Below, one piece after another: positions 1-64,000 of a stretch of DNA of 64,000 nt (positions are counted from its first letter, which is position 1; each line of letters starts with the position of its first letter). The translations under genes and the position numbers were made by a program. Source of the stretch: an uncultured virus (IMG/VR IMGVR_UViG_3300025030_000083) (taxonomy: Duplodnaviria > Heunggongvirae > Uroviricota > Caudoviricetes); IMG/VR virus record IMGVR_UViG_3300025030_000083, positions 1-64,000 of that record, one strand, 5' to 3'. The notes below the pieces were generated by a model. It ran no database searches. It was given only the letters and a program-made list of their open reading frames with translations, and was not told where the DNA came from.

Positions 1-508
1 ACTACCCGATAATTAAGGGCTATTCGGTCCGTCCTATATATTCGTTTCCGTTTATCTATACCCTATAACTACCCGATATATAAGGGATATTTTATCTAAC
101 CTATATTCTTATTCGCTTATATACTTTTAAATAAAACCAATCAGAAATAAAATAAAAAAATTTTTGGTTCATTTCTATTCCTCGGCCAAACCAAACTACC
201 CCGCTAAACAAAATCATTCCATCGCAGAATAGATTCAAAACCAAACGAGTGGGTAAGGGGGCCATTTCTTCCTAATCGTCGATCCTAGCCAAATCATTTC
301 AGTTAGGCACTATTCCAAATACGCTATTTCCCGACGATTCTCAAAAACTATCGAATAAGTAGGAATATGGCCGAAATTTCCCCTTATATTTCGAGTACTT
401 ATAACGATAAAGCCCGCGACGAAAAACCTTTTATATTCGATAGGTTATAAAGTAGCCCTTAGTCTATCGGATAGATAGGATAGAAAAATCCCTTATTTAT
501 TAGATACT
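1..508. repeat. Cluster of degenerate ~19-bp repeats (consensus CCCTTATATWTCGRGTAST) in both orientations in a non-coding region
   Basis: ACTACCCGATAATTAAGGG (1-19) and ACTACCCGATATATAAGGG (68-86). Inverted, degenerate copies at 381-399 (CCCTTATATTTCGAGTACT), 427-445, 456-474 and 490-508. Confidence 0.6.
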
Positions 509-1229
509 TATAAAGTACATATACCACGTTTCGATTTTAGGGTATACTATCCCCGATATATCCGCCCGGACGGGATCGGACGATCAAATTTCCCCGGAAG
601 GGAATTAAAATCAAATTCCGGGGGGAAAGGAGAAGAAAATGGAAACCGCGAAAGAGATAGGAACGATGGTTTTAATCGCCGGGACTTTTTGGTTGATCGT
701 AATTTTAATCTTCGTCCTTTAGGACGGAGGCGAACGGTTCTAAGGGAGAGAAAGAAATGATTTCCTCCGTAAAAAAGAATATTTTTGATTTCTTCGGGGG
801 AGGAAGGTTTCTGCGGTGAATGATTTCCGGGAGGAAAAGAAAATGATTCAAACGAGAAGTAAAACGCTCCAAAACGAAATCGAAGAATTAGAAATGAAAA
901 TCCGCGAGTTAGAGGAGAAATTGGAATCCGGGGGGGATTCCCGAGAGATTGGAGAGGTAGACGAGTCGTATACTTTTTGCCCCAAATGTAAAAGGAAGGC
1001 CGAATTGGACGTGAACGGAATTTGCTATCAATGCTAACTTGAAAGGAGAAAGGAAATGAAAGTAACCGTAGATTATTCTGGAGGAAAAGTAGAAATGGAC
1101 GCCGTAGAACTTATCAAAAGTAGACGAACGAACCGGGAAGTGGAAGTGAAAATTTATAACGGCGAAATGACGAAACTCCGTCGATCTTGAAACCGGAGAC
1201 GTTTTTCCGGAATTCTGAAAGGAAGGAAA

Positions 1230-1952
1230 ATGGAAATATTAATTAAGAGAAGTAAATTGGAGGAACTTCGTCCTTACCATCGGGACGGAGAGGGGACCGA
1301 GGTAATGTTAATTTCTAGCCCCGGACTTATGAACTCGCCGGTGGTCGTATTAAAATGTTGCAAAACGTTTGATGAATTAGAAGATTTACTTTTGGGACTC
1401 AAAAGCGTTTTTTTCGCTTTGAACGTAGAACTTTATAGAGATAAATTTTATCAAGGGGAAGACGTTCGTCTACCTACTGTTTTCCTTTATTCCCCCGGCT
1501 CCTCTGGGGAGAATTCGGAAAAAGATGGGAAATCCGTATATAACCTTTTTGATTTAAGGACGGGAGAGGTTAGATTTTCCAATGTTGTAGACGTAGATTA
1601 TGAACAAATAATAATTCTACGCGCCGATGAATACTGTGATGATACCAACGGTCTTACCGCTCCTTCTGTTTTCTTCGAAAGATTAAACGATATTTATATG
1701 AACGAAATATATTTTCCCAAAATTGGAGGAGAGACGATAATGGTCCCTTTTCCTAACGCAGTAGAATTAGTCGATTTCTCCGAATCACCCGAAGATGGTT
1801 TTATCTCCTACCGAATCAATTTGGAAGGAAAGAGCAATGAATACCGGGTGGATGGCTATAACCTTCCGAAAGCGTTGATGGAAGCCGCCGATAAGTTGGG
1901 ACTCAATTCTGCTTTGGAGGATGACGAAATTTATTTTTCGCCCAAAATCTGA
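1230..1952 (+). CDS. Hypothetical acidic early protein
   Basis: 240-aa ORF with an AAGGAAGG RBS. No family recognised. Confidence 0.6.
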   Translation: MEILIKRSKLEELRPYHRDGEGTEVMLISSPGLMNSPVVVLKCCKTFDELEDLLLGLKSVFFALNVELYRDKFYQGEDVRLPTVFLYSPGSSGENSEKDGKSVYNLFDLRTGEVRFSNVVDVDYEQIIILRADEYCDDTNGLTAPSVFFERLNDIYMNEIYFPKIGGETIMVPFPNAVELVDFSESPEDGFISYRINLEGKSNEYRVDGYNLPKALMEAADKLGLNSALEDDEIYFSPKI

Positions 1953-3399
1953 AAGGAGAAAGGGAGTTGGTCGAAGACGAATAGAAAAAATAGGGATCAT
2001 ATTAGAAGGAGAAAAGGAAAGTTATGAACCAAGATATGAAAAGAAAGGGGAATGAATGGAAAATAAAAAGTTAAGAAATCATCTTTGCGACGGAGGATTC
2101 TTTTGGGAGCCTCTACCGGAACGATGGTTGTAGGTAGGAGGTAGGTAAATTGGAAACAACGATCAAAATGAAAACGCTAAAAGGGTGGGAGGAAACCACC
2201 ATCCCAATATCTTTGGAAACTCTTCTCAAGTATCGGGCAATTTGTCTCAAGGAGTTCAAAATATATTTGGAAAGGGAGAAGGATAGTTTTGATCAAGGTT
2301 TCTTAGGGTTTGTTCCTCTTACCTTTACGGGGTTTTGGCTGGAAAAGAATAAGGTAGAACTCCCTCAAGGATTAAATTTGATGGAATTATTGTACGCTTC
2401 CTACCAAAAAATTTACGTTATGGATTATACCGGAATATGGAAACAACTTCCTATGTTGTACAAATTCCCGAAGGAAAGGGGGTGAAATCAGATGAAGACC
2501 AAAAAGAAAGTGGTAGAAGAGCCGACCAGAGCCGATCTTGAAAAGGAAGCGAAGTCCCTTGGCATCCAATTTGACCCCCCCGTTTCAGACGGAGGGCTGA
2601 TGCTTCGGATCGCTCAATGGTACGCCATCAAGAGTTTTGAGAAGGGGAGGACAAAATGAAACTGACGATCATTTCCAAGTATTGGTCGAGAGTTTACGGA
2701 ATGTGGTACGCCATCGTTTGGGATGGGGAAATGTATCGAACGATTCCCTACAATCTGGCCTCATAAAGGCCCAAGAGAAAGAAAGGAGAAGGGGATGGGC
2801 TACAAGAAGATTTCTCACAAGAGCAAGGAAGAAGGGAAGATCAAACGATGCTCGGAATGCCGGAAGTGTTACATCGCAGAGTTAGGGGATGAAACAAACA
2901 CTTGTCCCTCCTGTATCGAACATCTGCTCCAGCCGTGCCCTCCATTGAAGGAGGTGGGATGATGACTGCTTATATTTTCGTAAAGTGCATGGATTGCGGA
3001 TGGGAATGGGGGGAAACTGAGGATAGGATGAATATCGTCGTTACCCATCCCCTATGTTGTTCCAAATGTGGGTGCGTTGAGGTAGAAGAGGTGGGGGAAA
3101 TCTGATGATAGCAATTAGGTATGAAGGCTCCCGTGTCCACAAACCCTGGGTGGTGGCAGAGGGGGAAATGAGACAGATTTGGCCAAATGATAAACCAACG
3201 TGGGAAACTGACCGGATTCTTGGAACTTATAATCTTCAAAAGGAAGCCGCTGAGGCTCTACTTTTCTATCATATTTATGGGAAGATGCCTGAGGAAAGAA
3301 AGGAGATAAGGGCATGAAGGATAAGATGATTTACGATATTCCAGAATGGGTGGGGAAGAGAATTCATCGTGAAGTAATTTTGGAAGGGAGGAAAAGGGG

Positions 3400-3783
3400 G
3401 TGATCAAGATAGAAGAGAGATCATACAGACCATCGAGGTACGTTCATTGGACGGAACAGGCCCCAGAGGTCTATTCCTTCCTTGAGACCAACTTCGGGAG
3501 TCCACCTGTTTTAAACGAGGAAGGGGCTGATCTTGTTCTACCGAACGGGACCAGGGTAGAGGTCAAAGCGGCAAAGGAATGGTGCGCTACGACACATTCA
3601 GGTGGCACCAGACGTAGGGGAAGATTTCAATTTCACGGGTACGAGGAATGTGATTACTTCCTGTTCGTTTTGGTCAGGGAGAACGGTCAGTTGAATATAC
3701 ATCTTGAAGAGTATATGACGGCTATTCAGAGATTTGGGATTAAGGGGAGTATCAACTGGAAAATGATTGCCCAATTTAACTAA
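3400..3783 (+). CDS. Small PD-(D/E)XK-type nuclease-like protein (paralogue of 56349..56732)
   Basis: GADLVLPNGTRVEVKAAKEW fits D-x(n)-ExK. Shares RRRGRF.F and D..LFVLV.E.G with 56349..56732. Confidence 0.55.
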   Translation: MIKIEERSYRPSRYVHWTEQAPEVYSFLETNFGSPPVLNEEGADLVLPNGTRVEVKAAKEWCATTHSGGTRRRGRFQFHGYEECDYFLFVLVRENGQLNIHLEEYMTAIQRFGIKGSINWKMIAQFN

Positions 3784-4236
3784 GGAGGGGAAATTGAACG
3801 AAAGTCAAAAACAGGAGATAAAAGAAAAGATTCAAGAGGCCATACAAAATTTAAAAGAGGATTCAGACGCTTGGGATATTTTGAGTTATGTATACAGGGA
3901 ATTATCTTTTGCAATGAATGATGAATGGAAGAGATTGTGCTTAAATGAAATAAAAATTGTAACTGGAAAGGGGATAAGAGGATGACCTATTCAAAAGAAA
4001 TATCAGCTGAGTTAGTCGGTCAAGATGTAGCAGATGTTTCGGTGAAGATCAGATTTAAGGAGGAAAATGGTTCTCAAGAGCATGAGGTAGTGATCCTTCT
4101 CCCCAAGCCGAGGACTTCTCATCGAACCCGGCACCTTTGGTTCGAGCAGCCCTTGGGAGTACCGTTAAGTTGAGAAGGGGAAAAGGATTTCAACGTCGAT
4201 CCACGATTGGGGAAGGGAGGTGAGAAAGTTAAAGAA

Positions 4237-4262
4237 GTGAAAGTGATAGAAATCCTGTAGTA
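4237..4262 (+). promoter_or_regulatory. Phage promoter-like motif GTGAAA-N5-AGAAATCCTGTAGTA, copy 1
   Basis: Intergenic. The same motif with the same spacing occurs at 21970 and 51554. Confidence 0.7.
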
Positions 4263-4385
4263 GTAAGTAAGAGGCGGGCATTAAAAACGGAGGTGGTAAG
4301 AATGGGAAAAGCGGAGCGTTTAACGAAGTCCAACCTGACCTTGGTTCAAGGGACCAAGGAACTCACCCCGAAGGAGGGCGAAATC

Positions 4386-4745
4386 ATGACGAAGGAAGAT
4401 CTGAAGGCGGCAGTTGCGAAGTTGAAGGCAGATCAGAAGGCACTGAAGGATCGGATCAAGGCGGCTCGTGAGCAGGAGAAGGCGGCCAAGGCTGCGGCCA
4501 AGGCTGCAGGCCTGACCCCCGGTTACAGCCGGTCGGACGCCACCGCTGATTTCATCAAGGGGATGACCACCCCCTTGACGATGACGGAGATCGTGGACGG
4601 TTCCAATACCCTGTACGCCACGAAGAAGGCCAGCGAGAAGGCCAACAACCCAAAGGAAGCCAAGTCGGTGGCGGCTTCGGCGGTCCAGTTCCTGGTGGCG
4701 ATGGGTTACATGACCAAGAACGGGGACAAGTTCAGCAAGGTGTAA
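4386..4745 (+). CDS. Lys/Ala-rich putative DNA-binding protein with a winged-helix-like C-terminal domain (paralogue of 44103..44831)
   Basis: AAGGAGGG RBS before ATG 4386. KAAKAAAKAAG tract, GC-rich codon usage, and a C-terminus that aligns with the 44103 product. Confidence 0.6.
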   Translation: MTKEDLKAAVAKLKADQKALKDRIKAAREQEKAAKAAAKAAGLTPGYSRSDATADFIKGMTTPLTMTEIVDGSNTLYATKKASEKANNPKEAKSVAASAVQFLVAMGYMTKNGDKFSKV

Positions 4746-5712
4746 CCTGAATTGAACGGTGGGGCGTTGAAGGGTAGATATGTACCTCAGCTACCACAAA
4801 ACCGGGATAAGGTGAGAGGTAAAATAACAAACCCCCGGACCCACCCTCTTATTGAAGAAAGGAGAGGACAATCAAAATTGATAGGTAGATAAGCAGTACG
4901 CCTTAAACATCAAGGAGGGCGCAATGACCGAGAGCAAGACTGCGACGAGAGAAAACTTTGCTGCACGTCCGTTCGTTTTACATTCCCTTGAAACTATCTA
5001 CGCACCAAAGTTAAAAATGGTTCTTGTACCCATCGTTCGATTCCTCATCAAAAAATTCGATCTTCCCTTCTATCATCCTGATGAACTCCAAGCATGGGGA
5101 CACTGCGGATGTTGCGGGAAATCCATATTCAATGAGGTATTCCCCAAATATTGGTCTTGGGGATTATGCGAAGAATGCCAAAAGGAGGATAAGATATGAA
5201 AAAAGGAAAATTTATCATTCTTAATTGGTGGGAAAAAGATGGGACAGATGCTATTCTGATAATTGTACCTACTATAGGAATTAACAAAATCTTTTCTACC
5301 AGAGAAGAAGCCGAAGAATATTGCAATACGGAACTTGATGGATTTTACAAAGTAATAGATTTGGAGGAGTGAATGAAAAGAAAAAGGAAACCAGAAGCAA
5401 TAGTAACTGCAAGCATAAAAGGATCAAGCAAAAAAGTAACAATTGCTTGGTTCCCGTGGAAACATAAAGAAGGAGATGTTTGGTGGATACAGACTACTAG
5501 AATTGTTAAAAGAAAAAGGATAGCGGCACCCCTCATCCGTATAACTGACCAAACAATAGATGTATTATTGGAAACAATTCATAGAATGCGAACTCTTGGG
5601 GAATTCAAAGTAAAGAAGGAGAAAAATAAATGAAAGGCGAACTTCATGGTAGGGCTAAAGTAACAAGAAAACAAGTGAATTGGATAAGACGTACTTATCA
5701 ACCCAATGTGAA

Positions 5713-6927
5713 CTATCCAATATGAAGCAACTTTCGTCGCTTCAACATAGGATTTCCGGTTTCACAAGCACTAGCAAGGACAGAGGACTTGCGTCCTCTG
5801 CCTTGGCTAACGGTGCCTCCACCGGCAGTCACGGCGATCCCCGCCGCGATGAAACGTTGTGCCTCGTTTCTAATGTTCTTAGCGGCATTGATATCGCGGT
5901 CGTGAAGGGTTCCGCATTTGTCACATCGCCAAGAACGAATATTAAGAGGCATAGATCCTTGAACATGAAGACAAATAGAACATGCTTTGCTAGAAGGAAA
6001 GAAACGATTTACTTTAATGAAACCTTTCCCTTCCCTTTCAGTTTTGTATCTAAGAAACTCCACCAAAGTTCCCCATCCTACGTCACTGATAGCCTTAGCA
6101 AGTTTATGATTCTTCATCATACCTTTAACATGCAAATCCTCGACGGCGATGACTTGGTTTTCGTCAACAAGCCGACGAGAAATCTTGTGCAAATAGTCTT
6201 TCCTACAATTAGCAACTTTTTCATGGGCCTTCGCTACAATGATTCTGGCTTTGTTTCTAGATTTACTTCCTTTCATTTTACGAGAGAGTTTTTGTTGCTT
6301 CCTTTTCAAATTCTTTTCGGCCCTGATAAGAAATTTAGGATTATCAAATTTAGATCTGTCACTAGTGATAACAATATGAGTCAAACCCACATCAATTCCA
6401 ATAACTTTTCCTTCAAAAGAAACCGAAGGAATTGGAATCCCGTTATCAGTCAATATCGAAGCAAAATATTTACCAGAAGGAACACGACTAACCGTAACTG
6501 TTTTAATTTTACCGACGATTTCTCTATGGATTACGGCTTTTACCAAACCTATTTTAGGGAGATACATTCTATCTTTAATAATTTTTACCCCTTGGGGATA
6601 TTGGATAGATTGCTTACTTTTCTTCGATTTAAATTTGGGGTATTTTGCCCTACGTTCAAAGAAATTTATGAAAGCCCGAGACGTATTCAAACTTACATAT
6701 TGCAATACTTGACTATGTGTTTCAGCAAGCCAAGGAAACTTTTCCTTGAGTTTAGGCAATCTAGCATTCAATTCATATTGCCCAAGACCTTTCCCCGTTT
6801 CTTGGTAAACTTTTTGGGTTTCTGCGAGGCTGTTGTTCCAAAGCCATCTAGCACACCCGAATGCTTTTGTAAGGGATTCTTCTTGCAAGGAATTTGGATA
6901 GATACGAATCTTGGTGGCGGTTAGCAT
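5713..6927 (-). CDS. tnpB: RNA-guided endonuclease TnpB
   Basis: N-terminal KIRIYPN HTH, RuvC-I IGIDVG, RuvC-II AVEDL, Zn finger CSIC/CDKC, RuvC-III DRDINAA. All three catalytic residues present. Confidence 0.95.
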   Translation of the reverse strand: MLTATKIRIYPNSLQEESLTKAFGCARWLWNNSLAETQKVYQETGKGLGQYELNARLPKLKEKFPWLAETHSQVLQYVSLNTSRAFINFFERRAKYPKFKSKKSKQSIQYPQGVKIIKDRMYLPKIGLVKAVIHREIVGKIKTVTVSRVPSGKYFASILTDNGIPIPSVSFEGKVIGIDVGLTHIVITSDRSKFDNPKFLIRAEKNLKRKQQKLSRKMKGSKSRNKARIIVAKAHEKVANCRKDYLHKISRRLVDENQVIAVEDLHVKGMMKNHKLAKAISDVGWGTLVEFLRYKTEREGKGFIKVNRFFPSSKACSICLHVQGSMPLNIRSWRCDKCGTLHDRDINAAKNIRNEAQRFIAAGIAVTAGGGTVSQGRGRKSSVLASACETGNPMLKRRKLLHIG

Positions 6928-6933
6928 GTATTT

Positions 6934-6961
6934 AGTATATATTAAATTTGTAAGAAGTAAA
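6934..6961 (-). promoter_or_regulatory. Sigma70-like promoter of tnpB, probably giving a leaderless mRNA
   Basis: TTTACT-16 nt-TATACT on the minus strand, ending 6 nt before the ATG. No SD sequence. Confidence 0.5.
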
Positions 6962-9239
6962 GAAATTTATTAATTAAATGGAAAGAAAGGAGGAATAATG
7001 GAAAAATATACAGTTGATCGAGTAATAGGCACCAAGTACTGTCTTGGTTGTGGGGGACTTATATCCCTGGAAGGATACACTATTCCAGAAGTAGCGAGCA
7101 GACTAACCAATGAAAAAGTATGCCAAAAAATGATTGCTATTCTAGAATTATCTGATAAGAAATGTGGTCATAATCTATTTTCCGAACCCAAATTTGAAGT
7201 TAAGATGAAGCAATACAAAAATTGGATAAACCCTCTTATGAAGAGGATGAGTAAATGAAAATTATTTTAACCAAATTTGAAGTAGTAGATGGAAACGTTC
7301 GATGGACTTGTCAACAGGAAAATTGTAGTCATTCCTCAGAATTCATGACGGTGGCTATTTTTCATCAACACGATACTCATAATTTTCCAATGGAAAATGT
7401 AAAATTGAGTGAAAATAATACTCAATTGATTATGTTCAAGAGAAATTGAAGGAGATGATGAAATGAAAAAAAGAGAGGTACCATCCGAGCATTTTTGTCG
7501 TATTTTAAACGTAAACGTGGATAATAAAAAGCTAACAGATGCAGAATTTAGACAAATGGTAAGAAACACCCTTCCAATAGTAATATTTGAAAGGCCAGAG
7601 GACGAGAAAAAATGATGGGGTTATTCGATACAGAACCGGAGGAGAAGAAACCTGAATCTTCCCCAGTTCTAGAATATCTGGAAAAATTTTTCAGATTGAA
7701 TAATCTTAGGTATGACCAACTCATTGTACATGCTGTCGGAGATGAAAAGATAATAGGGATCATAGAAGTAACGGGATTGTCCAAGGCTATGAGTGGAATA
7801 GTATCCGCCACCATGTATTCCGATTTGGGATATGATAATTGGTACGAATTAGTAGATTATTTTTTGGAAAAGAAAGTGTGTGTAATAAATAGGAGCAGCA
7901 TTATAACAAATTTACCTGAGGTATGTTTTGATCCCCCAAAAGCACCAACTATGTTAATGAGAAGGAGGTAATAATGGGATGGATAGGAAGTAAAGAAGAA
8001 TTGATGAACGTATTAGCAGTTCACGGAGCCGATAAAGATGATGAAGGAAACTATTTGGTTTATGTAGATCCCCCTGTTTCCTTTTTGGGAATGGGGGAAG
8101 AGTGGGTAGTGAGTAATAAAACTGAAATTTCTTATAAGGGAAAGAGAATCAATTTGGCTTGGTTGTTGGGGCAAACCTCGTATGGATCTAAAGTCCAAGT
8201 AATTTGAAAGGGGGAAATATGAATTGTCAATGTTGTAAAGGAGATAAAGCTGAAATAATCCGTAAGAAATGTGGATGTTGGATATTTCATTTTTCTATCC
8301 GACCTTGGTAGGGAGGAAATAGTGAAAAATAAAATGGAATATTATGGAATAACTCATGGAAAGACAACTGATGGAGAAGTGAATCGCCATAAAGGATGTA
8401 AGGAGGGGATTCACTTGTTTGATGAGGTATCTTCAAGTTGGAACCACTATCTGATCTGTGACAAATGCGGAATGGTTATAACTCTTACCAGTGTTATGAA
8501 GGGAGTCATACAATTACATACCAAGGTTCTCTTACGCTACCTTGATAAGGCGAGAAAATGCGGGGGATTCTACAGCCCTGGCTACAAGGGAGGACATGGG
8601 TATTCGATGGAAATGTTAAAGGCTGAACTTGCAACCAGGGAGCACGTTCCCAACAAAGTTGAAGCGAAGAAAATTCGCCAAGAGAAAGCCAAAGGAAGGA
8701 AATAATGGAAAAATTAAAAGCACGACAAATAGAAAAAAGCACCATTGATGAAGATTACTACCAACTTCAGTGGCGCGTCCTAGATCCCACGAGCCATTAC
8801 TCAAAGAAATGGACATCCCTCAACTATGACAACCAACCAAAGGAAGTGTACGAAGCAGGTTGTAGAGGATGGGATAAGTATGGATTCCCCAGTTTCTTAG
8901 ATGAAGATATAGGTATGAGGTGCTTCCGTATCGTACAAAAGAGATGGAGAGGAGATCCGGAGTGCGAAGGCACGTTACTTAGATTGGTACATATAGTAAA
9001 ACACATTCATGTTGAGGTTGAGCAAATAGTCCAAAATTGAAAGGAGGATACATGGAACCCTTCTGGAACATATTAAACAGATTAATGGATTATATAGGAA
9101 CATTGGCAGTGGCCATATTATTTGCTATGTTGGCGTTTTCTGTAGGATACCATATTGGATTCTCATCGGGGCTAGACACCAAAGTTACTTGGGTGGGGGA
9201 GAAATACACCATGAAGGTAACTGGAAAGGCTACAAAAAG

Positions 9240-9821
9240 ATGAAAGAAAACCTTATCCATCAAGAGAAATACAAAGACTTTGAAATTGAAATCTATCAAG
9301 ACTTTGACCCAAGGGATCCAAGAGATGACGACAATTTAGGAACTATGGCTTGTTTTCACGGTAGATATAAGTTGGGAGATTATCGTAATAACAGTATGTG
9401 TATTCAAGAACTCAACGATTATATCAAAAGAAAGGACATAATCTCACTCCCCCTCTACCTATACGATCATTCCGGAATAACTATGAAAACAACTCCGTTT
9501 TCATGCCCATGGGATTCCGGACAAGTTGGTTTTATCTATGTCACTTATGAAAATATTCGAAAGAATTTTCTAAGAAAGCATATCACCAAAGTTTTAATTG
9601 AAAAAGTTTATAAACAACTAGAAGCAGAAGTAAAGGAATACAACGATTACATAATGGGAAACGTTTATGGCTACATTATGAAAAGGGATAGGGTAGAGAT
9701 TGATTCTTGTTGGGGATTCATTGGGGATTGGGATGGAAAAGAATGGGGGGCGTTGGCAGCTGCCAAGGAATTCGTTGATGGATATAAATCTTCAAAATGT
9801 TTCATAAAGGAGGGAATATGA
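9240..9821 (+). CDS. Conserved phage/plasmid hypothetical protein
   Basis: Motifs LPLYLYDHSGITM, WDSGQVGFIY and DSCWGF, typical of a family found in mobile-element leading regions. Confidence 0.6.
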   Translation: MKENLIHQEKYKDFEIEIYQDFDPRDPRDDDNLGTMACFHGRYKLGDYRNNSMCIQELNDYIKRKDIISLPLYLYDHSGITMKTTPFSCPWDSGQVGFIYVTYENIRKNFLRKHITKVLIEKVYKQLEAEVKEYNDYIMGNVYGYIMKRDRVEIDSCWGFIGDWDGKEWGALAAAKEFVDGYKSSKCFIKEGI

Positions 9822-11096
9822 AAATCAAAACACTTATGAGATATGCAAGAGCATCTGCGAGATATAAGGGCCACGATATGAAAAAGTTTGTATGGCGAAG
9901 TTCTACTCGGTGCTTTTCAAAATGTAAAGTTTGTGGGGCATCTATGGAAGTAAATAGTAATACTGCCCCCAATGAAATTGATATTGGGGGGAAAGCAGTA
10001 GCAATAAATTGTGTGGGGAAGAAGAAATGAAATCATATGACTACTACGCCGTTATTTATGAAGGGGAAGTATATTGTACCCATTGTCTTCCTTTCAACGT
10101 AAGCATAAACGACGATGGTGTATCTCCAATATTTGCAGATTCGGAGTGGGGTTATATTCCAACTTGTGATGTAGAGGATAAATCATGACAATTCTATACA
10201 AAAAAATAGAATGCCCCTATTGTGGGGTAGAACAAAGAGTTGGAGGAGACCACGGAGAAACAAAAATAGTTCGTTGTGATAATGAAATAGAAGGATGCGA
10301 TGAAGCATTCTCTATATTTATTTGGTATAAAGTTGAAATAACTACGTTCAAGATGAGTCAATTCAGAAAGTATACTGCCGATGAGGAATAGGCCAAGGGG
10401 TGCGAGGCCCCTCAAGAAGGAGAAAAATAATGAAATTTACCATCGTTTGGGATGAAAGGAAAAGCATTGAGGTGAAAGCAAATTCTGAAATAGAAGCGAG
10501 AGAAAAATTTGAAAACAATGGTTTTCCTTTTAGTGAAGTGGAATGCAATAGTTCTGAAATTGTAGAAGTATACAAATTCAAAATTTAATAAGGGGGGCCT
10601 TCATGCCAGAAATCGCTGTTCCTAAGATTTACGGCCAACCGGAAAAGAAATTCAAGGTATCCGTTCCCAAATCCAGATTGGTGACGATGGGGGAATGGAA
10701 TGAACCAAGAAGGTTAGAAAACATGCCCATTGCCATTTACAGTGAGAATGGGGAATTGAAGGAGGTTGTCACTCGTACAGGTAGGCCCGTGTCTCCGGGG
10801 GCTGATCAATGGGCTTTCAAGTACCGAGGGGAATGGTATACCACTGTCTTGGACCCCGTATTCAGATGTGGGTTACATAAGATTGGAAATCAGAAGCCGA
10901 TGAAAAGGGGAGGGAGCCATGCCTGAACATCCTACGAATGTTTGTAAAGGTTGTGGCTTTCAATACAACTTTCGAGATTCCAGTATGGAAATTGCTGGAT
11001 ACTGTACTCAGGGGTGCGTAAGATCCCAAGCCAGACGATTGGGGTGGAAAGAAAAAAGTGGAATAACTATTTATCAATTTATGAAGGAGAAAAATA

Positions 11097-11579
11097 ATGC
11101 TTGAAAAAGTAATCAGCGGGGGGCAGCAAGGAGTAGACCGAGCAGCATTAGATTGTGCAATTTTCCTCGGAATCCCCCATGGAGGGTGGTGCCCAAAGGG
11201 GAGAACGGCAAAGGATGGGGTTATTCCTGCTAAATATAGATTACAGGAAACTGTTTCTGCTACCTATCCTCCACGAACCAGATTTAATATTGAGGATTCT
11301 GATGGTACTTTAATTTATACAGATGGGAAATATTCAAGGGGAACCGAATTAACTTTGAAAATCCTCAAAGAATGGAATAAGCCATATATAGTGGTTCCTT
11401 ATAATGAAGCATTTCCCAAAGGGATGCCCCTACCGTTCACTTCCGCTAAGGATTGGATTCTTGCCAAAGGAATTCATATTCTGAACGTGGCTGGACCTAG
11501 TGAATATAAACATGAAGGAATTTATAGGGAAGCGTATAACTTTCTGATTGAATTATTCCGAGAAGTAGGGAGGAAATAA
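11097..11579 (+). CDS. SLOG-family putative molybdenum carrier (MoCo_carrier-like) protein
   Basis: KVISGGQQGVDRAALD, HGGWCPKGRTA.DG, NI.DSDGTL, LNVAGP. Confidence 0.85.
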   Translation: MLEKVISGGQQGVDRAALDCAIFLGIPHGGWCPKGRTAKDGVIPAKYRLQETVSATYPPRTRFNIEDSDGTLIYTDGKYSRGTELTLKILKEWNKPYIVVPYNEAFPKGMPLPFTSAKDWILAKGIHILNVAGPSEYKHEGIYREAYNFLIELFREVGRK

Positions 11580-11738
11580 TGGACATAGAAGAAACTGATA
11601 TTGAAGTGTTGAAGGCGGCCGGTAGGATGTGGGACAATATCATAGCCAAAATCTCTGGTGGGGAAGGACATTATGAGAAAGAAAAGAAATCTTGCCAAGA
11701 GATGGGAATGACATATCAAGAGATGAAAGGAGAAGAAA

Positions 11739-12614
11739 ATGCATGTAAATGAAATTATCACTAAAAAAATTATAGATCAACTGGAAAAGGGGGTAGTGCC
11801 CTGGCATAAACCATGGAAAGTTTCATTTCCCAAGAATTTGGTCAGCAAGAAAGAATACAGAGGAATCAACGTTATTCTTTTGACGATGGAGGGGAGAGAG
11901 AGTCCCTACTGGCTGACGTTTAAGCAATCGAAGGATTTAGGTGGAAATGTAAAGAAGGGTGCCACTGGAGCGATTGTGTGTTACTTCAAGAGTTTAGAAT
12001 ACCTGGATGAGAATAGCAAAGACGGATTGAAAATAGTTCCTCTACTCAGATTTTACAAAGTATTTAACACAGATGATTGCGAAGGGATTGAAAACAAGAT
12101 TCCTCCAACGGTGAGCAGAATTATCAACAGAATTGAGGAATGTGAAAAGGTGGTAGAGAGTTACACAGATAAACCTGAAATATTTGGATCAGACCATGCA
12201 GCGTATGCCCCTCGCTCAGATGTAGTATATATGCCCGATATGAAAACGTTCGAATCTTCTGAAGCATATTACCAAGTTCTCTTTCATGAATTCGTTCACT
12301 CCACGGGGAATCCAAAGAGGGCCAACAGAGATGGATTTGATCGAGATACTTTTCCATCATTTGGATCGCCAGATTACAGCAAAGAGGAATTAATTGCAGA
12401 GATAGGATCAACTTTCCTTTACAGCAATGTGGGACTGGAATCCACGTTTGAGAATTCAGTTGCTTATATTCAAAGTTGGATGAAACGGTTGAAGGAGGAA
12501 CCAAGTTTGGTAATATCTGCAGCAAGTAAAGCGCAGAAGGCATTTGAATACATTCTCAAGATTTCCGAGAACAGGGTGCGCGAGACCGCTGAGAAAAAGG
12601 AGGGGGTGGCGTAA
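11739..12614 (+). CDS. ardC: ArdC-like ssDNA-binding antirestriction protein (DUF1738 plus zincin-like domain)
   Basis: GVVPWHKPW, YRGIN, WLTFKQ, VFN, HEFVHSTG, YSKEELIAEIGS, AYIQSW. Confidence 0.9.
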   Translation: MHVNEIITKKIIDQLEKGVVPWHKPWKVSFPKNLVSKKEYRGINVILLTMEGRESPYWLTFKQSKDLGGNVKKGATGAIVCYFKSLEYLDENSKDGLKIVPLLRFYKVFNTDDCEGIENKIPPTVSRIINRIEECEKVVESYTDKPEIFGSDHAAYAPRSDVVYMPDMKTFESSEAYYQVLFHEFVHSTGNPKRANRDGFDRDTFPSFGSPDYSKEELIAEIGSTFLYSNVGLESTFENSVAYIQSWMKRLKEEPSLVISAASKAQKAFEYILKISENRVRETAEKKEGVA

Positions 12615-14516
12615 ATGACTGAAAATAAATTAGTCGATTTTTTGTACATTTTGCTACGTGATGATATTACAGCGGGCAGAATAGAGCAAATTTTAAGAGA
12701 TCATATTGAGAAGTCAAGGGGAAAGACATCAGAATTTTGCAATCCTTATATACATGCATACTCCGTAGAATTAGCAAGACGAATTCAAGAGCAGGAGGTG
12801 GCATAATGTTGAAAGAAGAAAGGATTCTCAGGCAAAGTACAATGGTATGTGCCAAACCTTGTAATCATTGTAGGAATATATCAAAGGAAATAAATGCCTT
12901 GGTCGATGCAGTAGAAGACAGATGTGCAGAAATTATAAGGAAATGTAAAGGAATTCCCTTTGGTAGAATCGACACCGGAGGAAGAAAATGGATTTATGCT
13001 CAGTCTGATTTAGTGGCGGCAGCTATTCAAACAAAGAGGAAAAAATAATGGATAAAATAAGACCGTCCCATAGAATATTTTGCTTTAGGTGGGAATGTAC
13101 CAATTGCAAATACATAGTAGGATTTCTTCCTAATGATTTAGAACTTCCTTGCCCAAGATGCGATAAGGGGAAGGCAAAAGATTTCATATCTTTGGGATAT
13201 GGACCACTTGAGAAGGAGGAAGAAAGTGATTCAAGTTAAAGCATACAAAAAAGACAGAAAAAGAAAATATTGGATTACCTTGGTAACAGGCTCTAACAGA
13301 ACCCATTTGAGTACAATGGAGGCCGTTAGATTAATGACAGAGTTAAACCTAACTCTCACACTTGATAGGTCAGAAAGAATAAAAGCATTGAAAGGAAAAA
13401 AGAAATGATAGAAATTAAAATTGAAACAAATAACGATGTTTTCAAATCTAATTATTCTCAAGCTGTAAATTATGTAATTATGCAAGTTCAAAATATAGCT
13501 GATAGAATTGACCATAAAAAAATAACAATTCCGGTAGCATTTAAACTTTGGGATGAGAATGGAAATTCAATTGGATGGGCAAAGTTTGATAACAAATAAA
13601 GGAGGGACCATGGTAAATCATTATGGAGTTCAAGTAGATGTAGACAAACTAATTACAGGGGTATTTCAAATGAACAATTTAGAATTCATCGACGAAGATG
13701 CTTGGGCAGGAATTGATATGGCAATGGAAGAACATCTAGAAACTTGCGAAGATTACAAAGAAAAGGGGTACTGTAATTGCGGTCAAGTAGATGCAGATAC
13801 CCATTTAATAGGATTTACCAAAGACGATCAGGGATTCTTCAACCCTGATAAGGAATCAGAATATTCTGCTATCGTTAGATGGGATAGCAATGTTGTCCAA
13901 GTAATCCGATCCAATTGGGGAATTCGTTGTGCTCTCTGTTCCCCTTGCTATCCCGGTCAGGGGGATGGAGATACCCCAGGAGAATATTTAGCATACTCCG
14001 TACCGCCTGATGTGGTGGGGGATCACGGGAATCAAGAATTGAAGAAAAGAATATTTCTGGTAGGGGAGGAGGAGAAAAATGGAAAAGATTGAAAACATTG
14101 AAGAATTAATAGAAGAGATTGCTGAAGAAGTAGGTGGAGAGGTACGAGACAATTATAGTGGAAGGGCAATGTATGGAAGAACTTGCTATGGAATAGATTG
14201 CGATAATTTTTCCCGTTGCTTAGAAGTAGCAGGATCTAAGGGGGTATTTGGGGGCAAAGTAGATAACATGGGGAAAGGATGGATTGTTTACTGGCCCCAA
14301 TATACCAAAAAGGAGGAATAAATGGGAGAAAAACAATGTGCGGATTGCCGAAATGAGGAGCATGAAAACTATGACGATGATGTTCATCTCATGGCAGTAC
14401 GGGACCCAAAAACTAAGAAAATTCATCGTCGTGCTTACCTATGCGGAGAGCACCGAGGGATGTATTTAGACGATGGTTGGGAATTGTTAGATAATCATTC
14501 ATAAAGGAGGAATAAA

Positions 14517-14828
14517 ATGGCCATGAAACTATTAACAAAAGAAATTTTAAGCAAGTTGCCCCCTTTATACAGTCAGGAAAATAACCCCGATCCCACCGTT
14601 TGGGTAAAATTCTTCGATCCTACAGGAAGTTGGACTTGGTATGCAACGGAGGGATCTCCAGAGGGAGAGGATTTTTACTTTTTTGGGCTAGTTCAAGGAT
14701 TTGAAGATGAATTGGGAATGTTCTCTTTGAAGGAATTAACCAAGTTTAGAGGTAAGTTTGGATTAGGAATTGAAAGAGATAGATATTTCAAGCCCGTTCC
14801 ATTATCCCAATTGAAAAGGAGGAATTAA
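14517..14828 (+). CDS. DUF2958 family protein
   Basis: VKFFDPTGSWTWYATE, FFGLV.G.E.ELG.FSL.EL, IERDRYF. Confidence 0.85.
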   Translation: MAMKLLTKEILSKLPPLYSQENNPDPTVWVKFFDPTGSWTWYATEGSPEGEDFYFFGLVQGFEDELGMFSLKELTKFRGKFGLGIERDRYFKPVPLSQLKRRN

Positions 14829-14829
14829 A

Positions 14830-15129
14830 ATGAGCATAACATTTAGGATTAACAAAAAAGAATTGACGCTCGTGGAAAAAATAGCCCACCGAGCGGTTAA
14901 AATGGCCGATAGCGGGGGATGGCAATATGGAGAAAGGGATGCCCAAATGGATATAACTGCTTGTCATTGTAATGAAAATCCTTTGATGCTAAAAGAACTT
15001 TTAGATGCTGATGATTTTAATTTCGCCCACGATGTATTCGGCATCCGGAAAAACCTCGATCGCAATACCGGAAAGTTGTTAAATTTCTTTTTACCACGCT
15101 ATTCAATCAAGAAAGGAGAAAAAGCATGA
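14830..15129 (+). CDS. Conserved phage protein (DUF6874-like)
   Basis: MDITACH...LL.ADDFNFAHDVFGI..NLDR.TGKL...FLPR. Confidence 0.65.
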   Translation: MSITFRINKKELTLVEKIAHRAVKMADSGGWQYGERDAQMDITACHCNENPLMLKELLDADDFNFAHDVFGIRKNLDRNTGKLLNFFLPRYSIKKGEKA

Positions 15130-15485
15130 AAAAATGGGAATGCAAAAATTGTAGTAGAGTATTTGAAAAAGAGGATGAAGTAGTAATTGCCAGATGCCCC
15201 AACTGTAAGCAAACAAAAACCAAGAAGGTTAGTTTGACTCCTACAAAGGCTTATATCAAAGCCTTCATTCTGTACGAATCCGTCAAATGTCGGGAATGCG
15301 GTAGAAAGTTGAAAAGTGAGAAATCCATTAAGAGAGGATTTGGGCCAACTTGCGGAGCGTACTACGCTGAGAAATGGTTTGATAATCATCCTACTGAACT
15401 GGGGGACCGCGCCAAGAAAAAATGGACTTCAGAGGAAGTGGAATCCTTAATCAAGTTTGCTACTACCAGAAAGGAAAGCAAATGA
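15126..15485 (+). CDS. Zinc-ribbon protein with a DUF6011-like domain
   Basis: CKNC/CPNC ribbon plus CRECGRKLKSEKSIKRGFGPTC. Confidence 0.7.
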   Translation: MKKWECKNCSRVFEKEDEVVIARCPNCKQTKTKKVSLTPTKAYIKAFILYESVKCRECGRKLKSEKSIKRGFGPTCGAYYAEKWFDNHPTELGDRAKKKWTSEEVESLIKFATTRKESK

Positions 15486-16957
15486 AAAACATAGAATTGG
15501 CTTATATGCAAATAAGTGCCAAGCCTGGAACTAATATAGGGGAATGTTTCCAAGAGGCTCTCATTTTGGCAACTACCGAATGGAGGAACGTTAGATTAAT
15601 GCATAATAGCAAAATGTATTATATATAACCAAATGATTTGATAGGGGCAATAAAAGATAAAGGAGAAATTCAAGAAGAAAGAAAGGAGAAATTTGTCACC
15701 CCAGAAAAACATAGGGAAGACATATACAAATTGGATAATGCTGCTCATGATGCCATCTCCTATGTAGGCCTAGCGAATTATAAGGGGAGAGAAGCAGAAG
15801 CCCACCAAAGGATCACCAAATTAGAAAAGGAACTTTTATCATGAAAATAACTCTGGAACGTAAAAATGATCCTATCCTTAGATCCCCCATTTACATATTA
15901 ACGGTGGGTCTTCATAAGTATCATTACGAGAAACTCACTGATGTTTTACTCAGAGAGGCTATTTTGTTTGAACCTTCTCAGAAAGAAAAGAAACCTAGAC
16001 ATACCATGAAAGTTTCTAAGAAACCAAAGAAGTTTCCATTGGGAGATGTCATATTAAAAATATTACCAAAAAATGATTCTCCTGGTATACCAATGGGGGA
16101 TGTGATTCAACTTACTAAAACCCCCAGATCATTTAGTGCGTCAATTTGGGGAGCAGTGATGGGGAAATTGGTAAAGAAGGGAAAAGTTAAAAGTACAATA
16201 GTGAAAGGCATTAATTATTATAGGAGGGCAAAATGAAGAAAGATCCTATGAGCAGACAAATAGCACCAAGATGGGGAGGATTAAGTAATCTCAGAATGGC
16301 AGAGAAATTAACCTCTGGAGAATGCGTTGATCTGTCTTCTTGCAAAAGAACCAAGGAAGGGGATTATATCCTCACTCAATTTACTGAAGGGGTGGATTAT
16401 TGCGATGCTGATACAGAAAATTGGATTTGGTCTATCGGTTGTAATAATAAAACAGGGAAAATATTAGCATCTACCAGTGCTAAGTTTTATGATAATCCCT
16501 CATTCGTGTGTCTTTGGTTGAGGTGAATATGGATAACAATATAATTGAACACTGGGACAAAGATGAATTAGTTGCTATGGCAAACTCCGTTATATCTGAT
16601 GCAGATGAGATTCAAGGATTCTTGGCACTCCCACCAAATCCATTAAAAGGGCCGATAAATAAATTGGCGGGGAATATTTTAGTTTTAGGTATGTTGGTCA
16701 AAGAGATTTTGAGAAGATCAAATATTAAGTAAGGAGAAAATATGAGATTAGAAAGAAGAGATATATGGTTAGTGGGGTGGTGGAAAATACAAACAAGATC
16801 AAAAGAATTTACCGTAATGTCTGCTTTCTCAACCGAGAAGGAAGCGGAGGAAAAACAAGAATGGTATGAAAAAACATATACAAATAGGGAAGAAACGTAT
16901 GTAATTCAAAAAGTAAAAAGTTGGTTTCCAACGGAATGTTGAAGGAGAAAAAAAATA

Positions 16958-17881
16958 ATGGCCAATTATATAGAACTAAAAACAGAAGATTTCAAAGAAA
17001 TTTTTAATTCTTTACGCTTAAATTATCAAGAATTCGATAACCCCCGATCTGGAGAAATTCAATTCAAAGTTAAAACAGAACACCCCATAATTAGTGTTAT
17101 GATTTATTCTAGTGTAGACAAAAAAATGGGGGTAACAAGAGGAGTGGGGGAAGATGCAATTAGATTAGTTTTTTGGTCAGATAGAGATAATCGGCCTTTG
17201 GGAAAAGGAAAAAGGATCTACCGAGTTACCAATATGAAATCAATTTCCGATAGAATATCAAAAACAATAAAAGAGTTTCTTTCAAAAGCTCCTAATGAAT
17301 CTTTAACCGACTGGAGATATATCAAAGCCATATTAGAAGAAACGGTCAGAATTTCATCCAATCTGTCATTCGCAGAGAATCTTCTCACCGGATTGGAAAA
17401 GTACAAAAGTTTGACAGATGGGCAACTTGCCTATGTTTTGGGGGAAGTTTCTCCCAAAGGGTATGCAACCATGGAGGCGAAAATCCTGTCAAAAGGTTGG
17501 GTATATGATCCTACTTTCGTTGAAGTAGAAGAGGAAATCAGAGAACCAGGAGCCGACGAAAATGAATACGAAGCCCCTATCAAAGGGTGCGAGGCCCCTC
17601 AAGAAAACGGGAACGGGGGAGAGGACAGGGGGGAAAGAGATCGCCAAGTTCAAGTGGGAAAGTATAGCAACATAACAGTAGTATCGGACACTCCGGGGAT
17701 GGAATTAGTGCCCACTACCGGATACCCCTACAAATTTGAAAAATTTAACCCTGTTCAAAGTTTAGTATTCCCGTTTAGAAAAGATGATTGCAATTTGATT
17801 CTAGGATCTTCAACGAGTAGTGGTAAGACAATTGCAGCGGAGATAATTATGGAAGAAATTTTACGAGGGGGGAATCGGTGA
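16958..17881 (+). CDS. N-terminal fragment of a fractured Hel308/Ski2-like SF2 helicase (accessory domain, acidic linker, Q-motif, Walker A)
   Basis: Ends FEKFNPVQ...NLILGSSTSSGKTIAAEIIMEEILRGGNR*. The remaining helicase motifs are in 18833..20743. Confidence 0.85.
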   Translation: MANYIELKTEDFKEIFNSLRLNYQEFDNPRSGEIQFKVKTEHPIISVMIYSSVDKKMGVTRGVGEDAIRLVFWSDRDNRPLGKGKRIYRVTNMKSISDRISKTIKEFLSKAPNESLTDWRYIKAILEETVRISSNLSFAENLLTGLEKYKSLTDGQLAYVLGEVSPKGYATMEAKILSKGWVYDPTFVEVEEEIREPGADENEYEAPIKGCEAPQENGNGGEDRGERDRQVQVGKYSNITVVSDTPGMELVPTTGYPYKFEKFNPVQSLVFPFRKDDCNLILGSSTSSGKTIAAEIIMEEILRGGNR

Positions 17882-18843
17882 AAAGAAAGTTACTTTTAAT
17901 AAAACGAACCATTCCCAAATGTTTGTGTGGGTGCGGCAAAATAGTTAAATCAATAAGACATAATTTTATACATGGACATAATATTGTAATATTAATGAAA
18001 AATGATCCTAATTGGCATAAAAAATTAGAAAAGACAATGATGAAAAAATATGGAGTTAAAAATATTCAACAAATCCCAGAAGTAAGAAGTAGATCAGTAA
18101 AAACTAGAAAAGAAAGATATTCTCATTGGATGGGAAATCTAACAAAAAGTCAAATAGAAGAATTTAAACAAAATTGTTCAAAAGGTGGAAAAATAGGAGG
18201 AAAATCCACCGCAAAAAGATGGAAAGATAACCCAGAAGAATTTAACGAATTTTTAAGAAAAGGCCATGAATCTCAAAAAGGCCCCGGTAATCATTATGAA
18301 AATAGTAGAGGGATTAATAACCCCATGAATTTTCCGGGGATAAGAGAAAAACATAAACAAGCTGTTATAATAGCTATGAACAAAGAAGAAACGAAGAGGA
18401 AACAACGGGAAGGATACTACAAAAAATACGGAGTGCCCTATTTTGTACTAACTGAAGAACATATGAAAAGATTAAAAAATTGTTATTCAAAACCACATAA
18501 AGATCTATTTAATGCCTTACATAATATTGACCCCTCTTTTCAAAAAGAAAAATTAGTTCATACCAAAAAATCTTCTTATAGAGTTGATATTATAAACAAG
18601 CCCACAAAATTAATTATAGAATGCTACGGAGATTACTGGCATTGTAACCCTTTAATATGGAATCCAAATGATTATAATAAATCAATAAAAAGAACTGCCC
18701 AAGAAAAATGGAAAGAAGATGAAAGTAGAATTCAATCCATACAATCTGAAGGATTTAAAGTTTTAGTATTTTGGGAAATGGATATTATTCAAGATTTAGA
18801 GCAAATACTGCAAATTATAATAGGAGTAAAAAATGACAATTAA
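17878..18843 (+). CDS. Free-standing homing endonuclease (NUMOD-type repeats plus Vsr/DUF559-like nuclease) inserted in the helicase gene
   Basis: CLCGCG, KKYGV repeats, YRVDI...IIECYGDYWHCNP, GFKVLVFWE. Overlaps both helicase halves. Confidence 0.85.
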   Translation: MKRKLLLIKRTIPKCLCGCGKIVKSIRHNFIHGHNIVILMKNDPNWHKKLEKTMMKKYGVKNIQQIPEVRSRSVKTRKERYSHWMGNLTKSQIEEFKQNCSKGGKIGGKSTAKRWKDNPEEFNEFLRKGHESQKGPGNHYENSRGINNPMNFPGIREKHKQAVIIAMNKEETKRKQREGYYKKYGVPYFVLTEEHMKRLKNCYSKPHKDLFNALHNIDPSFQKEKLVHTKKSSYRVDIINKPTKLIIECYGDYWHCNPLIWNPNDYNKSIKRTAQEKWKEDESRIQSIQSEGFKVLVFWEMDIIQDLEQILQIIIGVKNDN

Positions 18844-20743
18844 GCAAGAAACAAAAAAAATATTGTACATGGCTCCGTTAAAATCGCTCAGTATGGAAAA
18901 ATATAATGATTGGAAAATCAGATTCCCCGACAAAAAAATATGTATTTTGACGGGGGATTACACCTTAACGGAAGAGAAATCAAGAGAACTTAATCAAGCC
19001 GATATAATCATTTGTACAAGCGAAATGGTAGACTCTCGTACCAGGAGAATGGGAACTGAGAAAGGATTTTGGCTGCACCAAGTGGGACTCCTAATAGTAG
19101 ACGAATCTCATATTTTAACTACATCAAGAGGTTCAGCAGTAGAAGCTGGAGTTATGAGATTTACGTCTATTAATAAAAATGCAAGAATTATTTTTCTATC
19201 CGCCACGATGCCAAACGTGGATGAACTAGGAGCTTGGCTTAAAACTTTAAACGGAAAAGAAACAAAGGTGATTTATTCTACTTGGCGTCCTGTAATTCTT
19301 CAATTTCATTATAAAGAATACCCCATCATAAGAACACGATTTGGAGGAGAAAGTTACCAAGCTGCTCAAGAAGCTAAAAAATCCATCGCTATTGAAATTG
19401 TTAAATCAAAACCTACTGAAAAGTTTTTAGTGTTTACTCATGATAAAGGAATTGGTAGAAGTCTTGTAAAACGATTTGCTGAAGAAGGAATAGAATCTCA
19501 ATTTCATAATGCAGATTTAGATTTAAATGAAAGACAAGAAATAGAGTCATCTTTTAGAAAAAGAGATGGTGGATTAAGAACTATGATTTCTACATCTACC
19601 ACTGCATGGGGTGTCAATCTCCCAGCAAGAAACGTAATTATAGTAGGCATTCATAGAGGAATTACAGAAGTAGATGAACTAGATATTCTGCAGATGTCAG
19701 GCAGAGCCGGAAGATACGGAATTGACTTGCAAGGAGACGTTTATTTAATCATTCCAGAAATGACTACAGAATCTTGGAAAGAAGTTTTTAGAAATCCAAG
19801 ACCTGTTACCTCCGTACTAAAATCTCACCAAGTTCTCGCATTTCACGTTTTAGCAGAAATTCAAAATAAAGTAGTAACGGACGCCAAATCTCTTCTTGCT
19901 TGGTACTCTCGTTCTCTAGCATATTTTCAAAAAGAAGAATTTACTATTGAAGATGCTAAAGGACTTTTAAACGATCTGGAAAAAATGGAAATGGTAATAA
20001 ATAAGGAGACTCATTACATTTTAACGGGGTTAGGAAAAGTATCAGGGTGGTTATATTTTTCACCTTACGACGTTTATCACTGGTTCAAGAATTTTGACCA
20101 ATTATTCGGAACCCCAAAAACAAACGATGTTTGTCCAGTTTGTAAACTTCCCAATATTATAACAGAACCCAAAATTTGTTGCGGATATTGTGGATGGTCT
20201 TATACAAAACCCATAGTAGATGATATATCCATATCATGGGCTTTAACAGATATTCCCTCGCATGATTGGGGGTACCTACCTAAAGAAATAAAAGATTTAG
20301 CGGAGGAAATGAGATGGAAACTTCGTAACCGGGGAATTATGGCGTCAGATGCTATACATTTTTCGTTGGCTGCTTATAAATTACTAAATGGAGATGAATT
20401 AGACGGTCCTTTGAAAACTAATGCTCGAACTATTAAATATGATATTCAACGAGTAATTCAGGCATTAAGTTTAATAGATTTTCATCATGGACGTTGGGAC
20501 AAAAAAGAATTTTGGAAAATTATCCCAATTAGAATTCAATATGGAATACCAGAGGAAATGATCCCCCTCGTAAAAATTCCAGGGATCGGGGGAGTTAAGG
20601 CACGCAAACTTTTTGATAGAGGGATTCATTCTTTACAAGATATCCTTGAAAAGACGGAGGTTTTGAAATCTATTTTTGTCCCCACATTCGTCAAGAAAAT
20701 ACAAAATGACGCCCGTAAAATAATATTAGCGGAGGGGAAATGA
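18833..20743 (+). CDS. C-terminal fragment of the Hel308/Ski2-like helicase
   Basis: Motif Ia YMAPLKSL, II VDESH, III LSATMPN, FHNADL, V STSTTAWGVNLPA, VI QMSGRAGR, winged helix, Zn-ribbon insert, C-terminal HhH IPGIGGVKARKL. Own AGGAG RBS. Confidence 0.9.
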   Translation: MTIKQETKKILYMAPLKSLSMEKYNDWKIRFPDKKICILTGDYTLTEEKSRELNQADIIICTSEMVDSRTRRMGTEKGFWLHQVGLLIVDESHILTTSRGSAVEAGVMRFTSINKNARIIFLSATMPNVDELGAWLKTLNGKETKVIYSTWRPVILQFHYKEYPIIRTRFGGESYQAAQEAKKSIAIEIVKSKPTEKFLVFTHDKGIGRSLVKRFAEEGIESQFHNADLDLNERQEIESSFRKRDGGLRTMISTSTTAWGVNLPARNVIIVGIHRGITEVDELDILQMSGRAGRYGIDLQGDVYLIIPEMTTESWKEVFRNPRPVTSVLKSHQVLAFHVLAEIQNKVVTDAKSLLAWYSRSLAYFQKEEFTIEDAKGLLNDLEKMEMVINKETHYILTGLGKVSGWLYFSPYDVYHWFKNFDQLFGTPKTNDVCPVCKLPNIITEPKICCGYCGWSYTKPIVDDISISWALTDIPSHDWGYLPKEIKDLAEEMRWKLRNRGIMASDAIHFSLAAYKLLNGDELDGPLKTNARTIKYDIQRVIQALSLIDFHHGRWDKKEFWKIIPIRIQYGIPEEMIPLVKIPGIGGVKARKLFDRGIHSLQDILEKTEVLKSIFVPTFVKKIQNDARKIILAEGK

Positions 20744-20843
20744 TTCTAAAGAAAAGATATATAGAATACGTTAGAATAGAAAACCTTCGAACACCATCTA
20801 ACAGTAGAGATCATAGAATGCGACGCCCCTGTATTCAAAACGA

Positions 20844-20918
20844 GGGTCCTTATCTCAATGGTAGAGAAAGCGGCCCATAACCGCTGCTATCCCGGTTCGA
20901 ATCTGGGAGGACCCACCA
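20844..20918 (+). tRNA. tRNA with CAU anticodon (probably Ile2; elongator Met not excluded), encoded CCA
   Basis: Cloverleaf: acceptor GGGTCCT/AGGACCC, D stem TCTC/GAGA, anticodon stem AGCGG/CCGCT with loop CCCATAA, T arm CCCGG-TTCGAAT-CTGGG, A73 then CCA. Confidence 0.9.
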
Positions 20919-21261
20919 AATATTAAGGGGGGATGAAAATGAAAACGTGGGACGAGATTCAGAAAGATGCTAAAAAGGGGCCTTTGAAAAAGAACAAGAA
21001 TTGGTTCTTAAATGAAAAAGAAAGGTTAGTTATATTGGCAGTTGGAAAATTGGTAGAAGAAGTCCAACGAAAAGTGGTGGAAGACTTCCATGACGGAGAT
21101 AAAAATTACGATTGCGATAGTTCTTTATGTAAAGCATTAAAAGAATTTAATAATATTAAATAATAGAAATAATGATTTACTTTTTAATGGGGACATTATT
21201 TAAAAGACTATGAAAAAAGTGGATAGAATGAAAGTCGCATGATTAAACGGAGGAGAATACT

Positions 21262-21471
21262 TTGATTTGGTTCCTTAGCGATACGCATTTCAACCATAGT
21301 GCGATAGTCACTTATTGCGGTCGCCCGTTTAAAGATGCGAAAGATATGGACGATACTATTATTCGAAATTGGAATGAAATAGTAAAACCAGAAGATACCG
21401 TTTATCGTTTAGGGGACTTCGCCTTATGCTATACAATGAATTTCTGGACAGAAATAAAGGAGAAAAAATGA
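21262..21471 (+). pseudogene. Truncated calcineurin-like metallophosphoesterase
   Basis: SDTHFNH, IIRNWN..V...D.VY.LGDF, then it stops before the GNHD and later motifs. Confidence 0.7.
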
Positions 21472-21968
21472 CAAAAAGAAATCCAGAGGATTACAAGAAA
21501 ATTATCATAAGATGGGCCGTTCAATTCTCCCCATCTTTGAAAGAAGACATAGATGATCTAATTCAAGAGGGGTATATGTGCTACATGGAACTATTAAAAT
21601 ATGAAGAAGAATATGGATTGGATTGCTCTTTCGAAGCTGCACTATCTAATCATATCAAAACTACTTTTCTTATTTTCTACAAAAAAAATAAGGCCGCAAA
21701 GAGAACGGGGGAAATGATAGATTTTGCTTATATGGAAGAAATGATGGGGAAAAACCCCTGGAGGAAAATAGAAGAATATATCAGTCTTTCGAAGGAAATG
21801 AGGGAGGTGGCAGATGTAGTTCTATCCGCTCCACAAGAGTTTATTGACTTAATACGAATGGAAGATTTTAAAACGGGTTTGTCCAAATATATGAGAAAAT
21901 ATAAAGGGTGGTCATTAAAGAAAGTAAACCAATTCTGGGAAGAATTCAAGTTAAAGGAAAACGTATAG
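21468..21968 (+). CDS. Sigma-factor-like protein (sigma70 region 2-like)
   Basis: DIDDLIQEGY...F.A.L...IK resembles sigma region 2. AAGGAG RBS before ATG 21468. Confidence 0.6.
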   Translation: MTKRNPEDYKKIIIRWAVQFSPSLKEDIDDLIQEGYMCYMELLKYEEEYGLDCSFEAALSNHIKTTFLIFYKKNKAAKRTGEMIDFAYMEEMMGKNPWRKIEEYISLSKEMREVADVVLSAPQEFIDLIRMEDFKTGLSKYMRKYKGWSLKKVNQFWEEFKLKENV

Positions 21969-21969
21969 G

Positions 21970-21995
21970 GTGAAAGTGTTAGAAATCCTGTAGTA
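21970..21995 (+). promoter_or_regulatory. Phage promoter-like motif, copy 2
   Basis: GTGAAAGTGTTAGAAATCCTGTAGTA, intergenic. Confidence 0.7.
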
Positions 21996-22057
21996 TACGT
22001 AGAGAGAATTTTTATAAGACATGAAAGGTAAATTCATACCTTTAAGAAAGAGGGCGT

Positions 22058-24073
22058 ATGTTCAACCATTTTAAGGTAGCGGTAAGTAAACAATTTGATA
22101 AAATGAGAAAACATGATCTTTTCCGAACTCAGGTAGAGAAAGACTTACTTTGGGATACCTACCTCAAGAGTTTCCCCCCTGGATCAAATCCAATTTTTCG
22201 AGAAAGGACTGAGTACGACTGTCAGTGTTGCAAACAATTCATCAGGGCTGTTGGAAATGTCGTCGCTATAATTGATGGAAAAGTCGAGAGCATTTGGGAC
22301 ATTCAGGTAGATGTGGAACACTATCAAGCTGTCACCGATGCGATGGCAAATCTGGTCAAATCCAGTCCAATTGACAACGTGTTCTTTCATACCGAACGTA
22401 TCGCTGGGACGGATAAGAACTTTCACCAACTACTTGGTCAAGTAAAAACGTGGGAGCACTTCTTCATCAATATTCCTGAAGAATATGTCTGTAAGAAAAT
22501 CGACATTGGTCCCAAGTTATCTGATTCCCGCGCAACTCACGATGTACTGCTCCGAAGTCTGGAGGAGATAACTGACGATGCTACCGATACAGTTCTAGAA
22601 CTAATAGCGCAAAACTCATTGTATCGGGGACAAGAATATAAATTTGTGGTTGAAAGTTTTGTAACATTGAAAAAAAGGTTTAGCAATTCAAAGACCAGCG
22701 AGGGGAAAAATTCTTTCGTGTGGTCACAGATCAAAATAGTGCAACCATCTATATCTAGGATTAGGAGTACCGTTATAGGGACCCTGTTAACAGATCTTTC
22801 TGAAGGTAAGGAAATGGACGCAGCCGTAACATCCTTTGAATCGAAGGTAGCGCCAACTAATTACAAGCGTCCGACTGCTCTTGTCACAAAGGCCATGATT
22901 GAACAGGCGAAGAACAAAATTGAAGAGATGGGGCTTACTTCGGCCCTTGAACGTAGGTACGCCACAATTACCGATATTACCGTTAACAACATCATATTTG
23001 CAAATCGTGAAGCCCGTAAGAAGATGTCTGGTAACGTGTTTGATGATATTGCGGGCCAGGTTTCCGAGAAACCTAAGAATCTGGATAAGGTAGAAGAGGT
23101 TTCAATTGATAAGTTCCTTACTGATATCCTACCCAAGGCTGATTCAATTGAAGTTCTATTTGAAAATCGCCATACTGGCAATCTAGTTAGTTTGGTAGCT
23201 CCAGTCAATCCAACTGCAGGATTTTTATTCAAATGGCCTAATAATTTCAGTTGGTCTTATAAAGGAGAGTTGGCAGACTCCATTAAAGAACGAGTCAAGA
23301 AGGCCGGGGGAAACGTTTCTGGAGATTGGTGTAACCGACTGGCATGGTACAATCATGATGACTTAGACTTTCATATGAAAGAACCAAACGGAAACGAAAT
23401 ATACTTTGCTAACAAGGGGACTTCCCCATGCGGTGGACGGCTAGATGTAGATATGAACGCTGGCCACGGGACTACACGTGAACCTGTCGAAAACATCTTC
23501 TATTCGGACAAACGAAAGCTACAGGAAGGTAATTATTCCTTACGAGTTCATAACTACTGCAGACGAGAATCAGTTGATGTAGGATTTGAAGTTGAAATGG
23601 ACTGGTTGGGAACTATCTACCGGTTTGCTTACGATAAGCCCGTCAAAAGCAATGAAACGATTGTAGTTGCAGAGATCAAGTATTCCCATGTTAAAGGGGT
23701 TGAAATTGTCAAATCTCTCCCATCATCTCAGTCAGTGAGAGAAGTATGGGGAATTCCAACCCAGACGTTCCATAAAGTCAACGTAATGATGTTATCTCCC
23801 AATTATTGGGATAACAAGACGGTAGGAAATAAGCACTTCTTCTTCATGATTGACGGATGTTTAAATGATGGAAAGGCTCGTGGATTTTTTAACGAATTCT
23901 TAAAGGGGGAATTCAATGCACATAGAAAGGTATTTGAAATTGTAGGTGCCAAGATGAAAACGGAAGAATCCAACAACCAACTAAGCGGCATCGGCTTTTC
24001 CAGCACTCAACGTAGCAACGTGTTATGCAGAGTTAAGGGCAGTTTCTCTCGCACCATCAAAATCAACTTCTAG
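22058..24073 (+). CDS. Large conserved phage protein with a YfaP/DUF2135-like domain
   Basis: LAWYNHDDLDFH..EP, GGRLDVDMNAG, PVENIF. N-terminal DCQCCKQF. Confidence 0.7.
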   Translation: MFNHFKVAVSKQFDKMRKHDLFRTQVEKDLLWDTYLKSFPPGSNPIFRERTEYDCQCCKQFIRAVGNVVAIIDGKVESIWDIQVDVEHYQAVTDAMANLVKSSPIDNVFFHTERIAGTDKNFHQLLGQVKTWEHFFINIPEEYVCKKIDIGPKLSDSRATHDVLLRSLEEITDDATDTVLELIAQNSLYRGQEYKFVVESFVTLKKRFSNSKTSEGKNSFVWSQIKIVQPSISRIRSTVIGTLLTDLSEGKEMDAAVTSFESKVAPTNYKRPTALVTKAMIEQAKNKIEEMGLTSALERRYATITDITVNNIIFANREARKKMSGNVFDDIAGQVSEKPKNLDKVEEVSIDKFLTDILPKADSIEVLFENRHTGNLVSLVAPVNPTAGFLFKWPNNFSWSYKGELADSIKERVKKAGGNVSGDWCNRLAWYNHDDLDFHMKEPNGNEIYFANKGTSPCGGRLDVDMNAGHGTTREPVENIFYSDKRKLQEGNYSLRVHNYCRRESVDVGFEVEMDWLGTIYRFAYDKPVKSNETIVVAEIKYSHVKGVEIVKSLPSSQSVREVWGIPTQTFHKVNVMMLSPNYWDNKTVGNKHFFFMIDGCLNDGKARGFFNEFLKGEFNAHRKVFEIVGAKMKTEESNNQLSGIGFSSTQRSNVLCRVKGSFSRTIKINF

Positions 24074-24090
24074 GAAGAAAGGAGAACAAA

Positions 24091-24477
24091 ATGTTTGAAA
24101 AAGCATCTCGGTTCAAGCTTCGGTTTGATACAACCCAGGGACAACTCGATGTAGAAGATTTATGGGACCTTCCGTTAACCAGCGGAAATAGGGCCAATCT
24201 GGATGATATCGCCAGAGGACTTTCCAAACAAGTGAAGGAAGCCGAAACGGAATCCTTTATAGTAAAACCCGCAAAAGCCAACGAGATTACCTTGCTGAAA
24301 TTTGATATCATAAAGCATGTAATAGAAATTCGTCTGGCAGAGAATGAGGCCGCTGCAACAGCCAGGGCCAACAAGGAACGGAAACAGAAGATCCTTGCCA
24401 TCATTGCAAACAAACAAGACGAACAACTTGCTACGTCTTCCATCGAAGACCTGCAGAAGTTGGCTGAAGCTCTTTAA
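24091..24477 (+). CDS. Conserved phage coiled-coil protein
   Basis: MFEKASRFKLRF....G.L.VEDLWDLPL family with a strong RBS. Confidence 0.7.
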   Translation: MFEKASRFKLRFDTTQGQLDVEDLWDLPLTSGNRANLDDIARGLSKQVKEAETESFIVKPAKANEITLLKFDIIKHVIEIRLAENEAAATARANKERKQKILAIIANKQDEQLATSSIEDLQKLAEAL

Positions 24478-24484
24478 TAAATAT

Positions 24485-24580
24485 TTGAACTCCCGGACCC
24501 AGTAGGTTAAGCCGGACGACAACCAACCTTCGGGCTAGTCACCTTGAAGGGGCTGATCTGGGTCTGGGGGTACGACACCA
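24485..24580 (+). ncRNA. Candidate structured ncRNA upstream of rtcB
   Basis: 13-bp stem 24490-24502/24558-24570, cUUCGg apical loop, 3' end ACCA. GC-rich in an AT-rich context. Confidence 0.45.
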
Positions 24581-24603
24581 AAAAATATTTGAAAAGGGGT
24601 AAA

Positions 24604-25812
24604 ATGTTTGTACTTGACGGTTGGAATAAACCGATAAAAGTATGGCTAGATTCTCAAAAAGATATTGAAGACAGTTGTTTAGAACAAGCAAATAACTTAT
24701 CAAAATTACCATTCATATTCAAACAGGTATCCCTAATGCCGGATACCCATAGCGGGTATGGAATGCCCATCGGAGGGGTGATAGCCACTCAAGATGTTAT
24801 TATTCCTAATGCAGTTGGCGTTGACATCGGATGTGGAGTTTCTCACACCGCAACAGAAATTCCAGTTAAGGATTTTAGAATATTCCTTCCTGAAATTGTA
24901 GAAAAAATCATGGTTCGTATTCCTGTAGGATTTAATCATCATAAGAAATCCCAAACTTGTAACTCCATCAGTAAATGGTTATCTGGGAGATGGAAAGGGG
25001 AGCCAGAAGAAATCATATTGGTTAAAGAACTACAACCGGAACTTAATAGAGGATATTACCAAATTGGCACGTTGGGTGGGGGCAACCACTTTATCGAATT
25101 GCAAGAGGATACTAAACGTGAGACAATGGGTATTATGATTCACTCTGGATCAAGAAATTTTGGATTAAAAATTGCTAAATTATTTAATGATAAAGCAAAA
25201 AAGTTAAACAAGGAATGGTTCTCCTCCGTTCCTGAGAAACATGATTTGGCTTTTCTTCCCATAGATTCAGATGAGGGAAAATTATATCTTTGGTGGATGA
25301 ATCTTGCTTTATCTTTTGCAGAAGAAAGTCGTAAACATATGATGGGAGTTGTAGAAAATATCATTTTAGAATACACTGACGGACCCGGATTTTCCGGGAC
25401 TATCGACGTTCCCCACAACTACGCAGCCATAGAGCACCATTTTGGAAAAGACGTATGGGTTCACCGAAAGGGGGCCATTAGAGCAAGAGAAGGAGAGGTA
25501 GGTATCATCCCCGGATCTATGGGATCATTTTCTTACATTGTCGAAGGGAAAGGTAATAAAGAATCCTTCCAATCCTGTTCCCACGGAGCGGGAAGGAAGA
25601 TGTCTCGCAAGAAAGCAAAAGAGTTGTTCCCCTATGATTACGTTATGTCTGATTTAAATGCGAAAGGAATAGTAGTGGGAGTTCCTGATCCATCTACTAT
25701 TGGAGATGAGTGTTCAAGTGCCTATAAAGATATCAAATATGTTATGGATCAGCAGAAGGATTTGGTAGATATTATTACTGAATTAAAAACTATTGCGGTG
25801 GTAAAAGGATAA
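24604..25812 (+). CDS. rtcB: RtcB family RNA ligase
   Basis: MPDTHSGYGMPIG, VGVDIGCG, GTLGGGNHFIE, IHSGSR, HNYA, HRKGA, IPGSMG, SCSHGAGR, AYKDI. Confidence 0.95.
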   Translation: MFVLDGWNKPIKVWLDSQKDIEDSCLEQANNLSKLPFIFKQVSLMPDTHSGYGMPIGGVIATQDVIIPNAVGVDIGCGVSHTATEIPVKDFRIFLPEIVEKIMVRIPVGFNHHKKSQTCNSISKWLSGRWKGEPEEIILVKELQPELNRGYYQIGTLGGGNHFIELQEDTKRETMGIMIHSGSRNFGLKIAKLFNDKAKKLNKEWFSSVPEKHDLAFLPIDSDEGKLYLWWMNLALSFAEESRKHMMGVVENIILEYTDGPGFSGTIDVPHNYAAIEHHFGKDVWVHRKGAIRAREGEVGIIPGSMGSFSYIVEGKGNKESFQSCSHGAGRKMSRKKAKELFPYDYVMSDLNAKGIVVGVPDPSTIGDECSSAYKDIKYVMDQQKDLVDIITELKTIAVVKG

Positions 25813-27088
25813 TGAAAGAAGATGAAAATGGTTGGTGGGATGTTCCTGCACTTAAGAAATGGATATGCCCAAATTGTAAAGTAAAATCGGCGGCAGAATT
25901 ATGGTCCAAATGCGAACCCTACTGTAGTGATTGCGGAAACCATGACGGAAGAAAATGCCCGAATTGTGGGGATGAATTTGACCACGTATGGGGAGCAAGG
26001 GATATAGCTAATGCTAATTTAAAAGCAGGAGGGTCTGATGCTTAAAATGACCATATACGTAGAAAAAGATCCTCTGGCTTCTATCGGTAAATATGAATAT
26101 AATGGTAATAACGAAATCGGTAAGATATTGGTAATAATTTCGGAGTCATTATTAAAACACCTAATTATTGGTATGGACAAAAATTAAATAAAATAGAGAT
26201 AGTGAGTGAATAAATGAAATATAAAATAGTAAAAGTTCAAACTAGTGTAGAACCTCCTGGTCAAGTATTGATATATAATGAAGATAGGTCCATTGTGTAC
26301 CAAGGACCTATTCCAAAAGAAATAAAAAAATTAATGTTATGTAAACGAAAAGAATTTTTTTATGCTCATATAGAAGGAACTAATATCGTTTTAGGCCCTT
26401 TATCCAAATGGCAGAATTGGTAATGAGTTGCTGCTTATGCACCAAAAAGGAAAAAGGGGCTGACCGCCATGCCATCTACATTTGTTCAACATGTACCTAC
26501 AAATTGAATTCTATCCCCCGATCTGAGGTAAGAAATGCCATCGACAGATTATATCTAGCCAATCGTGTTGAAGATGCCAGATTCGTAGAAAGAGTTGCAT
26601 TTGGAAGTAACGCCTACTCTCCTGAACCTCCCAAAATGTTGAAAAGAACCGTAGCCATAAAATTGCGGAAAAAATCTATATGACGGAAGACTTATTGATT
26701 CATACGTCCAATGTAAAAGTTAGTGTATTAAAACCCAACAAAATTTATGAATGGGATAAACCCTGCATATATTTTAGTCTCAATTAGTTTATATCTTTTT
26801 TTGGGAAATATATTTATTTATTCCAAAAAAAAGTTCTGGAAGAAAACTTTTTTGTTGAAAAATGTTCTTCCAAAGGAGTTGAAACGAGTTCTATAGTTTA
26901 TATGAAAACAATTCCAATAGAATATAGGTATCGAAGCGAGGACTTGGGGCATGAATTTAGGGTATACCAACCTATAGATGTTCAACGTTACTGTTTAGGA
27001 GTGATAACAAATTTCAATCATTTAAAAGGGGTTTTAGAAAGAAAAATAAATGAAAAAATAATAATAGACCAAGTAGATTTTTCTTTAG

Positions 27089-27182
27089 GTGACTACCCCC
27101 CTGCATGAATGCAGGGGCTTCTTGGGGCACGCCCCAGGCTGTGTAGCCCCACAGCCAAAATATTTAAGGAGGCATTGTGATC
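27089..27182 (-). mobile_element. Orphan IS200/IS605 right-end remnant (tnpB 3' end / omega-RNA scaffold)
   Basis: Minus strand reads DHNASLNILAVGLHSLGRAPRSPCIHAGG* then TCAC. Hairpins CCCCTGCAT/ATGCAGGGG, TGGGGC/GCCCCA and GGCTGTG/CACAGCC. Confidence 0.75.
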
Positions 27183-27225
27183 GCCGGTGGAAGGACCATT
27201 CACACCGCCATCGCCGCCCGTGCGT

Positions 27226-27582
27226 ATGATTGATTCAATCTTATGTGGGGAATGTAGATCTCCTATGAGGCTTCTAGAATCTAGAAAATTTGGAAAATTC
27301 TACGGGTGTACCAAATGGCCAGAATGTAATGGAACTCATGGTGCCCATCAAAAGACGGGGAAACCTTTGGGAATCCCCACCAACGCAGAAACAAAGAAAG
27401 CTAGGATACTAGCGCACGAGGTGTTCGATATTTTATGGAAGAGGGGAAAGATGACTAGAAAAGAGGCATATAAGTGGATGAGAAAAAATCTATCCCTTTC
27501 CTCTGAAGATGCCCATATATCTAGGTTTGATATAGCAACTTGTGAATTATTGATATCTGCTATAAAAGAGAAAAGAAAATAA
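27226..27582 (+). CDS. Topoisomerase-type C4 zinc finger / DUF3268-like protein
   Basis: CGEC..PM......GKFYGC..WPEC, PLG.P.N...R..AH..FD.LWK, AHI..FD...C. Confidence 0.75.
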   Translation: MIDSILCGECRSPMRLLESRKFGKFYGCTKWPECNGTHGAHQKTGKPLGIPTNAETKKARILAHEVFDILWKRGKMTRKEAYKWMRKNLSLSSEDAHISRFDIATCELLISAIKEKRK

Positions 27583-27637
27583 CTCAAGGAGCAACCATGA
27601 CCGCCCCGCCCTTGCGCGGGGAATAGGAGGGGGGAAG

Positions 27638-27895
27638 ATGATGACGGAGATTAAGCCCTGTCCGTTTTGTGGTGGTACGACTGTCGAGTGTTTGCAATAC
27701 GACGAGGATGGCGATTACGCTGCAATCTTTTGTCGTAAAAAGGAGTGCCACGCATCGGGGCCGCCAGTTGATGCCATCCACGGTGAGGACGAGGACGACG
27801 ACGAAGAGATGTCTTACAACAAGGCATTGGAAGCGTGGAACCTGCGCTCGTTGGAGGGGGTTTCCAACCCCCAACCGAAAGGAGAATCAAAATGA
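27638..27895 (+). CDS. Lar-family restriction-alleviation-like zinc protein
   Basis: IKPCPFCGG...A.EAWN.R. Confidence 0.65.
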   Translation: MMTEIKPCPFCGGTTVECLQYDEDGDYAAIFCRKKECHASGPPVDAIHGEDEDDDEEMSYNKALEAWNLRSLEGVSNPQPKGESK

Positions 27896-28149
27896 AAAGA
27901 CTGGTCGAGGAAATCGAGGATGACGGCTTCACCCCGTTCATAGGCCAACGCATCACTCTGCTTTGTATGAATTACTTCTATACCGGGAAGTTGATCGCGA
28001 TGAACGAGGATTTCCTGGAATTGGCAGATGCGGCGATCATCTACAAGACGGGGGCGTGGGTCGATAAAATATGGAAGGACGCCCAACCTCTCCCCGGCAA
28101 TGTGCGTGTGCGGGTGGCGACGATCGAAGCGTACGGAGTGTGGAAATGA
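27892..28149 (+). CDS. Small phage protein, possible Sm-like fold
   Basis: IGQRITLLCMNYFYTGKLIAMNEDFLELADA. AAGGAG RBS. Confidence 0.45.
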   Translation: MKRLVEEIEDDGFTPFIGQRITLLCMNYFYTGKLIAMNEDFLELADAAIIYKTGAWVDKIWKDAQPLPGNVRVRVATIEAYGVWK

Positions 28150-28979
28150 GACCACGAAAGCGTAAACAATTGTTGGGGTCGCGGTCGGGGTCGTGGTCGG
28201 AGTGATATGTGCTCGCTGAACAAGGAGGGTATAGGATGACGGACGAAGAACAGAAAGATTGGGAAGATTTCATCGTGTGGCTTGACTCGGAGGATGCGTA
28301 CAAGGTGTGCTTCGATTCCGATTCTGATACCGCTCACGCCATTCGCATGGTGGCGAAGGAACTGAAGGAGCGCAGGGAGGACGAGGAGTGGCTGATGAAG
28401 AATCACTATAACACCCGCATCCATATCCATCCGAAGGCGTTCACAATCGACCATGATTACCAGCCGTGTGTACCTCATGAAACGCTCCACGCCGCTATCA
28501 CCGCCGCACGGGGGAAATGAAGATGCTGAAGAAATCAGAATGGTCTGTTATCGAATGGGCCGCAATACGCTGGTGGCAGGGGTATAGGCCGTATGATTGG
28601 AATATAAAGAAACACCTTTTGTCACCAACAATCAATATGTCCAGTCCGAGAGAACACGATTTAGCGAAAGCAGTAGTAGAAGCCATCCGGCGGAAATAGG
28701 GGGAGGAGAGATGAGTAAAGATAAGTGCCTGTGTGACATCAAGGGATATGTTACTGAGAGTTGCAATGAACATGCTTACTTACTCAAAGAAATAGAGTGT
28801 CCTCAATGCGTCCGCTTCCGGGAGAAGTTGGACCGGGAGAAGATGGCGAAGGTGATCCATCGTAATGACCATGAGTGTGCCGAGTCGCTTGACTGGTGGA
28901 AAGAACAAGGGGAAGCGAGGGAGACATACCGGAGACTCGCCGATGCCCTCATCAAATATCTCACCGAGTAGGAGGAAAC

Positions 28980-29510
28980 GTGGAACTGATAACGAAAGCG
29001 GATGATCCGAGACTTACCGGCAATGATATCCTCAACGGGTTAGTGCCGGGTGATCTCGTGACGGAATCTTTACGCGCCGTGTTGAAGGAACGGGATTCCG
29101 CGAGAGCGGAGAAGGAGGGGCAGGTGTGCGCCATGAAGCCGCCCATTGTCTGTATCTGCGGATCAACGCGCTTCAAGCAGGCGTGGATCGCTGAGAACGC
29201 CAGGCTTACCGGTGAAGGAAATATCGTCCTTGCGGTCGGGCTGTGGGGGCATCACGAGCGTGTTTTCCCTGACGCGGAGACGAAGAAGAAATTGGATGAA
29301 CTTCACCTACGTAAGATCGACCTATGTGATTGGGTGTGGGTGCTCGACATCGGCGGGTACATCGGCGAAAGCACACGGAACGAAATCGCCTACGCTGAGA
29401 CGCACGGGAAATTTGTTCGTTACTTGTCGAAGGAGATACCCGATTACATCGAGCCGGTTGATCCGTTACTCGCCGCCCTCTCCCGGCTCGCGGAGAAGGA
29501 GGGAAAATGA
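28980..29510 (+). CDS. Nucleoside 2-deoxyribosyltransferase-like protein
   Basis: ICGSTRF, LH..KID.CD...V..IGGYIGEST..EI.YA...GK.V. Start uncertain (GTG 28980 or ATG 29133). Confidence 0.65.
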   Translation: MELITKADDPRLTGNDILNGLVPGDLVTESLRAVLKERDSARAEKEGQVCAMKPPIVCICGSTRFKQAWIAENARLTGEGNIVLAVGLWGHHERVFPDAETKKKLDELHLRKIDLCDWVWVLDIGGYIGESTRNEIAYAETHGKFVRYLSKEIPDYIEPVDPLLAALSRLAEKEGK

Positions 29511-30241
29511 TACATCTGCTAATCGTTGCGATGCTGATAGCGGGAACGGGAGGATATGTAAGGAATGCATGAGGATGTTCAGGACGAATTACAGAGTCCG
29601 CCGCCCGCGCAGGGGGTGAGAGATGAAGGATGAAATAAACGTGTTGTAAGGAGGGGTGATGAAAATTGAATTGTACGGTAAAATTTATGAATGGGATGAA
29701 AAATCCGTAGCAGAAACCCATAACATATCAAATAGAAAAGTTTGTCTGGTTCATCATAATTTTATTAATGCCAATCTCCATTGGAGTAAAAAAGTTCCTT
29801 CCGGAGAATATCATATATCCCTACAAAATAATGGGGAAGACGAACGTTTTGGATCTCCTTGGGGTAGGGGGTACGGGGGGATAAGATTTTGTAAAAATTG
29901 TAAATATATAGATTGTATCCATATTTGGGAAGATGAAAAAGAAAAAGACGAATCTTGGAAAATTTGTAATCATAGTTGGCATGGGGGATTAGCAAGAAGT
30001 TATAATAACAACGGTGCAGAATGGATTTGTAATAAATGTGGTGCTGTTTATAGATTTATGTATGGTCATGGGGGAAGCCTATATGTATGCGATCCCTGCT
30101 ATAAAGCATCAATTGAGAGTATGACCCAACAGGGAGGAACATTGGAGAAGTATCTTTCAGAATATTGTTGTTCTCCCCGATTGCCTTTTATAAAAACTTG
30201 TGTAATTTGTAAAAGAAAAATAAGAATAACGTGAGGGGAAG

Positions 30242-30985
30242 ATGGAAAAACCAATTGCTTACAAAATTAATGCAAAAAAAGCATACTTGAAAGATGGAAC
30301 AGAGTTATGGATTCTTGAAAACGATAAATTTTTAATAGATCAAGCACCAAAAAATATAAAGGAACACAAGGGTCCCTTAGATGTAGTAGTTGATATTGGA
30401 GCACATATTGGGATAGTATCCATAGCAGCAGCTAAATTGGGGGCAAAGGTATATGCCTTCGAACCTTCAGAGCTAAATATTCAAATTCTTACCAGAAATA
30501 TTATAGAGAATAAATTAACAAATAAAATAACCGTAATTCCTATGGCAGTAACAAACCATTCTGGAGACTCTTTGCCATTATTTATGGCCACCAATATGAA
30601 CAGTTCTGGCCAACGTTCTTTAGTTTTTAAAATGGATGGGGATTTTCCTATTGAAAGTATGGCTACTACTATATCACTCAAAGATTTACTTATAAGGGTT
30701 TTCCAGATCGAAGAAAAAATTGACTACTTGAAATGTGACATAGAAGGCGGGGAGTGGATACTTATTGAAGAGGACCCCGAACTGAAAGAGTTGGTAAGCA
30801 AAGTAGGATTCATAGAAATGTCTGTTCACCCCCTAGGAGATAGTAGGTATTTCAGTGGAATACCTGGAGATTACGTTCAAACAATGGAAAGGTGGTTGGA
30901 ATCCTGCGTACCTGGGCGTTGGTGTATCCCGTGGGGAACTCCGACAGATAGAGACTTGTTAATCCAATTGGGGGGTGGAAAATGA
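30242..30985 (+). CDS. FkbM family SAM-dependent methyltransferase
   Basis: VVDIGAHIG, VYAFEP, IDYLKCDIEGGE. Confidence 0.9.
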   Translation: MEKPIAYKINAKKAYLKDGTELWILENDKFLIDQAPKNIKEHKGPLDVVVDIGAHIGIVSIAAAKLGAKVYAFEPSELNIQILTRNIIENKLTNKITVIPMAVTNHSGDSLPLFMATNMNSSGQRSLVFKMDGDFPIESMATTISLKDLLIRVFQIEEKIDYLKCDIEGGEWILIEEDPELKELVSKVGFIEMSVHPLGDSRYFSGIPGDYVQTMERWLESCVPGRWCIPWGTPTDRDLLIQLGGGK

Positions 30986-32945
30986 AAAAGAATCCTAAAG
31001 TTACTGAATTTGTAGTTACTGGGCAAGAAAAACGTAATTTTCATATGCGACCGGGGGATACATTAACCGTAACATTCAGAGAAGTAGGTACTTTTCCTAA
31101 TGGTAAACAAACAACAATATCAGAAGTTCCAGTTCTTACAGAAAAAATTACTGAACATATGACTACAGATGATATTTTTATTGCAAGGGCAAACATAGAC
31201 GGTCAACCTGCTAAAATGGGGGGATTTACGATTAAGAAAGAGGGAAAATAATGAACGCCATCCCATTATTTACGAAAGAGGGAAACCCAACGAATATTTC
31301 TTATTGTTCTTCCTGCAAACTCCCCCACGTTCACGACATAGCAGAGAATTGTTGTAAGAAGGGCATCTGTAAAATTTGTGAAAAGGAAACCCCCTCCGTA
31401 CATAATCTGATGTGCTACGACTGTCGAGATAAAGAACAAATGGAGAAGGCAGAGAAATTAGAAAATTGGGACGGTCCCGTAGTATTCAATGATTCTTATT
31501 ATGCTACTTTAGAAGATTTAATATGTTGTAATGATGAAGAAAAACTACCTGAATTCGTATATATCGCAGAAACTGAAAATATTCTTAAACTTGATGTAGA
31601 AGATATTTTGGAAAGACTTTGCGAGAACCTTTACGAAGATGCCTATGAAGATTTAAATGGCGTCGATGAATTTAAGAACGCCGTGAAGGATTTCAACGAA
31701 GCTAATGGGAGAAATACTTATCGGATGGAAAGTGGAAAAAAGGCTGTAAGAGTACCAAAGGGAGAAAAATAATGAATCTAATAATACAAAACACCGACGA
31801 AAGATTAAGAAATATAGAAAGGGAAATAATAGCAAATGGTTGCAAAGGACCAGAAGGGGTTCTCGTAAAATCCCTCCGTGCATCTCTTCTCAAAGAAGAG
31901 GAATTGAAAAATTGGATAGATGATCTCCAATCAGGAAATTGGATCACATGTGTCTACTGTGGTCACCGATATGGACCCAAGGAGAGCACCCCTGTATCAA
32001 TGGCCGATATTCTCAAAGAGCACATTGAAAAATGCCCGGAACATCCTATGTCAAAATTGAAATCCCAACTAAATCAAATAAAAGAAACCATACAAGATTG
32101 CATATGTCAAAAGTATGGTTCTGATAGAATCCTCCCGCATGATATATGCAAAAAAATTAATGCTATACTATCCCCACCAGAGGAGAAATAAAATGAAAAA
32201 ATTAGTTAAATTCAGTCTAATTTTATCCATTATCTTATTTGGATGTGCTGAGAAAAGATGGGTATGCTATGTGGATAAAAATGCAGATAGCAATTGCATC
32301 AAAGGAGATTGCGTTGAGATGGCAGAGAAAGGACAATTGAATTGTAGAAAGGGAAATAGGATAATGAAAATATATCCGCTCAAGGAAGCGTTCATTTACT
32401 CAGTTAATCCGCCAACTGATATTCAAAAATGTAGAGAAAGTGGTGATAAGGGAGAAATAAAATGACTCCAGCTATAGAAATAGCAATTTGCGGATTTCTA
32501 ATTCTCATAATATTAATATTAGTTTGGTGGTGGGGGTATCGAGAGGGAAAACAACGAAATTTACAAGAAGAAAAAGAAGTCGAATTATTAAAAATAGTTT
32601 ATAAAATGGGGCAAATTTTGAGAGAATGCCCCAACTGTGGTGAATGGCATAGTAATTGGAAAAAATTTATAGATTCTGTAGATATATTAAAAGCTCATTA
32701 TTCTCAAGAAAAAGAAATTAGGGAGAGTAAATGAGCCATAAAGTTTTACATACTGAAGAATGGTATGAGGATCATTGCGATACTTGCGAGCACAGTAAAG
32801 AACTTCATTGTTTAATTTCGAAAGAAGTAGTCATAAATGGAAAAAATAAATACATAGCATCGGGGTGTATGGTATTTATGGATAATGGACGGAGGCTTGA
32901 GGGGAATAATCCTCACCTGAGATGCAAATGTGGGGGGTTTAAGTA

Positions 32946-33815
32946 ATGAGAAAATTAATATGGCCTACTTATGGCGGAGTATACAAGATATTAAATGTAA
33001 TGAATGGTAAAGTTTATGTGGGGTCCGCTGCTAATTTTAAATCTAGATGGAAGTTTCATTTAGGCCAACTTCGTTACGGAAACCATCACTCTATAACTCT
33101 TCAAAGAGCTTATAACAAATATGGTGAAAGGAATTTTATGTTCGTAATTATAGAAGTAATAAAAGATAAAACAAAATTGAAAGAAAGAGAACAAATTTGG
33201 AAAGATTTTTATAAATCATATGATCCGAGATATGGATATGATATATGTCCTAAAGCTGAAAATTGCTTAGGAGTAAAACATACTCCAGAAACATGTGCCA
33301 AAAGATCTGTGGCCACCAAAAGAAATTGGGCAAATCCTGAATGCAGAGAAAGAATTATGACAAATCTAAAAAAAAGTCTATCCGATCCAGAATATAAATC
33401 TAAAATGGCAAAGATAACTAAAAAGATGTGGGAAAATCCAGAACTAAGAAAAAAAATGTTAGATGGCCAAAATAATAGAAAACCTCTAAGTACGGAAACC
33501 AAAAATAAAATCGCCTTTAGAAATAGAGAAATAGCCAAAGATCCTGAATGGAGAGCTAAAGTGTCCGCATCAAACAAAGGAAAAGTTAGGAGTGAAGAAG
33601 CTAGAGCTAATATGTCTATAGCCCAAAAGGGAAGGCCGAGAAAACCCCACTCTGCAGAGACTAAAGCAAAAATAGCAAAAGCTGCCCATAAACGATGGGC
33701 AAATCCTAAATTTCAAGAAAAAATGAAAAACATAATGGATAGTAAAGAATACCACGATAAAATATCTAAATCTCAAAAGATAAGATACAATAAACAAAAA
33801 GAAACTAAGCAATGA
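32946..33815 (+). CDS. GIY-YIG homing endonuclease with NUMOD3 repeats
   Basis: GVYKILN...KVYVGS...RW..H, REQ.W.D, H+.ETKAKI repeats. Confidence 0.9.
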   Translation: MRKLIWPTYGGVYKILNVMNGKVYVGSAANFKSRWKFHLGQLRYGNHHSITLQRAYNKYGERNFMFVIIEVIKDKTKLKEREQIWKDFYKSYDPRYGYDICPKAENCLGVKHTPETCAKRSVATKRNWANPECRERIMTNLKKSLSDPEYKSKMAKITKKMWENPELRKKMLDGQNNRKPLSTETKNKIAFRNREIAKDPEWRAKVSASNKGKVRSEEARANMSIAQKGRPRKPHSAETKAKIAKAAHKRWANPKFQEKMKNIMDSKEYHDKISKSQKIRYNKQKETKQ

Positions 33816-35221
33816 ATATAAAAATAATAAATTCTATATTCAGCAAGGTTAATACTTATGAAGACGCTAAAATTTTGGCAGATTTCCTAAAATATAAAGA
33901 AACGTATTGGCGCCAAACTCAATTTAGACGAGTGGAAAAAGAATATTATAAACCATTAGTTAAAAAAGGCGAATTTTTAACCGGGTTTATTCCTAGAGTA
34001 AAAAATTATTGTATATCAAACAACATACCTATTAACATAGAGGAACCACCATTACCACTAATACCATATTTTACTGATGACCAAATAGAAAATATCACTA
34101 TTCCGAGAGGACTTAAATTAAAACCGGATCAAGTCTTTGCTATAAAAAATATTCTTACGAATATACGAGGGGTAATTTTTCACCCTACCGGCTCGGGAAA
34201 AACAATAATTTTTCTATCTTTTATTTCTTTATTTCCTGATTTAAACAGTCTTATTGTAGTAAATACTAAAGACATATTAGAGCAAACATTTGAACGCGCC
34301 TCTGAGTTTTTTCCCAAAGAAGTAGGCAAACTGGGGGGAGGATATAATTCCCCAAATAGAATAACTATAGCGACGATTCAAACATTAAAAGATATTCCAT
34401 CGGATAGTTTATTTTTCAAAGAAATAGATATAGTAGTAATCGACGAAACTCATCACTGCGCTAGATTTTCAAAACCGTTTAGTACGGAGGGTGGTGGATC
34501 CTACGCTAAAGTATTATCATCAATTGATTGCCCATTCAAAATTGGGTTTACTGCCACCCTCCCTCATGAGGGGAAAGGACAACTAGCACTTGAAGGTTAC
34601 ATAGGGCCAGTCATTTCAAAAAAGAAAATTTCAGAGGTGGAAAGATTGGCAAAAATAAAAGTTATTCTAAAAAAGTTGCCCATTACGTTGGCCGCTAGAG
34701 AAGCGAAGTCATATCAGGAAGTATATAAATATTCCGTAACGTTCAATAGCCGACGCCATAAACTAGTTCTACAAACGGCTGATAATTTAGTAAAAGCTGG
34801 CAGAACCGTACTTATCATCGTATCACTTGTACAACATGGAAATAATATTCTTGATATGGCACATAGATTATTTCCTCATCTACGAATTGAATTTGTTTGG
34901 AGTAAGATACCTGGAACCACTCGTACAACAATAAAAAAAGATTTAAATGAAGGATTGGTAGATGTAGTAATTGCAGATGCAGTTTGGAAAGAAGGGGTCG
35001 ATATTCCTACATTAGGGGCAATTATAAACGCTGCCGGAGGAAAATCAGAAATTAATACAATACAATCCCTCGGGAGGGGATTGCGCACCGTTCCTGGAAT
35101 AAAAGATGATGTTATTTTGGTAGATATTCTAGATATTAGTTCACGCTATTTAGTTGAGCATTTTGGACTAAGGTTAGTTTTATATTTTGACGAGGGATGG
35201 ATGGGAAATGAACAATTTTAA
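33812..35221 (+). CDS. SF2 DNA helicase (UvsW-like)
   Basis: PTGSGKT, IATIQTL, DETHH, GFTAT, EGVDIP, IQSLGRGLR. Confidence 0.9.
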   Translation: MNIKIINSIFSKVNTYEDAKILADFLKYKETYWRQTQFRRVEKEYYKPLVKKGEFLTGFIPRVKNYCISNNIPINIEEPPLPLIPYFTDDQIENITIPRGLKLKPDQVFAIKNILTNIRGVIFHPTGSGKTIIFLSFISLFPDLNSLIVVNTKDILEQTFERASEFFPKEVGKLGGGYNSPNRITIATIQTLKDIPSDSLFFKEIDIVVIDETHHCARFSKPFSTEGGGSYAKVLSSIDCPFKIGFTATLPHEGKGQLALEGYIGPVISKKKISEVERLAKIKVILKKLPITLAAREAKSYQEVYKYSVTFNSRRHKLVLQTADNLVKAGRTVLIIVSLVQHGNNILDMAHRLFPHLRIEFVWSKIPGTTRTTIKKDLNEGLVDVVIADAVWKEGVDIPTLGAIINAAGGKSEINTIQSLGRGLRTVPGIKDDVILVDILDISSRYLVEHFGLRLVLYFDEGWMGNEQF

Positions 35222-36638
35222 TAAAACATATATTATTTATAAAACTACAAATTTAATAAATAAGAAGATTTATGTCGGAAAAGATGAGCATAATAATTCC
35301 ATTTAATAGAGATAAACGATGGCAATGAATATACCCATAGAAAAAATATTACCTACCATTATGGTAATACTAGCATTAGGATCTTCTATTGGGTACGCTA
35401 TCAAAGGGATATCAGAATGGAGAATGGCCCTATATTGGCTTGCTGCGGCTACTCTAAATTATGTAGTAACGTGGTGAGGAGGATAAGATGAAATATGGAT
35501 GCTACCACGTTATAACGGAACAAGCTGAAAATGCATTACCATATTGCCAAATATGCGCCCCAGAATATATCAAATCCTTCCGCAACAAACTAGACCGGAG
35601 TAAGTTAGCATCTGAATTTATCTACAAACATACAGTGTCCTACCTTCATCCAGATAAGACAAGATCCCTTCGGTGGGACGAATTAACCGATGACCAAAAG
35701 GAACCTTATTATCAAGATGCCGACGCACTCATTAAATATTTCGAGGGGTAAAATAATGAAAATTAAATTGAAGACTAAAATTGAAAAAGAAATTACAGTA
35801 GACGTAGAATTCCCCATTTATGTAAAACATGATTGTAGCGAGGATGATTATGAATCCATTCACTATATTAAAAGAGAATCTGAAACTATGCATATAGAAC
35901 TTCATAAATCCCATAGTTATATTTCTGGCGGTACATTATACGAATTGGAGATAAGCAAACGTAAAGTGAATGGTACTGCCGATTACTTTTTAGGCACCGG
36001 AGAATTTAAATCCAGCAAAAAAGAATTTGAATCTGTACTAAAGGAATTCAAAGAAAAACTTAATTCAATATCATAATAAGAAAAAGAGTGTTAAAAAGAA
36101 AGGAAAAATAATGGAAAAAGTATTCGTAGCTAGACATCCATTGACCTATATCAAAGACGTAAAGTTTCATACAAATGCAGATTGCCCTTCATTTCGAAGA
36201 GCAGACCCAAGATACAAAACAAGCGTAGATAGAAACGAAGCTGAACAACTATATAGATATTGCAGACTATGTGAAAATCATAGGACAAAACGTGGACATA
36301 AATAAAGTAGGAAACATTGAGGTTGGTTCTATAGTAAAAATAACGCGTGTTGGGGGAAACTTTATTTTTGCTAGAATAGAAAAATTTACCCCGAACATAA
36401 TACCAGATTGGTATAATATGGATTTTACTATAATTTTTTTCTCCCCAGAACAATGTTCTAAAATGTCTTGGGTATTAAGAGCACCACAAATAAATGGAGA
36501 ACAGTTTGAAATGGGGGATAAAAAAATGATTATAGATTTAATACTTCCCCCCATAGGAACTTCTGCCGAAACTCCTACAGAAATAGCAAAAGAAATGCCA
36601 AAAGAGGGAAAAGTGATCCCCTTCAAAAAAAACACACA

Positions 36639-37163
36639 ATGATCTACGTCGATGAATTAAAAGAATATGATTGGGTAGTTTGGGGGAAAGAAACTGCAAA
36701 TTGCCATATGTTCACTGACGGAGATTTAGAAGAACTACATATCTTTGCAAATAAGATAGGAATGAAAAAAGAGTGGATTCATAATAGCAAACACCCTCAT
36801 TATGATCTCACTCCATCTAAGAGAAAATTAGCAGTAGAATATGGAGCCAAAGAAATTACTACTAAGGATTGGATGAAAAGGGAAAGAGCAAAAATAATAT
36901 CAGATGCCATGGCCAAAGTGGCATTTGAAATATTAGACCCTGAATTTTCTAATATTGAGAAAAAAATATTAGCTAAAATAGATGGAATAAATAATATAGG
37001 GGAATTCATAGTAAATGAGCCAGAAGCAGAAATAATGGCTGCTAATCATCTAATAGCTATAAACATAAAAAGAGATGAAAAAGGAAAAATTGTCTCCCTT
37101 ATATGGGGAGGATATAAATTCAAAGTTAGTCAATTTATTCCAACAAGAGACAGTAATGAATGA
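36639..37163 (+). CDS. DUF4031 domain protein
   Basis: IYVD...CHMFTD..LEELH.FA..IG+K..W...HPHYDLT..KR..AV..GA. Confidence 0.8.
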   Translation: MIYVDELKEYDWVVWGKETANCHMFTDGDLEELHIFANKIGMKKEWIHNSKHPHYDLTPSKRKLAVEYGAKEITTKDWMKRERAKIISDAMAKVAFEILDPEFSNIEKKILAKIDGINNIGEFIVNEPEAEIMAANHLIAINIKRDEKGKIVSLIWGGYKFKVSQFIPTRDSNE

Positions 37164-38085
37164 TTTAACCATAGCCCTGTTTGATGTAGTATCCTATCTG
37201 AACGATAAAGGAATATCTTTCAATTCTGAGAGAATGGATCGAGGATGGATTGGTATTTCGTGTCTGTGGTGTTCGGATTCGGGGGAACACTTGGGAGTGA
37301 ATATCAACTCAAATTTTGTCTCCTGTTGGAAGTGCGGGAAAAAAGGGAGTATCGCTAAACTGGTAAAAGCAATAGAGAACCACGTCACTTTTTCTGAAAC
37401 TTTAGAAGTGATTGAGAAGTATCAAGACTTTAACCGGATGGGATTATTCAATCTTCCAGAAGAATCTAATTCTAAGATATCTCATTTAAAAATACCTAAA
37501 AATTTTATAAAATTATCTTGGCCGATTGTTCCTGATATAGTAATAAAATTCTTGGTCAAAAGAGGATTTGATCCAGAAGTGTTCATAAGAAGTAGAGAAT
37601 TTTATTATGGTGGGCACGTAGGTCATTTTAAATTTCGTTTAATTCTCCCAATAACACTTCGAGGACGATTAGTGACTTGGGTGGGTCGAGATGTAACGGG
37701 GAGGTCAGAAATAAAATATAGAAATCTTGAGGAGGAAAAGAGCATTTTACCAGCAAAAAACACACTGTATGGATTTGACGAAGCCCCCCCAGGGAGTAAC
37801 CTTCTGGTTGTAGAGGGGCCTATTGATCAATTGAAGTGTGGTGCCGGCTCCGTAGCCACTTACGGAACGGCGTGGACTGACCGACAAGTTACTCTACTGA
37901 GGGAACTAAATCCCCAGAATGTAACCATACTGTACGATAGTGAAATAGAAGCTCAGAAATCCGCTAACCGCTTGGCAAGGATGATATGGTGGTGCCCCTG
38001 CGAGATAGTTATGCTAAATAATGTGAAAGATCCCGGAGAATTAACGGTGGAGCAGGGGAAAGAGTTGATGGGATCGTTACGATGA
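37156..38085 (+). CDS. DNA primase (Zn finger plus TOPRIM)
   Basis: CLWC...H...CWKCG, WVGR, KY.N, LYG, VVEGPID, LYDSE, KDPGE. Confidence 0.85.
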   Translation: MNDLTIALFDVVSYLNDKGISFNSERMDRGWIGISCLWCSDSGEHLGVNINSNFVSCWKCGKKGSIAKLVKAIENHVTFSETLEVIEKYQDFNRMGLFNLPEESNSKISHLKIPKNFIKLSWPIVPDIVIKFLVKRGFDPEVFIRSREFYYGGHVGHFKFRLILPITLRGRLVTWVGRDVTGRSEIKYRNLEEEKSILPAKNTLYGFDEAPPGSNLLVVEGPIDQLKCGAGSVATYGTAWTDRQVTLLRELNPQNVTILYDSEIEAQKSANRLARMIWWCPCEIVMLNNVKDPGELTVEQGKELMGSLR

Positions 38086-38792
38086 AAACCAAAATAACCA
38101 ACATAGAAAAAGTATTTGCTCTAGCAGATTCCATCGATATTGAAGAAGGAAAAGTTGCCTACGCAAGATATAACAAAATGCTAAAAAGCATAGCCGATTA
38201 CTATGAATTTGGATTCTGTCAAACAGTCGCCACTTTCGTTGCTCTATCCCCAAATAATGATTACCAAGGAAATTTACGATCTCTAGTCAGTATTATGATT
38301 GGGGCCAATAAAAAAATATCCCCAAAAGAAATCACTGTATCTACCTACAATCAATGCAGAAATAGAGCGTATGATTTTTTAGTGGGAAATAAAGATTTCT
38401 TAGCAGAAACGGACGGAGTGAAAACTAGAAATTTTTACTTGAATATTCTATACCCCAAAAATCCTAAATATATAACACTTGACGGACACATGTGTTCTAT
38501 TTATTCTGGTAGACGATATCGAATGAAAGAAGTAGCGGAATTGAAATTAGTGTCTTCCCTGAAAAGATACAATGAAATGGCCGAAGCATTTTTCAAAGTA
38601 GCTAAAAAACATAAATTATTGCCTAATCAATTACAAGTTATTTTATGGTTTACTTGGAAGAGAATAGAGAATATAGTATTTTTCCCGCAGTTAAGTCTGT
38701 GGAATGAGGGAAATCATTGGAATATTACTAAAGATCCTAGTGTAATTCAACCATATAAAACGGGGGGGAATAGAAATGGACAAAAAAACTGA
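38082..38792 (+). CDS. Conserved phage protein (ALSP...GxKTxxF...TxDxH family; possible HhH/glycosylase-like fold)
   Basis: VALSPNN, GVKTRNFYLNI, ITLDGHM, P.QLQ...W..W. Confidence 0.55.
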   Translation: MKTKITNIEKVFALADSIDIEEGKVAYARYNKMLKSIADYYEFGFCQTVATFVALSPNNDYQGNLRSLVSIMIGANKKISPKEITVSTYNQCRNRAYDFLVGNKDFLAETDGVKTRNFYLNILYPKNPKYITLDGHMCSIYSGRRYRMKEVAELKLVSSLKRYNEMAEAFFKVAKKHKLLPNQLQVILWFTWKRIENIVFFPQLSLWNEGNHWNITKDPSVIQPYKTGGNRNGQKN

Positions 38793-39036
38793 TAAAACTA
38801 TTCAAGATTTAGAAGCTAGAATTGCAGAGTTGGAGGGGAAAAATAAAGTAAAAAATATAATAATGGCTGTTCAAGACGAAGGGATTTTGGTCCTAGAAAT
38901 AGACTTAAATAAAGAATTTGGGGAATCCAAATCTGGAAAAAGTATCACGGTCGCCAGCACGGGAGGATTCCTTCGCATTCCAAATCACGAAGAGTTTTCC
39001 ATCAATATAAATGTAGTCCAAAAAAAGTAGTTTTAC

Positions 39037-40608
39037 ATGCTCAGACGGATTCACCATTCCGACAGGGGGGTCGAAAAAAGGATACTTACGGGTATAATCA
39101 TATCCGATAAGATTGCTGCACACCTTCTACCATTTTCCGACCCAAATATTTTCGAGTTGGAAGTCAGCAAAAACATAATTAGATGGGTTATTGAATATTA
39201 TGATAAATATAAAGTAGCTCCAAAGAAGCATATCAAAGATTTATATGAAACAGAAAAAGGGAAACTCAAACAGGGATTAGATGAAGAGGTTGGATTATTC
39301 CTGACTAAACTATCAGAAGAATATTTATCAGAAGGAGGCCCTGACGGAATCAATGAAGATTTTATTATTGATAAAGGGAGGGAATATTTAAAAACCCGTC
39401 ATTTACGGAGGGTTGCTGAGGGGATTAATTCTCTGTTAGATATTGGAAAGAACGAAGAAGCAGAAAAATTCTACGAAAACCATAAAAAGATAGTTGATGC
39501 TATTTCGTATAATTGGTCCAAACCATTAGATGACTCTACTTTTTTAAATTCAGTTTTCGAAGAAAAAGACATTCCGTTATTTAGAATGAAAGGCAAGTTA
39601 GGAGATTTATTAGGTGATTTATATAGAGGATGGTTGGTAGCTGTAATGGGGCCAATGAAACGTGGAAAAAGTTTTTCGTTACAAGATTTTGCATTCGATG
39701 CTATGTTATCTAGAAAAAGAGTAGTTTACATGTCCTTCGAAATGAAAGATAAACACCAAGCCGTCAGAATATATAAACAACTTGGTGTTATGGGGGAAGG
39801 AGAAGAAAATCAAGAATATATTTTCCCTTGCTTCGATTGTTTAAATAATCAAGATAACTCTTGCAATAACGTCCAAAGGATGAATAGAGAAAATCGGCCC
39901 CCTAAATTCGACCCTAAAGCCCCCGGACAATATAAACCCTGTACGGCCTGTAGGTCGATACCCGGAGGGGGCAATTTCTTGGCTACAACGTGGTTCTTCA
40001 CGGCAGATCGGCCTAAATTAACGTTGCCTAATACCCGTAAAGAGATTAAAAAGTTTCAGAAGATGTTTGGAAAAAACTTATTAAGAATCATTAGTTTCCC
40101 CGCTTATTCAGCTACCATGGCTGACGTAGAAGAAAGCCTGGATGAATTAGAAATGGTAGAGGGTTTTATTCCTGACGTCATTATTACAGACTATGCCTCC
40201 ATTATACGACCAGAACAAAAATATAATGATCCTAGACACGAAGTGGATGACGTATTTAAAGCCCATAAAAGATTAGCCCAAACTAGATCAGCCTTAGTAG
40301 TAACCGGGGCGCAATCATTGGGGGTAGGCAGATCGGCGCTTAAAAAAGATATGCAAGATGAGGGGGATATCGGAGTAAATGCTTATATCCTTGCACACGT
40401 TGATATTATGATGACATTAGATCAAACACCCGACGAAAAAGAGAGGGGAGTATGGAGAATGGGGGTTATCGAACATAGATGGAAACATTTCAATAAAAGA
40501 CGACAAGTAATGGCTTTACAACAACTGGAAACAGGAATGCCCGTTTTGGATACAGAAATTATATTTTATGATGGAAATAAAAGTGGGGAGAAAAAGAAAG
40601 ATGAGTAA
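39037..40608 (+). CDS. DnaB-like replicative helicase with a Cys-rich insertion
   Basis: Walker A GPMKRGKS, YMSFEM, Walker B IITDYA, VVTGAQ. Insert with CFDC..C..CTAC. Confidence 0.8.
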   Translation: MLRRIHHSDRGVEKRILTGIIISDKIAAHLLPFSDPNIFELEVSKNIIRWVIEYYDKYKVAPKKHIKDLYETEKGKLKQGLDEEVGLFLTKLSEEYLSEGGPDGINEDFIIDKGREYLKTRHLRRVAEGINSLLDIGKNEEAEKFYENHKKIVDAISYNWSKPLDDSTFLNSVFEEKDIPLFRMKGKLGDLLGDLYRGWLVAVMGPMKRGKSFSLQDFAFDAMLSRKRVVYMSFEMKDKHQAVRIYKQLGVMGEGEENQEYIFPCFDCLNNQDNSCNNVQRMNRENRPPKFDPKAPGQYKPCTACRSIPGGGNFLATTWFFTADRPKLTLPNTRKEIKKFQKMFGKNLLRIISFPAYSATMADVEESLDELEMVEGFIPDVIITDYASIIRPEQKYNDPRHEVDDVFKAHKRLAQTRSALVVTGAQSLGVGRSALKKDMQDEGDIGVNAYILAHVDIMMTLDQTPDEKERGVWRMGVIEHRWKHFNKRRQVMALQQLETGMPVLDTEIIFYDGNKSGEKKKDE

Positions 40609-40969
40609 CTTTAAAAGTATTATCCAAAATTACGTAGTAGATAAAAATAATAAAAATAACATAGGTTTAAATATTTCCGTAGGAAAAAATTTAGGTTGGG
40701 ACACCTCCTTTTTTCTTTCAGAGCTAATAAGTTATCAATTTCTTTTAGAAAACGATCAACGCATTTTACTGGGGGAATCTTTTTTCGTAGGCAGAAAATT
40801 TATAAAAAAAAGAACTGGGTTAAGCCCATATAAACAAAAAATAGCAACCAGAAAACTAATAAACGTGGGAATTTTATCTGTAAAAAGAATAGGGTTTCCC
40901 CCAAAAAATAAATATTCAATAAATTTTGATTATTTAGAAAAATTCTTATTAAAAACAAAAGAACCGTAG
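40601..40969 (+). CDS. Winged-helix replication-initiator-like protein
   Basis: RTGLS...Q..A..KL...G.L...R.G.P.K..Y.INF, typical of phage Rep N-terminal HTH domains. Confidence 0.6.
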   Translation: MSNFKSIIQNYVVDKNNKNNIGLNISVGKNLGWDTSFFLSELISYQFLLENDQRILLGESFFVGRKFIKKRTGLSPYKQKIATRKLINVGILSVKRIGFPPKNKYSINFDYLEKFLLKTKEP

Positions 40970-41044
40970 ATTAAAAAATTTAATCTATAAACAAATAAAA
41001 ATATATAATAAAAATATAAACGATCTCTACTAGGGGGAAAATAA

Positions 41045-42442
41045 ATGAAAATTGGGGAACTTTTCAATCCTAATATAACTTTTGATGGAGTTAAAATCCC
41101 CTATGCCATTTCCAGAAATCCTGATTTATCTTCCTCCGCTAAACTTTGCTACGGCCAACTAGCTAGATATGCGGGGGAAAAAGGATTTTGTTACCCGTCA
41201 CAAAATACTTTATCAAGAGAATTAGGAATATCAGAACGACAAATTAGAAATATTCTTAAAGAACTAGAGAGTGGGGGTTTCATTATATTAATAGCTCCTA
41301 CGGGGATAGAGAGAGTAAAACATTTTCATAATAATTATGTATTTCCTTGGCACCCTTTCTTCGAGGATCAAATCAAAATGAATATATCTTATACCGAGTG
41401 TAAAAAATTAACCTATGGACCGGAAAATGATTTCCGGTCTGGAGCGGAAAGGTTTTCCGGTCCTAGTAAAGAACTAAAAGATCTAAATCTAAAATCTAAA
41501 GAACCAGAGTCTTTAAGTTCGAAAGAACTTCGTTCTTTCTCTCATAAAGACTCCTCGGTTTCACCAGAAGCGGGTGAAACCGGTATGAATGGTTTAAGTC
41601 TAAATTCAACCCTCTCTTTAATCAAAAGAAAAATAAATTCTCCGATTGTTTTTGAAAAACCCCCCCGTCAACAATATAGAAAAGAAACGTTAGATATTAT
41701 TAATTATTGGAATAGTTCCCCCGGATTACCCCATCATCACATTCCTCCAATCAATGGACAAGGATATGGTTTTCCCACAAAAACATTTTTAAATATAGTT
41801 TCTACTATAGAAAAAGTATTGGACGGGGAATTTTTTATAGGAGAGGGTTTAACTGATAATAAGAAGTATTCAAAAGAAGAAATAATTTCAGGGATAGATA
41901 AATATAAATTAATGGCTACTAATTTGGATTATCAACCCATAAATAAATCATTTTTTAAAAACTTGGGATTAGCTACTTTTTTTTATAATCGTTTTGCTTC
42001 ATTGATTAAGAGTCAATTTTTGTATTGTTTGGAAAATGAACCCAAACCAGTCACCTCCGTTGTAAAGAGTGAAAAAGAAAAGAACCCCCAAACCACAATT
42101 TGGTTAAAAGAAATCTATATTGATAAAGTTTTATTGGGAATTCCTAAGAAACTTACTCGACTAGAAGAAAATCAATTTATTAGAGGAGCCAATCGTTTAT
42201 TTGATATTCCAAGACAATTGAATCCTAGATTAAATTTGTTAACGGGGCCTCGTGAATGGGTGGAAATTTTCATAAACGCCTTAATAGATCATTGGAAAAT
42301 GGATAAAATGCAAATAGGCCGTGTTTGTTCTGATCATTCGTTTAGTATTGTTCTGCCCCAATACCTACATAAAAAAGGAAGAATTGAACCAGAAAGTTTT
42401 TCTAGTAAGGGAATACATCCATATCAAAAAGATAGAGGATAA
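41045..42442 (+). CDS. HTH_36-type phage replication protein
   Basis: LSSSAKL.Y..L...AG..G.CYPSQ.TL..ELGISERQ+R..LKELE..G+I. Confidence 0.75.
   Translation: MKIGELFNPNITFDGVKIPYAISRNPDLSSSAKLCYGQLARYAGEKGFCYPSQNTLSRELGISERQIRNILKELESGGFIILIAPTGIERVKHFHNNYVFPWHPFFEDQIKMNISYTECKKLTYGPENDFRSGAERFSGPSKELKDLNLKSKEPESLSSKELRSFSHKDSSVSPEAGETGMNGLSLNSTLSLIKRKINSPIVFEKPPRQQYRKETLDIINYWNSSPGLPHHHIPPINGQGYGFPTKTFLNIVSTIEKVLDGEFFIGEGLTDNKKYSKEEIISGIDKYKLMATNLDYQPINKSFFKNLGLATFFYNRFASLIKSQFLYCLENEPKPVTSVVKSEKEKNPQTTIWLKEIYIDKVLLGIPKKLTRLEENQFIRGANRLFDIPRQLNPRLNLLTGPREWVEIFINALIDHWKMDKMQIGRVCSDHSFSIVLPQYLHKKGRIEPESFSSKGIHPYQKDRG
41417..41463 (+). repeat. Two tandem palindromic iteron-like units inside the replication gene
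   Basis: GGACCGGAAAATGATTTCCGGTCT and GGAGCGGAAAGGTTTTCCGGTCC, followed by an A-rich tract. Confidence 0.5.
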
Positions 42443-42448
42443 ATTATA

Positions 42449-43279
42449 ATGAACGAACCAGAAAATATTTGGGGTAAATTATCTGATATCTCGATAGCAA
42501 GAATTCAGAATTTTGAACCTCCTGATGGGTACTACATCGCATTTTCTGGTGGAAAAGATTCTGTGGTGATATTGGATTTAGTTAAAAGAGCAAAAGTTAA
42601 ATTTGATGCCCATTATAATTTAACTACGGTGGATCCCCCTGAATTGGTTAAGTTTATTCGTGATCAACACCCTGAAGTTCATATATCGTACCCCGAAATA
42701 AGTATGTGGGGCTTAATAGTAAAGAAAAGAATGCCTCCTACCAGAGTAGTACGATATTGTTGTGGATATCTGAAGGAGAGAGGGGGGGGGTCCGACAGAT
42801 TAGTGATGACTGGAATTAGGGCACAAGAATCAAATAAAAGATCCAAAAGAGGAATGGTAGAAATTTGTAGACGAGATCATAGTAAAAGATATCTACATCC
42901 TATTATTGATTGGTCTATTGGCAACGTTTGGAGTTATATAAAATTCAACAATTTATCGTATTGTAAATTATATGATGAAGGATTTAAAAGATTAGGTTGC
43001 ATTATGTGCCCATTACAGACTACTAAGCAAATGATAAGAGATGGGGAAAGATGGCCAAAATATAGAGAAGCGTATATTAGGGCTTTTCAAAGATGTATAG
43101 ATAAAAGAAATATAGACGGATTGAAAGTAACCTCTGGTTTTTCTAAATGGGAAACTGGAGAAGAAATGATGAAATGGTGGCTAAATCAGAAAGAGTCGGA
43201 TAAGAATAAAATAATAAATGATAAGGAAGGGGGATTTTCAATATTCTGTCTTCTGAACGAAGAAGAAAACGATCAATAG
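42449..43279 (+). CDS. PAPS-reductase family (PP-loop, Fe-S) protein
   Basis: AFSGGKDS, RYCC..LKE, TGIRA.ES..R, PI.DW, LYDEGF.RLGC.MCP. Confidence 0.9.
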   Translation: MNEPENIWGKLSDISIARIQNFEPPDGYYIAFSGGKDSVVILDLVKRAKVKFDAHYNLTTVDPPELVKFIRDQHPEVHISYPEISMWGLIVKKRMPPTRVVRYCCGYLKERGGGSDRLVMTGIRAQESNKRSKRGMVEICRRDHSKRYLHPIIDWSIGNVWSYIKFNNLSYCKLYDEGFKRLGCIMCPLQTTKQMIRDGERWPKYREAYIRAFQRCIDKRNIDGLKVTSGFSKWETGEEMMKWWLNQKESDKNKIINDKEGGFSIFCLLNEEENDQ

Positions 43280-43302
43280 TAATTTAATATGATTTCGTGG
43301 GG

Positions 43303-43325
43303 AATCCTGTAGTAATAACTACAGG
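43303..43325 (+). promoter_or_regulatory. Partial promoter motif (AATCCTGTAGTA) embedded in a hairpin
   Basis: CCTGTAGT-AATA-ACTACAGG perfect 8-bp inverted repeat upstream of a GIY-YIG gene. Confidence 0.5.
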
Positions 43326-43356
43326 GGAAAAAGGCCGGGGAAGGTGGTGGTTATGC

Positions 43357-43994
43357 ATGGCATCTGGGGTGTATAGAATCACAAACAGGGAAAATAGAAA
43401 AATATATGTGGGGTCTACTAAAGATTTGTTTGGTAGATGGAACACCCATTTGCGATTACTTCGTAAGGGGATCAACCCTTGTCTTCGCCTTCAAGAAGCC
43501 TATAATGAATTTGGGGAAGAAGCATTTGTTTTTATGATAATAGAAATTGTTAAAGACAAATACAAATTGAAAAAAGAGAACAAATTTGGATAGATTACTA
43601 TAAATCATATCTTCCAGAAAATGGATATAATCTTTGCAGAATAGTTGCATCTTCGTATTGGTTTGATGAATCAAAACAAAGGTTGAGTTTAACCAGAAGA
43701 GGAGAAAATAATAATAGGTGGGGTAAACACCATAGTGAAGAAACTAAAGAAAGAATAAGATTATCCAACTTAGGAAAACGACGCACCGAAGAAAATAATA
43801 GGAATAATAGTTTAGCAAGGAAAGGAAAACCTCTGCCTGAAGAAACTAAAAGAAAAATGAGAGAAAAATGGTTAGATCCTGAGTATAAAAAAATGAGTGT
43901 AGATAAGATAAGAGAAAGATGGGCAGATCCCAATTATAAAAAGATGGTGTTGGATAAAAGAAAACAAAAACAATTACTTGTAGCAAAGGGGTGA
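43357..43994 (+). pseudogene. Frameshifted GIY-YIG/NUMOD3 homing endonuclease
   Basis: GVYRITN...IYVGS. One extra A in the A6 run near 43570 would restore KREQIWIDYYKSY...GYN and join ORF 43683..43994. Confidence 0.75.
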
Positions 43995-44102
43995 CTATGT
44001 CAGAAAGGAGGGGTGAATATTTTACTAGCAGCAACTTTAAGTTATCCCTATTTGTTGGCTGTAGTATGCAGTAGTACAAAAACTCTATTGGAGGGCAAAG
44101 TC

Positions 44103-44831
44103 ATGCCGAATTTTGACCCGAAGCTCGTGAAGAAAATTGTTCACAGTAAGTTAATCGCATGTGCTACAGAAGTTGGGGTCAAGAATGCAGACAAGGTTTC
44201 CAAGGAACTTTTGATCCCTGCGTTTCTTGACGCAGTGGAAAAGGCCGAGGTGGATGCCCCTGGAACCTTCAATGCAAATATTATCAACCTGTACAATGAG
44301 ATTCTGACTACTTTGGGTCTGGATCAGGGAGAGGAAGCCCCCCCAGAGACAGAACTGGAGCCGCCTCCTGCTCCTGAGCCGCCCCCCCCGCCTCCTCCAA
44401 TTGCAGCCCGTCGTGTTGGACGTCCTCCTGCGGCTCCTGCCCCGGCTCCTGCTGCTCCTGCCCCTGTAGCGAGTACCCCAGCCCCGGCTCCCCCGGCACC
44501 GGCTACGACAGCACCTACCCCAGTAGCAGCTGCTCCTGCTGTGGCAAAGGCCCCGGCTTCCGCAAAGGCCCCCAAGCCCCCCAAGGAGAAGGTTGCTCGG
44601 AAGGGTCCGACTCCCAAAGCGTTCAATCGTTGGTCATCTTTGGGGGGCACTCTTACTGCGTTAAAAACGGGGACTATCGAGGAGTTGGTAGCGTCGGCTA
44701 ATCAGCATTATATTGATCAGGGCGGAAAGAATAACGCAAAGGAATCTGCTACGGTGGTGAAGTCCTCCTTGAATGTTTTAGAAAAGATGGGGGTAGTCAC
44801 TGTGGCCAACGGGTCGTTCACGGTTAATTGA
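44103..44831 (+). CDS. Pro/Ala/Lys-rich linker protein with a winged-helix-like C-terminus (paralogue of 4386..4745)
   Basis: GGAGGG RBS before ATG 44103, long PAPA linker, C-terminal T+EELV..AN..Y...NN.KE+...V.S.L..L..MG. Confidence 0.65.
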   Translation: MPNFDPKLVKKIVHSKLIACATEVGVKNADKVSKELLIPAFLDAVEKAEVDAPGTFNANIINLYNEILTTLGLDQGEEAPPETELEPPPAPEPPPPPPPIAARRVGRPPAAPAPAPAAPAPVASTPAPAPPAPATTAPTPVAAAPAVAKAPASAKAPKPPKEKVARKGPTPKAFNRWSSLGGTLTALKTGTIEELVASANQHYIDQGGKNNAKESATVVKSSLNVLEKMGVVTVANGSFTVN

Positions 44832-45145
44832 AATAAAATCATACCGCTACTTGAGGAAGCGCGATTACCAACGGGTTATCCAGAACCGATAGCGGAACTC
44901 AAGTTGGTGTTAAGGCGGGCAGCCAGATACTACCTAACTCTGGCCCGATTTTAGGAGAATAGATGGCAGCAAATGAAAAATCTGGGGTATCTGAATGGCG
45001 AGTGATATTTAAATTAATGGGGAAAGAAATATGGGTAGATGTAGCATCCCCAAACTCTATATTGGCAAAAAGTGTCGCTAAAGATACTTTAGCAGAAATA
45101 ATAAACAATTCCAAAACTATAGTATTACCAATAGCGAGGTTATAA

Positions 45146-45988
45146 TTGATTCAATTTCATAGGGAAACAGATTACGCAAATTTGAAGTTAGAAAATATCC
45201 CCCGAGAGTTTTGGCAATACTTTCCTGATTGCCACGGTAAAAAGATTTTCGTAAAGCCCAATCTAGTTTGCCCTCCTACAAAATGGGATATAGCATCTAC
45301 TACTAGAGTTGAAGTTATTTCTATAGTAATTGAATATTTAATGAATAATGGAGCTAATGATATAGTAGTGGGAGATTGCGGATTTAAAGACCAATTCGAG
45401 TACACAATTAAATTATCTGGATATGACCAACTTCCAAAACGATACGGAGTTCAGTTAATAGGACTTCAAGAAGGCCCAAGATTTCACGAATTTACCTTGC
45501 ATAGAAGAGATGGGTATCTATCATTATTTGGGGCTAAATTTTCTAACACGATGCTAGAATGCGATTTTGTTATCAACGTTCCCAAACTAAAGGTTCATAA
45601 TATTGCAATTGTAACGGGGGCTATAAAAAATACGATGGGCATGATGGCCCAAAAGGGAAGCATGCATCCTCGCGGAAGTTATGATATTCTTCATAAGAGA
45701 CTCCATGATTTATATTTTCTTATCAAAGATAGAATAGCTGCTTGCGTAATGGATGGTATAGTGGGATCAGAATATTCAGAACAATGTGGGATACCCAAAC
45801 CAGCAAATGTTTTAATTTCCTCAAAAGATATGTGGGCAATGGACGTGGCAGCTTCTTTAATCATGAATATTTATCCATCTGATGTTCCCTATTTGGAATA
45901 TATTAGGAAATCTCTGAATAAATATTTTAGTGAAGTTATCGTCCCCGTAGAATATTGTTCTCCGTTTGAACTCCCAGTGGGGTATTGA
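45146..45988 (+). CDS. DUF362 family protein
   Basis: K+FVKPNL, D.VINVPKLKVH...VTGA+KN.MG, DG+VG, D..A+D..A..+M. Confidence 0.85.
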   Translation: MIQFHRETDYANLKLENIPREFWQYFPDCHGKKIFVKPNLVCPPTKWDIASTTRVEVISIVIEYLMNNGANDIVVGDCGFKDQFEYTIKLSGYDQLPKRYGVQLIGLQEGPRFHEFTLHRRDGYLSLFGAKFSNTMLECDFVINVPKLKVHNIAIVTGAIKNTMGMMAQKGSMHPRGSYDILHKRLHDLYFLIKDRIAACVMDGIVGSEYSEQCGIPKPANVLISSKDMWAMDVAASLIMNIYPSDVPYLEYIRKSLNKYFSEVIVPVEYCSPFELPVGY

Positions 45989-46421
45989 TGAAAGAAAATA
46001 CTAGGATTAAGGAGAATCAATAAATGGATGGAGAATTTCCATTTAGTCTAGACACCTATAATATGTGGGACGAAAGTTGTAAGAATAAAAATATTACTAA
46101 AAAACAGAGAGATACATTATTTATTGAATTAGAGTATTTTTATTCTCGTGTAAAAATAGCTCACGTTATTACATATCTTAATGGTTTTGTTGGGGCTGGT
46201 ACACTAATAAAACCAACTTCTCATATAATACCCAATATCAATAAAATTTGGATTTACAATGTGGGATTTAATTTAAAGGGCGATAAAATTATTCCTATTT
46301 ATAACGCAGAAATGACAATAGATGAAGCAGAAGACCAAAAAAGATGTTTACAAAAAGTTTTGGGGAATTTTAGTCTAAAAGATAGAAAAGGTCCCTTCGA
46401 ATTAAAAGAAAAGGCCGTATC

Positions 46422-46829
46422 TTGAAAAAAGATATTAGAGAATTAAAATTTGGTTCCATCGTAGGATTTCGTTCAGATAGTCTTTGTTGTCCTCAAGCAT
46501 TCGGGGGGGATTGCTTTGCTGGTTGCAGTGCAGGTTGCAATTGGATGTGTCTATCAGGAGATACACCAATTAACTTATCAAATGGTACTTCTAAACCTAT
46601 AGAAGAGTTGAAAGTAGGGGATAAAGTATTAACTTATAATGAAAAAACATTTGAAGTAGAATCTAAATTAATTAAACATACTATGAATAGGAGTTCAGAA
46701 ATTATCAAAATAAAAATAGGAAATAAATTATTGAAAATAACTAAAAATCATAAAGTATTTACTGATCGGGGGTGGGTGGAAGCAGGGGAATTAATAAAGG
46801 GGGATAAAGTATTAATTTATGAAAAATGA
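46422..46829 (+). CDS. Radical SAM enzyme 1, N-extein plus split-intein N-half (IntN 46548-46826)
   Basis: ...GCSAGCNWM|CLSGDT (block A), IEELKVGDKV, block B ITKNHKVFT..GWVEAGEL, then stop. Confidence 0.9.
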   Translation: MKKDIRELKFGSIVGFRSDSLCCPQAFGGDCFAGCSAGCNWMCLSGDTPINLSNGTSKPIEELKVGDKVLTYNEKTFEVESKLIKHTMNRSSEIIKIKIGNKLLKITKNHKVFTDRGWVEAGELIKGDKVLIYEK

Positions 46830-47799
46830 AATCCCTACTTGCATAGATTGTGGTAAAATAGTTTGGAGGGGCACTTCTAAAAGATGTTGGGATTGTTGGA
46901 AAAAATTAGTATCTATAAAAGACCCTAGATGTAGACCTACCCCTAAAATTAAGCCTAAAATAGTATCCCATTGCGTTGTTTGTGGGGAGGAAATTTTTAA
47001 GGATCATAAACATTGTAGAAAATGTTGGGATATTTTATTAACCACCGATCAAAACCCGATGAAATTAAAAAAGAAAAAATACCCAGAAGGATCTTTAGAA
47101 TCAGTTATTTGTATTTGCGGTTCTAAAAAATGTTCGGGGAGCAAAATTTGTATGAGCTGTAGAAAAATAGAACTATCTTCAGATAAAAATCCTTGCCATA
47201 ATTCTAATAATTTCTTTAAAAGAACAAATCCTATGAAAGATCCTAAAATTTTAGCAAAATCCTTAGTTAGTCATAGAAAAACCTATGCTCAAGAAGGATA
47301 CGTTCATCCTAATACGGGGAAGAGAAACGAGTGGTCTATAGAAAGAATGACTAATAATAATCCAATGAAAGATCCTATTATAGCTGCAAAATCTTCTGGG
47401 GAACGACATTGGTCCCATACTCAACCTGAAAACTTTGCTAAACACTTAAAAAATATATTCGCTATTTTAAATACTAACGGCCATATATCAAAGGGACAAA
47501 AAGCATTATATTCCGCTTTGAATAATTTAAAAATAAAATTTTTCCCCGAACAACAATTTATTTTCAAAGGAGAACCGTATTCTTATATTTTCGTAGATGC
47601 CTACGACCCGATAAACAACATAGCTTGGGAATATGACGGGTTTTATACTCATCGAGATGGGAAAGGACCAAAATTAGATTCTATAAGAGACCGATTACTG
47701 AAATTTTGTTATGGGGTTAAAACTATCCGAATATTGCCAGAAGACCTCCCAAATTTAGAAAGTATAATCGTGGAGAAATTGCAATGCTTAAATGGGTAG
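46819..47799 (+). CDS. Free-standing homing endonuclease (Zn-finger and NPMK repeats plus Vsr/DUF559-like nuclease) between split-intein halves
   Basis: CxxC repeats, NPMKDP repeats, SKGQ..LY, VDAY....IAWEYDG.Y.H, D..RD. Confidence 0.85.
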   Translation: MKNEIPTCIDCGKIVWRGTSKRCWDCWKKLVSIKDPRCRPTPKIKPKIVSHCVVCGEEIFKDHKHCRKCWDILLTTDQNPMKLKKKKYPEGSLESVICICGSKKCSGSKICMSCRKIELSSDKNPCHNSNNFFKRTNPMKDPKILAKSLVSHRKTYAQEGYVHPNTGKRNEWSIERMTNNNPMKDPIIAAKSSGERHWSHTQPENFAKHLKNIFAILNTNGHISKGQKALYSALNNLKIKFFPEQQFIFKGEPYSYIFVDAYDPINNIAWEYDGFYTHRDGKGPKLDSIRDRLLKFCYGVKTIRILPEDLPNLESIIVEKLQCLNG

Positions 47800-48965
47800 A
47801 AATATCAAAAGTTATGCCTGAAGAAGAAACTATTCAAGTATTTAATATAGAAGTGGAAGATAACCCCAATTATTTTGCAGACGGGGTACTAGTTCATAAT
47901 TGTTTTTGTAGAGAAATGGAGGCAGGACTATATAACCATTATTATACGGGGTGGACAAGAGATTTAGTAAGGGCCTGTAATCCAGATGACTTTAAACAAT
48001 TATTTGATAAAGCCTTTGGATCAGATAAATATTACGATAATTGGAATATTCAATGTCTTCGTAGAGGACTCCCTTTTAATATGGGAAGCAAAGCAGAAAC
48101 ATTCTGTTTAGAAGATATGAGGGATAACGTAGTTGTCCCAGTTCTCAAATTATTCAAAGAATATAAAGTACCCATGATCATCGAAACGAAAAGCCATTAC
48201 GTCGGATTAAAAAAATATTTGGACCTTCTGAAAGATATAAACGTAGCTATTATCATTTCTATCATGGGGGGAAGTGACACTCTGAATTATAAATTGGAGC
48301 CGGGATTACCTCCCCCATCTATGAGATGGTCCCTAGTTAAGACGCTAAACGACATGGGTATTTGGACGGCTGTGCGTTGGGAACCAATCCTAGTGGGAAT
48401 CAATTCAAAAGAAGACATGTTGGAAGGGTACGCTGAGATGGCATCTCGTACTGGAGCTAAACATGTTAGTTTTTTCAATTATCGAACGTCAAATTACAAA
48501 ATAGCTCAAAAAGAATTCGAAAGCAGAGGATATAATTACGTCAAACTTTTGGAAAAGAATCTAGATGAAAATTGGACTCCCGTAGGAAAACAATTTAGAG
48601 AAATTTTGAAAAATAAAAACGTCCCTGCGTCCTCCCCTGATTTTGTAAATTTTCCATTTAGTAATTCTTGTGAAAGTTGTTGTGGAGTTGATGGGCTATT
48701 CGTTCCCTACGAATTTACTTTTCAACATGCTTGTAAAATAATAATGGAAAAGGGGTTAGTTTGTTGGGATGATATGGAAGCAATAACCTTTCGACAGCCT
48801 GAGGCTTATGATCGAATGAAAGAAATTTGGAATGGAAAGGGACAATATTTCTCTTTGAATGATAGCCCAGAAATTAAAGTTTTAGATAAAGATAAAAATG
48901 GTATGAATATTTATGGAAGAAAAGAAGAAGGCTCCGTTGAAGATAAGAAAGGACTTCTATTTTGA
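47784..48965 (+). CDS. Split-intein C-half (47784-47900) plus C-extein of radical SAM enzyme 1 (SplB/Rv2578c-like)
   Basis: [38 protein letters not shown]....R...+K.L...GI....R.EPI. Confidence 0.9.
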
Positions 48966-51229
48966 AAAGAATATTAGTAACGGGGGGAGCCGGTTTTATT
49001 GGATCTCACCTATGTAAAAAATTATTGGAATTGAGAAATGAAGTTATTTGCTTAGACAATTTTTTTTCTTCTACCAAAAAAAATATTATTCCATTAATGA
49101 CTAATCCTAATTTTGAATTATTACGTCATGATGTAACCTTTCCCCTATATATTGAAGTAGACGAGATATATAATCTAGCGGCTCCGGCATCCCCAATTTA
49201 TTACCAAAAGGACCCCGTTCAAACCACTAAGACGATAGTTCACGGGGCTATAAATATGCTAGGATTAGCCAAGAGGACTAAAGCTAAAATATTGCAAGCA
49301 TCCACATCAGAAGTATACGGGAATCCCCAAGAACATCCTCAAACGGAGGAATATTGGGGCAATGTAAATCCAATCGGAATTAGATCATGCTATGATGAAG
49401 GGAAAAGATGTGCAGAGACGTTATTTTTCGATTACTACAGACAAAATAATGTTCCCATCCGGGTGGTTAGAATATTCAATAGTCTTACGGGGGACCAAAA
49501 AGTTATTTACTATAAAAATGGTATTTTAAAGTATAAAAAATTTATAGATTGCTATGACGATATAAAAAATGAGATAGAAAATATAATAGTTCCTTGCTTT
49601 GGTAAAGATAACCGATATGTTCTTTCCCCTATTAGTGGAATCCATAAACATAAAGTGACAAAAAACGGCTACGAATTATTTTTAACTTGGGGAAAACAAA
49701 TAAAATTGACGGAGGATCATGGAGTTTTCATTTTAAATAAAAATCAGAAAATTCAAGAAAAATTTGTCAAAGATTTGGTAATTGGTGATATTATTGCTAT
49801 ACCAAATCAAATAAAATGGATAGATATTCCATTAATGCCATTTAAAATATCAAATATTCTAAAACAAGATTTTAATTTTTATGTATCTAATGATGATGAT
49901 TTAGAAAGGATTATTAACAATAAATATTTTATAAATAAATGTAAACAAAGTGGTGTTGGATTACCATCAACTATAAATAATTTCAAAAGAGTCAAAAGAA
50001 TAAAATCCAGTTTTCTCAAAAGTAATAATATTATACTAAACTCCAATGATTATATCGTTCTAGATGATTCTAAGCATATTATTAAAAATAATATTAATAT
50101 TATGGAGGAATTTTTGTGGTTTTTAGGTTTTTATGTTGCAGAAGGAAGTTTAGTAAATAATAATGGGGGGGATTATCAATTACATTTTTATTCTGATTTG
50201 AAATACCTTCAAAAATTAAATCAAATAATTTATAATTTATTTGAATTAGAAACAAAAATTTATTCCTCAGATACAAAACCTCATATTTGTATTCGTAGTA
50301 AAATCATTTTTGAATTGGTAACTAAATATTTTGAATTTGGAATTAAAAAACAACTAGAAAAAATTATTCCAGATTGGATTATACAATTACCCAAAGATCA
50401 ACTTAAATGGTTCCTTTTAGGATTTTGGGAAGGGGATGGAAACCACGATGCTAAAACTACTGGTAATAAATTAATTTTTAGTTCATCTAGCATAAATTTG
50501 ATAGACAATTTAAATTTAATTTTATTAAAATTTGGGATAATTGGGAGTACCTGTTGCTATTATACTACATGCAGTAAAGATAATCCCAAACTTTATAAAG
50601 GATACTTAATAACGGTGCAAGGATTAAGCCATTATGATATATCTAGATTAGATACCGTAGTTCAAAAATTACAAAGAAAAAAGAATAGCGATATTCAATG
50701 GGCGCATATCAAAGATATAAAAAAATTTGATTTAATAGAAGAGAATGTTTATGATTTCTCCGTGAAAAATTTTGAAAATTTTATTGGAGGAGATTTAATA
50801 TCTTGCCATAATACTTATGGCCCCAATATGAAAATAAACGATGGAAGGGTAGTATCTAATTTTATAGTTCAAGCATTAACGAGTAAACCTATAACCATTT
50901 ATGGAAATGGAAAACAAACTCGATCTTTTTGCTATATAAGTGATACTGTGAATGGTTTGATATCTATGATGGAACAGGATAAATATGTGGGCCCTATTAA
51001 TTTGGGGAATCCAGAAGAATTGAAAATAGTGGACGTAGCAAATCTCATAGTAAATTTAACCGAATCTGATTCTAAATTAGAATTCAAATCTTTGCCATTA
51101 GATGATCCTACTAGGAGAAAGCCAGATATATCTTTGGCCAAAGAAATATTAAAATGGAGGCCAAAAGTAAATTTTAAAGAAGGATTGCAATATACAATAA
51201 AATATTTTAAAGATACGTTAGGGAGATAA
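48962..51229 (+). CDS. UDP-glucuronate decarboxylase (UDP-xylose synthase-like extended SDR) containing an intein
   Basis: [46 protein letters not shown]|intein|[19 protein letters not shown]. Confidence 0.92.
49481..50812 (+). mobile_element. 444-aa intein with LAGLIDADG endonuclease
   Basis: Ser1 SLTGDQ, block [15 protein letters not shown] and [14 protein letters not shown]...SCHN|T. Confidence 0.9.
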
Positions 51230-51553
51230 AATGGGAATTTCGGTGACTAGAACTATTTTAATAAATAATGATATGCTAGAGGTTGATAATCAAAGATTGT
51301 ATACAGCTAAATGGGAAGTTCTTCAATTTATCAAGAGAATTCCAAAAGGAACTTATTATACAGTAACATATACATTGGATGAAAAGGGACCACTTTTGGT
51401 GGTTAAAAAATTAATAATGATCGTAGTAAATATCAAAACGAAAGAGGATATGGGAGCTTGTTTTTTACCAAAAACTTGGGATGGAAAAAGGGCGAGGAGA
51501 TGCGTGACCGTGCCAATATATGAAGATATACAATAAATATTATAAATTTTAGG

Positions 51554-51579
51554 GTGAAACGACAAGAAATCCTGTAGTA
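51554..51579 (+). promoter_or_regulatory. Phage promoter-like motif, copy 3
   Basis: GTGAAACGACAAGAAATCCTGTAGTA, intergenic. Confidence 0.7.
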
Positions 51580-51918
51580 TATATAGGGAGGGCGATATAT
51601 AGTGCACGTTACGATGTATACTTGGGAAGACCTCATCCTTTTTCTAGCTTGGGGATTAGTGTGCTATTTATGGGGGGCTGGGGAAAGAAAATACAAACGA
51701 AGAAGTTACCAACCTAGAATGCCTACTAAAATGCCTAACGTTCCAACCCCTCCGCCACCCCCTACTCCCCTTAACAATATGTGCAAAGGGGGATGGAATT
51801 CCCCTCCTACTACTCCAAGACCAACTAATTCTCCCCCCGGACAAGGAAGGAGAGATAATTGACCAAACGAGAATATATGGATGGGTTTGAGAAATAAAAT
51901 ACGATGATAGGGCTTTAA

Positions 51919-52674
51919 ATGAAAAGAATATCTGGGGTATATATGATTCTTAATAGAATCAACGGAAAGAAATATATAGGATCTTCTAAAGACGTGTATA
52001 ACAGATGGAATCAACATTTGACGGAACTTCGTAAGGGAAAACATACTAAACATATACAAGCAGCTTATTATAAATATGGGGAAGAATCTTTTGTATTTAT
52101 GGTAATAGAAATAATTAAATATTTAGATCAATTAACTACTAGGGAACAATATTGGAAAGACTTTTATAAATCATATGATCGAATATATGGATATGATATT
52201 TGTAGATATGCTAGTTCTACTTTGGGGTATAAGCATACAGAAAAAACTAAGAAAAAAATAAGTTTAGCTCATAATGGAAAAATAAATTCAGAAGAAACGA
52301 GGGGGAAAATAAGTTTAGCTAATAAAGGAGAAAATCACCCTTTATTTGGGAAACACCATACAGAAGAAACTAGAAAAAGAATGAGTTTAATACATATAGG
52401 AAAACATCCTTCTGAAGAAACTAAAGCAAAAATAGGTTTGGCCAATAAAGGAAAACATATTCTTTCGGAGGAGTTAAAAAGAAAATTAAGTTTAGCTAAT
52501 AAAGGAAAACATCTTTCTAAAGAACATAAAGAAAAAATAAGTTTAGCTTTAAAAGGAAAACCTCTTTCTGAGGAGACTAAGAAAAAAATGAGTTTATCCG
52601 GTAAAGGAAAACCAAAATCTGAAGAAACTAAAATAAAGATGAGAATAGCAGCTAAGAAAAGAGCGAATCATTGA
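51919..52674 (+). CDS. GIY-YIG homing endonuclease with NUMOD3 repeats
   Basis: GVYMILN..NGKKYIGSS, several (H/L)SEETKxK(I/M)S...KGK repeats. Confidence 0.92.
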   Translation: MKRISGVYMILNRINGKKYIGSSKDVYNRWNQHLTELRKGKHTKHIQAAYYKYGEESFVFMVIEIIKYLDQLTTREQYWKDFYKSYDRIYGYDICRYASSTLGYKHTEKTKKKISLAHNGKINSEETRGKISLANKGENHPLFGKHHTEETRKRMSLIHIGKHPSEETKAKIGLANKGKHILSEELKRKLSLANKGKHLSKEHKEKISLALKGKPLSEETKKKMSLSGKGKPKSEETKIKMRIAAKKRANH

Positions 52675-52965
52675 CCAAATACGAATTGACTTTAAATATT
52701 GAAGTTTCTAATATGGAAGAATGGAAATTTGTAAGCGATTTGGCTATGGCCGAAGATAGTAAACATTGGTGGGCAGCGGGGACATATGATGACGAAGGAA
52801 TTATGTATAGGGATATGGAATGGTTATTCGATACTAAGTTAGAGGCGTTAGCATTTAAAAGAAAATTGAAAAAAGCATTTTTCAGATATTGGTATAAAAT
52901 AGAAATTGATATTGACGAATTTGATGAAAATGAATTGGAAGAAGAAATAGGAGATATTAAAATAA

Positions 52966-53517
52966 ATGAAATTATTTAACGGATATTGGGAGTTGCGTGA
53001 ACTGGTGAAGAACATCATCCCAAGAAGAGGAATGCTGGACTTTCTAGAAAAACATAAAGGACTAGTTAAAGAAAAGGGTAGAAAAATTGGATACAAGGAA
53101 TTTTCATTCGATAGTGAAAAATTTGAAATAAAACAAAGATTGCTCAATAAAGATGAAATTACTTCTTTCCTTGAAGTGAGCCTAAGAAAAAATCATTGCC
53201 CCATGCCCCTTAATGCAGATGTTTATGATGCACTATACTGCATAGCAAAAGGTCAATTGATTACTACTAAAACAGGATTCAAAAAAATTGAAGATATAAA
53301 GGTGGGGGATGAGATAGCCTCATATAACGAATCGACCAAAAAAGTAGAGTTTACCCAAGTTTTGTTATCATCTTCTTCAGAAAAAACTAATTTAGTAGAA
53401 ATAGAAACTGAAAAAGGACTTCTAGTTGTTACGGAAGATCACCAAATTTTTACCAAACGAGGGTGGGTAGAAGCCGGGCAACTTAATGAAGACGACTTAC
53501 TTTTGGAGATATATTAA
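52966..53517 (+). CDS. Radical SAM enzyme 2, N-extein plus split-intein N-half (IntN 53239-53514)
   Basis: ...ADVYDALY|CIAKGQ, IEDIKVGD, VTEDHQIFTKRGWVEAGQL, then stop. Confidence 0.9.
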   Translation: MKLFNGYWELRELVKNIIPRRGMLDFLEKHKGLVKEKGRKIGYKEFSFDSEKFEIKQRLLNKDEITSFLEVSLRKNHCPMPLNADVYDALYCIAKGQLITTKTGFKKIEDIKVGDEIASYNESTKKVEFTQVLLSSSSEKTNLVEIETEKGLLVVTEDHQIFTKRGWVEAGQLNEDDLLLEIY

Positions 53518-54662
53518 TGGGTAAACGAGGACCAGCCAAAGGCTGCATTCCTTGGAATAAAGGGAAAACAGGGGTGCAAGCAGCTTGGAATAAAGGTATT
53601 CCAAGGACAGAAAAAGAAAAAGAAGCTATCAGAAATGGAATATCAGAAGAATCCCGACAAATTCAATCTGAAATAAAGAAAGAACAATGGAAGCAAGGAA
53701 AATATGATAGTATGTTCGGAGATACTAATCCTGCCTGCAGAGAAGAAGTTAAGAAAAAAATAGGAGATGCTAATAGAAGAAGAATTTGTTCAGAACAGAC
53801 TAGGGAAAGGATATCAAAATCCCGGACGGGAAAACCGGGGGCAATTTGGACAAAGAAAATGAAAGAAAATGCCTCTGTTAGAATGAAAGAAAATAATCCT
53901 ATGAAAGATGAAGAGATTAAAAATAAAAGTCATGAATCTCTAATGAAAACATTAAATGATCCTAATTTTGTTCACCCAAATAAAGGTAGATTAAGGCCTG
54001 ATTTATTAGGAAAACCTAGCAAAATGTCTGAGGAAGCCAAGGATATAGCTTCTGCTAGAATGAAGGAAGATAACCCCATGAAGGTTCTGGAGATAAGAAA
54101 TAGAATGATCGAGTCTTATAAAAGAACTTGTGCTTTAGATGGTTATGTACATCCTAATAAAGGAAGAGAACGTTTGGATGCTAAGAATAGAATGTTATCT
54201 AATAACAATCCCATGAAGGATCCAGAAACTGCTAGACTAGTTTGGGCTAAAGCAAAAGAAACCATAAAGAAAAACGGGGGGATATCCGAAGGGCAAAGGA
54301 AACTTTATGAATATTTAGATTCTATGGGATTTAAATACGAACCGGAGTGCTTCTTTCAATTGGGACAATTAGATTTTTCTTATATTCTTGCCGATGCTTA
54401 TTTGCCGGATTTTAAAATAATTATAGAATACGATGGTTATAGTGACCATTATTCAGAAGAGGGGATAAAAAGAGATCGTAAAAGAGATGATTATGTAGAT
54501 AAATTATTTCAAATATCAGTCATAAGAATAGACACTAATTCTATTTTTGCTAAAGATGTGGATAAAACTATTTTAAAAGCCATTGACGAACTTAAAACAG
54601 TTTCTTCCCCTAAAACTATTTACATTGGAAAAATCAGGGAGATTTTAATAAATGCAAACTAG
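53517..54662 (+). CDS. Free-standing homing endonuclease (NPMK repeats plus Vsr/DUF559-like nuclease) between split-intein halves
   Basis: PWNKG, NNPMKD repeats, SEGQ..LY, ADAY.....IIEYDG...H, D.KRD. Similar to 46819..47799. Confidence 0.85.
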   Translation: MGKRGPAKGCIPWNKGKTGVQAAWNKGIPRTEKEKEAIRNGISEESRQIQSEIKKEQWKQGKYDSMFGDTNPACREEVKKKIGDANRRRICSEQTRERISKSRTGKPGAIWTKKMKENASVRMKENNPMKDEEIKNKSHESLMKTLNDPNFVHPNKGRLRPDLLGKPSKMSEEAKDIASARMKEDNPMKVLEIRNRMIESYKRTCALDGYVHPNKGRERLDAKNRMLSNNNPMKDPETARLVWAKAKETIKKNGGISEGQRKLYEYLDSMGFKYEPECFFQLGQLDFSYILADAYLPDFKIIIEYDGYSDHYSEEGIKRDRKRDDYVDKLFQISVIRIDTNSIFAKDVDKTILKAIDELKTVSSPKTIYIGKIREILINAN

Positions 54663-56352
54663 ATTTAAGAAAATAAAAAGTCTACGGAAAATTAGTAAAC
54701 CTACTGCTGTATTTGATTTAACTGTAGATAGAAATAGCAATTTCTTTGCATCTTCCCAATTAGTTCATAATTGCAGCTACGCATGCAAATATTGTTTACC
54801 TCCTAAAACCAAAATACAAATGTGGAATGGTATAAAAAAGAATATAGAAAAAATTAAAGAGGGAGATGAGGTTGTTTCTCTAAATACTTATAATAGTTTA
54901 TTGATAGAAGAAAAATCAATCGTTCAAAAAATAATGAGCAGAGCTACCGAAGACTTAATAGTTATCAAAACTAAAAATAATATTCTAAAGTTAACCCCAG
55001 AGCATACAATATTTACTACTAGGGGTTGGATAGAAGCAAATAAATTAAATATGCATGATATGATGATATCCCCATATTATTCTAAATCTAATAGTGTTTC
55101 TAAATGGGAATGGAGTAGAATTGAATCTATATCTAGAGCAAAAACTAGTGGTAAAAAAATAGTCTATAATTTTGAGTGTCAACCTAATAATAATTATTTT
55201 GCAGAGGGAATTCTTGTACATAATTGTTTTGCGGACTCTTTTCGCAGTTCTCTTTATACTTCATTCTTTGATAACCCCAAGGAAATTGGAATACGCCACT
55301 GCCGTCCAGAATACTTTCGAGCAGAGATGGATAAATTAATGCCATATAGGGGAAAGAAAATAGATGGCCCAGAATTAAATAAAGCAATCAGTCTACAAAT
55401 TCCCATCCGTCTAGGAATTCGATTTGAAGATTTTCTTCCTATCGAAGCTCAAAAAGGAATCAGTTTGAATTTTATGCAATATTTATCTGATATTGCATAT
55501 CCCATAATGGTGAACACTAAGTCTGCGTTAATCGGAAGAGAAGATTACGTTAGGGCACTAGCAGATAATAAAGGTGGTGCTGCTGTTCATATGACGGCGA
55601 TATCTTCAGATGGTATTCTAAATAAAAAGTTGGAACCTGGCGCCCCGTCTTTTGAGAAACGCATGCTTGCTGTAAAAGCCCTTACGGATGCAGGGGTTAG
55701 GGTTGTCGCAAGGATCGAGCCATTCATGGTCTTTGTGAACGATGATCCTTATTATGTTCAAAAATGGATACAGGGAGTCAGGGAAGCAGGGATTAAACAT
55801 ATCACTTTTGATACATATAGCTACTCCGCTTCTGCCCCTGGAGTTGAACGCCAAATGGAAATGGAAGGAATAGATTTTCGTAGAATGTTTTTGCTAATGT
55901 CAGATAGTCAGTGGTTGGGTTCTTTGATTTTAGGAGAATTTATGAAAATGATGAAATCCGAGGGATTTTCAACTTCCACCTTCGATTTCGGGAATTCCCC
56001 GATCAATAATGATGAAATCTGCTGCTCCGTATCAGATGTTTACTTACCCCTGGGTGGAGGGTTCTCCTACGGGAACAACATGATTGCTGCTAGGTTTGTT
56101 CGGGATAACGGACCCCACCCAGTAACGTGGGGGAAATATAACGCTTTCGTAGAGGAACGTGGGGGGTGGTTATCAGAAACCTTAATGCAAGAAGTAAAGA
56201 ATTCGTGGAATCTTGGGGGACATCAAGCATATCAGGTGGATTGGGCCCAGGGAATTGAACCTTATGGAAGAGATCGAGAAGGAAATATAGTTTGGAGATA
56301 TATTGAAAGTTCTGACTTCCGCTTAGAAATGTTAGAAAATTTGGTCCGGTGA
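54652..56352 (+). CDS. Split-intein C-half (54652-54771), 7-aa extein, cis mini-intein (54793-55224) and C-extein of radical SAM enzyme 2 (SplB/Rv2578c-like)
   Basis: VFDLTV..NSNFFA..QLVHN|CSYACKY|CLPPKT...LTPEH...NYFAEGILVHN|CFADS. NTKS, KLEPGAPS...R..A+K.L..AG+.V..RIEP. Confidence 0.9.
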   Translation: MQTRFKKIKSLRKISKPTAVFDLTVDRNSNFFASSQLVHNCSYACKYCLPPKTKIQMWNGIKKNIEKIKEGDEVVSLNTYNSLLIEEKSIVQKIMSRATEDLIVIKTKNNILKLTPEHTIFTTRGWIEANKLNMHDMMISPYYSKSNSVSKWEWSRIESISRAKTSGKKIVYNFECQPNNNYFAEGILVHNCFADSFRSSLYTSFFDNPKEIGIRHCRPEYFRAEMDKLMPYRGKKIDGPELNKAISLQIPIRLGIRFEDFLPIEAQKGISLNFMQYLSDIAYPIMVNTKSALIGREDYVRALADNKGGAAVHMTAISSDGILNKKLEPGAPSFEKRMLAVKALTDAGVRVVARIEPFMVFVNDDPYYVQKWIQGVREAGIKHITFDTYSYSASAPGVERQMEMEGIDFRRMFLLMSDSQWLGSLILGEFMKMMKSEGFSTSTFDFGNSPINNDEICCSVSDVYLPLGGGFSYGNNMIAARFVRDNGPHPVTWGKYNAFVEERGGWLSETLMQEVKNSWNLGGHQAYQVDWAQGIEPYGRDREGNIVWRYIESSDFRLEMLENLVR

Positions 56353-56732
56353 AAAATAAAGGATTCTTTTCAAGACACTGGAGCGAATCTGACGAAAGAG
56401 TACTCAAATATTTGGGGGACTTTTTCAAAGATCCTCCGATTAAACCAGATTATAAAGCTGGATACGACGTTACGGTGGGAGATGCAAAGATAGAAATAAA
56501 ATCGTGCCAAGAATGGATACATTCAGAAAGTGTTAAGGGAAAATGGAAGAGAAGAAGAGGGAGATTCCACTTTGATAAGGGAACAGAGGCCGATATGATT
56601 TTATTTGTATTAGTCAAAGAATCGGGGGAGTTGGAATTTGCTATCCGATTTCCAGAACAATATGGAGTACGGAAATTGAAAATACCTATAACGATATTAT
56701 GGAATAAAGTATTTACAGAGGCGAGGATATGA
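56349..56732 (+). CDS. Small PD-(D/E)XK-type nuclease-like protein (paralogue of 3400..3783)
   Basis: GYDVTVGDAKIEIKSCQEW, RRRGRFHF, DMILFVLV. Confidence 0.55.
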   Translation: MKNKGFFSRHWSESDERVLKYLGDFFKDPPIKPDYKAGYDVTVGDAKIEIKSCQEWIHSESVKGKWKRRRGRFHFDKGTEADMILFVLVKESGELEFAIRFPEQYGVRKLKIPITILWNKVFTEARI

Positions 56733-57950
56733 ATTTACGTTGTTTTTGGGGAATTCATAAGCCTGTTGCTACCAATCCTAAAAGGGGGATATTAATAGGG
56801 GGAACCCATTGTAAAAGATGTGGGAGTATTCTAACTAATCCCATAGAATGGCCTAACCCCCTTCCTTCGCAAACTATTCAACCTTTTTGTGAAAACTCTA
56901 AATGCCCTATATGTCATTCTAGCCCTATATATACCTATTTTTGCTTAGGAATACGTTGGGATTTAGAAACAAAATATCCGTATTATATACCAAATGAAAA
57001 TTTAAAATGCCCCTACGGAGAAAAAGGGCATCTCCATCGTAGTTGTTCTTGTAAATATAAGTGGGTGGAAAAAACAGCCATAGATGCCGAATTAACGGAA
57101 GGCGAATAAATGGATTATACAAAAAAATTGATCAAGGCTGCTAAAGATTATTTAAGGGCATCTACTTGCAATTGTAAATATAATGGCGGTTGCCCACAAG
57201 AAGTTTTGCAATCTTTAATAGATGAATATAAACCTCCTCTAATTATTCCTACCAAGAAAAAGAAAGGTTCCAAATGAAACTGAAAATTGTTAGTCCTACA
57301 GGATTGGTCAAAGATGTTAAAGTGGTTAATGCAGAAACCAACGAAATGCTTGATGATGTTAAGGAATTTACCATCCATGCCAAATCCAATATGGGATTAG
57401 TAGAAGTTTCAATTAAATTTTCTCGTTTAGCTTTTGAAGTAACTGCGGAAAAAAAGAAAAGAACAAAGAAACCCAAATATCCTGACTCTACTGCATATTC
57501 TAAAAGTTGTATAGAGGCCAACAAAAAAACAGTTATGGATGGGGAGGGGAGAGTTGATTTAGACTACGTGGAAAATCATGGGGTGAATCCTAATGATCGC
57601 CTCAGTTGGTATATGTGGCGATATTTTATCAAAATATATTCTGAAAATAAATTAACTAAAATAAAAGTTCCAGATATTGTAGATTTCATTAGAAGAGAAT
57701 TTGGGCCAGATCAATCAGCAATTGAATTTAAGTTTGACAGGACGACTGCAAATCATTGCATAAATAAATTTTGTTTCATTGGACTATTAAATAAACATAA
57801 AAAATCAGATGAATGCTTTTATACTTTCTCCAACTCCGTAAAAAGAAGGGGGTTAGAGTGGTTTTTACAAGGGAATAAATATATGAAAGGCCATTTTCAA
57901 TCGGGAGCAGAGGGGTTTTTTAATCTATTGGAAATAAAGGAATAAAAATA

Positions 57951-58154
57951 ATGGCTTCTGGGATATATGTAATAGTTAATAAAATAAATAGAATGATGCA
58001 CGAACCTTGGAGCAAAGAAAGAAAGACCAAATTATCGGAATTCAAAATAAAATATTATCAAGAACATCCTATGAGCAAAGAAACTAGACAAAAAATGTCA
58101 GAAGCTAAAATAGAATATCATAGAAAAATGAGGGAGAAAAAAATTGAAAAATGA
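57951..58154 (+). pseudogene. Internally deleted GIY-YIG/NUMOD3 remnant
   Basis: MASGIYVIVNKIN joined directly to SKETRQKMSEAK repeats. The YIG motif and catalytic core are missing. Confidence 0.6.
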
Positions 58155-58452
58155 ACTAAAAATAGAGAGGTCATTTCCAATCGGACACACAAGGATTATT
58201 CAATCTACAGGATGTTACAAATGAATCTTAAAAAAGAAGGAAAAGATTTAGTCCAACGGGGGGTTAAATTGGGGAAATCTTTTGTATTAACAATTATATT
58301 ATTATTGCAATTGGCCATTCAAGTTTGTATACTATTCTTTACTGTATGGATAACCGTATTTACCAAGGGGAAGGAAATTGCAGATAGAAAAACATTTGAG
58401 ATATCCAAGGGATCTACAGTTCCTATGACTCTATTTCCAAGGGGGAATTGAA

Positions 58453-59283
58453 TTGGGACTTCGAAATGAATTAGAGGTTGAAAGGGTATTCACTTACGGA
58501 GTTGCTTTGGAACAGGGGGGTACTCAAAAAAACGCTGTATTCTGTTGGGAAAATATCATTTATATTATGAACTCCGATAAGACTATACTACTTCGGTTTG
58601 AAACATCGGTTAATGAATTCAAAGACCCCATTAGATTTTTCTTGAGCGATTATGATTCCCCAAATTTTACTGCGGACGGAAGTAATATAACTTTCCTTCA
58701 AAAAGGGGAGGAATTCATACGTAGCAAGAGATGCCGAATCCCCAATCAAACTTTTCAAGAAGTTGAAGAATTGTTTTATAAATTTTATAGTCCTGATAAA
58801 ATGAAATGGAAAATTTCCTTTAGCAAATCTTCGTTGGATCTCTTGGACGAGAATTTATCGCATATTGAATTTGTAACTAAAGGGGGGGAACTAAAAATAC
58901 TCCAACGAGATATCTATGTCGGATCTCTAATCCAACTCGAAAGAAAAATGGAAATGGAGGGCCTCGGCCTAACAGAACCAGAAGATGTTCTTCCAGATTC
59001 TCTTTCCCCCATGGGAATGAGGACTGGTGATTTCTTGGCACTATTTAATTTCAATGAGAAGGTAGACATTTATTTTCCAGAAGAACTGCAATACTTTATA
59101 ATTGAGGGATTGCATAATAATATATCAGGGGTTATTGCGGGGTGCATTTATGACGACTGCGGGACAATAGCTGATTTAGGGGAGGTTATGCATGGGCGGA
59201 AAAAGTCGGAAAACGGGGAGTATATCCAAAAAGTTAGTCGAACGGTTGCTGAGCCAATCCTCAAAAGGAGGAAAATCATCTAA
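58453..59283 (+). CDS. Hypothetical protein
   Basis: 276-aa ORF in the replication block. No family recognised. Confidence 0.6.
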   Translation: MGLRNELEVERVFTYGVALEQGGTQKNAVFCWENIIYIMNSDKTILLRFETSVNEFKDPIRFFLSDYDSPNFTADGSNITFLQKGEEFIRSKRCRIPNQTFQEVEELFYKFYSPDKMKWKISFSKSSLDLLDENLSHIEFVTKGGELKILQRDIYVGSLIQLERKMEMEGLGLTEPEDVLPDSLSPMGMRTGDFLALFNFNEKVDIYFPEELQYFIIEGLHNNISGVIAGCIYDDCGTIADLGEVMHGRKKSENGEYIQKVSRTVAEPILKRRKII

Positions 59284-59394
59284 GTCGGGGGTTTCTCCAA
59301 AGGGATTATTGGATAAGGGGGGACTTGATTGGACGAAGGATTTTCCTGGGGATGAGGAAAGAAAGAAACGCGAAGCCGAGGGAGGGGGAAATAA

Positions 59395-59838
59395 ATGAAT
59401 CCCGACGATATGCTCACAGGACGCGAGATGGACGCGCTGGTGGCGGAGAAGATCATGGGGTCTGTGCCATGCGACGGATGGAGTCGCTTTCATATAGGCG
59501 AGATGATGAATGACATGAAGTGTGAGCATGAAATGGGCAAGTGTTTCCCAAAGAAAGCTGGGCCTCCGATGTATTCCACCTCCATTTCCGCTGCGTGGCA
59601 GGTCATGGAGCATTTCAGACAAAACCAATGGAAAGTAAGCGTTATTGGTAATGAATGGTATGACGGAGCGTCGTGGATTTGTGTTATGAGAGACGCGATA
59701 GGCGAAGAGAGGGGAACCGGGATCGACAAAAAGTCATGTACTGTCGTTGATGGTAAGCAGGGATGGGATGAACCGTCCGCCCCTCTCGCCATCTGCCGCG
59801 CCGCGCTGAAGACGGTGGGAAAAAATGAGACTTTCTAA
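59395..59838 (+). CDS. Phage ABA-sandwich domain protein
   Basis: RE+DALVAE.+MG, P.YST.I.AAW.V+E, APLAIC.AAL. GC-richer than its flanks. Confidence 0.8.
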   Translation: MNPDDMLTGREMDALVAEKIMGSVPCDGWSRFHIGEMMNDMKCEHEMGKCFPKKAGPPMYSTSISAAWQVMEHFRQNQWKVSVIGNEWYDGASWICVMRDAIGEERGTGIDKKSCTVVDGKQGWDEPSAPLAICRAALKTVGKNETF

Positions 59839-60445
59839 TTGTACCCACGAAGTACCTCCCTTTGCCCTATGTGGGATATGCGAACCAGAGGAATTGAAGT
59901 CAATACTTAAAGAGATAAATCGACTATGGGGAAAGTTAGATGGCCCATGCCCCTATTGCAAAGTAAATGGTCCCTGCAAACATTGGTCTGGATGTGGATG
60001 GTCCGCCTCGTTTAAAACTGTAGAGGAAAAAATATGAACGAAATTGAGTTTGTTAAAAGTGTTCAAACGCTAGAAGTTAGAGAAAACGATCTAATGATTA
60101 TCAAGATTCCTTACAAAATTAAACCAGAAAATTCTGAAAAAATTAGAAAACTAGCAGAAGATAATTTGCCTATAGGAATGAAAGGAAAAGTAAAAATATT
60201 CATCCTTGAAGAAGGGGTTGATATAGGAATTATACGAGCAGAGGAGGATAACCATAAATGTGTCAAGAATGTAGTTGGGAAAATTTCATAGAAGAAATAA
60301 ATGATTATTTATCAGACCCAGATTACGATTGGGCCGAAGAAACGCTGTCGGGGATTGCAAATACTGTAGAAGAAAATAGTCATGTAACGGATAGGCAAAA
60401 AGAAGCGGTGGAGAATATCGTTGAGGCTGTTGAAAGGAAAAGTCG

Positions 60446-61252
60446 GTGAAAAGTAATTACTTAAAATTGCTTGAGAAATATAAAATTACTCCAACTTTTC
60501 CATGCAGTCAAGAATATTTTGAACGATCTGGAATTGAAGAGCAAACTTGTGGAGATTATGTATATTGGAAACAACACGAGTGGTTCATAGGGCCGCCAAT
60601 AAATTCACTAACGGGGGAGTTAGTTAAAAGCCCTCCTTCAGATTGGATTATTCCCATGAACAAAATTTGGGCTTGTTTTCATAATTGGGAAATGTCCTCA
60701 GATTATAAGAAGGAATTTTTATCCTTTGAGTATATCTATGATCCCAAAAACTTTTTGAAAATGGAAGGGGGTCGTTGGTCTATCTTTAGGAAAAATATTC
60801 GCAAATTCCCTGGCCGATATGGGAATGCCCCCCTACGATATATTGAAGCAACCTCTGATCATGAGGAGGATTTGAAAAAGTTATTTCTGGAATGGGTTGG
60901 TACCAAGGGGGAAGATCAAGAAATACATGATGATGAAGTTATGCTAAATTACCTTTTTCATGGTAATAATAGAAAAATTTTGGTAGATAAAAATAATTAT
61001 ATTTTGGGGGTAAATATATGGGATTTGGGGTACTCCCAAATTTATTTCCGGTTCAATTTCTCCCGAAATATCAAATTTTTAAACGAATATTTGAGATATA
61101 TTTTCTATACAGATCCTATCATATTGAACCAAAATAAATTGGTTAATGATGGGGGATCTCTAGATAACAAAAATCTTGAGGCATTTAAGGACAAACTTTG
61201 CCCTTTGGAAAAAAGGGAAATTTTTTCTTATATCAAAATGGAGGAAATATGA
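60446..61252 (+). CDS. DUF2156-like (GNAT-fold, lysyl-PG-synthase C-terminal-like) protein
   Basis: EYIYD....LKMEGGRW..FRKNIRKF, and +NDGG......L..FK.KL.P. Confidence 0.6.
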   Translation: MKSNYLKLLEKYKITPTFPCSQEYFERSGIEEQTCGDYVYWKQHEWFIGPPINSLTGELVKSPPSDWIIPMNKIWACFHNWEMSSDYKKEFLSFEYIYDPKNFLKMEGGRWSIFRKNIRKFPGRYGNAPLRYIEATSDHEEDLKKLFLEWVGTKGEDQEIHDDEVMLNYLFHGNNRKILVDKNNYILGVNIWDLGYSQIYFRFNFSRNIKFLNEYLRYIFYTDPIILNQNKLVNDGGSLDNKNLEAFKDKLCPLEKREIFSYIKMEEI

Positions 61253-61553
61253 AACCTATAGATTTTTCTGAGAAAACAAAAGATTTACAAAAACCAGCAG
61301 AAATGACAGATAAAGAATGTTCCCCACTTCCCATTTGGAATGACGGACAAATTTGTATATCTTGTTGGAAAGCAGATTGGAAAGAAAGATTATCTATTTT
61401 ATTTTTCGGAAAAATTTGGATCCGAGTTTATTCAGGGGTAACTCAACCACCTATATATTTAGAAGGAACAAAAACACCATTTGCTACTCCTATGATATTA
61501 AATGTTAAAAAGTTAAAAGATGCCTGGAATAAAACTTTTATGGGGAGGGAAAA

Positions 61554-62618
61554 ATGAAAAAAGTTGATCTGTTAAATGCTATCAAATCTGTAATGATGGG
61601 GATTGACAAATCCAGTGCCATCGGATCAGATTTTATTCTATTCGATGAAAACTGGGTCCGGTCGTACAAGGAGGATATCAGTTGCTCCTTCCCCCTTGAA
61701 ACGGGAATCAGAACAGCTGTTAGAGCAGAAGAATTGTACAAGGTTTTATCCAAAATGGAAGCCGAAGAAATTGATATCAAGATGAATGACGACGGTAAAT
61801 TTCAAGTTAAGGGGGGGAAGACTACTCTCAAAATGAACCCTCTTCAAAAAGAACAGATTACCAGTTCTCTAGAGAGGGCTTGGGCTGTTCAAACAGATGG
61901 ATTGGAATGGTTCTATCTCCCCAAAGACTTCCAAGTGGGAATGGAACTTTGTTCATTCAGCGCAGGGACGGGGCCAGCTTTGGGACCTTTGGCAGGGGTT
62001 CATTTCTTCGAAAATAAAGCAGTTTCTACAGACAATTACCGGGTGTCCATCTATACCATGTTGGAAGCAGTCACTAGCGCATTTACCCTCCCAACCAAAA
62101 CGGTGGAAGGGCTTATGAAATTAGAAGAGAACTTTGAAATTATTGCTTTATCAAAGGCATGGGCTCATTTCTCTAACGAAAGGGGAGCTATCTATAGTTC
62201 AAGGGTACTAGCAGGGGATTACCCTTCCAAGAAGATTGTGGGACTGTTCGAAGTTATGAAATTTGATATGACTGCTGATCCTCTTGAGTTTCCCAAGGGA
62301 TTGGAGGCTCCGTTGGAAAGGGCTAAAATCCTGGCTGGTGCTAGTGGAGATGGATGGGATGCTTTATCAAAAGTTTCTCTTTCCTATTCCAAGGGAGTTT
62401 TAGAAATTCGGGCGGGGAAAGAAGCAGGGGAAATTGTTGACGGAGTTGATTGGAAAAAAGGTCATTTTGAAGAAGGAATTGAACTTAAAGTACAACCTGA
62501 CTTTTTCAAAAAAATTTTAGGAATCACCCGTCAATTCCGTATGAGCGGAGTTAAGAAATCATTGTTGTTCTCTTCGGAGAAATTTAGTCATATTATGGTT
62601 GCATCAGTAGGAAAATAG
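61554..62618 (+). CDS. DNA sliding clamp, beta (DnaN)-like
   Basis: L.GV.F....AVSTD.YR+, F.+P.K, SSR+L.G.YP, L...LERA. 354 aa. Confidence 0.75.
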   Translation: MKKVDLLNAIKSVMMGIDKSSAIGSDFILFDENWVRSYKEDISCSFPLETGIRTAVRAEELYKVLSKMEAEEIDIKMNDDGKFQVKGGKTTLKMNPLQKEQITSSLERAWAVQTDGLEWFYLPKDFQVGMELCSFSAGTGPALGPLAGVHFFENKAVSTDNYRVSIYTMLEAVTSAFTLPTKTVEGLMKLEENFEIIALSKAWAHFSNERGAIYSSRVLAGDYPSKKIVGLFEVMKFDMTADPLEFPKGLEAPLERAKILAGASGDGWDALSKVSLSYSKGVLEIRAGKEAGEIVDGVDWKKGHFEEGIELKVQPDFFKKILGITRQFRMSGVKKSLLFSSEKFSHIMVASVGK

Positions 62619-63488
62619 GAGATTGTATGAGAAATTATTTTAGTAAATTAGTTGGGGCAATTTTTATAGGAATTATTATTCTTTCTGAAGTTCAATTTTC
62701 TCCTGGAATAATAGTAAAAACAGTGTGTATAGATGGACTTGAATTTGTAGTAGCCTATCCACTTAAATGGTCAATGGGAAATATCTTACCTGCTAAGGCC
62801 CCCACATCGGTGATTCAAGTGTATGATAAGAGTGATTATGCTCATGGTAGTCCTCAACCAAAAAGTTGCAAATAAAAATGAAAAAGAAAGACAAAAAGAT
62901 TAAGACAAGTATTATTCTTACTCCTTCTGATGAGTCAAAATCAGTTTGTCCTCGCTGCAAAAGTTATTATGCGGGTAAAATTCCAGTGTTGGATTTCAAA
63001 GATCCAGAATATTCTGCAGGGAAAAGGGAGAAACCACCTACCATAATGGTAAAATGCCACGGGGCGCACCCCCAAGATCCTTGGGAAGGGAAAGATTAAT
63101 GGATGAAGAGACTGCTAGATTCATATTAAATTTATTTTGGTTGGCTGACGGAGGGGATTGTGCTTTTTGTACTGGGGAAATGACAAGATTCTTTATTGAA
63201 AAGTTTCCTCAATTCGAATGGATAGCTGATGAAATTGCCAAGAAAAAGGGCTTCGATCCTATGTGCTGGAGGGAGCATTAATATGGACATTAATCAAATT
63301 AGGATTGAAAAAAAAAGATGGAAAATAATATGCAAAGAATAATATCACAAATGGTAGGATTATTTATAGACCAAACTGAAGTAAGAGTTGAGAATATAAC
63401 TATAGCCATGATAGATGTGACTAGTCTAGGAGATACCAAACCCCGATTCGTAGTGGGACATGTGGAAGTGGGGTTGGAAAAAATATAA

Positions 63489-64000
63489 ATGCGAGGGTTC
63501 TTTGATATACCAACTCCTGCTAAAGCAGCCCAACCAAAAACCCCCCGAGGGGCCGTAGGTTGTGACGCATGTGGGCTGAAAAATCGTACCCTATCCCCAA
63601 ATATTCCCCCCACTGGTGAAGGAAAACTTAAAACCTTCATATTGGGGGAAGCTAGTGGTGAGCGAGAAGATCAACTGAACAATCAATTTATAGGAGAAAC
63701 TGGCCATTTTCTTAGAAAATGCTTTAGGATTATGGGGTACGATCTAGATAGAGATTTCAGAAAAACTAATGCCGTAGCGTGTTTTGTTTATCATCAAGTT
63801 CCTATATTTACTATAGATGGGTATAAACCTGTATCTAAAGTTAAGGTGGGGGATTTAGTATTAACCCATAAAGGAAGATTTAGAAAGGTAATATCTAGAA
63901 TTCAAGATCTTCCCAAGCACCTTAAAAGAATTACTGAAGAAGTTTACAAAATTAAAGTGGGGAGGATCAATTCTCCTTATAAAAATAGAAGTTTGAAAGA
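63489..64000 (+). CDS. Family-4 uracil-DNA glycosylase domain (possibly the N-terminus of an SPO1-type DNA polymerase) with an intein starting at 63780; truncated by the window edge
   Basis: My translation: CDACGL, ILGEASGERED....F+GETG.FL, TNAVA|CFVYHQVPIFTIDGYKPVSKVKVGDLVLTHKGRFRKV (intein block A). Confidence 0.8.
   Translation, partial: MRGFFDIPTPAKAAQPKTPRGAVGCDACGLKNRTLSPNIPPTGEGKLKTFILGEASGEREDQLNNQFIGETGHFLRKCFRIMGYDLDRDFRKTNAVACFVYHQVPIFTIDGYKPVSKVKVGDLVLTHKGRFRKVISRIQDLPKHLKRITEEVYKIKVGRINSPYKNRSLK

Follow-up and report, generated by a model that had tools for sequence, protein, structure and literature searches.

The window, a stretch of 64,000 nucleotides from an uncultured tailed virus, carries on its plus strand three consecutive ORFs, here denoted A, B and C (Table 1), the first and the last of which encode the two parts of one helicase, with an endonuclease gene filling the gap between them and overlapping both. 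The stop codon of ORF A (TGA, 17879-17881) overlaps the start codon of ORF B (GTG, 17878-17880), and ORFs B and C overlap by 11 nt. ORF B, which has its own start and its own frame, takes up 966 of the approximately 978 inserted bases, and the GC content of the insert is 27-33% versus 35-48% in the flanks. The Shine-Dalgarno-like GAGGGGGG at the end of ORF A could serve as the ribosome-binding site of ORF B. Because the DNA of the locus recurs, 100% identical, on two other contigs (L004 and L105), a chance pattern of ORFs is excluded; these contigs, together with L085, belong to the same phage as the window. A blastn search of GenBank phages with the region gave no match. A scan of positions 16400-21200 found 23 promoter-like sequences, compared with 16.2 +/- 3.4 in shuffles, and 4 terminator-like sequences, compared with 3.3, neither number being clearly above the shuffles; the same scan yielded no plus-strand terminator within A-B-C.

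Table 1. Features of the split helicase locus (window coordinates)
Feature	Position	Strand	Remarks
ORF A, N-terminal helicase half	16958..17881	+	307 aa; ends ...SSGKTIAAEIIMEEILRGGNR, then stop
ORF B, free-standing homing-endonuclease gene	17878..18843	+	321 aa; GTG start
ORF C, C-terminal helicase half	18833..20743	+	636 aa; N-terminus MTIKQETKKILYMAPLKSL
Inserted segment relative to the uninterrupted L006	17876..18853	+	978 nt; placement +/- about one codon
Shine-Dalgarno-like GAGGGGGG	17865..17872	+	within the last ORF A codons; 5 nt before the ORF B GTG
AGGAG ribosome-binding site of ORF C	18822..18826	+	within the final part of ORF B; ATG follows after 6 nt

The motifs of the helicase are divided between ORFs A and C. 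ORF A consists of a family-specific N-terminal domain (approximately residues 1-250), the Q motif (FNPVQS), the Walker A motif (SSGKT) and the helix that follows, to which a single non-native residue is added before the stop codon, 16 residues past the GKT. ORF C starts with a non-native leader of seven residues (MTIKQET) and then continues from motif Ia onward, through DEsH, SAT and the second RecA-like domain (Helicase_C, 1.6e-11), to a C-terminal HhH at residues 576-609 (HHH_5, 1.5e-5, below the Pfam cut-off). A single Pfam profile, DEAD, is shared out between the two proteins, positions 1-39 matching residues 264-302 of ORF A and positions 42-166 matching residues 4-131 of ORF C (2.3e-17). 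The Q motif and Walker A positions of ORF A are invariant in the family alignment, as are D90, E91, H93, S123-A124-T125, R291, G293 and R294 of ORF C in alignment A1.

Judging from its matches, the helicase is of the Ski2/Hel308 type, within superfamily 2. When the whole orthologue encoded in L006 is compared with PDB using phmmer, the best matches are ASCC3 (1.6e-50), Brr2 (about 1e-45) and Hel308 (2p6r, 1.5e-43), followed by Ski2 and Mtr4 (1e-23 to 1e-29); the same protein matches PHROG 6819, a Holliday junction branch migration helicase, at 2e-49. In the whole orthologues, the counterpart of ORF A is formed by residues 1-307. Its N-terminal part of about 260 aa belongs natively to the family and did not arise from the split. 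A search of the ESM Atlas with this domain gave no usable match. In HMMER alignments with the structures of Slh1 and Brr2, the cut site corresponds to insertions of 2 to about 12 residues in those proteins, a sign that this position tolerates added sequence.

Uninterrupted relatives, which the earlier note on this DNA had proposed to look for, are readily found. They consist of one gene for a protein of 894-941 aa in which no residue is missing at the joint; examples are L006 (positions 4077-6902, 941 aa, 71-75% identical) and L007 (894 aa). Homology with L006 ends at the codon AAT at 17873-17875 and restarts at the AAA at 18854, so the insert measures about 978 nt, and a codon-by-codon mapping against L006 reveals no native residue lost or duplicated. 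The earlier note, drawn up from the sequence alone, correctly placed the break between motif Ia and the helix that directly follows Walker A, as both the division of the DEAD profile and the mapping of the joint attest; its description of an endonuclease ORF overlapping both halves, with the second half provided with an AGGAG of its own, holds on the sequence, its Hel308-like assignment agrees with the PDB matches of L006, and the join that it proposed for the two halves is the arrangement seen in the uninterrupted orthologues.

The same loop is cut in seven distinct arrangements verified on DNA, the window included. The cut is occupied by an HNH-type gene in L008 (239 aa) and L104 (292 aa), by an HNH gene in L099 (317 aa) and by a DUF559 gene in L010 (279 aa); in L122, a 50-nt spacer with GAAGGAGG lies there without an endonuclease, and in L024/L146, the halves are 4.4 kb apart with six ORFs between them, one of which encodes an NAD-dependent DNA ligase. 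An intact N half is located upstream, on the same strand, in all seven. L112, first taken as another C half, was dropped, since it has the appearance of a whole gene truncated where its contig ends. A second candidate within the window, at 32946-35221, was also rejected: this helicase has a GSGKT of its own and is whole, and the GIY-YIG gene near it sits between genes.

How common is such a cut? Stretches encoding relatives of this helicase were confirmed by the scans in large number, 197 of them on viral and 396 on metagenome contigs, so that the earlier view of a Ski2-type helicase as unusual in a phage has to be given up. Among 81 viral loci, four are cut at the site and 77 continue across it, and among 80 metagenome loci, seven are cut with both halves visible, 63 are continuous, three start at the site and seven are fragments that do not reach it, the two sets overlapping in that several loci are the same contigs. 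In the tree of the 120 best protein matches, 95 are whole and span the site, 16 are labelled split and nine are unlabelled; the split label requires 10 changes, at least nine of which are forced by well-supported branches, with six of the 16 labels checked on DNA and the others resting on the predicted start of the protein. Furthermore, 14 of the 22 representatives inspected are stand-alone N halves of 270-319 aa that end 12-18 residues after the GKT, and these stand for fourteen separate clusters. These observations are best explained if the cut site is a recurrent landing place at which the gene would stay cut after the endonuclease has decayed or been lost.

So do the two halves still make an enzyme? 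A working helicase of two chains is predicted and appears to be the best reading, given that the same cut recurs, that the halves are intact and conserved and that they are kept even when 4.4 kb apart. The opposite possibility, namely that the gene was dispensable and was inactivated by the insertion, the ORFs being remnants too young to have decayed, is in our judgement unlikely. It draws some support from the window itself: the phage does carry remnants, a nearby metallophosphoesterase gene being truncated to residues 1-61 of 178, and there is no diverged split sister with DNA for the allele of the window, L004, L085 and L105 all representing the same phage. Against it stands, to begin with, the state of the ORFs, both of which are intact: of the columns with a conservation of at least 95% across 90 whole proteins, 36 of 37 are retained in ORF A and 124 of 126 in ORF C. 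Also at odds with inactivation is the makeup of the insert, which brings along an ATG preceded by a ribosome-binding site, as well as a stop and a start codon that overlap.

Estimates of selection, also envisaged in the earlier note, point the same way for both halves, dN/dS between the window and L006 being 0.17 for ORF A and 0.14 for ORF C, at a dS near saturation (1.3-1.5); outside this closest pair, dN/dS is saturated, with infinite dS. The only close split relative of the window, P0019, is 93% identical and has a different leader peptide, so the values of 0.14-0.17 average over the time before and after the insertion. Relative rates, measured against the outgroups L086 and L087, give no consistent speed-up of the window halves: the dN of the C half is 0.231 versus 0.285 and 0.282 for the unsplit L006, and that of the A half 0.405 versus 0.410, and 0.388 versus 0.319.

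The hypothesis of a dead helicase also has to face the other lineages, in which selection continued to constrain the halves well beyond the time of the cut. Of the 34-37 conserved positions covered, every split N half retains 33-37, and split C halves retain 114-126 of 126 (113 of 115 and 118 of 124 in two partial rows). Overall, both halves keep 90-100% of the family-conserved residues; some forms split long ago are at the lower end (P0114 with 114 of 126, P0100/L122 with 117 of 126), compared with a minimum of 94% in whole proteins. There are clades whose members share a homologous leader peptide, for which reason the cut must predate their divergence, and within these, 2-7 of the 126 conserved columns differ versus 23-34% of the other columns (Fisher p from 1.8e-6 to 3.7e-17).

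Under another scenario, which we regard as very unlikely, the halves would no longer belong to one enzyme, each functioning alone or with other partners, for instance, A by means of its N-terminal domain and C as a protein that binds DNA independently of ATP. The N-terminal domain of ORF A can indeed exist alone, given the many small proteins (95-230 aa) that stand alone and match roughly its first 110 residues, and the six ORFs between the halves in L024 could be taken in the same sense. Nevertheless, the residues of the ATP site are kept on both sides of the cut, the GKT and the Q motif in A, and DEsH, SAT and the arginines of motif VI in C, which is sensible only if the site is still assembled, and in each of the seven DNA-verified split arrangements, the two halves occur together on one strand. 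Finally, restoration of a single chain, whether through ribosomal bypass, protein splicing or a self-splicing intron that contains ORF B, would fit the facts that A and C are in the same frame, that the insert is a multiple of three and that inteins occur in this very family (in the P-loop in L079 and, split, at motif V in L026), but is extremely improbable, since no Rfam intron family matches positions 16000-21500 at E up to 1, ORF B is in another frame and leaves no more than a few inserted bases uncovered, the helicase frame meets 36 stops across the insert, no Pfam intein domain is present, the additions of one residue to A and seven to C leave no room for intein halves, and the halves are 4.4 kb apart in L024 and separated in L122 by the 50-nt spacer with its own ribosome-binding site; the earlier conclusion that neither an intein nor an intron is involved thus stands.

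The two-chain reading leaves the role of ORF B to be considered. ORF B matches DUF559 at 25.1 bits (the Pfam cut-off being 20.6) as well as PHROG families of homing endonucleases. It has an N-terminal CxCGCG motif and a DUF7487-type region in common with HNH endonucleases that occupy this site of the helicase in other contigs, and its C-terminal part is a DUF559/Vsr-like nuclease domain with IIECYGDYWHCNP; the sequence VDI...IIECYGDYWHCNP...FWEMD aligns with six DUF559-type relatives, with the shared motif kept. A PDB search with ORF B gave nothing significant, the best nuclease match being the DUF559 structure 3hrl at E 1.1, and I-Bth0305I, the solved representative of the homing endonucleases of that type, is absent from its phmmer matches in PDB at E up to 10. 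All copies of ORF B that were found belong to the same phage, and the contigs of four DNA runs contain no joint across the insert and thus no endonuclease-free allele, with the proviso that contigs drop rare variants. Cleavage of DNA by ORF B, and a target site for it, are presumed. The expected co-conversion tract appears in the sequences of a sister endonuclease gene, of the HNH type, at this site. Over 1,008 nt, which comprise that gene plus roughly the initial 260 nt of the C half, a single base distinguishes L128 from L008, compared with a difference of approximately 13% past this tract, with 58 synonymous and eight non-synonymous codon differences.

Taken together, these findings make it probable that the helicase gene of this phage, of the Ski2/Hel308 type, is a gene in pieces that lacks both intron and intein, that its product is a two-chain enzyme and that ORF B is a homing endonuclease. 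ORF B sits in DNA that codes for the loop between motifs I and Ia; the insert terminates the upstream half with a stop codon that overlaps its own GTG and at its 3' end supplies the downstream half with the AGGAG, the ATG and the seven-codon leader. One transcript would carry the three ORFs and yield three proteins. Chain A would comprise the N-terminal domain, the Q motif, the first strand, the P-loop and the helix, whereas the remainder of RecA domain 1 would be provided by chain C, along with RecA domain 2 and the accessory domains. The two would reassemble without a covalent bond into an ATP site to which chain A would contribute Walker A, and chain C DEsH and motif VI. ORF B, for its part, would cut endonuclease-free alleles in co-infecting relatives and be copied into them in the course of repair.

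A more general and distinctly tentative possibility is that the loop between motifs I and Ia has long been the landing pad of a single lineage of homing endonucleases that would have kept the recognition part, with CxCGCG and the DUF7487-type region, while swapping HNH and Vsr-like cutting domains, ORF B being one such chimera. Repeated invasions might then have produced a stable two-subunit SF2 helicase, with the P-loop strand provided in trans, that outlives the endonuclease (L122, L024) and whose subunits could be placed, and perhaps regulated, as independent genes.

Genes broken by endonucleases are of a kind already known from the reports cited here, and the helicase gene of the window is a further example. 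In Aeromonas phage Aeh1, nrdA is split into NrdA-a and NrdA-b by mobE, a gene for an HNH endonuclease (Friedrich et al. 2007, reviewed in PMC2988022). According to the review, there too a free-standing endonuclease gene lies in the gene of a conserved enzyme, two polypeptides result without an intron or intein, and an overlap of stop and start codons suggests translational coupling. The window differs in that the host gene encodes an SF2 helicase that is cut within a RecA-like domain, that the nuclease is DUF559/Vsr-like rather than HNH and that the cut recurs in many lineages; furthermore, the activity of the two-chain NrdA has been shown (PMC2988022), whereas the two-chain helicase is a prediction. 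A closer parallel with respect to the nuclease is the SbcD-like gene, devoid of an intein, that is fractured by a free-standing gene for a Vsr-like endonuclease (Dassa et al. 2009, PMC2677866): as described there, a Vsr-related ORF separates the halves of a gene for a DNA-repair enzyme and the break is marked by short non-native tails without a split intein. The host enzyme is a different one, and ORF B matches DUF559, with no sequence match to I-Bth0305I in PDB at E up to 10.

The review also covers gene 43 of Aeromonas phages 25 and 44RR, which is split into 43A and 43B, and genes 39/60 of T4 with mobA; among related phages, the halves are separated either by an endonuclease gene or by no more than an untranslated spacer, in parallel with the window and L122 (PMC2988022). 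The host enzymes differ, and the passages of the review on these genes do not mention a set of nuclease domains exchanged at a single site (PMC2988022). Fractured genes that combine a split intein with a free-standing endonuclease are known as well (Dassa et al. 2009, PMC2677866), and this type of fracture occurs at motif V of the same helicase family in L026/L154, where a DUF559 endonuclease gene lies between an N-intein tail and a C-intein head; for L026, the alternative of an intein read in frame was discarded because the frame contains 21 stops. The break in the window, unlike these, has no intein halves, only the one-residue tail and the seven-residue leader. In a literature search of limited scope, no Ski2/Hel308-type helicase was reported to be interrupted by the gene of a free-standing endonuclease.

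With this locus, an SF2 helicase joins the few enzymes that seem to withstand division in two by a selfish endonuclease gene. The place of the cut is unexpected, inside a RecA-like domain, such that Walker A and Walker B would sit on different chains, and it suggests a natural point at which split helicases might be engineered. The family offers a natural series that leads from the whole gene to one cut by an HNH or a Vsr-like endonuclease, to one in which the endonuclease has decayed, to one in which it is lost and, finally, to halves that are far apart. Such a series could serve to study how homing endonucleases choose and reuse their sites and exchange their nuclease domains, as well as what breakage the core of a helicase tolerates.

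The helicase gene of the window is laid out, as the earlier note had it, as three open reading frames, an N-terminal half (ORF A), an endonuclease gene (ORF B) and a C-terminal half (ORF C), and the Pfam DEAD profile is shared out between the halves, with positions 1-39 on residues 264-302 of A and positions 42-166 on residues 4-131 of C, which additionally carries Helicase_C and a C-terminal HhH domain. It can also be seen in the sequence that ORF B fills the gap and overlaps both halves: the stop of ORF A overlaps the start of ORF B (GGTGA), upstream of which lies a GAGGGGGG run, ORF B and ORF C overlap by 11 nt, and the second half has its own AGGAG, 6 nt upstream of the ATG. The GC content goes down to 27-33% in the insert. 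The virus record behind the window is 75,291 nt long (45% complete by CheckV); the large genes of the window are all on the plus strand, and replication functions (primase, DnaB-like helicase, clamp, RtcB) are among them.

Coordinates of the split helicase gene, its relatives and neighbouring genes (L-numbers are related contigs)
Feature	Position	Strand	Description
ORF A	window 16958-17881	+	307 aa
ORF B	window 17878-18843	+	321 aa, GTG start
ORF C	window 18833-20743	+	636 aa
ORF A residues 1-110	window 16958-17290
Truncated metallophosphoesterase-like gene	window 21262-21471		residues 1-61 of orthologue
Unrelated ORF	window 21426-21968		180 aa, no Pfam match
GIY-YIG homing-endonuclease gene	window 32946-33815		PHROG 314, 1.8e-31
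Second SF2 helicase	window 33812-35221		whole, own GSGKT and DETH
Uninterrupted orthologue	L006:4077-6902		941 aa, 71-75% identical
Metallophosphoesterase-like orthologue	L006:7096-7632		178 aa
Uninterrupted orthologue	L007:4164-6848		894 aa, 44% identical
Short-form helicase	L079:3756-6836		1,026 aa
Helicase fractured at motif V	L026:1096-4953		also L154
Broken helicase match	L136:6502-7976		1,474-nt gap

Does the insert, then, interrupt a gene that relatives carry intact? The uninterrupted orthologues that the note had called for were found on two viral contigs (L006 and L007), and 95 of the 120 best protein hits span the site; accordingly, the first ~260 aa of ORF A are native to the helicase family. 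Compared codon by codon with L006, homology runs up to AAT 17873-17875 and resumes from AAA 18854, which gives an insert of ~978 nt, with one foreign residue gained by A, seven by C and no native residue lost. An intein is excluded because Pfam sees no intein domain and the tails of A and C are too short for intein halves. Nor does anything point to an intron: ORF B takes up the insert save a few bases, in a frame differing from that of the helicase, in which 36 stops fall across the insert, and an Rfam search of 16000-21500 to E 1 turns up no intron family, its sole matches being one tRNA and a snoRNA-like hit due to chance. The note's denial of both thus holds.

The Hel308-like assignment is likewise sustained, given that the whole orthologue matches the solved Ski2-like helicases ASCC3 (1.6e-50), Brr2 (~1e-45) and Hel308 (2p6r, 1.5e-43), as well as PHROG 6819. 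The suggestion that a Ski2 helicase is unusual in a phage is contradicted by the scans, which confirmed stretches encoding relatives in viral contigs (197) and in metagenome contigs (396); helicases of this family are frequent among uncultured phages. A shorter form of the family lacks the N-terminal domain; the 595-kb record LR756511.1 holds one such gene. The first ~110 residues of ORF A have many stand-alone matches of 95-230 aa in the full HMMER search (E 1e-5 to 1e-9), and beyond these a weak match to PHROG 28038 was the only one seen.

The cut between motif I (Walker A, GKT) and motif Ia is recurrent, with seven distinct arrangements verified on DNA at the same position. The first is that of the window, of which L004, L085 and L105 are further copies from the same phage; the others have an HNH-type gene of 239 aa (L008/L090; NUMOD3 only by Pfam, with the HNH region aligning with the HNH-bearing proteins P0123 and P0124), a DUF559 gene of 279 aa (L010/L097), an HNH gene of 317 aa (L099), an HNH-type gene of 292 aa (L104), a mere 50-nt spacer with GAAGGAGG and no endonuclease (L122), or 4.4 kb with six ORFs, one of them an NAD-dependent DNA ligase (9e-79; L024/L146). 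At this site the gene runs on without a break in 77 of 81 viral loci and is cut in the other 4, and among 80 metagenome loci, 63 are continuous, 7 cut with both halves visible, 3 start at the site and 7 are fragments short of it, the two counts not being independent as several contigs are common to both sets; one of the three, L112, is probably a whole gene ended by the contig edge. On a FastTree tree inferred from the C parts of the 120 best hits (16 split, as labelled by protein start and checked on DNA for 6 of the 16; 95 whole; 9 unlabelled), the split label has to change 10 times, and starred branches force 9 or more of these changes; 500 label shuffles gave a mean of 15.1 and none as low as that observed. 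With ORF A as query, the full HMMER search gave 181 proteins with E no higher than 0.001; 22 of these were inspected, and 14 of them are stand-alone N halves of 270-319 aa with an ORF A-like start and a C terminus 12-18 residues past GKT. In one metagenome, a 152-nt low-depth contig matches the end of ORF A (17810-17857) with 4 differences and then diverges into a tail, VMEHGV followed by a stop, that resembles those of L099 and L104; the habitat may thus harbour another split allele. Over 13 kb, the window differs from L085 only at 17299-17315 in ORF A (a cluster of 6 substitutions and 2+2 single-base gaps, frame restored), which is either true local variation or an error of assembly.

Both halves seem to be still under selection. 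The 163 columns conserved at ≥95% in 90 whole proteins (hits ≥840 aa, leaving out 16 split, 9 unlabelled and 5 shorter whole rows) are kept by the window at 36 of 37 positions in A and 124 of 126 in C. Among split forms, seven N halves retain 33-37 of 34-37 covered positions, and the C halves 114-126 of 126 (except two partial rows, 113/115 and 118/124); whole proteins keep 98-99% on average, with a C-part minimum of 94%, so that a few old split forms lie slightly lower. In two clades (the proteins P0088/P0095/P0097 and P0048/P0058), the members share a homologous leader peptide, which places the cut before they diverged; here, differences affect 2-7 of the 126 conserved columns versus 23-34% of the others (Fisher p 1.8e-6 to 3.7e-17). 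The dN/dS proposed as a check, taken against L006, comes to 0.17 (A) and 0.14 (C), at a dS of 1.3-1.5 that is near saturation, and when L086 and L087 serve as the reference, the rates of the window halves are not consistently raised.

ORF B matches DUF559 above the cut-off, DUF7487 and PHROG endonuclease families, and its motif IIECYGDYWHCNP is intact. Over residues 2-197 it shares 42-45% identity with the N-terminal regions of HNH endonucleases, two of them from the same helicase site (L099, 8e-49; L104, 1e-20), along with P0123 (2e-51) and P0124 (2e-38; its contig equals in size that of the split half P0114, which is only suggestive), and residues ~145-317 are 30-44% identical to the DUF559-type proteins P0125-P0130. 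Judging from these matches, ORF B appears to be a chimera, and at this site the recognition part seems to be conserved while the cutting domain varies. L128 and L008 differ by 1 base over 1,008 nt, a stretch that spans the HNH-type gene plus ~260 nt at the start of the C half, and beyond by ~13%, chiefly at third codon positions (of 285 codons, 58 differ synonymously and 8 non-synonymously), the pattern that would be expected of homing with co-conversion. The lone difference lies in the endonuclease gene (L128:30-569 against L008:1964-2683) and is a C-to-T change that turns CAA into a TAA stop before the HNH motif, with the helicase C half downstream intact; unless it is a sequencing error, this would be a first step of endonuclease decay. 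Taken as a series, L128, L122 and L024 would lead from invasion through decay to loss of the endonuclease, the cut remaining.

Other break points occur in the family. In L026, the gene is fractured at motif V (TLAWG / NLPARNV): the upstream ORF closes with an N-intein tail, the downstream ORF opens with a C-intein head that ends in THN, followed by C, and there is a free-standing DUF559 endonuclease gene of 240 aa. This makes it a fractured gene of the type of Dassa 2009, with intein halves and a free-standing endonuclease that is 30% identical (1e-23) to that of L010 at the motif I/Ia site. The L079 translation, examined by eye, seems to hold a complete intein that has a LAGLIDADG-like stretch and separates GK from T in the P-loop (TSSGK...VTHN TVVAEM). 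The gap in L136, at reference positions 602/603 and with equal frame on both sides, may be another insertion site, and the C parts of P0006 (on a 132-kb contig) and P0110 (with a 66-residue foreign leader), which start at reference position 369 (MVDSRTRR...), may mark a third break point. Elsewhere in the window, the GIY-YIG gene directly upstream of the second SF2 helicase was rejected as a gene splitter, being intergenic next to a whole helicase. The metallophosphoesterase-like gene is truncated and followed by the unrelated ORF; the rest of its orthologue was found nowhere in the window.

Why this site? In HMMER alignments with Slh1 and Brr2, for which structures are solved, the position of the cut coincides exactly with insertions of 2 to ~12 residues in those proteins, between the post-P-loop helix and the motif Ia strand, a surface connection in RecA-like folds. 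The cut is flanked by conserved coding blocks (GKT..AE and Y..PLK.L), which would be convenient for an endonuclease dependent on a target common to many phages.

The kind of break is already known from Aeh1 nrdA/mobE, T4 39/60 with mobA and the gene 43 split in phages 25 and 44RR (PMC2988022), and from an intein-less SbcD-like gene fractured by a Vsr-like endonuclease gene (PMC2677866). The limited collection of literature searched yielded no report of a Ski2/Hel308-type helicase cut in this way. The helicase adds to this kind a cut that lies inside a RecA-like domain and recurs in many lineages, with an endonuclease gene at the site that ranges from intact through decayed to lost.

Follow-up and report, generated by a model that had tools for sequence, protein, structure and literature searches.

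A conserved module in a phage replication operon

Two SPL-like radical SAM paralogs (RS1 and RS2), a PCNA-like protein, a Lys-rich peptide and a DUF2156-like transferase form a core lying between DnaB and the replicative clamp in the window, the whole 64,000-nt stretch analysed. This gene set is conserved widely among phages, yet unstudied. The locus is a conserved module mixed with later lineage additions, not a single pathway. ORF and profile searches recovered the PAPS-reductase-like, DUF362, RS1, UDP-glucuronate decarboxylase (UXS), RS2 and DUF2156-like genes where the earlier note had placed them, all on the + strand of the interval from DnaB/primase to clamp/UDG-PolA (Table 1). The FkbM methyltransferase was likewise found upstream of the module, as claimed.

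RS1, RS2 and the genes for the PCNA-like and DUF2156-like proteins occurred as a fixed-order unit in 53/53 IMG/VR phage loci in which RS2 had 3.5 kb or more of flank on both sides. In the wider set, the PCNA-like gene was present in 75/80 loci, the DUF2156-like gene in 70/80 and the beta-type clamp of the replisome in 65/80, and a peptide starting with MGGKSRK was found in 68/70 loci. The distant phage L024, with a PolB/AEP-primase replisome, carried the same block including the peptide (gene at 13510). RS1, RS2 and the DUF2156-like gene clustered far above chance, whereas UXS, PAPS reductase and DUF362 did not; the gene-neighbourhood co-occurrence proposed earlier thus held for the first three genes and failed for the others. 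These results demonstrate that both SPL-like radical SAMs, together with the DUF2156-like protein, are a conserved, strictly ordered unit in phage replication operons. No consistent phage tRNA adjoined the module in the loci examined.

Table 1. Features of the locus, with positions counted from the first nucleotide of the window
Position	Strand	Feature	Evidence
30242-30985		FkbM methyltransferase	position confirmed
42449..43279	+	PAPS-reductase-like, CC...CxxC cysteines	PF01507 5e-27, 95.5 bits; phrog_424 9.5e-41
43297..43994	+	GIY-YIG/NUMOD3 homing-endonuclease gene, broken into ORFs 43297-43593 and 43683-43994	PF01541 2e-12 and PF07460 4.5e-8 on separate ORFs
44013..44831	+	Pro/Ala-rich protein, no Pfam family, often upstream of module	phmmer homologs in 25/80 loci
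45146..45988	+	DUF362	PF04015 6e-36, 124.8 bits
46024..46425	+	133-aa ORF, no family match	window lineage only
46422-48965	+	RS1 (three ORFs; C-terminal ORF 47784-48965)	sub-threshold NCBIfam matches; C-terminal ORF matches phrog_13321
46422-46547	+	RS1 N-extein, ends GCSAGCNWM	junction located; Hint/intein matches
46548-46829	+	RS1 split intein N-half, starts CLSGDT, block B TKNH	Hint/intein matches
46819..47799	+	endonuclease-like free-standing gene between RS1 intein halves	own ATG, overlaps both neighbours
47784-47900	+	RS1 split intein C-half, ends VLVHN	Intein_splicing C-terminal block
47901-48965	+	RS1 C-extein	phrog_13321
48962..51229	+	UXS with LAGLIDADG intein	Epimerase/GDP_Man_Dehyd + intein
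49481-50812	+	UXS LAGLIDADG intein, Ser1, TEDH, HN/Thr+1	junctions located
51231-51536, 51602-51862, 52671-52979	+	lineage-specific filler ORFs	0/80 loci
51919-52674	+	intact GIY-YIG/NUMOD3 homing endonuclease	profile match; 0/80 loci
52966-56352	+	RS2 (three ORFs; C-terminal ORF 54652-56352)	sub-threshold NCBIfam matches; C-terminal ORF, weak Radical_SAM match
52966-53238	+	RS2 N-extein, ends DVYDALY	junction located
53239-53517	+	RS2 split intein N-half, starts CIAKGQ, block B TEDH	intein matches
53517..54662	+	second endonuclease-like free-standing gene, between RS2 intein halves	phrog_9084 'homing endonuclease' 4.4e-5
54652-54771	+	RS2 split intein C-half	Intein_splicing stretch
54772-54792	+	RS2 7-aa extein CSYACKY	junction analysis
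54793-55224	+	RS2 contiguous mini-intein	second Intein_splicing stretch
55225-56352	+	RS2 C-extein	weak Radical_SAM match
56349-56732, 56729-57109, 57274-57945, 57951-58154, 58212-58451	+	lineage-specific ORFs, RS2 to clamp-like gene	no families, 0-3/80 loci
58453..59283	+	PCNA-like two-domain clamp protein, module member	AF2 fold, Foldseek
59192..59398	+	68-aa Lys-rich peptide gene, start MGGKSRKTG, module member	68/70 loci
59395-59838	+	Phage_ABA_S domain protein, between peptide and transferase	profile match; lineage-specific
59825-60037, 60034-60291, 60258-60449	+	small lineage-specific ORFs before transferase	ORF scan
60446..61252	+	DUF2156/LPG_synthase_C-like, dual-GNAT, aminoacyl-tRNA transferase family, module member	ortholog Pfam + fold
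61554..62618	+	beta-type sliding clamp of replisome, module's downstream border	phrog_947 2.9e-23, DNA_pol3_beta_2

Lineage accessories and the slot between RS1 and RS2

The earlier note had joined UXS, the PAPS-reductase-like protein, DUF362, RS1, RS2 and the DUF2156-like protein in one route that decorates DNA with a group carrying a sugar or an amino acid. We consider this quite improbable, although one co-oriented block holds all these genes, UXS occupies a slot used for tailoring enzymes in other phages, and one glycosyltransferase of this phage matched PF20706 'GT4 in conflict systems' (3.6e-10). The core is kept without UXS (0/80 wider loci, 0/12 close loci) and mostly without PAPS reductase (1/80 and 0/12; 1/5 relatives' records) or the clade-restricted DUF362 (8/80, but 11/12 close loci). 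The UXS protein is closely orthologous to genuine UDP-xylose synthases (the intein-free ortholog matched human UXS1 at 1.4e-110), and its gene was restricted to records also containing GT1/GT2 genes. The scanned ORFs of the window included no glycosyltransferase, in agreement with the earlier reading; a search of the remaining genome located GT1/GT2 genes in the structural module, where they lie amid capsid and tail genes. UXS most likely provides these glycosyltransferases with UDP-xylose, and because it tracks with them, sugar decoration of DNA is not indicated.

The PAPS-reductase-like protein scored far under the cut-off of CysH models, and its gene, which adjoins the decayed homing endonuclease, has no counterpart at this position in L004, an 89%-identical relative. 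DUF362, a family of the LarA clan as outlined in PMC11770544, always lay directly upstream of RS1 where present (median gap -13 nt). The 133-aa ORF was 88% identical in L004 and found in 0/80 loci, and the small ORFs of 51231..52979 were common to L004 only. Together with a dozen small ORFs, UXS, PAPS reductase and DUF362 are lineage accessories lying outside the conserved module.

Across loci, the slot filled here by UXS held a PALP (PLP enzyme, 31), an aldo-keto reductase (6), a DAO (FAD oxidase, 2), an amidoligase (2) or one of several methyltransferases, a mix resembling the thymidine hypermodification clusters outlined in PMC8989533. Since the slot also carries genes that are commonplace in phages (DNA methylases, dCMP deaminase, homing endonucleases), it may be a mere insertion hot spot.

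Radical SAM paralogs, clamp-like protein and peptide

The profile search gave no SPL-family sequence match for RS1 or RS2, and both matched the Rv2578c/PA0069 radical SAM families of NCBIfam below cut-off; tblastn against 50,697 phage records matched no named phage. SPL was the best fold match by Z (VIA-align), with a margin of only about 1.7 Z, while Foldseek ranked PFL-AE (1.9e-8) and SuiB (5.9e-7) above SPL for RS1, with RlmN and TYW1 also among the fold matches. Identity between SplB (PDB 4FHC-4FHG) and the module's radical SAM was 12%; relative to SplB, the module's enzymes have an additional conserved CPQ/CPM cysteine and CC pair, and RS1 has an extra C-terminal domain and tail. This tail is disordered (pLDDT<50 at 386-395) with a basic-GLLF consensus and could dock to a clamp.

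A repair function, with RS1 and RS2 as SPL-like lyases on a dedicated clamp reversing a radical-repairable lesion and the transferase and peptide as helpers, is consistent with SPL as the nearest solved fold, with the name 'DNA repair photolyase' given by JGI to several RS1 homologs, and with the replication-operon setting and clamp-like partner. It is nevertheless improbable: repair needs no aminoacyl-tRNA-type transferase, invariant peptide or swappable PLP/reductase/methyltransferase slot, both paralogs are always retained together, and by score neither belongs to the SPL or Rv2578c families.

The AF2 model of the PCNA-like protein (pLDDT 78.3, pTM 0.77) had PCNA chains as its top Foldseek matches (E 6e-10, TM 0.43-0.5), and this fold is additional to the beta-type clamp of the same phage. 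In the other phages, a median gap of 5 nt separates RS2 from the clamp-like gene, and one of 73 nt separates the latter from the transferase gene. Comparison of the L024 clamp-like protein with that of the window gave no demonstrable homology. The peptide gene and the 3' end of the clamp-like gene overlap in different frames; the peptide start, MGGKS(R/S)K, is invariant and the remainder variable. Neither of these two conserved members appeared in the earlier note.

Because its start is invariant, a reading with the peptide as substrate gains favour. In this main rival to DNA modification, the MGGKSRK peptide would be a substrate or scaffold, as in scaffold-peptide ('pearlin') logic; the DUF2156-like enzyme would aminoacylate it near the N-terminus, at the amine, a Lys or a Ser, and the radical SAMs and slot enzyme would remodel it. 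The product would be either a small molecule that is released or a modified peptide that binds a clamp or DNA. The peptide's retention in 68/70 loci and in L024, the overlap with the clamp-like gene and the peptide-acting top matches of RS1 by E-value are consistent with such a pathway, as are the superfamily's aminoacyl-tRNA transferases FemX and L/F transferase, described in PMC13219725 as acting on peptides. We judge it unlikely, though worth weighing, as it leaves unexplained the fixed place in replication operons of two replisome types, the extra PCNA-like protein and SPL as best fold match by Z, and neither a RiPP recognition element nor a protease or exporter turned up in the loci scanned.

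The DUF2156-like transferase

The window protein had no Pfam match at E<=1; PF09924 was matched by 4/9 orthologs, with the L024 ortholog scoring 40.6 bits against a cut-off of 27.5, and the window protein's Atlas model aligned with PF09924 clusters at TM 0.81-0.83. Its orthologs share the Pfam family, and the window protein itself the fold, with the MprF C-terminal domain and fungal ErdS/ErgS as presented in PMC7334510 and PMC8913301. Unlike these, it is soluble and stand-alone, without membrane or aaRS domain, and encoded in a phage replication operon. The DUF2156 enzymes covered in those accounts aminoacylate lipids or sterols, not nucleic acids, and together with RlmN and TYW1 among the RS1 fold matches this would suit a host-directed action in which phage DNA plays no part: like MprF, the transferase would attach an amino acid to a lipid, or else to an RNA, of the host, and the targets of the radical SAMs would be RNA or a metabolite. 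Such action is most improbable, given a 268-aa protein that aligns end-to-end with the soluble domain and is strictly linked with the clamp-like protein in replication operons.

Proposed modification of DNA

The earlier note had proposed oxygen-independent DNA hypermodification with a sugar or an amino acid. The sugar branch is not indicated, and an amino-acid-derived, oxygen-independent route is the best current reading. We tentatively propose, at somewhat short of even confidence, that the module carries out a radical-SAM modification of DNA that is replication-coupled and tRNA-dependent and involves no hydroxymethyl-pyrimidine enzymes. The transferase would draw its amino acid from a charged tRNA of the host, and the two radical SAMs would make or rearrange a bond to a base in freshly replicated DNA. 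The additional clamp, perhaps with the peptide, would tether the enzymes to DNA, and the slot enzyme would finish the group. Such a route would need no hydroxymethyl-pyrimidine precursor; a thymidylate-synthase-type hydroxymethylase was found in 0/5 records of relatives, of which two were 97% complete or better (CheckV). Points against this reading are the lipid and sterol acceptors of the DUF2156 enzymes described above, the invariant peptide start, the Foldseek ranking of RS1, the small Z margin of SPL, the commonplace phage genes in the slot, the lack of demonstrable homology for the L024 clamp-like protein and the absence of a consistent phage tRNA beside the module.

By analogy, two published precedents, M6 gp53 and Mom, support an amino-acid-derived DNA modification. 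As outlined in PMC8989533, the 5-NedU pathway of Pseudomonas phage M6 uses the amino-acid transferase gp51, the PLP enzyme gp52 and the SPL-like radical SAM isomerase gp53, which acts on DNA. The module resembles it in combining a phage SPL-like radical SAM with a PLP enzyme, in the amino-acid-derived group proposed for DNA, and in clustered genes whose tailoring enzymes are swapped between lineages. Unlike M6 as described there, it has two radical SAM paralogs, a PCNA-like protein, an invariant peptide and a putative amino-acid donor enzyme of the DUF2156 family; it lacks a dUMP hydroxymethylase in the five records, and no kinase or aGPT-Pplase family occurred among the ORFs scanned. Elongator Elp3, a single polypeptide with radical SAM and GNAT parts, uses acetyl-CoA to make cm5U on tRNA. 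The proposed module would share with Elp3 radical SAM chemistry paired with a GNAT-fold acyl-donor site and a C-linked nucleobase group, but consists of separate proteins. PMC13219725 cites Elp3 as a radical reaction and describes Mom of phage Mu as a GNAT enzyme that moves glycine from Gly-tRNA onto the N6 position of adenine in dsDNA. A phage GNAT-superfamily enzyme, charged-tRNA donor, DNA target and post-replicative action would be common to Mom and the proposed module; as described there, Mom is a single-domain GNAT acting alone, whereas the candidate is a dual-GNAT DUF2156-type enzyme linked with a radical SAM pair, a clamp and a peptide.

Inteins and fractured genes

Inteins were confirmed in three genes, four in all: one split intein in RS1, one LAGLIDADG intein in UXS, and one split intein plus one mini-intein in RS2. 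The reported overlap of radical SAM 1 with the decarboxylase gene amounts to 4 nt (48962-48965), shared by the RS1 stop and UXS start. The two RS2 inteins interrupt the CxxxCxxC motif, whose spliced form is C-SYA-C-KY-C. By gene structure, both radical SAM genes are 'fractured genes', with split inteins and free-standing endonuclease genes; the split-intein halves must be rejoined by protein trans-splicing. The free-standing gene in RS1 encodes zinc ribbons, NPMKDP repeats and a C-terminal nuclease-like domain; its product is 35% identical to that of 53517-54662, which resembles the nuclease part of the PolA intein. Family searches placed neither of these two products in a particular endonuclease family. 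The split-intein layout was not part of the earlier note.

The L004 RS2 gene is without the split intein, and L004:9878-11065 is an intein-free RS1 allele; two runs with the contig joint 46469->47900 also represent an intein-free RS1 allele. Fractured genes were described by Dassa et al. 2009 (PMC2677866). Here radical SAM genes are the hosts, a term with 0 occurrences in PMC2677866, and, unlike the genes of Dassa et al., RS2 has a second, contiguous intein 7 residues away, within the Fe-S motif. As in that study, this phage also has an intein-less gene split by a related endonuclease, the helicase gene at 16958-20743.

A conserved core separates from lineage-specific genes

The earlier note had placed two SPL-like radical SAM paralogs (RS1 and RS2), a DUF362 protein, a UDP-glucuronate decarboxylase (UXS), a PAPS-reductase-like protein and a DUF2156 protein in one candidate pathway, with co-occurrence across phages as a check. 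We compared the block by blastp with 12 more distant IMG/VR loci found by RS1 alignment. RS2 and DUF362 were each present in 11 of the 12 loci, the homolog of a clamp-like protein in 10 and the DUF2156-like transferase in 9, with UXS and PAPS reductase in 0/12; a miss in this set meant either that the locus was truncated or that it belonged to the most distant phage. An RS2 alignment scan of IMG/VR returned 128 relatives, and the best 80 of these 128 loci were compared by HMM or phmmer at E ≤ 1e-5. The results showed RS2 in 80/80 loci, the clamp-like protein in 75, RS1 and the DUF2156-like protein in 70 each, the beta-clamp in 65, DnaB in 62, DUF362 in 8, PAPS reductase in 1, UXS in 0 and the small ORFs of the window lineage in 0-3. 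Every RS1, clamp-like or transferase miss was a locus ending too early, and all three genes were present in 53/53 loci with at least 3.5 kb on either side of RS2. The expected co-occurrence therefore stood for RS1, RS2 and the DUF2156-like gene, and fell for UXS, PAPS reductase and DUF362.

Gene order was invariable: DnaB-(P/A-rich)-(DUF362)-RS1-slot-RS2-clamp-like-transferase-beta-clamp. The same block is held by a distant phage, L024, whose polymerase is of family B and whose primase is AEP-type; there RS1 is 36% and RS2 35% identical. This separation of core from add-ons is new in this window and shows experimenters which five genes to clone: RS1, RS2, the clamp-like gene, a short peptide gene and the transferase.

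Genomic context of the block

All long ORFs between 33 and 64 kb of the window lie on the + strand (Table). The genes named in the earlier note were all located, as were the 4-nt overlap of RS1 with UXS and the upstream FkbM methyltransferase. The IMG/VR record (G000) is 75,291 bases long, the window being its bases 1-64000, and past the window end it goes on with genes for a clamp loader, an SSB-like protein, FEN, a RecA-like protein and RuvC. G000 bases 28356-75291 are also covered, at 99.998% identity, by a second record (G001), which then extends 43 kb further, so the phage genome is at least about 118 kb. The CheckV completeness values of 45% (75 kb G000) and 97% (90 kb G001) are at odds with this overlap.

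Beyond the window, the clamp loader region and the SSB-like gene flank a 375-aa ORF on the - strand, which overlaps with a long + strand ORF of low complexity. Inside the window, a TnpB/IS605 OrfB-type gene (OrfB_IS605, Cas12f1-like TNB, HTH) runs on the opposite strand to all other genes.

Table. Features of the window and its flank (G000 coordinates)
Feature	Position	Strand	Assignment or layout
TnpB/IS605 OrfB-type gene	5713-6927	-
cpYpsA SLOG protein	11097-11579		early region of window
ArdC-like antirestriction/zincin protein	11739-12614		early region of window
DEAD/ResIII helicase, two ORFs	16958-17881, 18833-20743		split gene
Free-standing endonuclease in helicase	17878-18843
tRNA-Met	20844-20918
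RtcB RNA ligase	24544-25812		early region of window
FkbM methyltransferase	30242-30985	
ResIII helicase	33812-35221	+	Pfam/PHROG/NCBIfam
DnaG-type primase	37075-38085	+	Pfam/PHROG/NCBIfam
DnaB-like ATPase	39037-40608	+	Pfam/PHROG/NCBIfam
Replication initiator	41045-42442	+	Pfam/PHROG/NCBIfam
Block under study	42449-61252	+	between replication initiator and beta-type clamp
PAPS-reductase-like	42449-43279	+
DUF362	45146-45988	+
RS1 N-extein + intein-N	46422-46829	+	ORF 1 of 3
Free-standing endonuclease-like gene in RS1	46819-47799	+	ORF 2 of 3, own ATG
RS1 intein-C + C-extein	47784-48965	+	ORF 3 of 3
UXS	48962-51229	+
UXS LAGLIDADG intein	49481-50812	+	contiguous
RS2, three ORFs	52966-53517, 53517-54662, 54652-56352	+	layout as RS1
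RS2 mini-intein	54793-55224	+	contiguous
Clamp-like protein	58453-59283	+	276 aa
MGGKSRK peptide	59192-59398	+	68 aa
DUF2156-like transferase	60446-61252	+	268 aa
Beta-type clamp	61554-62618	+	Pfam/PHROG/NCBIfam
UDG-PolA fusion	from 63489	+	Pfam/PHROG/NCBIfam
PolA intein	63780-64790	+	contiguous
Low-complexity ORF	68853-70535	+	beyond window
375-aa ORF	68940-70067	-	beyond window

The clamp-like protein, the peptide and the transferase

The clamp-like protein was predicted to adopt a two-domain clamp fold (pLDDT 78.3, pTM 0.77), and the best Foldseek matches listed were chains of PCNA or of other clamps, with E-values as low as 6.4e-10, probability 1.00 and TM 0.43-0.53. The predicted fold suggests that these phages hold a PCNA-like protein besides the beta-type clamp. 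In L024, comparison of a 238-aa ORF with the clamp-like profile gave hhalign probabilities of 1.4% and 3.8% and an E-value of 0.0024 in local hmmsearch, too little to establish it as a homolog.

The 3' end of the clamp-like gene is overlapped in another frame by the gene of a peptide beginning MGGKSRK-x-G, which was found in 68 of the 70 loci having both the clamp-like gene and the transferase (median length 52 aa). Its start is invariant and its middle Lys-rich, and many copies carry a near-terminal G-hydrophobic-hydrophobic patch; L024 also has it, as MGGKSSKGG, flanked by the position-equivalent 238-aa ORF and by the transferase. The clamp-like gene and the peptide are two core members overlooked in the earlier note.

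The DUF2156 assignment was upheld through orthologs and predicted fold. The window protein gave no Pfam match at E ≤ 1, and PF09924 was matched by four of nine orthologs (best 9.7e-6). The L024 ortholog reached 40.6 bits against a cut-off of 27.5, with an hhalign tie to the family of 96.4%, and the Atlas model of the window protein aligned end to end (residues 1-268) with bacterial and archaeal PF09924 clusters at TM 0.81-0.83. According to the available text of PMC7334510 and PMC8913301, the studied DUF2156 enzymes are aminoacyl-tRNA transferases. Across the loci, no tRNA gene stood consistently beside the module. Sequence searches of the PDB with RS1, the transferase (o268), DUF362, the clamp-like protein (o276), the A2 profile and the endonuclease ORF returned nothing significant.

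The radical SAM proteins

After removal of both inteins, the cluster motif of RS2 reads C-SYA-C-KY-C and thus contains CxxxCxxC. In the RS1 family, C35, C39 and C42 were invariant in 25 aligned sequences, with CxxxCxxC in 24 of the 25 members. The window RS1 allele (46422-46547) has one residue more in this motif, C-SAG-C-NWM-C (CX3CX3C), an insertion shared with one other sequence, P0068. Against the PF04055 gathering score of 29.5 bits, the C-terminal RS2 ORF of the window scored 22.3, RS1 of an 89%-identical relative (L004) 19.3, RS2 of locus L013 21.6 and RS1 of L024 31.0. Scores of RS1 and RS2 against the Rv2578c/PA0069 NCBIfam models were 38.9-49.7 bits, far under the cut-offs of 360-430, and neither Pfam nor NCBIfam gave an SPL-specific family match.

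A partial TIM-barrel radical SAM fold was recovered, and the models point to SPL as the nearest fold among solved structures; for RS1 it ranked best by VIA-align with a margin of only about 1.7 Z, and Foldseek put the peptide-acting PFL-AE and SuiB ahead. These fold data are compatible with peptide-acting chemistry; a peptide-directed pathway, in which the invariant peptide would be the true substrate, is considered unlikely. The C-terminal tail of RS1 is disordered; near-clade members share a basic-GLLF consensus there, and in the wider set the tails have AG-hydrophobic ends. These tails may dock to a clamp.

The variable slot between RS1 and RS2

The gap between RS1 and RS2 has a median of 808 nt, and its contents differ between phages. 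A PALP-family PLP enzyme occupied it in 31 loci (40.9 bits against a cut-off of 35), a methyltransferase-like protein in 14 (weak score), an aldo-keto reductase in 6 (1.2e-40), an N6/N4 DNA methylase in 3, a DAO-type FAD oxidoreductase, a dCMP deaminase and an amidoligase in 2 each, and MT-A70 in 1; homing endonucleases and unknowns were also found there. The slot of the window lineage holds UXS plus fillers.

The DUF362 gene scored 124.8 bits against PF04015 and is tightly coupled to RS1 wherever present; the family belongs to the LarA clan according to the available text of PMC11770544. Among the 80 related loci (L035-L114), the 8 with DUF362 and the 31 with a PALP slot are disjoint sets. 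DUF362 may stand in for the PLP step; alternatively, phylogeny alone may account for the pattern. A 306-aa ORF upstream in L024 was considered as DUF362 and rejected.

UXS, the PAPS-reductase-like protein and glycosyltransferases

The PAPS-reductase-like protein scored 95.5 bits against PF01507 (cut-off 22.5) and 38-61 bits against the CysH/APS/PAPS reductase equivalogs, under their cut-offs of 154-254; by these scores it is best taken as a domain relative, not CysH. Of five relatives' records, G001 alone, which belongs to the window's own phage, contains PF01507.

UXS in the window consists of SDR epimerase/dehydratase halves flanking an intein. The intein-free ortholog of a relative matched human UXS1 at 373 bits (1.4e-110, residues 2-309), the next family reaching 128 bits. 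Among the same five records, both UXS and GT1/GT2 glycosyltransferases were found only in G001 and G005, and GT1/GT2 were absent from a relative's record rated 100% complete by CheckV. No glycosyltransferase was visible among the window ORFs scanned, in agreement with the earlier reading, and the search of the rest of the genome for transferases located GT1/GT2 in G001 within a set of capsid and tail genes, next to three or four methyltransferases and a 1058-aa B12-radical SAM protein. The transferases absent from the window are thus present elsewhere in this phage. UXS, probably together with the FkbM methyltransferase, is better seen as supplying a virion or cell-surface glycan pathway, a reading based on two closely related UXS-bearing records only. 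Glycosyltransferase co-occurrence and the close match to human UXS1 favour UXS supplying glycosyltransferases over a role in the slot, and this link is new in this window. One G001 glycosyltransferase also matches PF20706, 'GT4 in conflict systems', so a DNA target is conceivable. The single sugar/sulfur route first proposed for the whole block is, in our judgement, highly improbable.

The G001 structural module (L030:7836-19291, L031:14939-19157) holds a GT1/GT4 enzyme, which is the one with the PF20706 match, together with a weak GT2 and a 991-aa GT4+methyltransferase+GT2 protein, and a 240-aa radical SAM protein also lies among the capsid and tail genes.

Proposed role of the core

The observed composition, order, folds and families of the core suggest, tentatively and somewhat short of an even chance, a replication-coupled, tRNA-dependent radical-SAM modification of DNA. 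The transferase would bring an amino acid from host tRNA, RS1 and RS2 would form or rearrange a bond to a base, the extra clamp would hold the enzymes on fresh DNA, and the slot enzyme would complete the group. A chemical analogy is offered by the tRNA-acting enzyme Elp3, which unites radical SAM and GNAT; for the present core, host lipid or RNA targets seem extremely improbable. A DNA repair function is very unlikely, as it would leave the transferase, the peptide and the slot unexplained.

For modification of DNA, each enzymatic principle has a precedent. In the available text of PMC8989533, the SPL-like radical SAM M6 gp53, with a PLP enzyme at its side, isomerises a thymidine-borne glycine in DNA, and in that of PMC13219725 Mom, a GNAT enzyme of phage origin, transfers glycine to dsDNA adenine with Gly-tRNA as the donor. 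A dUMP hydroxymethylase (thymidylate synthase family, PF00303) belongs to the M6/ViI-type thymidine hypermodification, whereas here it was found in 0/5 relatives' records, of which CheckV rates two as 97% complete or more, and in none of the window ORFs scanned. The route would thus start differently from all described thymidine pathways. Pfam also holds models for 5-hmdU DNA kinase and aGPT-Pplase, and neither appeared among the Pfam matches of the ORFs scanned, ORFs under about 80-100 aa and some no-match ORFs aside.

If the core modifies DNA, it would represent a widespread oxygen-independent route to hypermodified phage DNA that would lack every known starting enzyme, joining the two newest enzymatic principles of the field, an SPL-like radical SAM on DNA and an aminoacyl-tRNA donor, with relevance to restriction evasion, subsurface-virome sequencing bias and enzyme discovery. 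A more specific version, distinctly improbable when all its parts are taken jointly, is a sliding-clamp-borne machine that writes an amino-acid-derived group onto canonical bases of replicating DNA via radical chemistry, with the peptide as carrier. The DUF2156-like enzyme would load a tRNA amino acid onto the MGGKSRK peptide, a carrier arm on the PCNA-like ring, and the two SPL-like radical SAMs would couple the peptide-borne amino acid to a base. If true, this would be a new start of DNA hypermodification without hydroxymethyl-pyrimidine, kinase or pyrophosphorylase, and the first peptide-carrier step in nucleic-acid modification.

Distribution of the module

Among 50,697 phage records, megablast with 42449-61252 as query found no match, and tblastn of RS1, DUF362, RS2 and the L024 transferase against them returned nothing or only partial matches at 22-32% identity to unannotated 'Bacteriophage sp.'. 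In cultured phages, RS1 was found in 0 of these records and RS2 gave only weak partial matches. The 88 RS1 homologs with at least 41% identity were all metagenomic. In contigs of 185,579 species' genomes, the RS1 alignment search found nothing and the RS2 search found only five MAG contigs with five different phyla-level labels; these are probably binned phage contigs, so no host can be named. Clusters of Atlas neighbours were 86-100% viral (viral clusters of 157, 76 and 82 members). Twenty runs carry the stretch, all of them as contigs; their labels are groundwater, sediment or soil metagenome, and no RNA run is listed among them. No description of the core module was found in the literature, with the supplementary mining tables of PMC8989533 and PMC13219725 outside the scope, and among the DUF2156 papers listed none concerned phage, judged by title or opening of the abstract.

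Inteins and fractured genes

As the earlier note had recognised, three genes carry inteins: RS1, UXS and RS2 hold four, two of them split. By Pfam and ORF layout, the two halves of each split intein in RS1 and RS2 are encoded by different ORFs that enclose an endonuclease ORF, the arrangement of a fractured gene, and splicing residues (C/S1, TxxH, HN then C/T) are retained in all four inteins. The RS2 mini-intein follows the split intein by only 7 residues, so the two sit before the first and third cysteine of the cluster motif. In L004, RS1 and UXS are intein-free and RS2 carries the mini-intein only. Contigs of two runs (X13 and X19; related strain) join 46469 to 47900, which indicates that intein-free and intein-bearing RS1 alleles occur together in the same samples. 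Other short-sided contig joints (side 22-30) occur in these runs across 42000-61500, many near GIY-YIG genes.

When a Vsr/DUF559-type nuclease domain, as in Vsr-like homing endonucleases, was sought, the endonuclease ORFs in RS1 and RS2 had phrog_9084 (4.4e-5) as their sole match, with no nuclease Pfam family and an empty sequence search of the PDB. In the available text of Dassa et al. 2009 (PMC2677866), the hosts of fractured genes are DNA synthesis/repair enzymes and radical SAM hosts are never mentioned, whereas here the hosts are RS1 and RS2. Doubly fractured radical SAM genes are new in this window, and natural split inteins in an Fe-S motif are of interest for protein-ligation tools and for the question of intein spread.

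The UDG-PolA fusion holds a contiguous intein that begins in the window and extends past its end. Its inner domain is akin to the RS2 free-standing endonuclease (blastp 2e-5 over 107 residues), so this genome has one nuclease type in three settings: free-standing, between the halves of split inteins, and within an intein. Elsewhere in the window, a free-standing endonuclease gene matching DUF559 (25.1 bits against a cut-off of 20.6) splits the DEAD/ResIII helicase gene in two ORFs; no intein halves were found at 16958-20743, which makes this an intein-less fractured gene.

Follow-up and report, generated by a model that had tools for sequence, protein, structure and literature searches.

Predicted two-step protein splicing of a phage radical SAM enzyme interrupted by two inteins at its cluster-ligand cysteines

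How can a radical SAM gene yield an enzyme when it is interrupted by two inteins at two of its three cluster cysteines, only 7 residues apart? The question is raised by a locus in a stretch of 64,000 nucleotides (positions 1 to 64,000 of IMG/VR record IMGVR_UViG_3300025030_000083; hereafter the window). The source is an uncultured phage, the viral record of which is 75 kb long and about 45% complete. The initial annotation had read the locus as DALY/IntN ... IntC/CSYACKY/144-aa mini-intein/CFADS, and this layout was confirmed at the following positions.

52966..53238, + strand: N-extein of the radical SAM enzyme, 91 aa (MKLFNGYWELR...DALY)
53239..53517, + strand: IntN of split intein a (92 aa, 53239-53514, CIAKG...LLEIY) plus the TAA stop codon
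53517..54662, + strand: ORF2, putative free-standing homing endonuclease, 381 aa
54652..54771, + strand: IntC of split intein a, 40 aa (...FFASSQLVHN)
54772..54792, + strand: internal 7-residue extein CSYACKY, carrying Cys1 and Cys2 of CxxxCxxC, 21 nt
54793..55224, + strand: contiguous mini-intein c, 144 aa (CLPPK...ILVHN), without an endonuclease domain
55225..56352, + strand: C-extein (375 aa, 55225-56349, CFADSFRSSLY, beginning at Cys3) plus the stop codon

These pieces are distributed over three reading frames. ORF1 (52966-53517) encodes the N-extein and IntN and ends there with a stop codon, and ORF3 (54652-56352) encodes IntC, CSYACKY, the mini-intein, and the C-extein, in that order. 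The TAA of ORF1 and the ATG of ORF2 share 1 nt (TAATG, 53515-53519), and ORF3 begins before ORF2 has ended, the two overlapping by 11 nt (54652-54662). All seven pieces are open and in frame, with every catalytic residue present. Scanning the locus for promoters and terminators gave nothing above shuffled sequences, with no terminator-like site between the ORFs, and a repeat scan of the locus returned only the internal repeats of the endonuclease gene. The first and third Fe-S ligands are, as first noted, the +1 nucleophiles of two different inteins 21 nt apart, which can be read directly from the sequence.

The host enzyme was delineated by comparison with an intein-free homologue (P0004). 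The N-extein aligns without gaps to P0004 residues 1-91 (70% identity, E 6e-46), CSYACKY and the following Cys align gap-free to residues 92-99 (residues 92-98 being CSYGCKY), and the C-extein aligns to residues 99-473 with 75% identity and zero gaps. Cys92, Cys96, and Cys99 (P0004 numbering) are invariant in 59 intein-free homologues, 58 of which match Radical_SAM at E <= 0.001, and in the window protein the CxxxCxxC motif is intact only in the predicted spliced product, CSYACKY+C. The match of P0004 to Pfam PF04055 begins at residue 91, adjoining the three cysteines; its score of 26 bits, and that of ORF3 (22.3 bits), are below the gathering cut-off of 29.5. The C-extein, for which 542 homologues were found, weakly matches Radical_SAM and the PA0069 and Rv2578c radical SAM families of NCBIfam, with 49.7 and 43 bits, respectively (50.8 and 44.7 for P0004), values that do not reach the cut-offs of 360 and 430. 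The host enzyme belongs to a mostly viral family that is related to but distinct from the PA0069 and Rv2578c families. The NCBIfam entry NF038136 (intein-containing Rv2578c family radical SAM protein) resembles the window protein in belonging to the same broad SPL/PA0069/Rv2578c group and in having an intein, but the weak score of the C-extein (34.6 bits) is far under the cut-off of 700, so that the window protein is not a member. No match to the C-extein was found by tblastn in 50,697 deposited phage genomes, and the host-enzyme profile (A3) retrieved nothing from the PDB sequences at E <= 0.01.

The upstream intein has the residues of a class 1 intein, namely Cys1, block B VTEDH, the terminal LVHN, and a +1 Cys. 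ORF1 matches the PT-HINT profile (E 2.5e-9), and its IntN matches the solved inteins 2lwy, 7cfv, and NrdJ-1 (8ubs; E 5.3e-4 for NrdJ-1), while IntC matches positions 114-155 of the intein profile (E 1.9e-8). The net charges of the two halves are -6 (IntN) and +6 (IntC). A reversal of this polarity in all split inteins of the Cys3 lineage was also considered and rejected, as their charges vary. In the IntN tree, the window IntN falls into one clade with IntNs from sites a and 0 in other phages (support 95/93), and the window IntC resembles those of P0062 (site a), P0037 (site b), and P0014 and P0121 (site 0).

The downstream mini-intein likewise shows class 1 features (Cys1, block B TPEH, the terminal LVHN, and a +1 Cys). 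ORF3 matches the Intein_splicing profile (E 6.5e-19), and the mini-intein itself matches the Spl DnaX mini-intein 7cfv (E 4.7e-10). In the same tree the P0002 intein is its sister (support 100/99), the two lying in a clade separate from the inteins of sites a and 0, and it shares with intein a 39% identity in the N-terminal part and 36% in the C-terminal part. Judged from this tree, the two window inteins are assigned to different lineages. An origin of the two as local duplicates was also considered and is rejected by the tree.

The initial annotation had further held that an endonuclease gene separates the two halves of the split intein, and profile comparisons agree with it. ORF2 has repeated NPMK/NUMOD3-like DNA-binding modules at its N-terminus and a C-terminal Vsr-like (EDxHD/DUF559) nuclease domain. 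The sequence of ORF2 alone gave only chance-level matches to the PDB sequences and stayed under the Pfam cut-offs (DUF559, 16.5 bits vs 20.6), but the profile of its nuclease domain (A2) matched a DUF559 protein (3hrl, E 7.7e-7) and I-Bth0305I (3r3p, E 9.5e-6). In the nuclease-domain alignment, D59, E70, D72, G73, and D86 are invariant, and H77 and D90 nearly so. ORF2 has 246 homologues; among the 40 that were aligned, 15 carry DUF559, 8 NUMOD3, and 6 HINT domains. From these sequence features, ORF2 is assigned as a Vsr-like/EDxHD homing endonuclease with predicted activity.

Collectively, the radical SAM gene has very probably been invaded by two independent inteins, a fractured-gene cassette at Cys1 and a mini-intein at Cys3, and two-step splicing would convert its products into the enzyme. 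The upstream element comprises IntN, the gene of the Vsr-like/EDxHD endonuclease, and IntC, with the three frames coupled by overlapping stop and start codons, and the downstream element is the contiguous 144-aa mini-intein without endonuclease. In the proposed scheme, ORF1 would give N-extein-IntN and ORF3 IntC-CSYACKY-mini-intein-C-extein. The small distance between the two folded HINT domains in this primary precursor, 7 residues, counts against the scheme. The mini-intein would then splice in cis, joining ...CKY to CFADS..., and the oppositely charged IntN and IntC would come together for the trans reaction that links ...DALY to CSYACKY..., with a 473-aa enzyme containing the intact CSYACKYC as the end product. 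Collinearity with the 94 intein-free homologues described below is reached only after both splicing steps, and the mature enzyme would therefore need one trans- and one cis-splicing event, as the initial annotation had proposed. Moreover, since both +1 nucleophiles are cluster ligands, only this product could presumably bind the cluster. Cis-first and trans-first orders are both possible, and each one-step intermediate has the architecture of native precursors found in relatives, with either the Cys3 intein only or a fracture at Cys1 only.

The distribution of inteins among relatives places this double state in context. In the list of 122 relatives, 94 proteins are full-length, lack inteins, and have a contiguous CxxxCxxC near residue 88, 22 contain an intein or an intein half, and only one, the protein of the window itself, contains two. 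A survey of 80 viral loci gave 66 without an intein (21-nt gap), 6 with a cis intein at Cys3, 4 fractured at Cys1, one fractured at Cys3, and 3 that represent this phage. Within a span of 22 residues, inteins of the relatives are inserted at four invariant cysteines, among them the three of CxxxCxxC, which supports the proposal of the initial annotation that the insertion site is a homing hotspot. Two relatives (L025 and L048), with C-exteins about 50% identical to that of the window, have at the Cys1 site a homologous IntN, an endonuclease (46% identical to ORF2 in L048), and IntC. Other forms include an endonuclease-IntC fusion at site 0 (P0121) and a large cis intein at Cys3 (P0122). The gene family displays empty sites, cis mini-inteins, free-standing endonucleases, IntN-endonuclease fusions, endonuclease-IntC fusions, endonuclease remnants, and double occupancy. 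Among the relatives surveyed, the last of these is confined to this phage lineage; a variant of ORF1 (P0274, 85% identical) is on a contig of 1.1 kb, outside which its downstream half falls. A scan of longer proteins (658-2000 aa) for a contiguous double-intein form gave 2 matches, neither of them double, and a metagenome scan with the junction of IntC, the 7-aa extein, and the mini-intein gave 10 loci, 2 of which are this phage, with no other double one.

The closest relative (L007/L008/L010/L013) is syntenic, with a C-extein 84% identical to that of the window, and has only the Cys3 intein, site a being intact. This suggests a stepwise arrival of the inteins. Most likely, to judge from the sequences, the double state arose with the Cys3 intein first, because the closest relative shares it, and the Cys1 cassette then homed in by means of its endonuclease. 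This relative was found in the same metagenome as the phage (Ga0209727), and the coexistence of the two implies that the endonuclease may be inactive or that the site of the relative is resistant.

Because the source is metagenomic and the single-intein relative is present in the same samples, a chimeric contig joining two alleles, each with one different intein, or an error of gene calling, could in principle have produced the double arrangement. The probability of such an artefact is negligible, as the locus lies entirely within long contigs (48 and 49 kb), three IMG/VR contigs are 100% identical in DNA over 5.2 kb, and every junction is also covered at 100% identity by four contigs from run X20, a run that carried no source flag. 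No contig skipping either intein was found among the assembled contigs, which drop rare variants; the only joint listed was a go-back with 4,993 other letters between. The population data also bear on the reading that the gene is decaying, in which the radical SAM gene would be a non-functional remnant carried by the phage and at least one of the inteins, or the endonuclease, would have lost its activity. The uniqueness of double occupancy to this lineage is in line with decay, as are an ORF1 variant (P0275) without 19 residues inside IntN and the decay of cassettes in relatives, for example the endonuclease remnant in L036. We regard this reading as very unlikely, however, given the open, in-frame pieces with complete catalytic residues and the identity at 100% of the locus not only in the three IMG/VR contigs but also in contigs of four runs; moreover, 20 runs contain nearly all sampled words of the locus, and the exact ORF1 protein occurs on 41 contigs. 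Further, the exteins and the mini-intein are under purifying selection, with dN/dS against L007 of 0.084 for the N-extein, 0.076 for the C-extein, and 0.158 for the mini-intein (about 0.08 and 0.16), values that are rough because dS between the compared alleles is saturated. Among the runs listed for this stretch, none is recorded as RNA.

A different view concerns the control of the splicing steps, which might, as the initial annotation had also suggested, be ordered or gated by redox state or metal, so that the oxygen-labile enzyme would be formed only under reducing and iron-replete conditions; for example, a disulfide between Cys2, at position -3, and Cys1 of the mini-intein could block its first step. 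Such conditional maturation is unlikely in our estimation, although several features are compatible with it. Cys is present at -3 of the mini-intein Cys1 (...C-K-Y|C-L-P-P), and four cysteines fall within 9 residues of ORF3 (C1, C2, the intein Cys1, and later C3). MoaA is likewise a radical SAM enzyme, and its intein presumably lies within its CxxxCxxC cluster motif. The Pyrococcus abyssi MoaA intein splices in cis within an oxygen-labile enzyme and shares the C-x-x|C spacing of the mini-intein; under oxidizing conditions its splicing is blocked by the Cys(-3)-Cys1 disulfide, according to the passages of PMC3922620 and PMC10663303 on the work of Callahan et al. 2011. It differs from the present case in being archaeal and a single intein. 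Site a, on the other hand, has Ala at -3 (A-L-Y|C), Cys(-3) being absent for intein a. Any intein inserted at Cys3 inherits the CxxC, which thus arises automatically from the insertion position and provides no evidence of selection for gating. An extended form of this idea, which we consider quite unlikely, would make the doubly interrupted motif a maturation checkpoint, in which CSYACKY and the catalytic cysteines form a redox- or metal-sensitive knot that orders the splicing steps, either as the C2-Cys1 disulfide or with Zn or Fe on four or five thiols, and holds the precursor until conditions suit the enzyme. If such a checkpoint existed, no other natural pair of mutually orthogonal inteins in this survey would sit closer together, and the locus could serve as it stands as a one-pot three-piece ligation tool.

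The preferred reading, invasion by two independent inteins followed by two-step splicing, draws on components that are both already known, namely, fractured genes and mini-inteins. The fractured-gene layout has been known since 2009, when it was described in phage-derived sequences by Dassa, London, Stoddard, Schueler-Furman & Pietrokovski (PMC2677866), and it occurs here with a second intein 21 nt downstream. In the sections of that paper on these loci, as in the window, a host gene is split by a split intein into two same-strand ORFs, a free-standing Vsr-like endonuclease gene with NUMOD3-type repeats lies between the halves, and the downstream gene begins inside the endonuclease gene (11 nt of overlap here); the lengths of IntN and IntC (92 and 40 aa) agree with those published (88-105 and 33-54 aa). 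In contrast, the window lacks the 27-51-nt non-coding spacer, often with a hairpin, that precedes the endonuclease gene in the published loci, radical SAM proteins do not figure among its eight host enzyme types, and in the window a second, contiguous intein follows 7 codons downstream. The DnaE-1 locus in the same sections has an extra in-frame intein, such proximity not being described. The I-Bth0305I/EDxHD family, in the corresponding part of Taylor et al. 2011 (PMC3239194), resembles ORF2 in its catalytic domain (3r3p), in its motif, with which the invariant D, E-x-D-G, and D and the near-invariant H of the ORF2 family fit, and in its multidomain architecture with N-terminal DNA-binding repeats; I-Bth0305I resides in a group I intron, however, whereas ORF2 lies between intein halves. 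MCM inteins, as far as the passages on them go, also occupy two nearby sites in one gene, with double alleles arising from sequential invasion of single ones and not from co-homing, which matches the Cys3-only relative found here; they differ in that both are contiguous with their own endonuclease domains and reside in an archaeal host rather than a phage.

Literature searches combining inteins with CxxxCxxC or with Rv2578c returned no paper, and those for two, tandem, or adjacent inteins gave no description of this double arrangement. Likewise, the arrangement was not found in the listed titles and abstract openings of papers on inteins and radical SAM enzymes, nor in PMC3322345, and the passages of Novikova 2015 (PMC4760082) covered by the search terms do not mention Fe-S or multiple inteins. 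Within the literature searched, three features are thus undescribed: a split and a contiguous intein of different lineages, probably both splicing, 7 residues apart in one precursor; the use of two radical SAM Fe-S ligand cysteines, and across relatives of all three, as +1 nucleophiles; and a single gene family showing almost every stage of the 2009 gene-breaking model. For intein biology, the locus offers a natural test of how near two HINT domains can work and of the tolerance of a homing endonuclease for a neighboring intein 21 nt from its site, and it is relevant to a possible link, through splicing at cluster ligands, between enzyme maturation and redox state.

For protein engineering, the two inteins are of interest as a candidate orthogonal pair that may have co-evolved. 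Shi & Muir reportedly engineered tandem splicing with two orthogonal inteins in 2005, and in SICLOPPS a short segment is placed between IntC and the N-terminus of the intein. A three-segment splicing scheme with two orthogonal inteins is outlined in PMC12707363. As far as the relevant passages describe them, the engineered systems share with the window a short middle segment between IntC and an intein N-terminus and two separate reactions; they are designed, whereas the window arrangement is natural, would combine trans- and cis-splicing, and has a 7-residue metal-motif sequence as its middle segment.

A radical SAM gene in which the iron-sulfur motif CxxxCxxC would be assembled by one trans- and one cis-splicing event had been described in the initial annotation at positions 52966 to 56352. 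When the coordinates and sequences of its three open reading frames were checked, this description proved right to the base, and the structural reading as a doubly interrupted radical SAM gene was likewise right; the feature is real. The split intein lies at the first motif cysteine (Cys1, site a) and the contiguous mini-intein at the third (Cys3, site c), in the following layout.

Open reading frames of the interrupted radical SAM locus
52966-53517, + strand: ORF1, 91 residues to DALY, then a 92-residue N-terminal intein half (IntN; CIAKG...TEDHQIFT...LLEIY), then a stop
53517-54662, + strand: ORF2, 381 aa, free-standing endonuclease; start on the last base of the ORF1 stop codon
54652-56352, + strand: ORF3, beginning 11 nt ahead of the ORF2 end; a 40-residue C-terminal intein half (IntC; ...FFASSQLVHN), CSYACKY, a 144-residue mini-intein (CLPPK...TPEHTIFT...ILVHN) and 375 residues from CFADS

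Direct reading of the sequence revealed a GGAG-type motif 7–12 nt upstream of each of the three start codons. Pfam HINT/intein models matched ORF1 (E 2.5e-9) and ORF3 (E 6.5e-19), and in a six-frame profile search the IntC of the split intein corresponded to the final 42 positions of the intein model (E 1.9e-8). Among the solved inteins matched by the pieces in the window were the Spl DnaX mini-intein (E 4.7e-10) and NrdJ-1, which is of fractured-gene origin. Both elements possess Cys1, the block B TxxH, the terminal His-Asn and the +1 Cys, and their sequences thus indicate that both are genuine inteins.

The exteins were compared with P0004, an intein-free homologue that serves as the reference for residue numbering. 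The N-extein aligned with residues 1–91 (70% identity), the 7-mer with residues 92–99 and the C-extein with residues 99–473 (75% identity), all free of gaps; the predicted doubly spliced product of 473 aa (91+7+375), containing the peptide ...DALYCSYACKYCFADS..., is therefore the protein's normal form. The C-extein has 542 homologues, of which the best 120, together with two found among longer proteins, were classified for inteins. Of these 122 proteins, 94 were full-length and intein-free (461–526 aa, with CxxxCxxC contiguous near residue 88), three had the contiguous motif and a short N-terminus, three were fragments beginning past the motif, and 22 carried an intein or intein half. C78, C92, C96 and C99 were invariant across 59 intein-free homologues, 58 of which matched the Radical_SAM profile, the match in P0004 beginning beside C92. 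Members of this radical SAM family are mostly viral and have no assigned function. Since the scores of the studied protein for the PA0069 and Rv2578c families were far below the cut-offs, its assignment goes no further than a radical SAM protein allied to the SPL/'DNA repair photolyase' group. In distant relatives the gene follows another radical SAM paralogue (L017, 2434-4325; L060, 2753-3640; L025, 1915-2946); in L017 and L060 it also follows an open reading frame that resembles, by eye, a PLP-dependent enzyme.

The proposal that the site is an intein hotspot is borne out by the relatives, whose inteins sit at four cysteines that are invariant and lie in a stretch of 22 residues (P0004 numbering).

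Intein insertion sites among homologous proteins (P) and viral relative loci (L)
Site 0, C78 (CPMPLN): P0014, P0121; N-halves P0280, P0286
Site a, C92 (Cys1): the window; P0062; L025, L036, L048, L060; N-halves P0274, P0276, P0283, P0284
Site b, C96 (Cys2): P0037
Site c, C99 (Cys3): four cis forms (P0002, P0064, P0090, P0122); three free IntC forms (P0027, P0053, P0119); ten endonuclease-IntC fusions; N-halves P0277-P0279, P0281, P0282, P0285, P0287; loci L017, L071, L091, L093

Across 80 viral loci, 66 were intein-free, six had a Cys3 cis intein, four were fractured at Cys1 and one at Cys3, and three belonged to the window phage. Stages of the model of Dassa et al. (2009; PMC2677866) are represented within the family by a free endonuclease (window, L025, L048), an IntN-endonuclease fusion (L060), endonuclease-IntC fusions, an endonuclease remnant (L036) and mini-inteins; the 'WLSPFFFGLKWTKIDSI' junction common to the endonuclease-IntC fusions is kept in the mini-intein of P0090.

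Maximum-likelihood phylogeny of 23 sequences (IntN or N-lobe) grouped those of sites a and 0 in one clade (support 95/93), within which the window IntN adjoined P0276 and the ORF1 variant P0274 (85% identical to ORF1). The mini-intein belonged to a distinct 'CLPP' group of Cys3 inteins, where its partner was the intein of P0002 (100/99). Identity between the two window inteins is only 39% and 36%. The IntCs of sites 0, a and b resemble one another (FDLT..N.NFF...LVHN; basic in all five), so that one lineage seems to have moved from one nearby cysteine to another. The closest relative phage (L007, L008, L010, L013), syntenic and with a C-extein 84% identical, has the Cys3 intein only, its Cys1 region reading uninterrupted as ...DALS|CSYQCKYC. 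It co-occurs with the window phage in one metagenome (Ga0209727 contigs), and a variant contig in sequencing run X19 ends with the same 14 letters as the L007 sequence. In one variant of this relative phage (L089, 613-1845) an inserted open reading frame of 411 aa precedes the radical SAM gene on its upstream side, with a C-terminal CxxC...CxxC zinc-ribbon pattern and a transposon-type (TnpB-like) resemblance seen by eye only. The two intein lineages probably reached the window gene one after the other. A further ORF1 variant of 164 aa (P0275; cf. 52966-53514), which has no listed contig, lacks 19 IntN residues between blocks A and B and carries one substitution; either allele decay or misassembly may explain it.

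Comparison with the closest relative gave dN/dS values of 0.084 (N-extein), 0.158 (mini-intein) and 0.076 (C-extein), which are rough because dS is saturated. The locus was found in 20 runs and was identical in sequence across three IMG/VR contigs. Every junction was bridged by contigs in a run without a possible-source flag, and no contig of that run skipped an intein.

ORF2 alone gave no Pfam match and has 246 homologues. In a profile of its C-terminal domain (40 sequences), D, E-x-D-G and D were invariant and H nearly so, and the structures matched by this profile include 3hrl (DUF559, endonuclease-like; E 7.7e-7) and 3r3p, the I-Bth0305I catalytic domain (E 9.5e-6). DUF559 occurred in 15 of the 40 sequences, NUMOD3 in eight and a fusion to a HINT piece in six; the N-terminal two thirds of ORF2 hold four NP(M/A)(K/C) repeats. 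By its conserved residues and profile matches, ORF2 is assigned to the Vsr-like endonuclease family, named EDxHD by Taylor et al. (2011; PMC3239194), whose prototype has a footprint of ~60 bp, the core of which, 14 bp long, lies at the cleavage site. Half of the fractured genes of Dassa et al. contained an endonuclease of this family.

By the definition of Dassa et al., the upstream element is a fractured gene. Their fractured genes share with the window the part order, strand, intein-half sizes, endonuclease family and the overlap of the endonuclease gene with the downstream gene. Unlike them, the window has no non-coding spacer ahead of the endonuclease gene, its host is a radical SAM enzyme, absent from the host list there, and a second intein follows 21 nt downstream. 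A literature search returned no paper linking an intein to CxxxCxxC or to Rv2578c. The arrangement was addressed in none of the listed titles and abstract beginnings of papers that combine inteins with radical SAM proteins, and PMC3322345, which combines the two subjects, contains no such case. NCBIfam contains a curated model of intein-containing radical SAM proteins, so that inteins in the broad radical SAM group were already known to curators. The doubly interrupted gene is of interest chiefly for how inteins work, for the dynamics of homing and as a supply of orthogonal inteins.

For maturation, we propose that one message would yield both ORF1 and ORF3, whose IntN (net charge -6) and IntC (+6) would attract each other and splice in trans onto motif Cys1, while the mini-intein would splice in cis onto Cys3; no cluster would form until both steps were complete. 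Either order would pass through an intermediate built like the native precursor of some relative, namely a Cys3-only form (P0002) or a Cys1-only fractured form (P0062, L025). What has no precedent among the relatives considered here is the starting state alone, in which a tether of 7 residues joins two HINT domains. Redox gating of mini-intein splicing is possible: the mini-intein has a Cys at -3, as is reported for the Pab MoaA intein (PMC3922620, PMC10663303), but the place of insertion by itself dictates this Cys.

A second fractured radical SAM gene (46422-48965) consists of a short N-extein with IntN (46422-46829), an endonuclease of 326 aa (46819-47799) that has zinc ribbons and the same Vsr-like domain and is 37% identical to ORF2, and an IntC with C-extein (47784-48965). 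This C-extein is a paralogue of the studied one (23% identity, E 5e-30); their alignment begins at the +1 Cys, which places the split at the homologous third cysteine; the N-extein ends in CSAGCNWM and would yield CxxxCxxxC, not CxxxCxxC. The charges of its halves (IntN +4, IntC -6) are opposite to those of the split intein at site a. A DEAD/ResIII helicase gene (16958-20743) is seemingly cut in two past its Walker A motif (GKT) by a free-standing endonuclease gene of the DUF559/Vsr-like type (17878-18843); as no intein halves are present, this would be a genes-in-pieces arrangement that involves no splicing. An NAD-dependent sugar dehydratase/epimerase gene (48962-51229) contains a large intein whose endonuclease domain is of the LAGLIDADG type; this intein is absent from the L007-group relative, whose syntenic gene in L007 encodes an intein-free protein of 318 aa. 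Two free-standing GIY-YIG endonuclease genes lie at 32946-33815 and, with NUMOD3 repeats, at 51919-52674, the latter missing at the syntenic position of L007 and from the L007 group. Just beyond the window, G000:C1:64617-64790 gave a weak intein-profile match (E 1.4e-4) within an open frame of 1174 aa that opens at 63489; counting this match, at least five intein-bearing or fractured genes lie within 75 kb.
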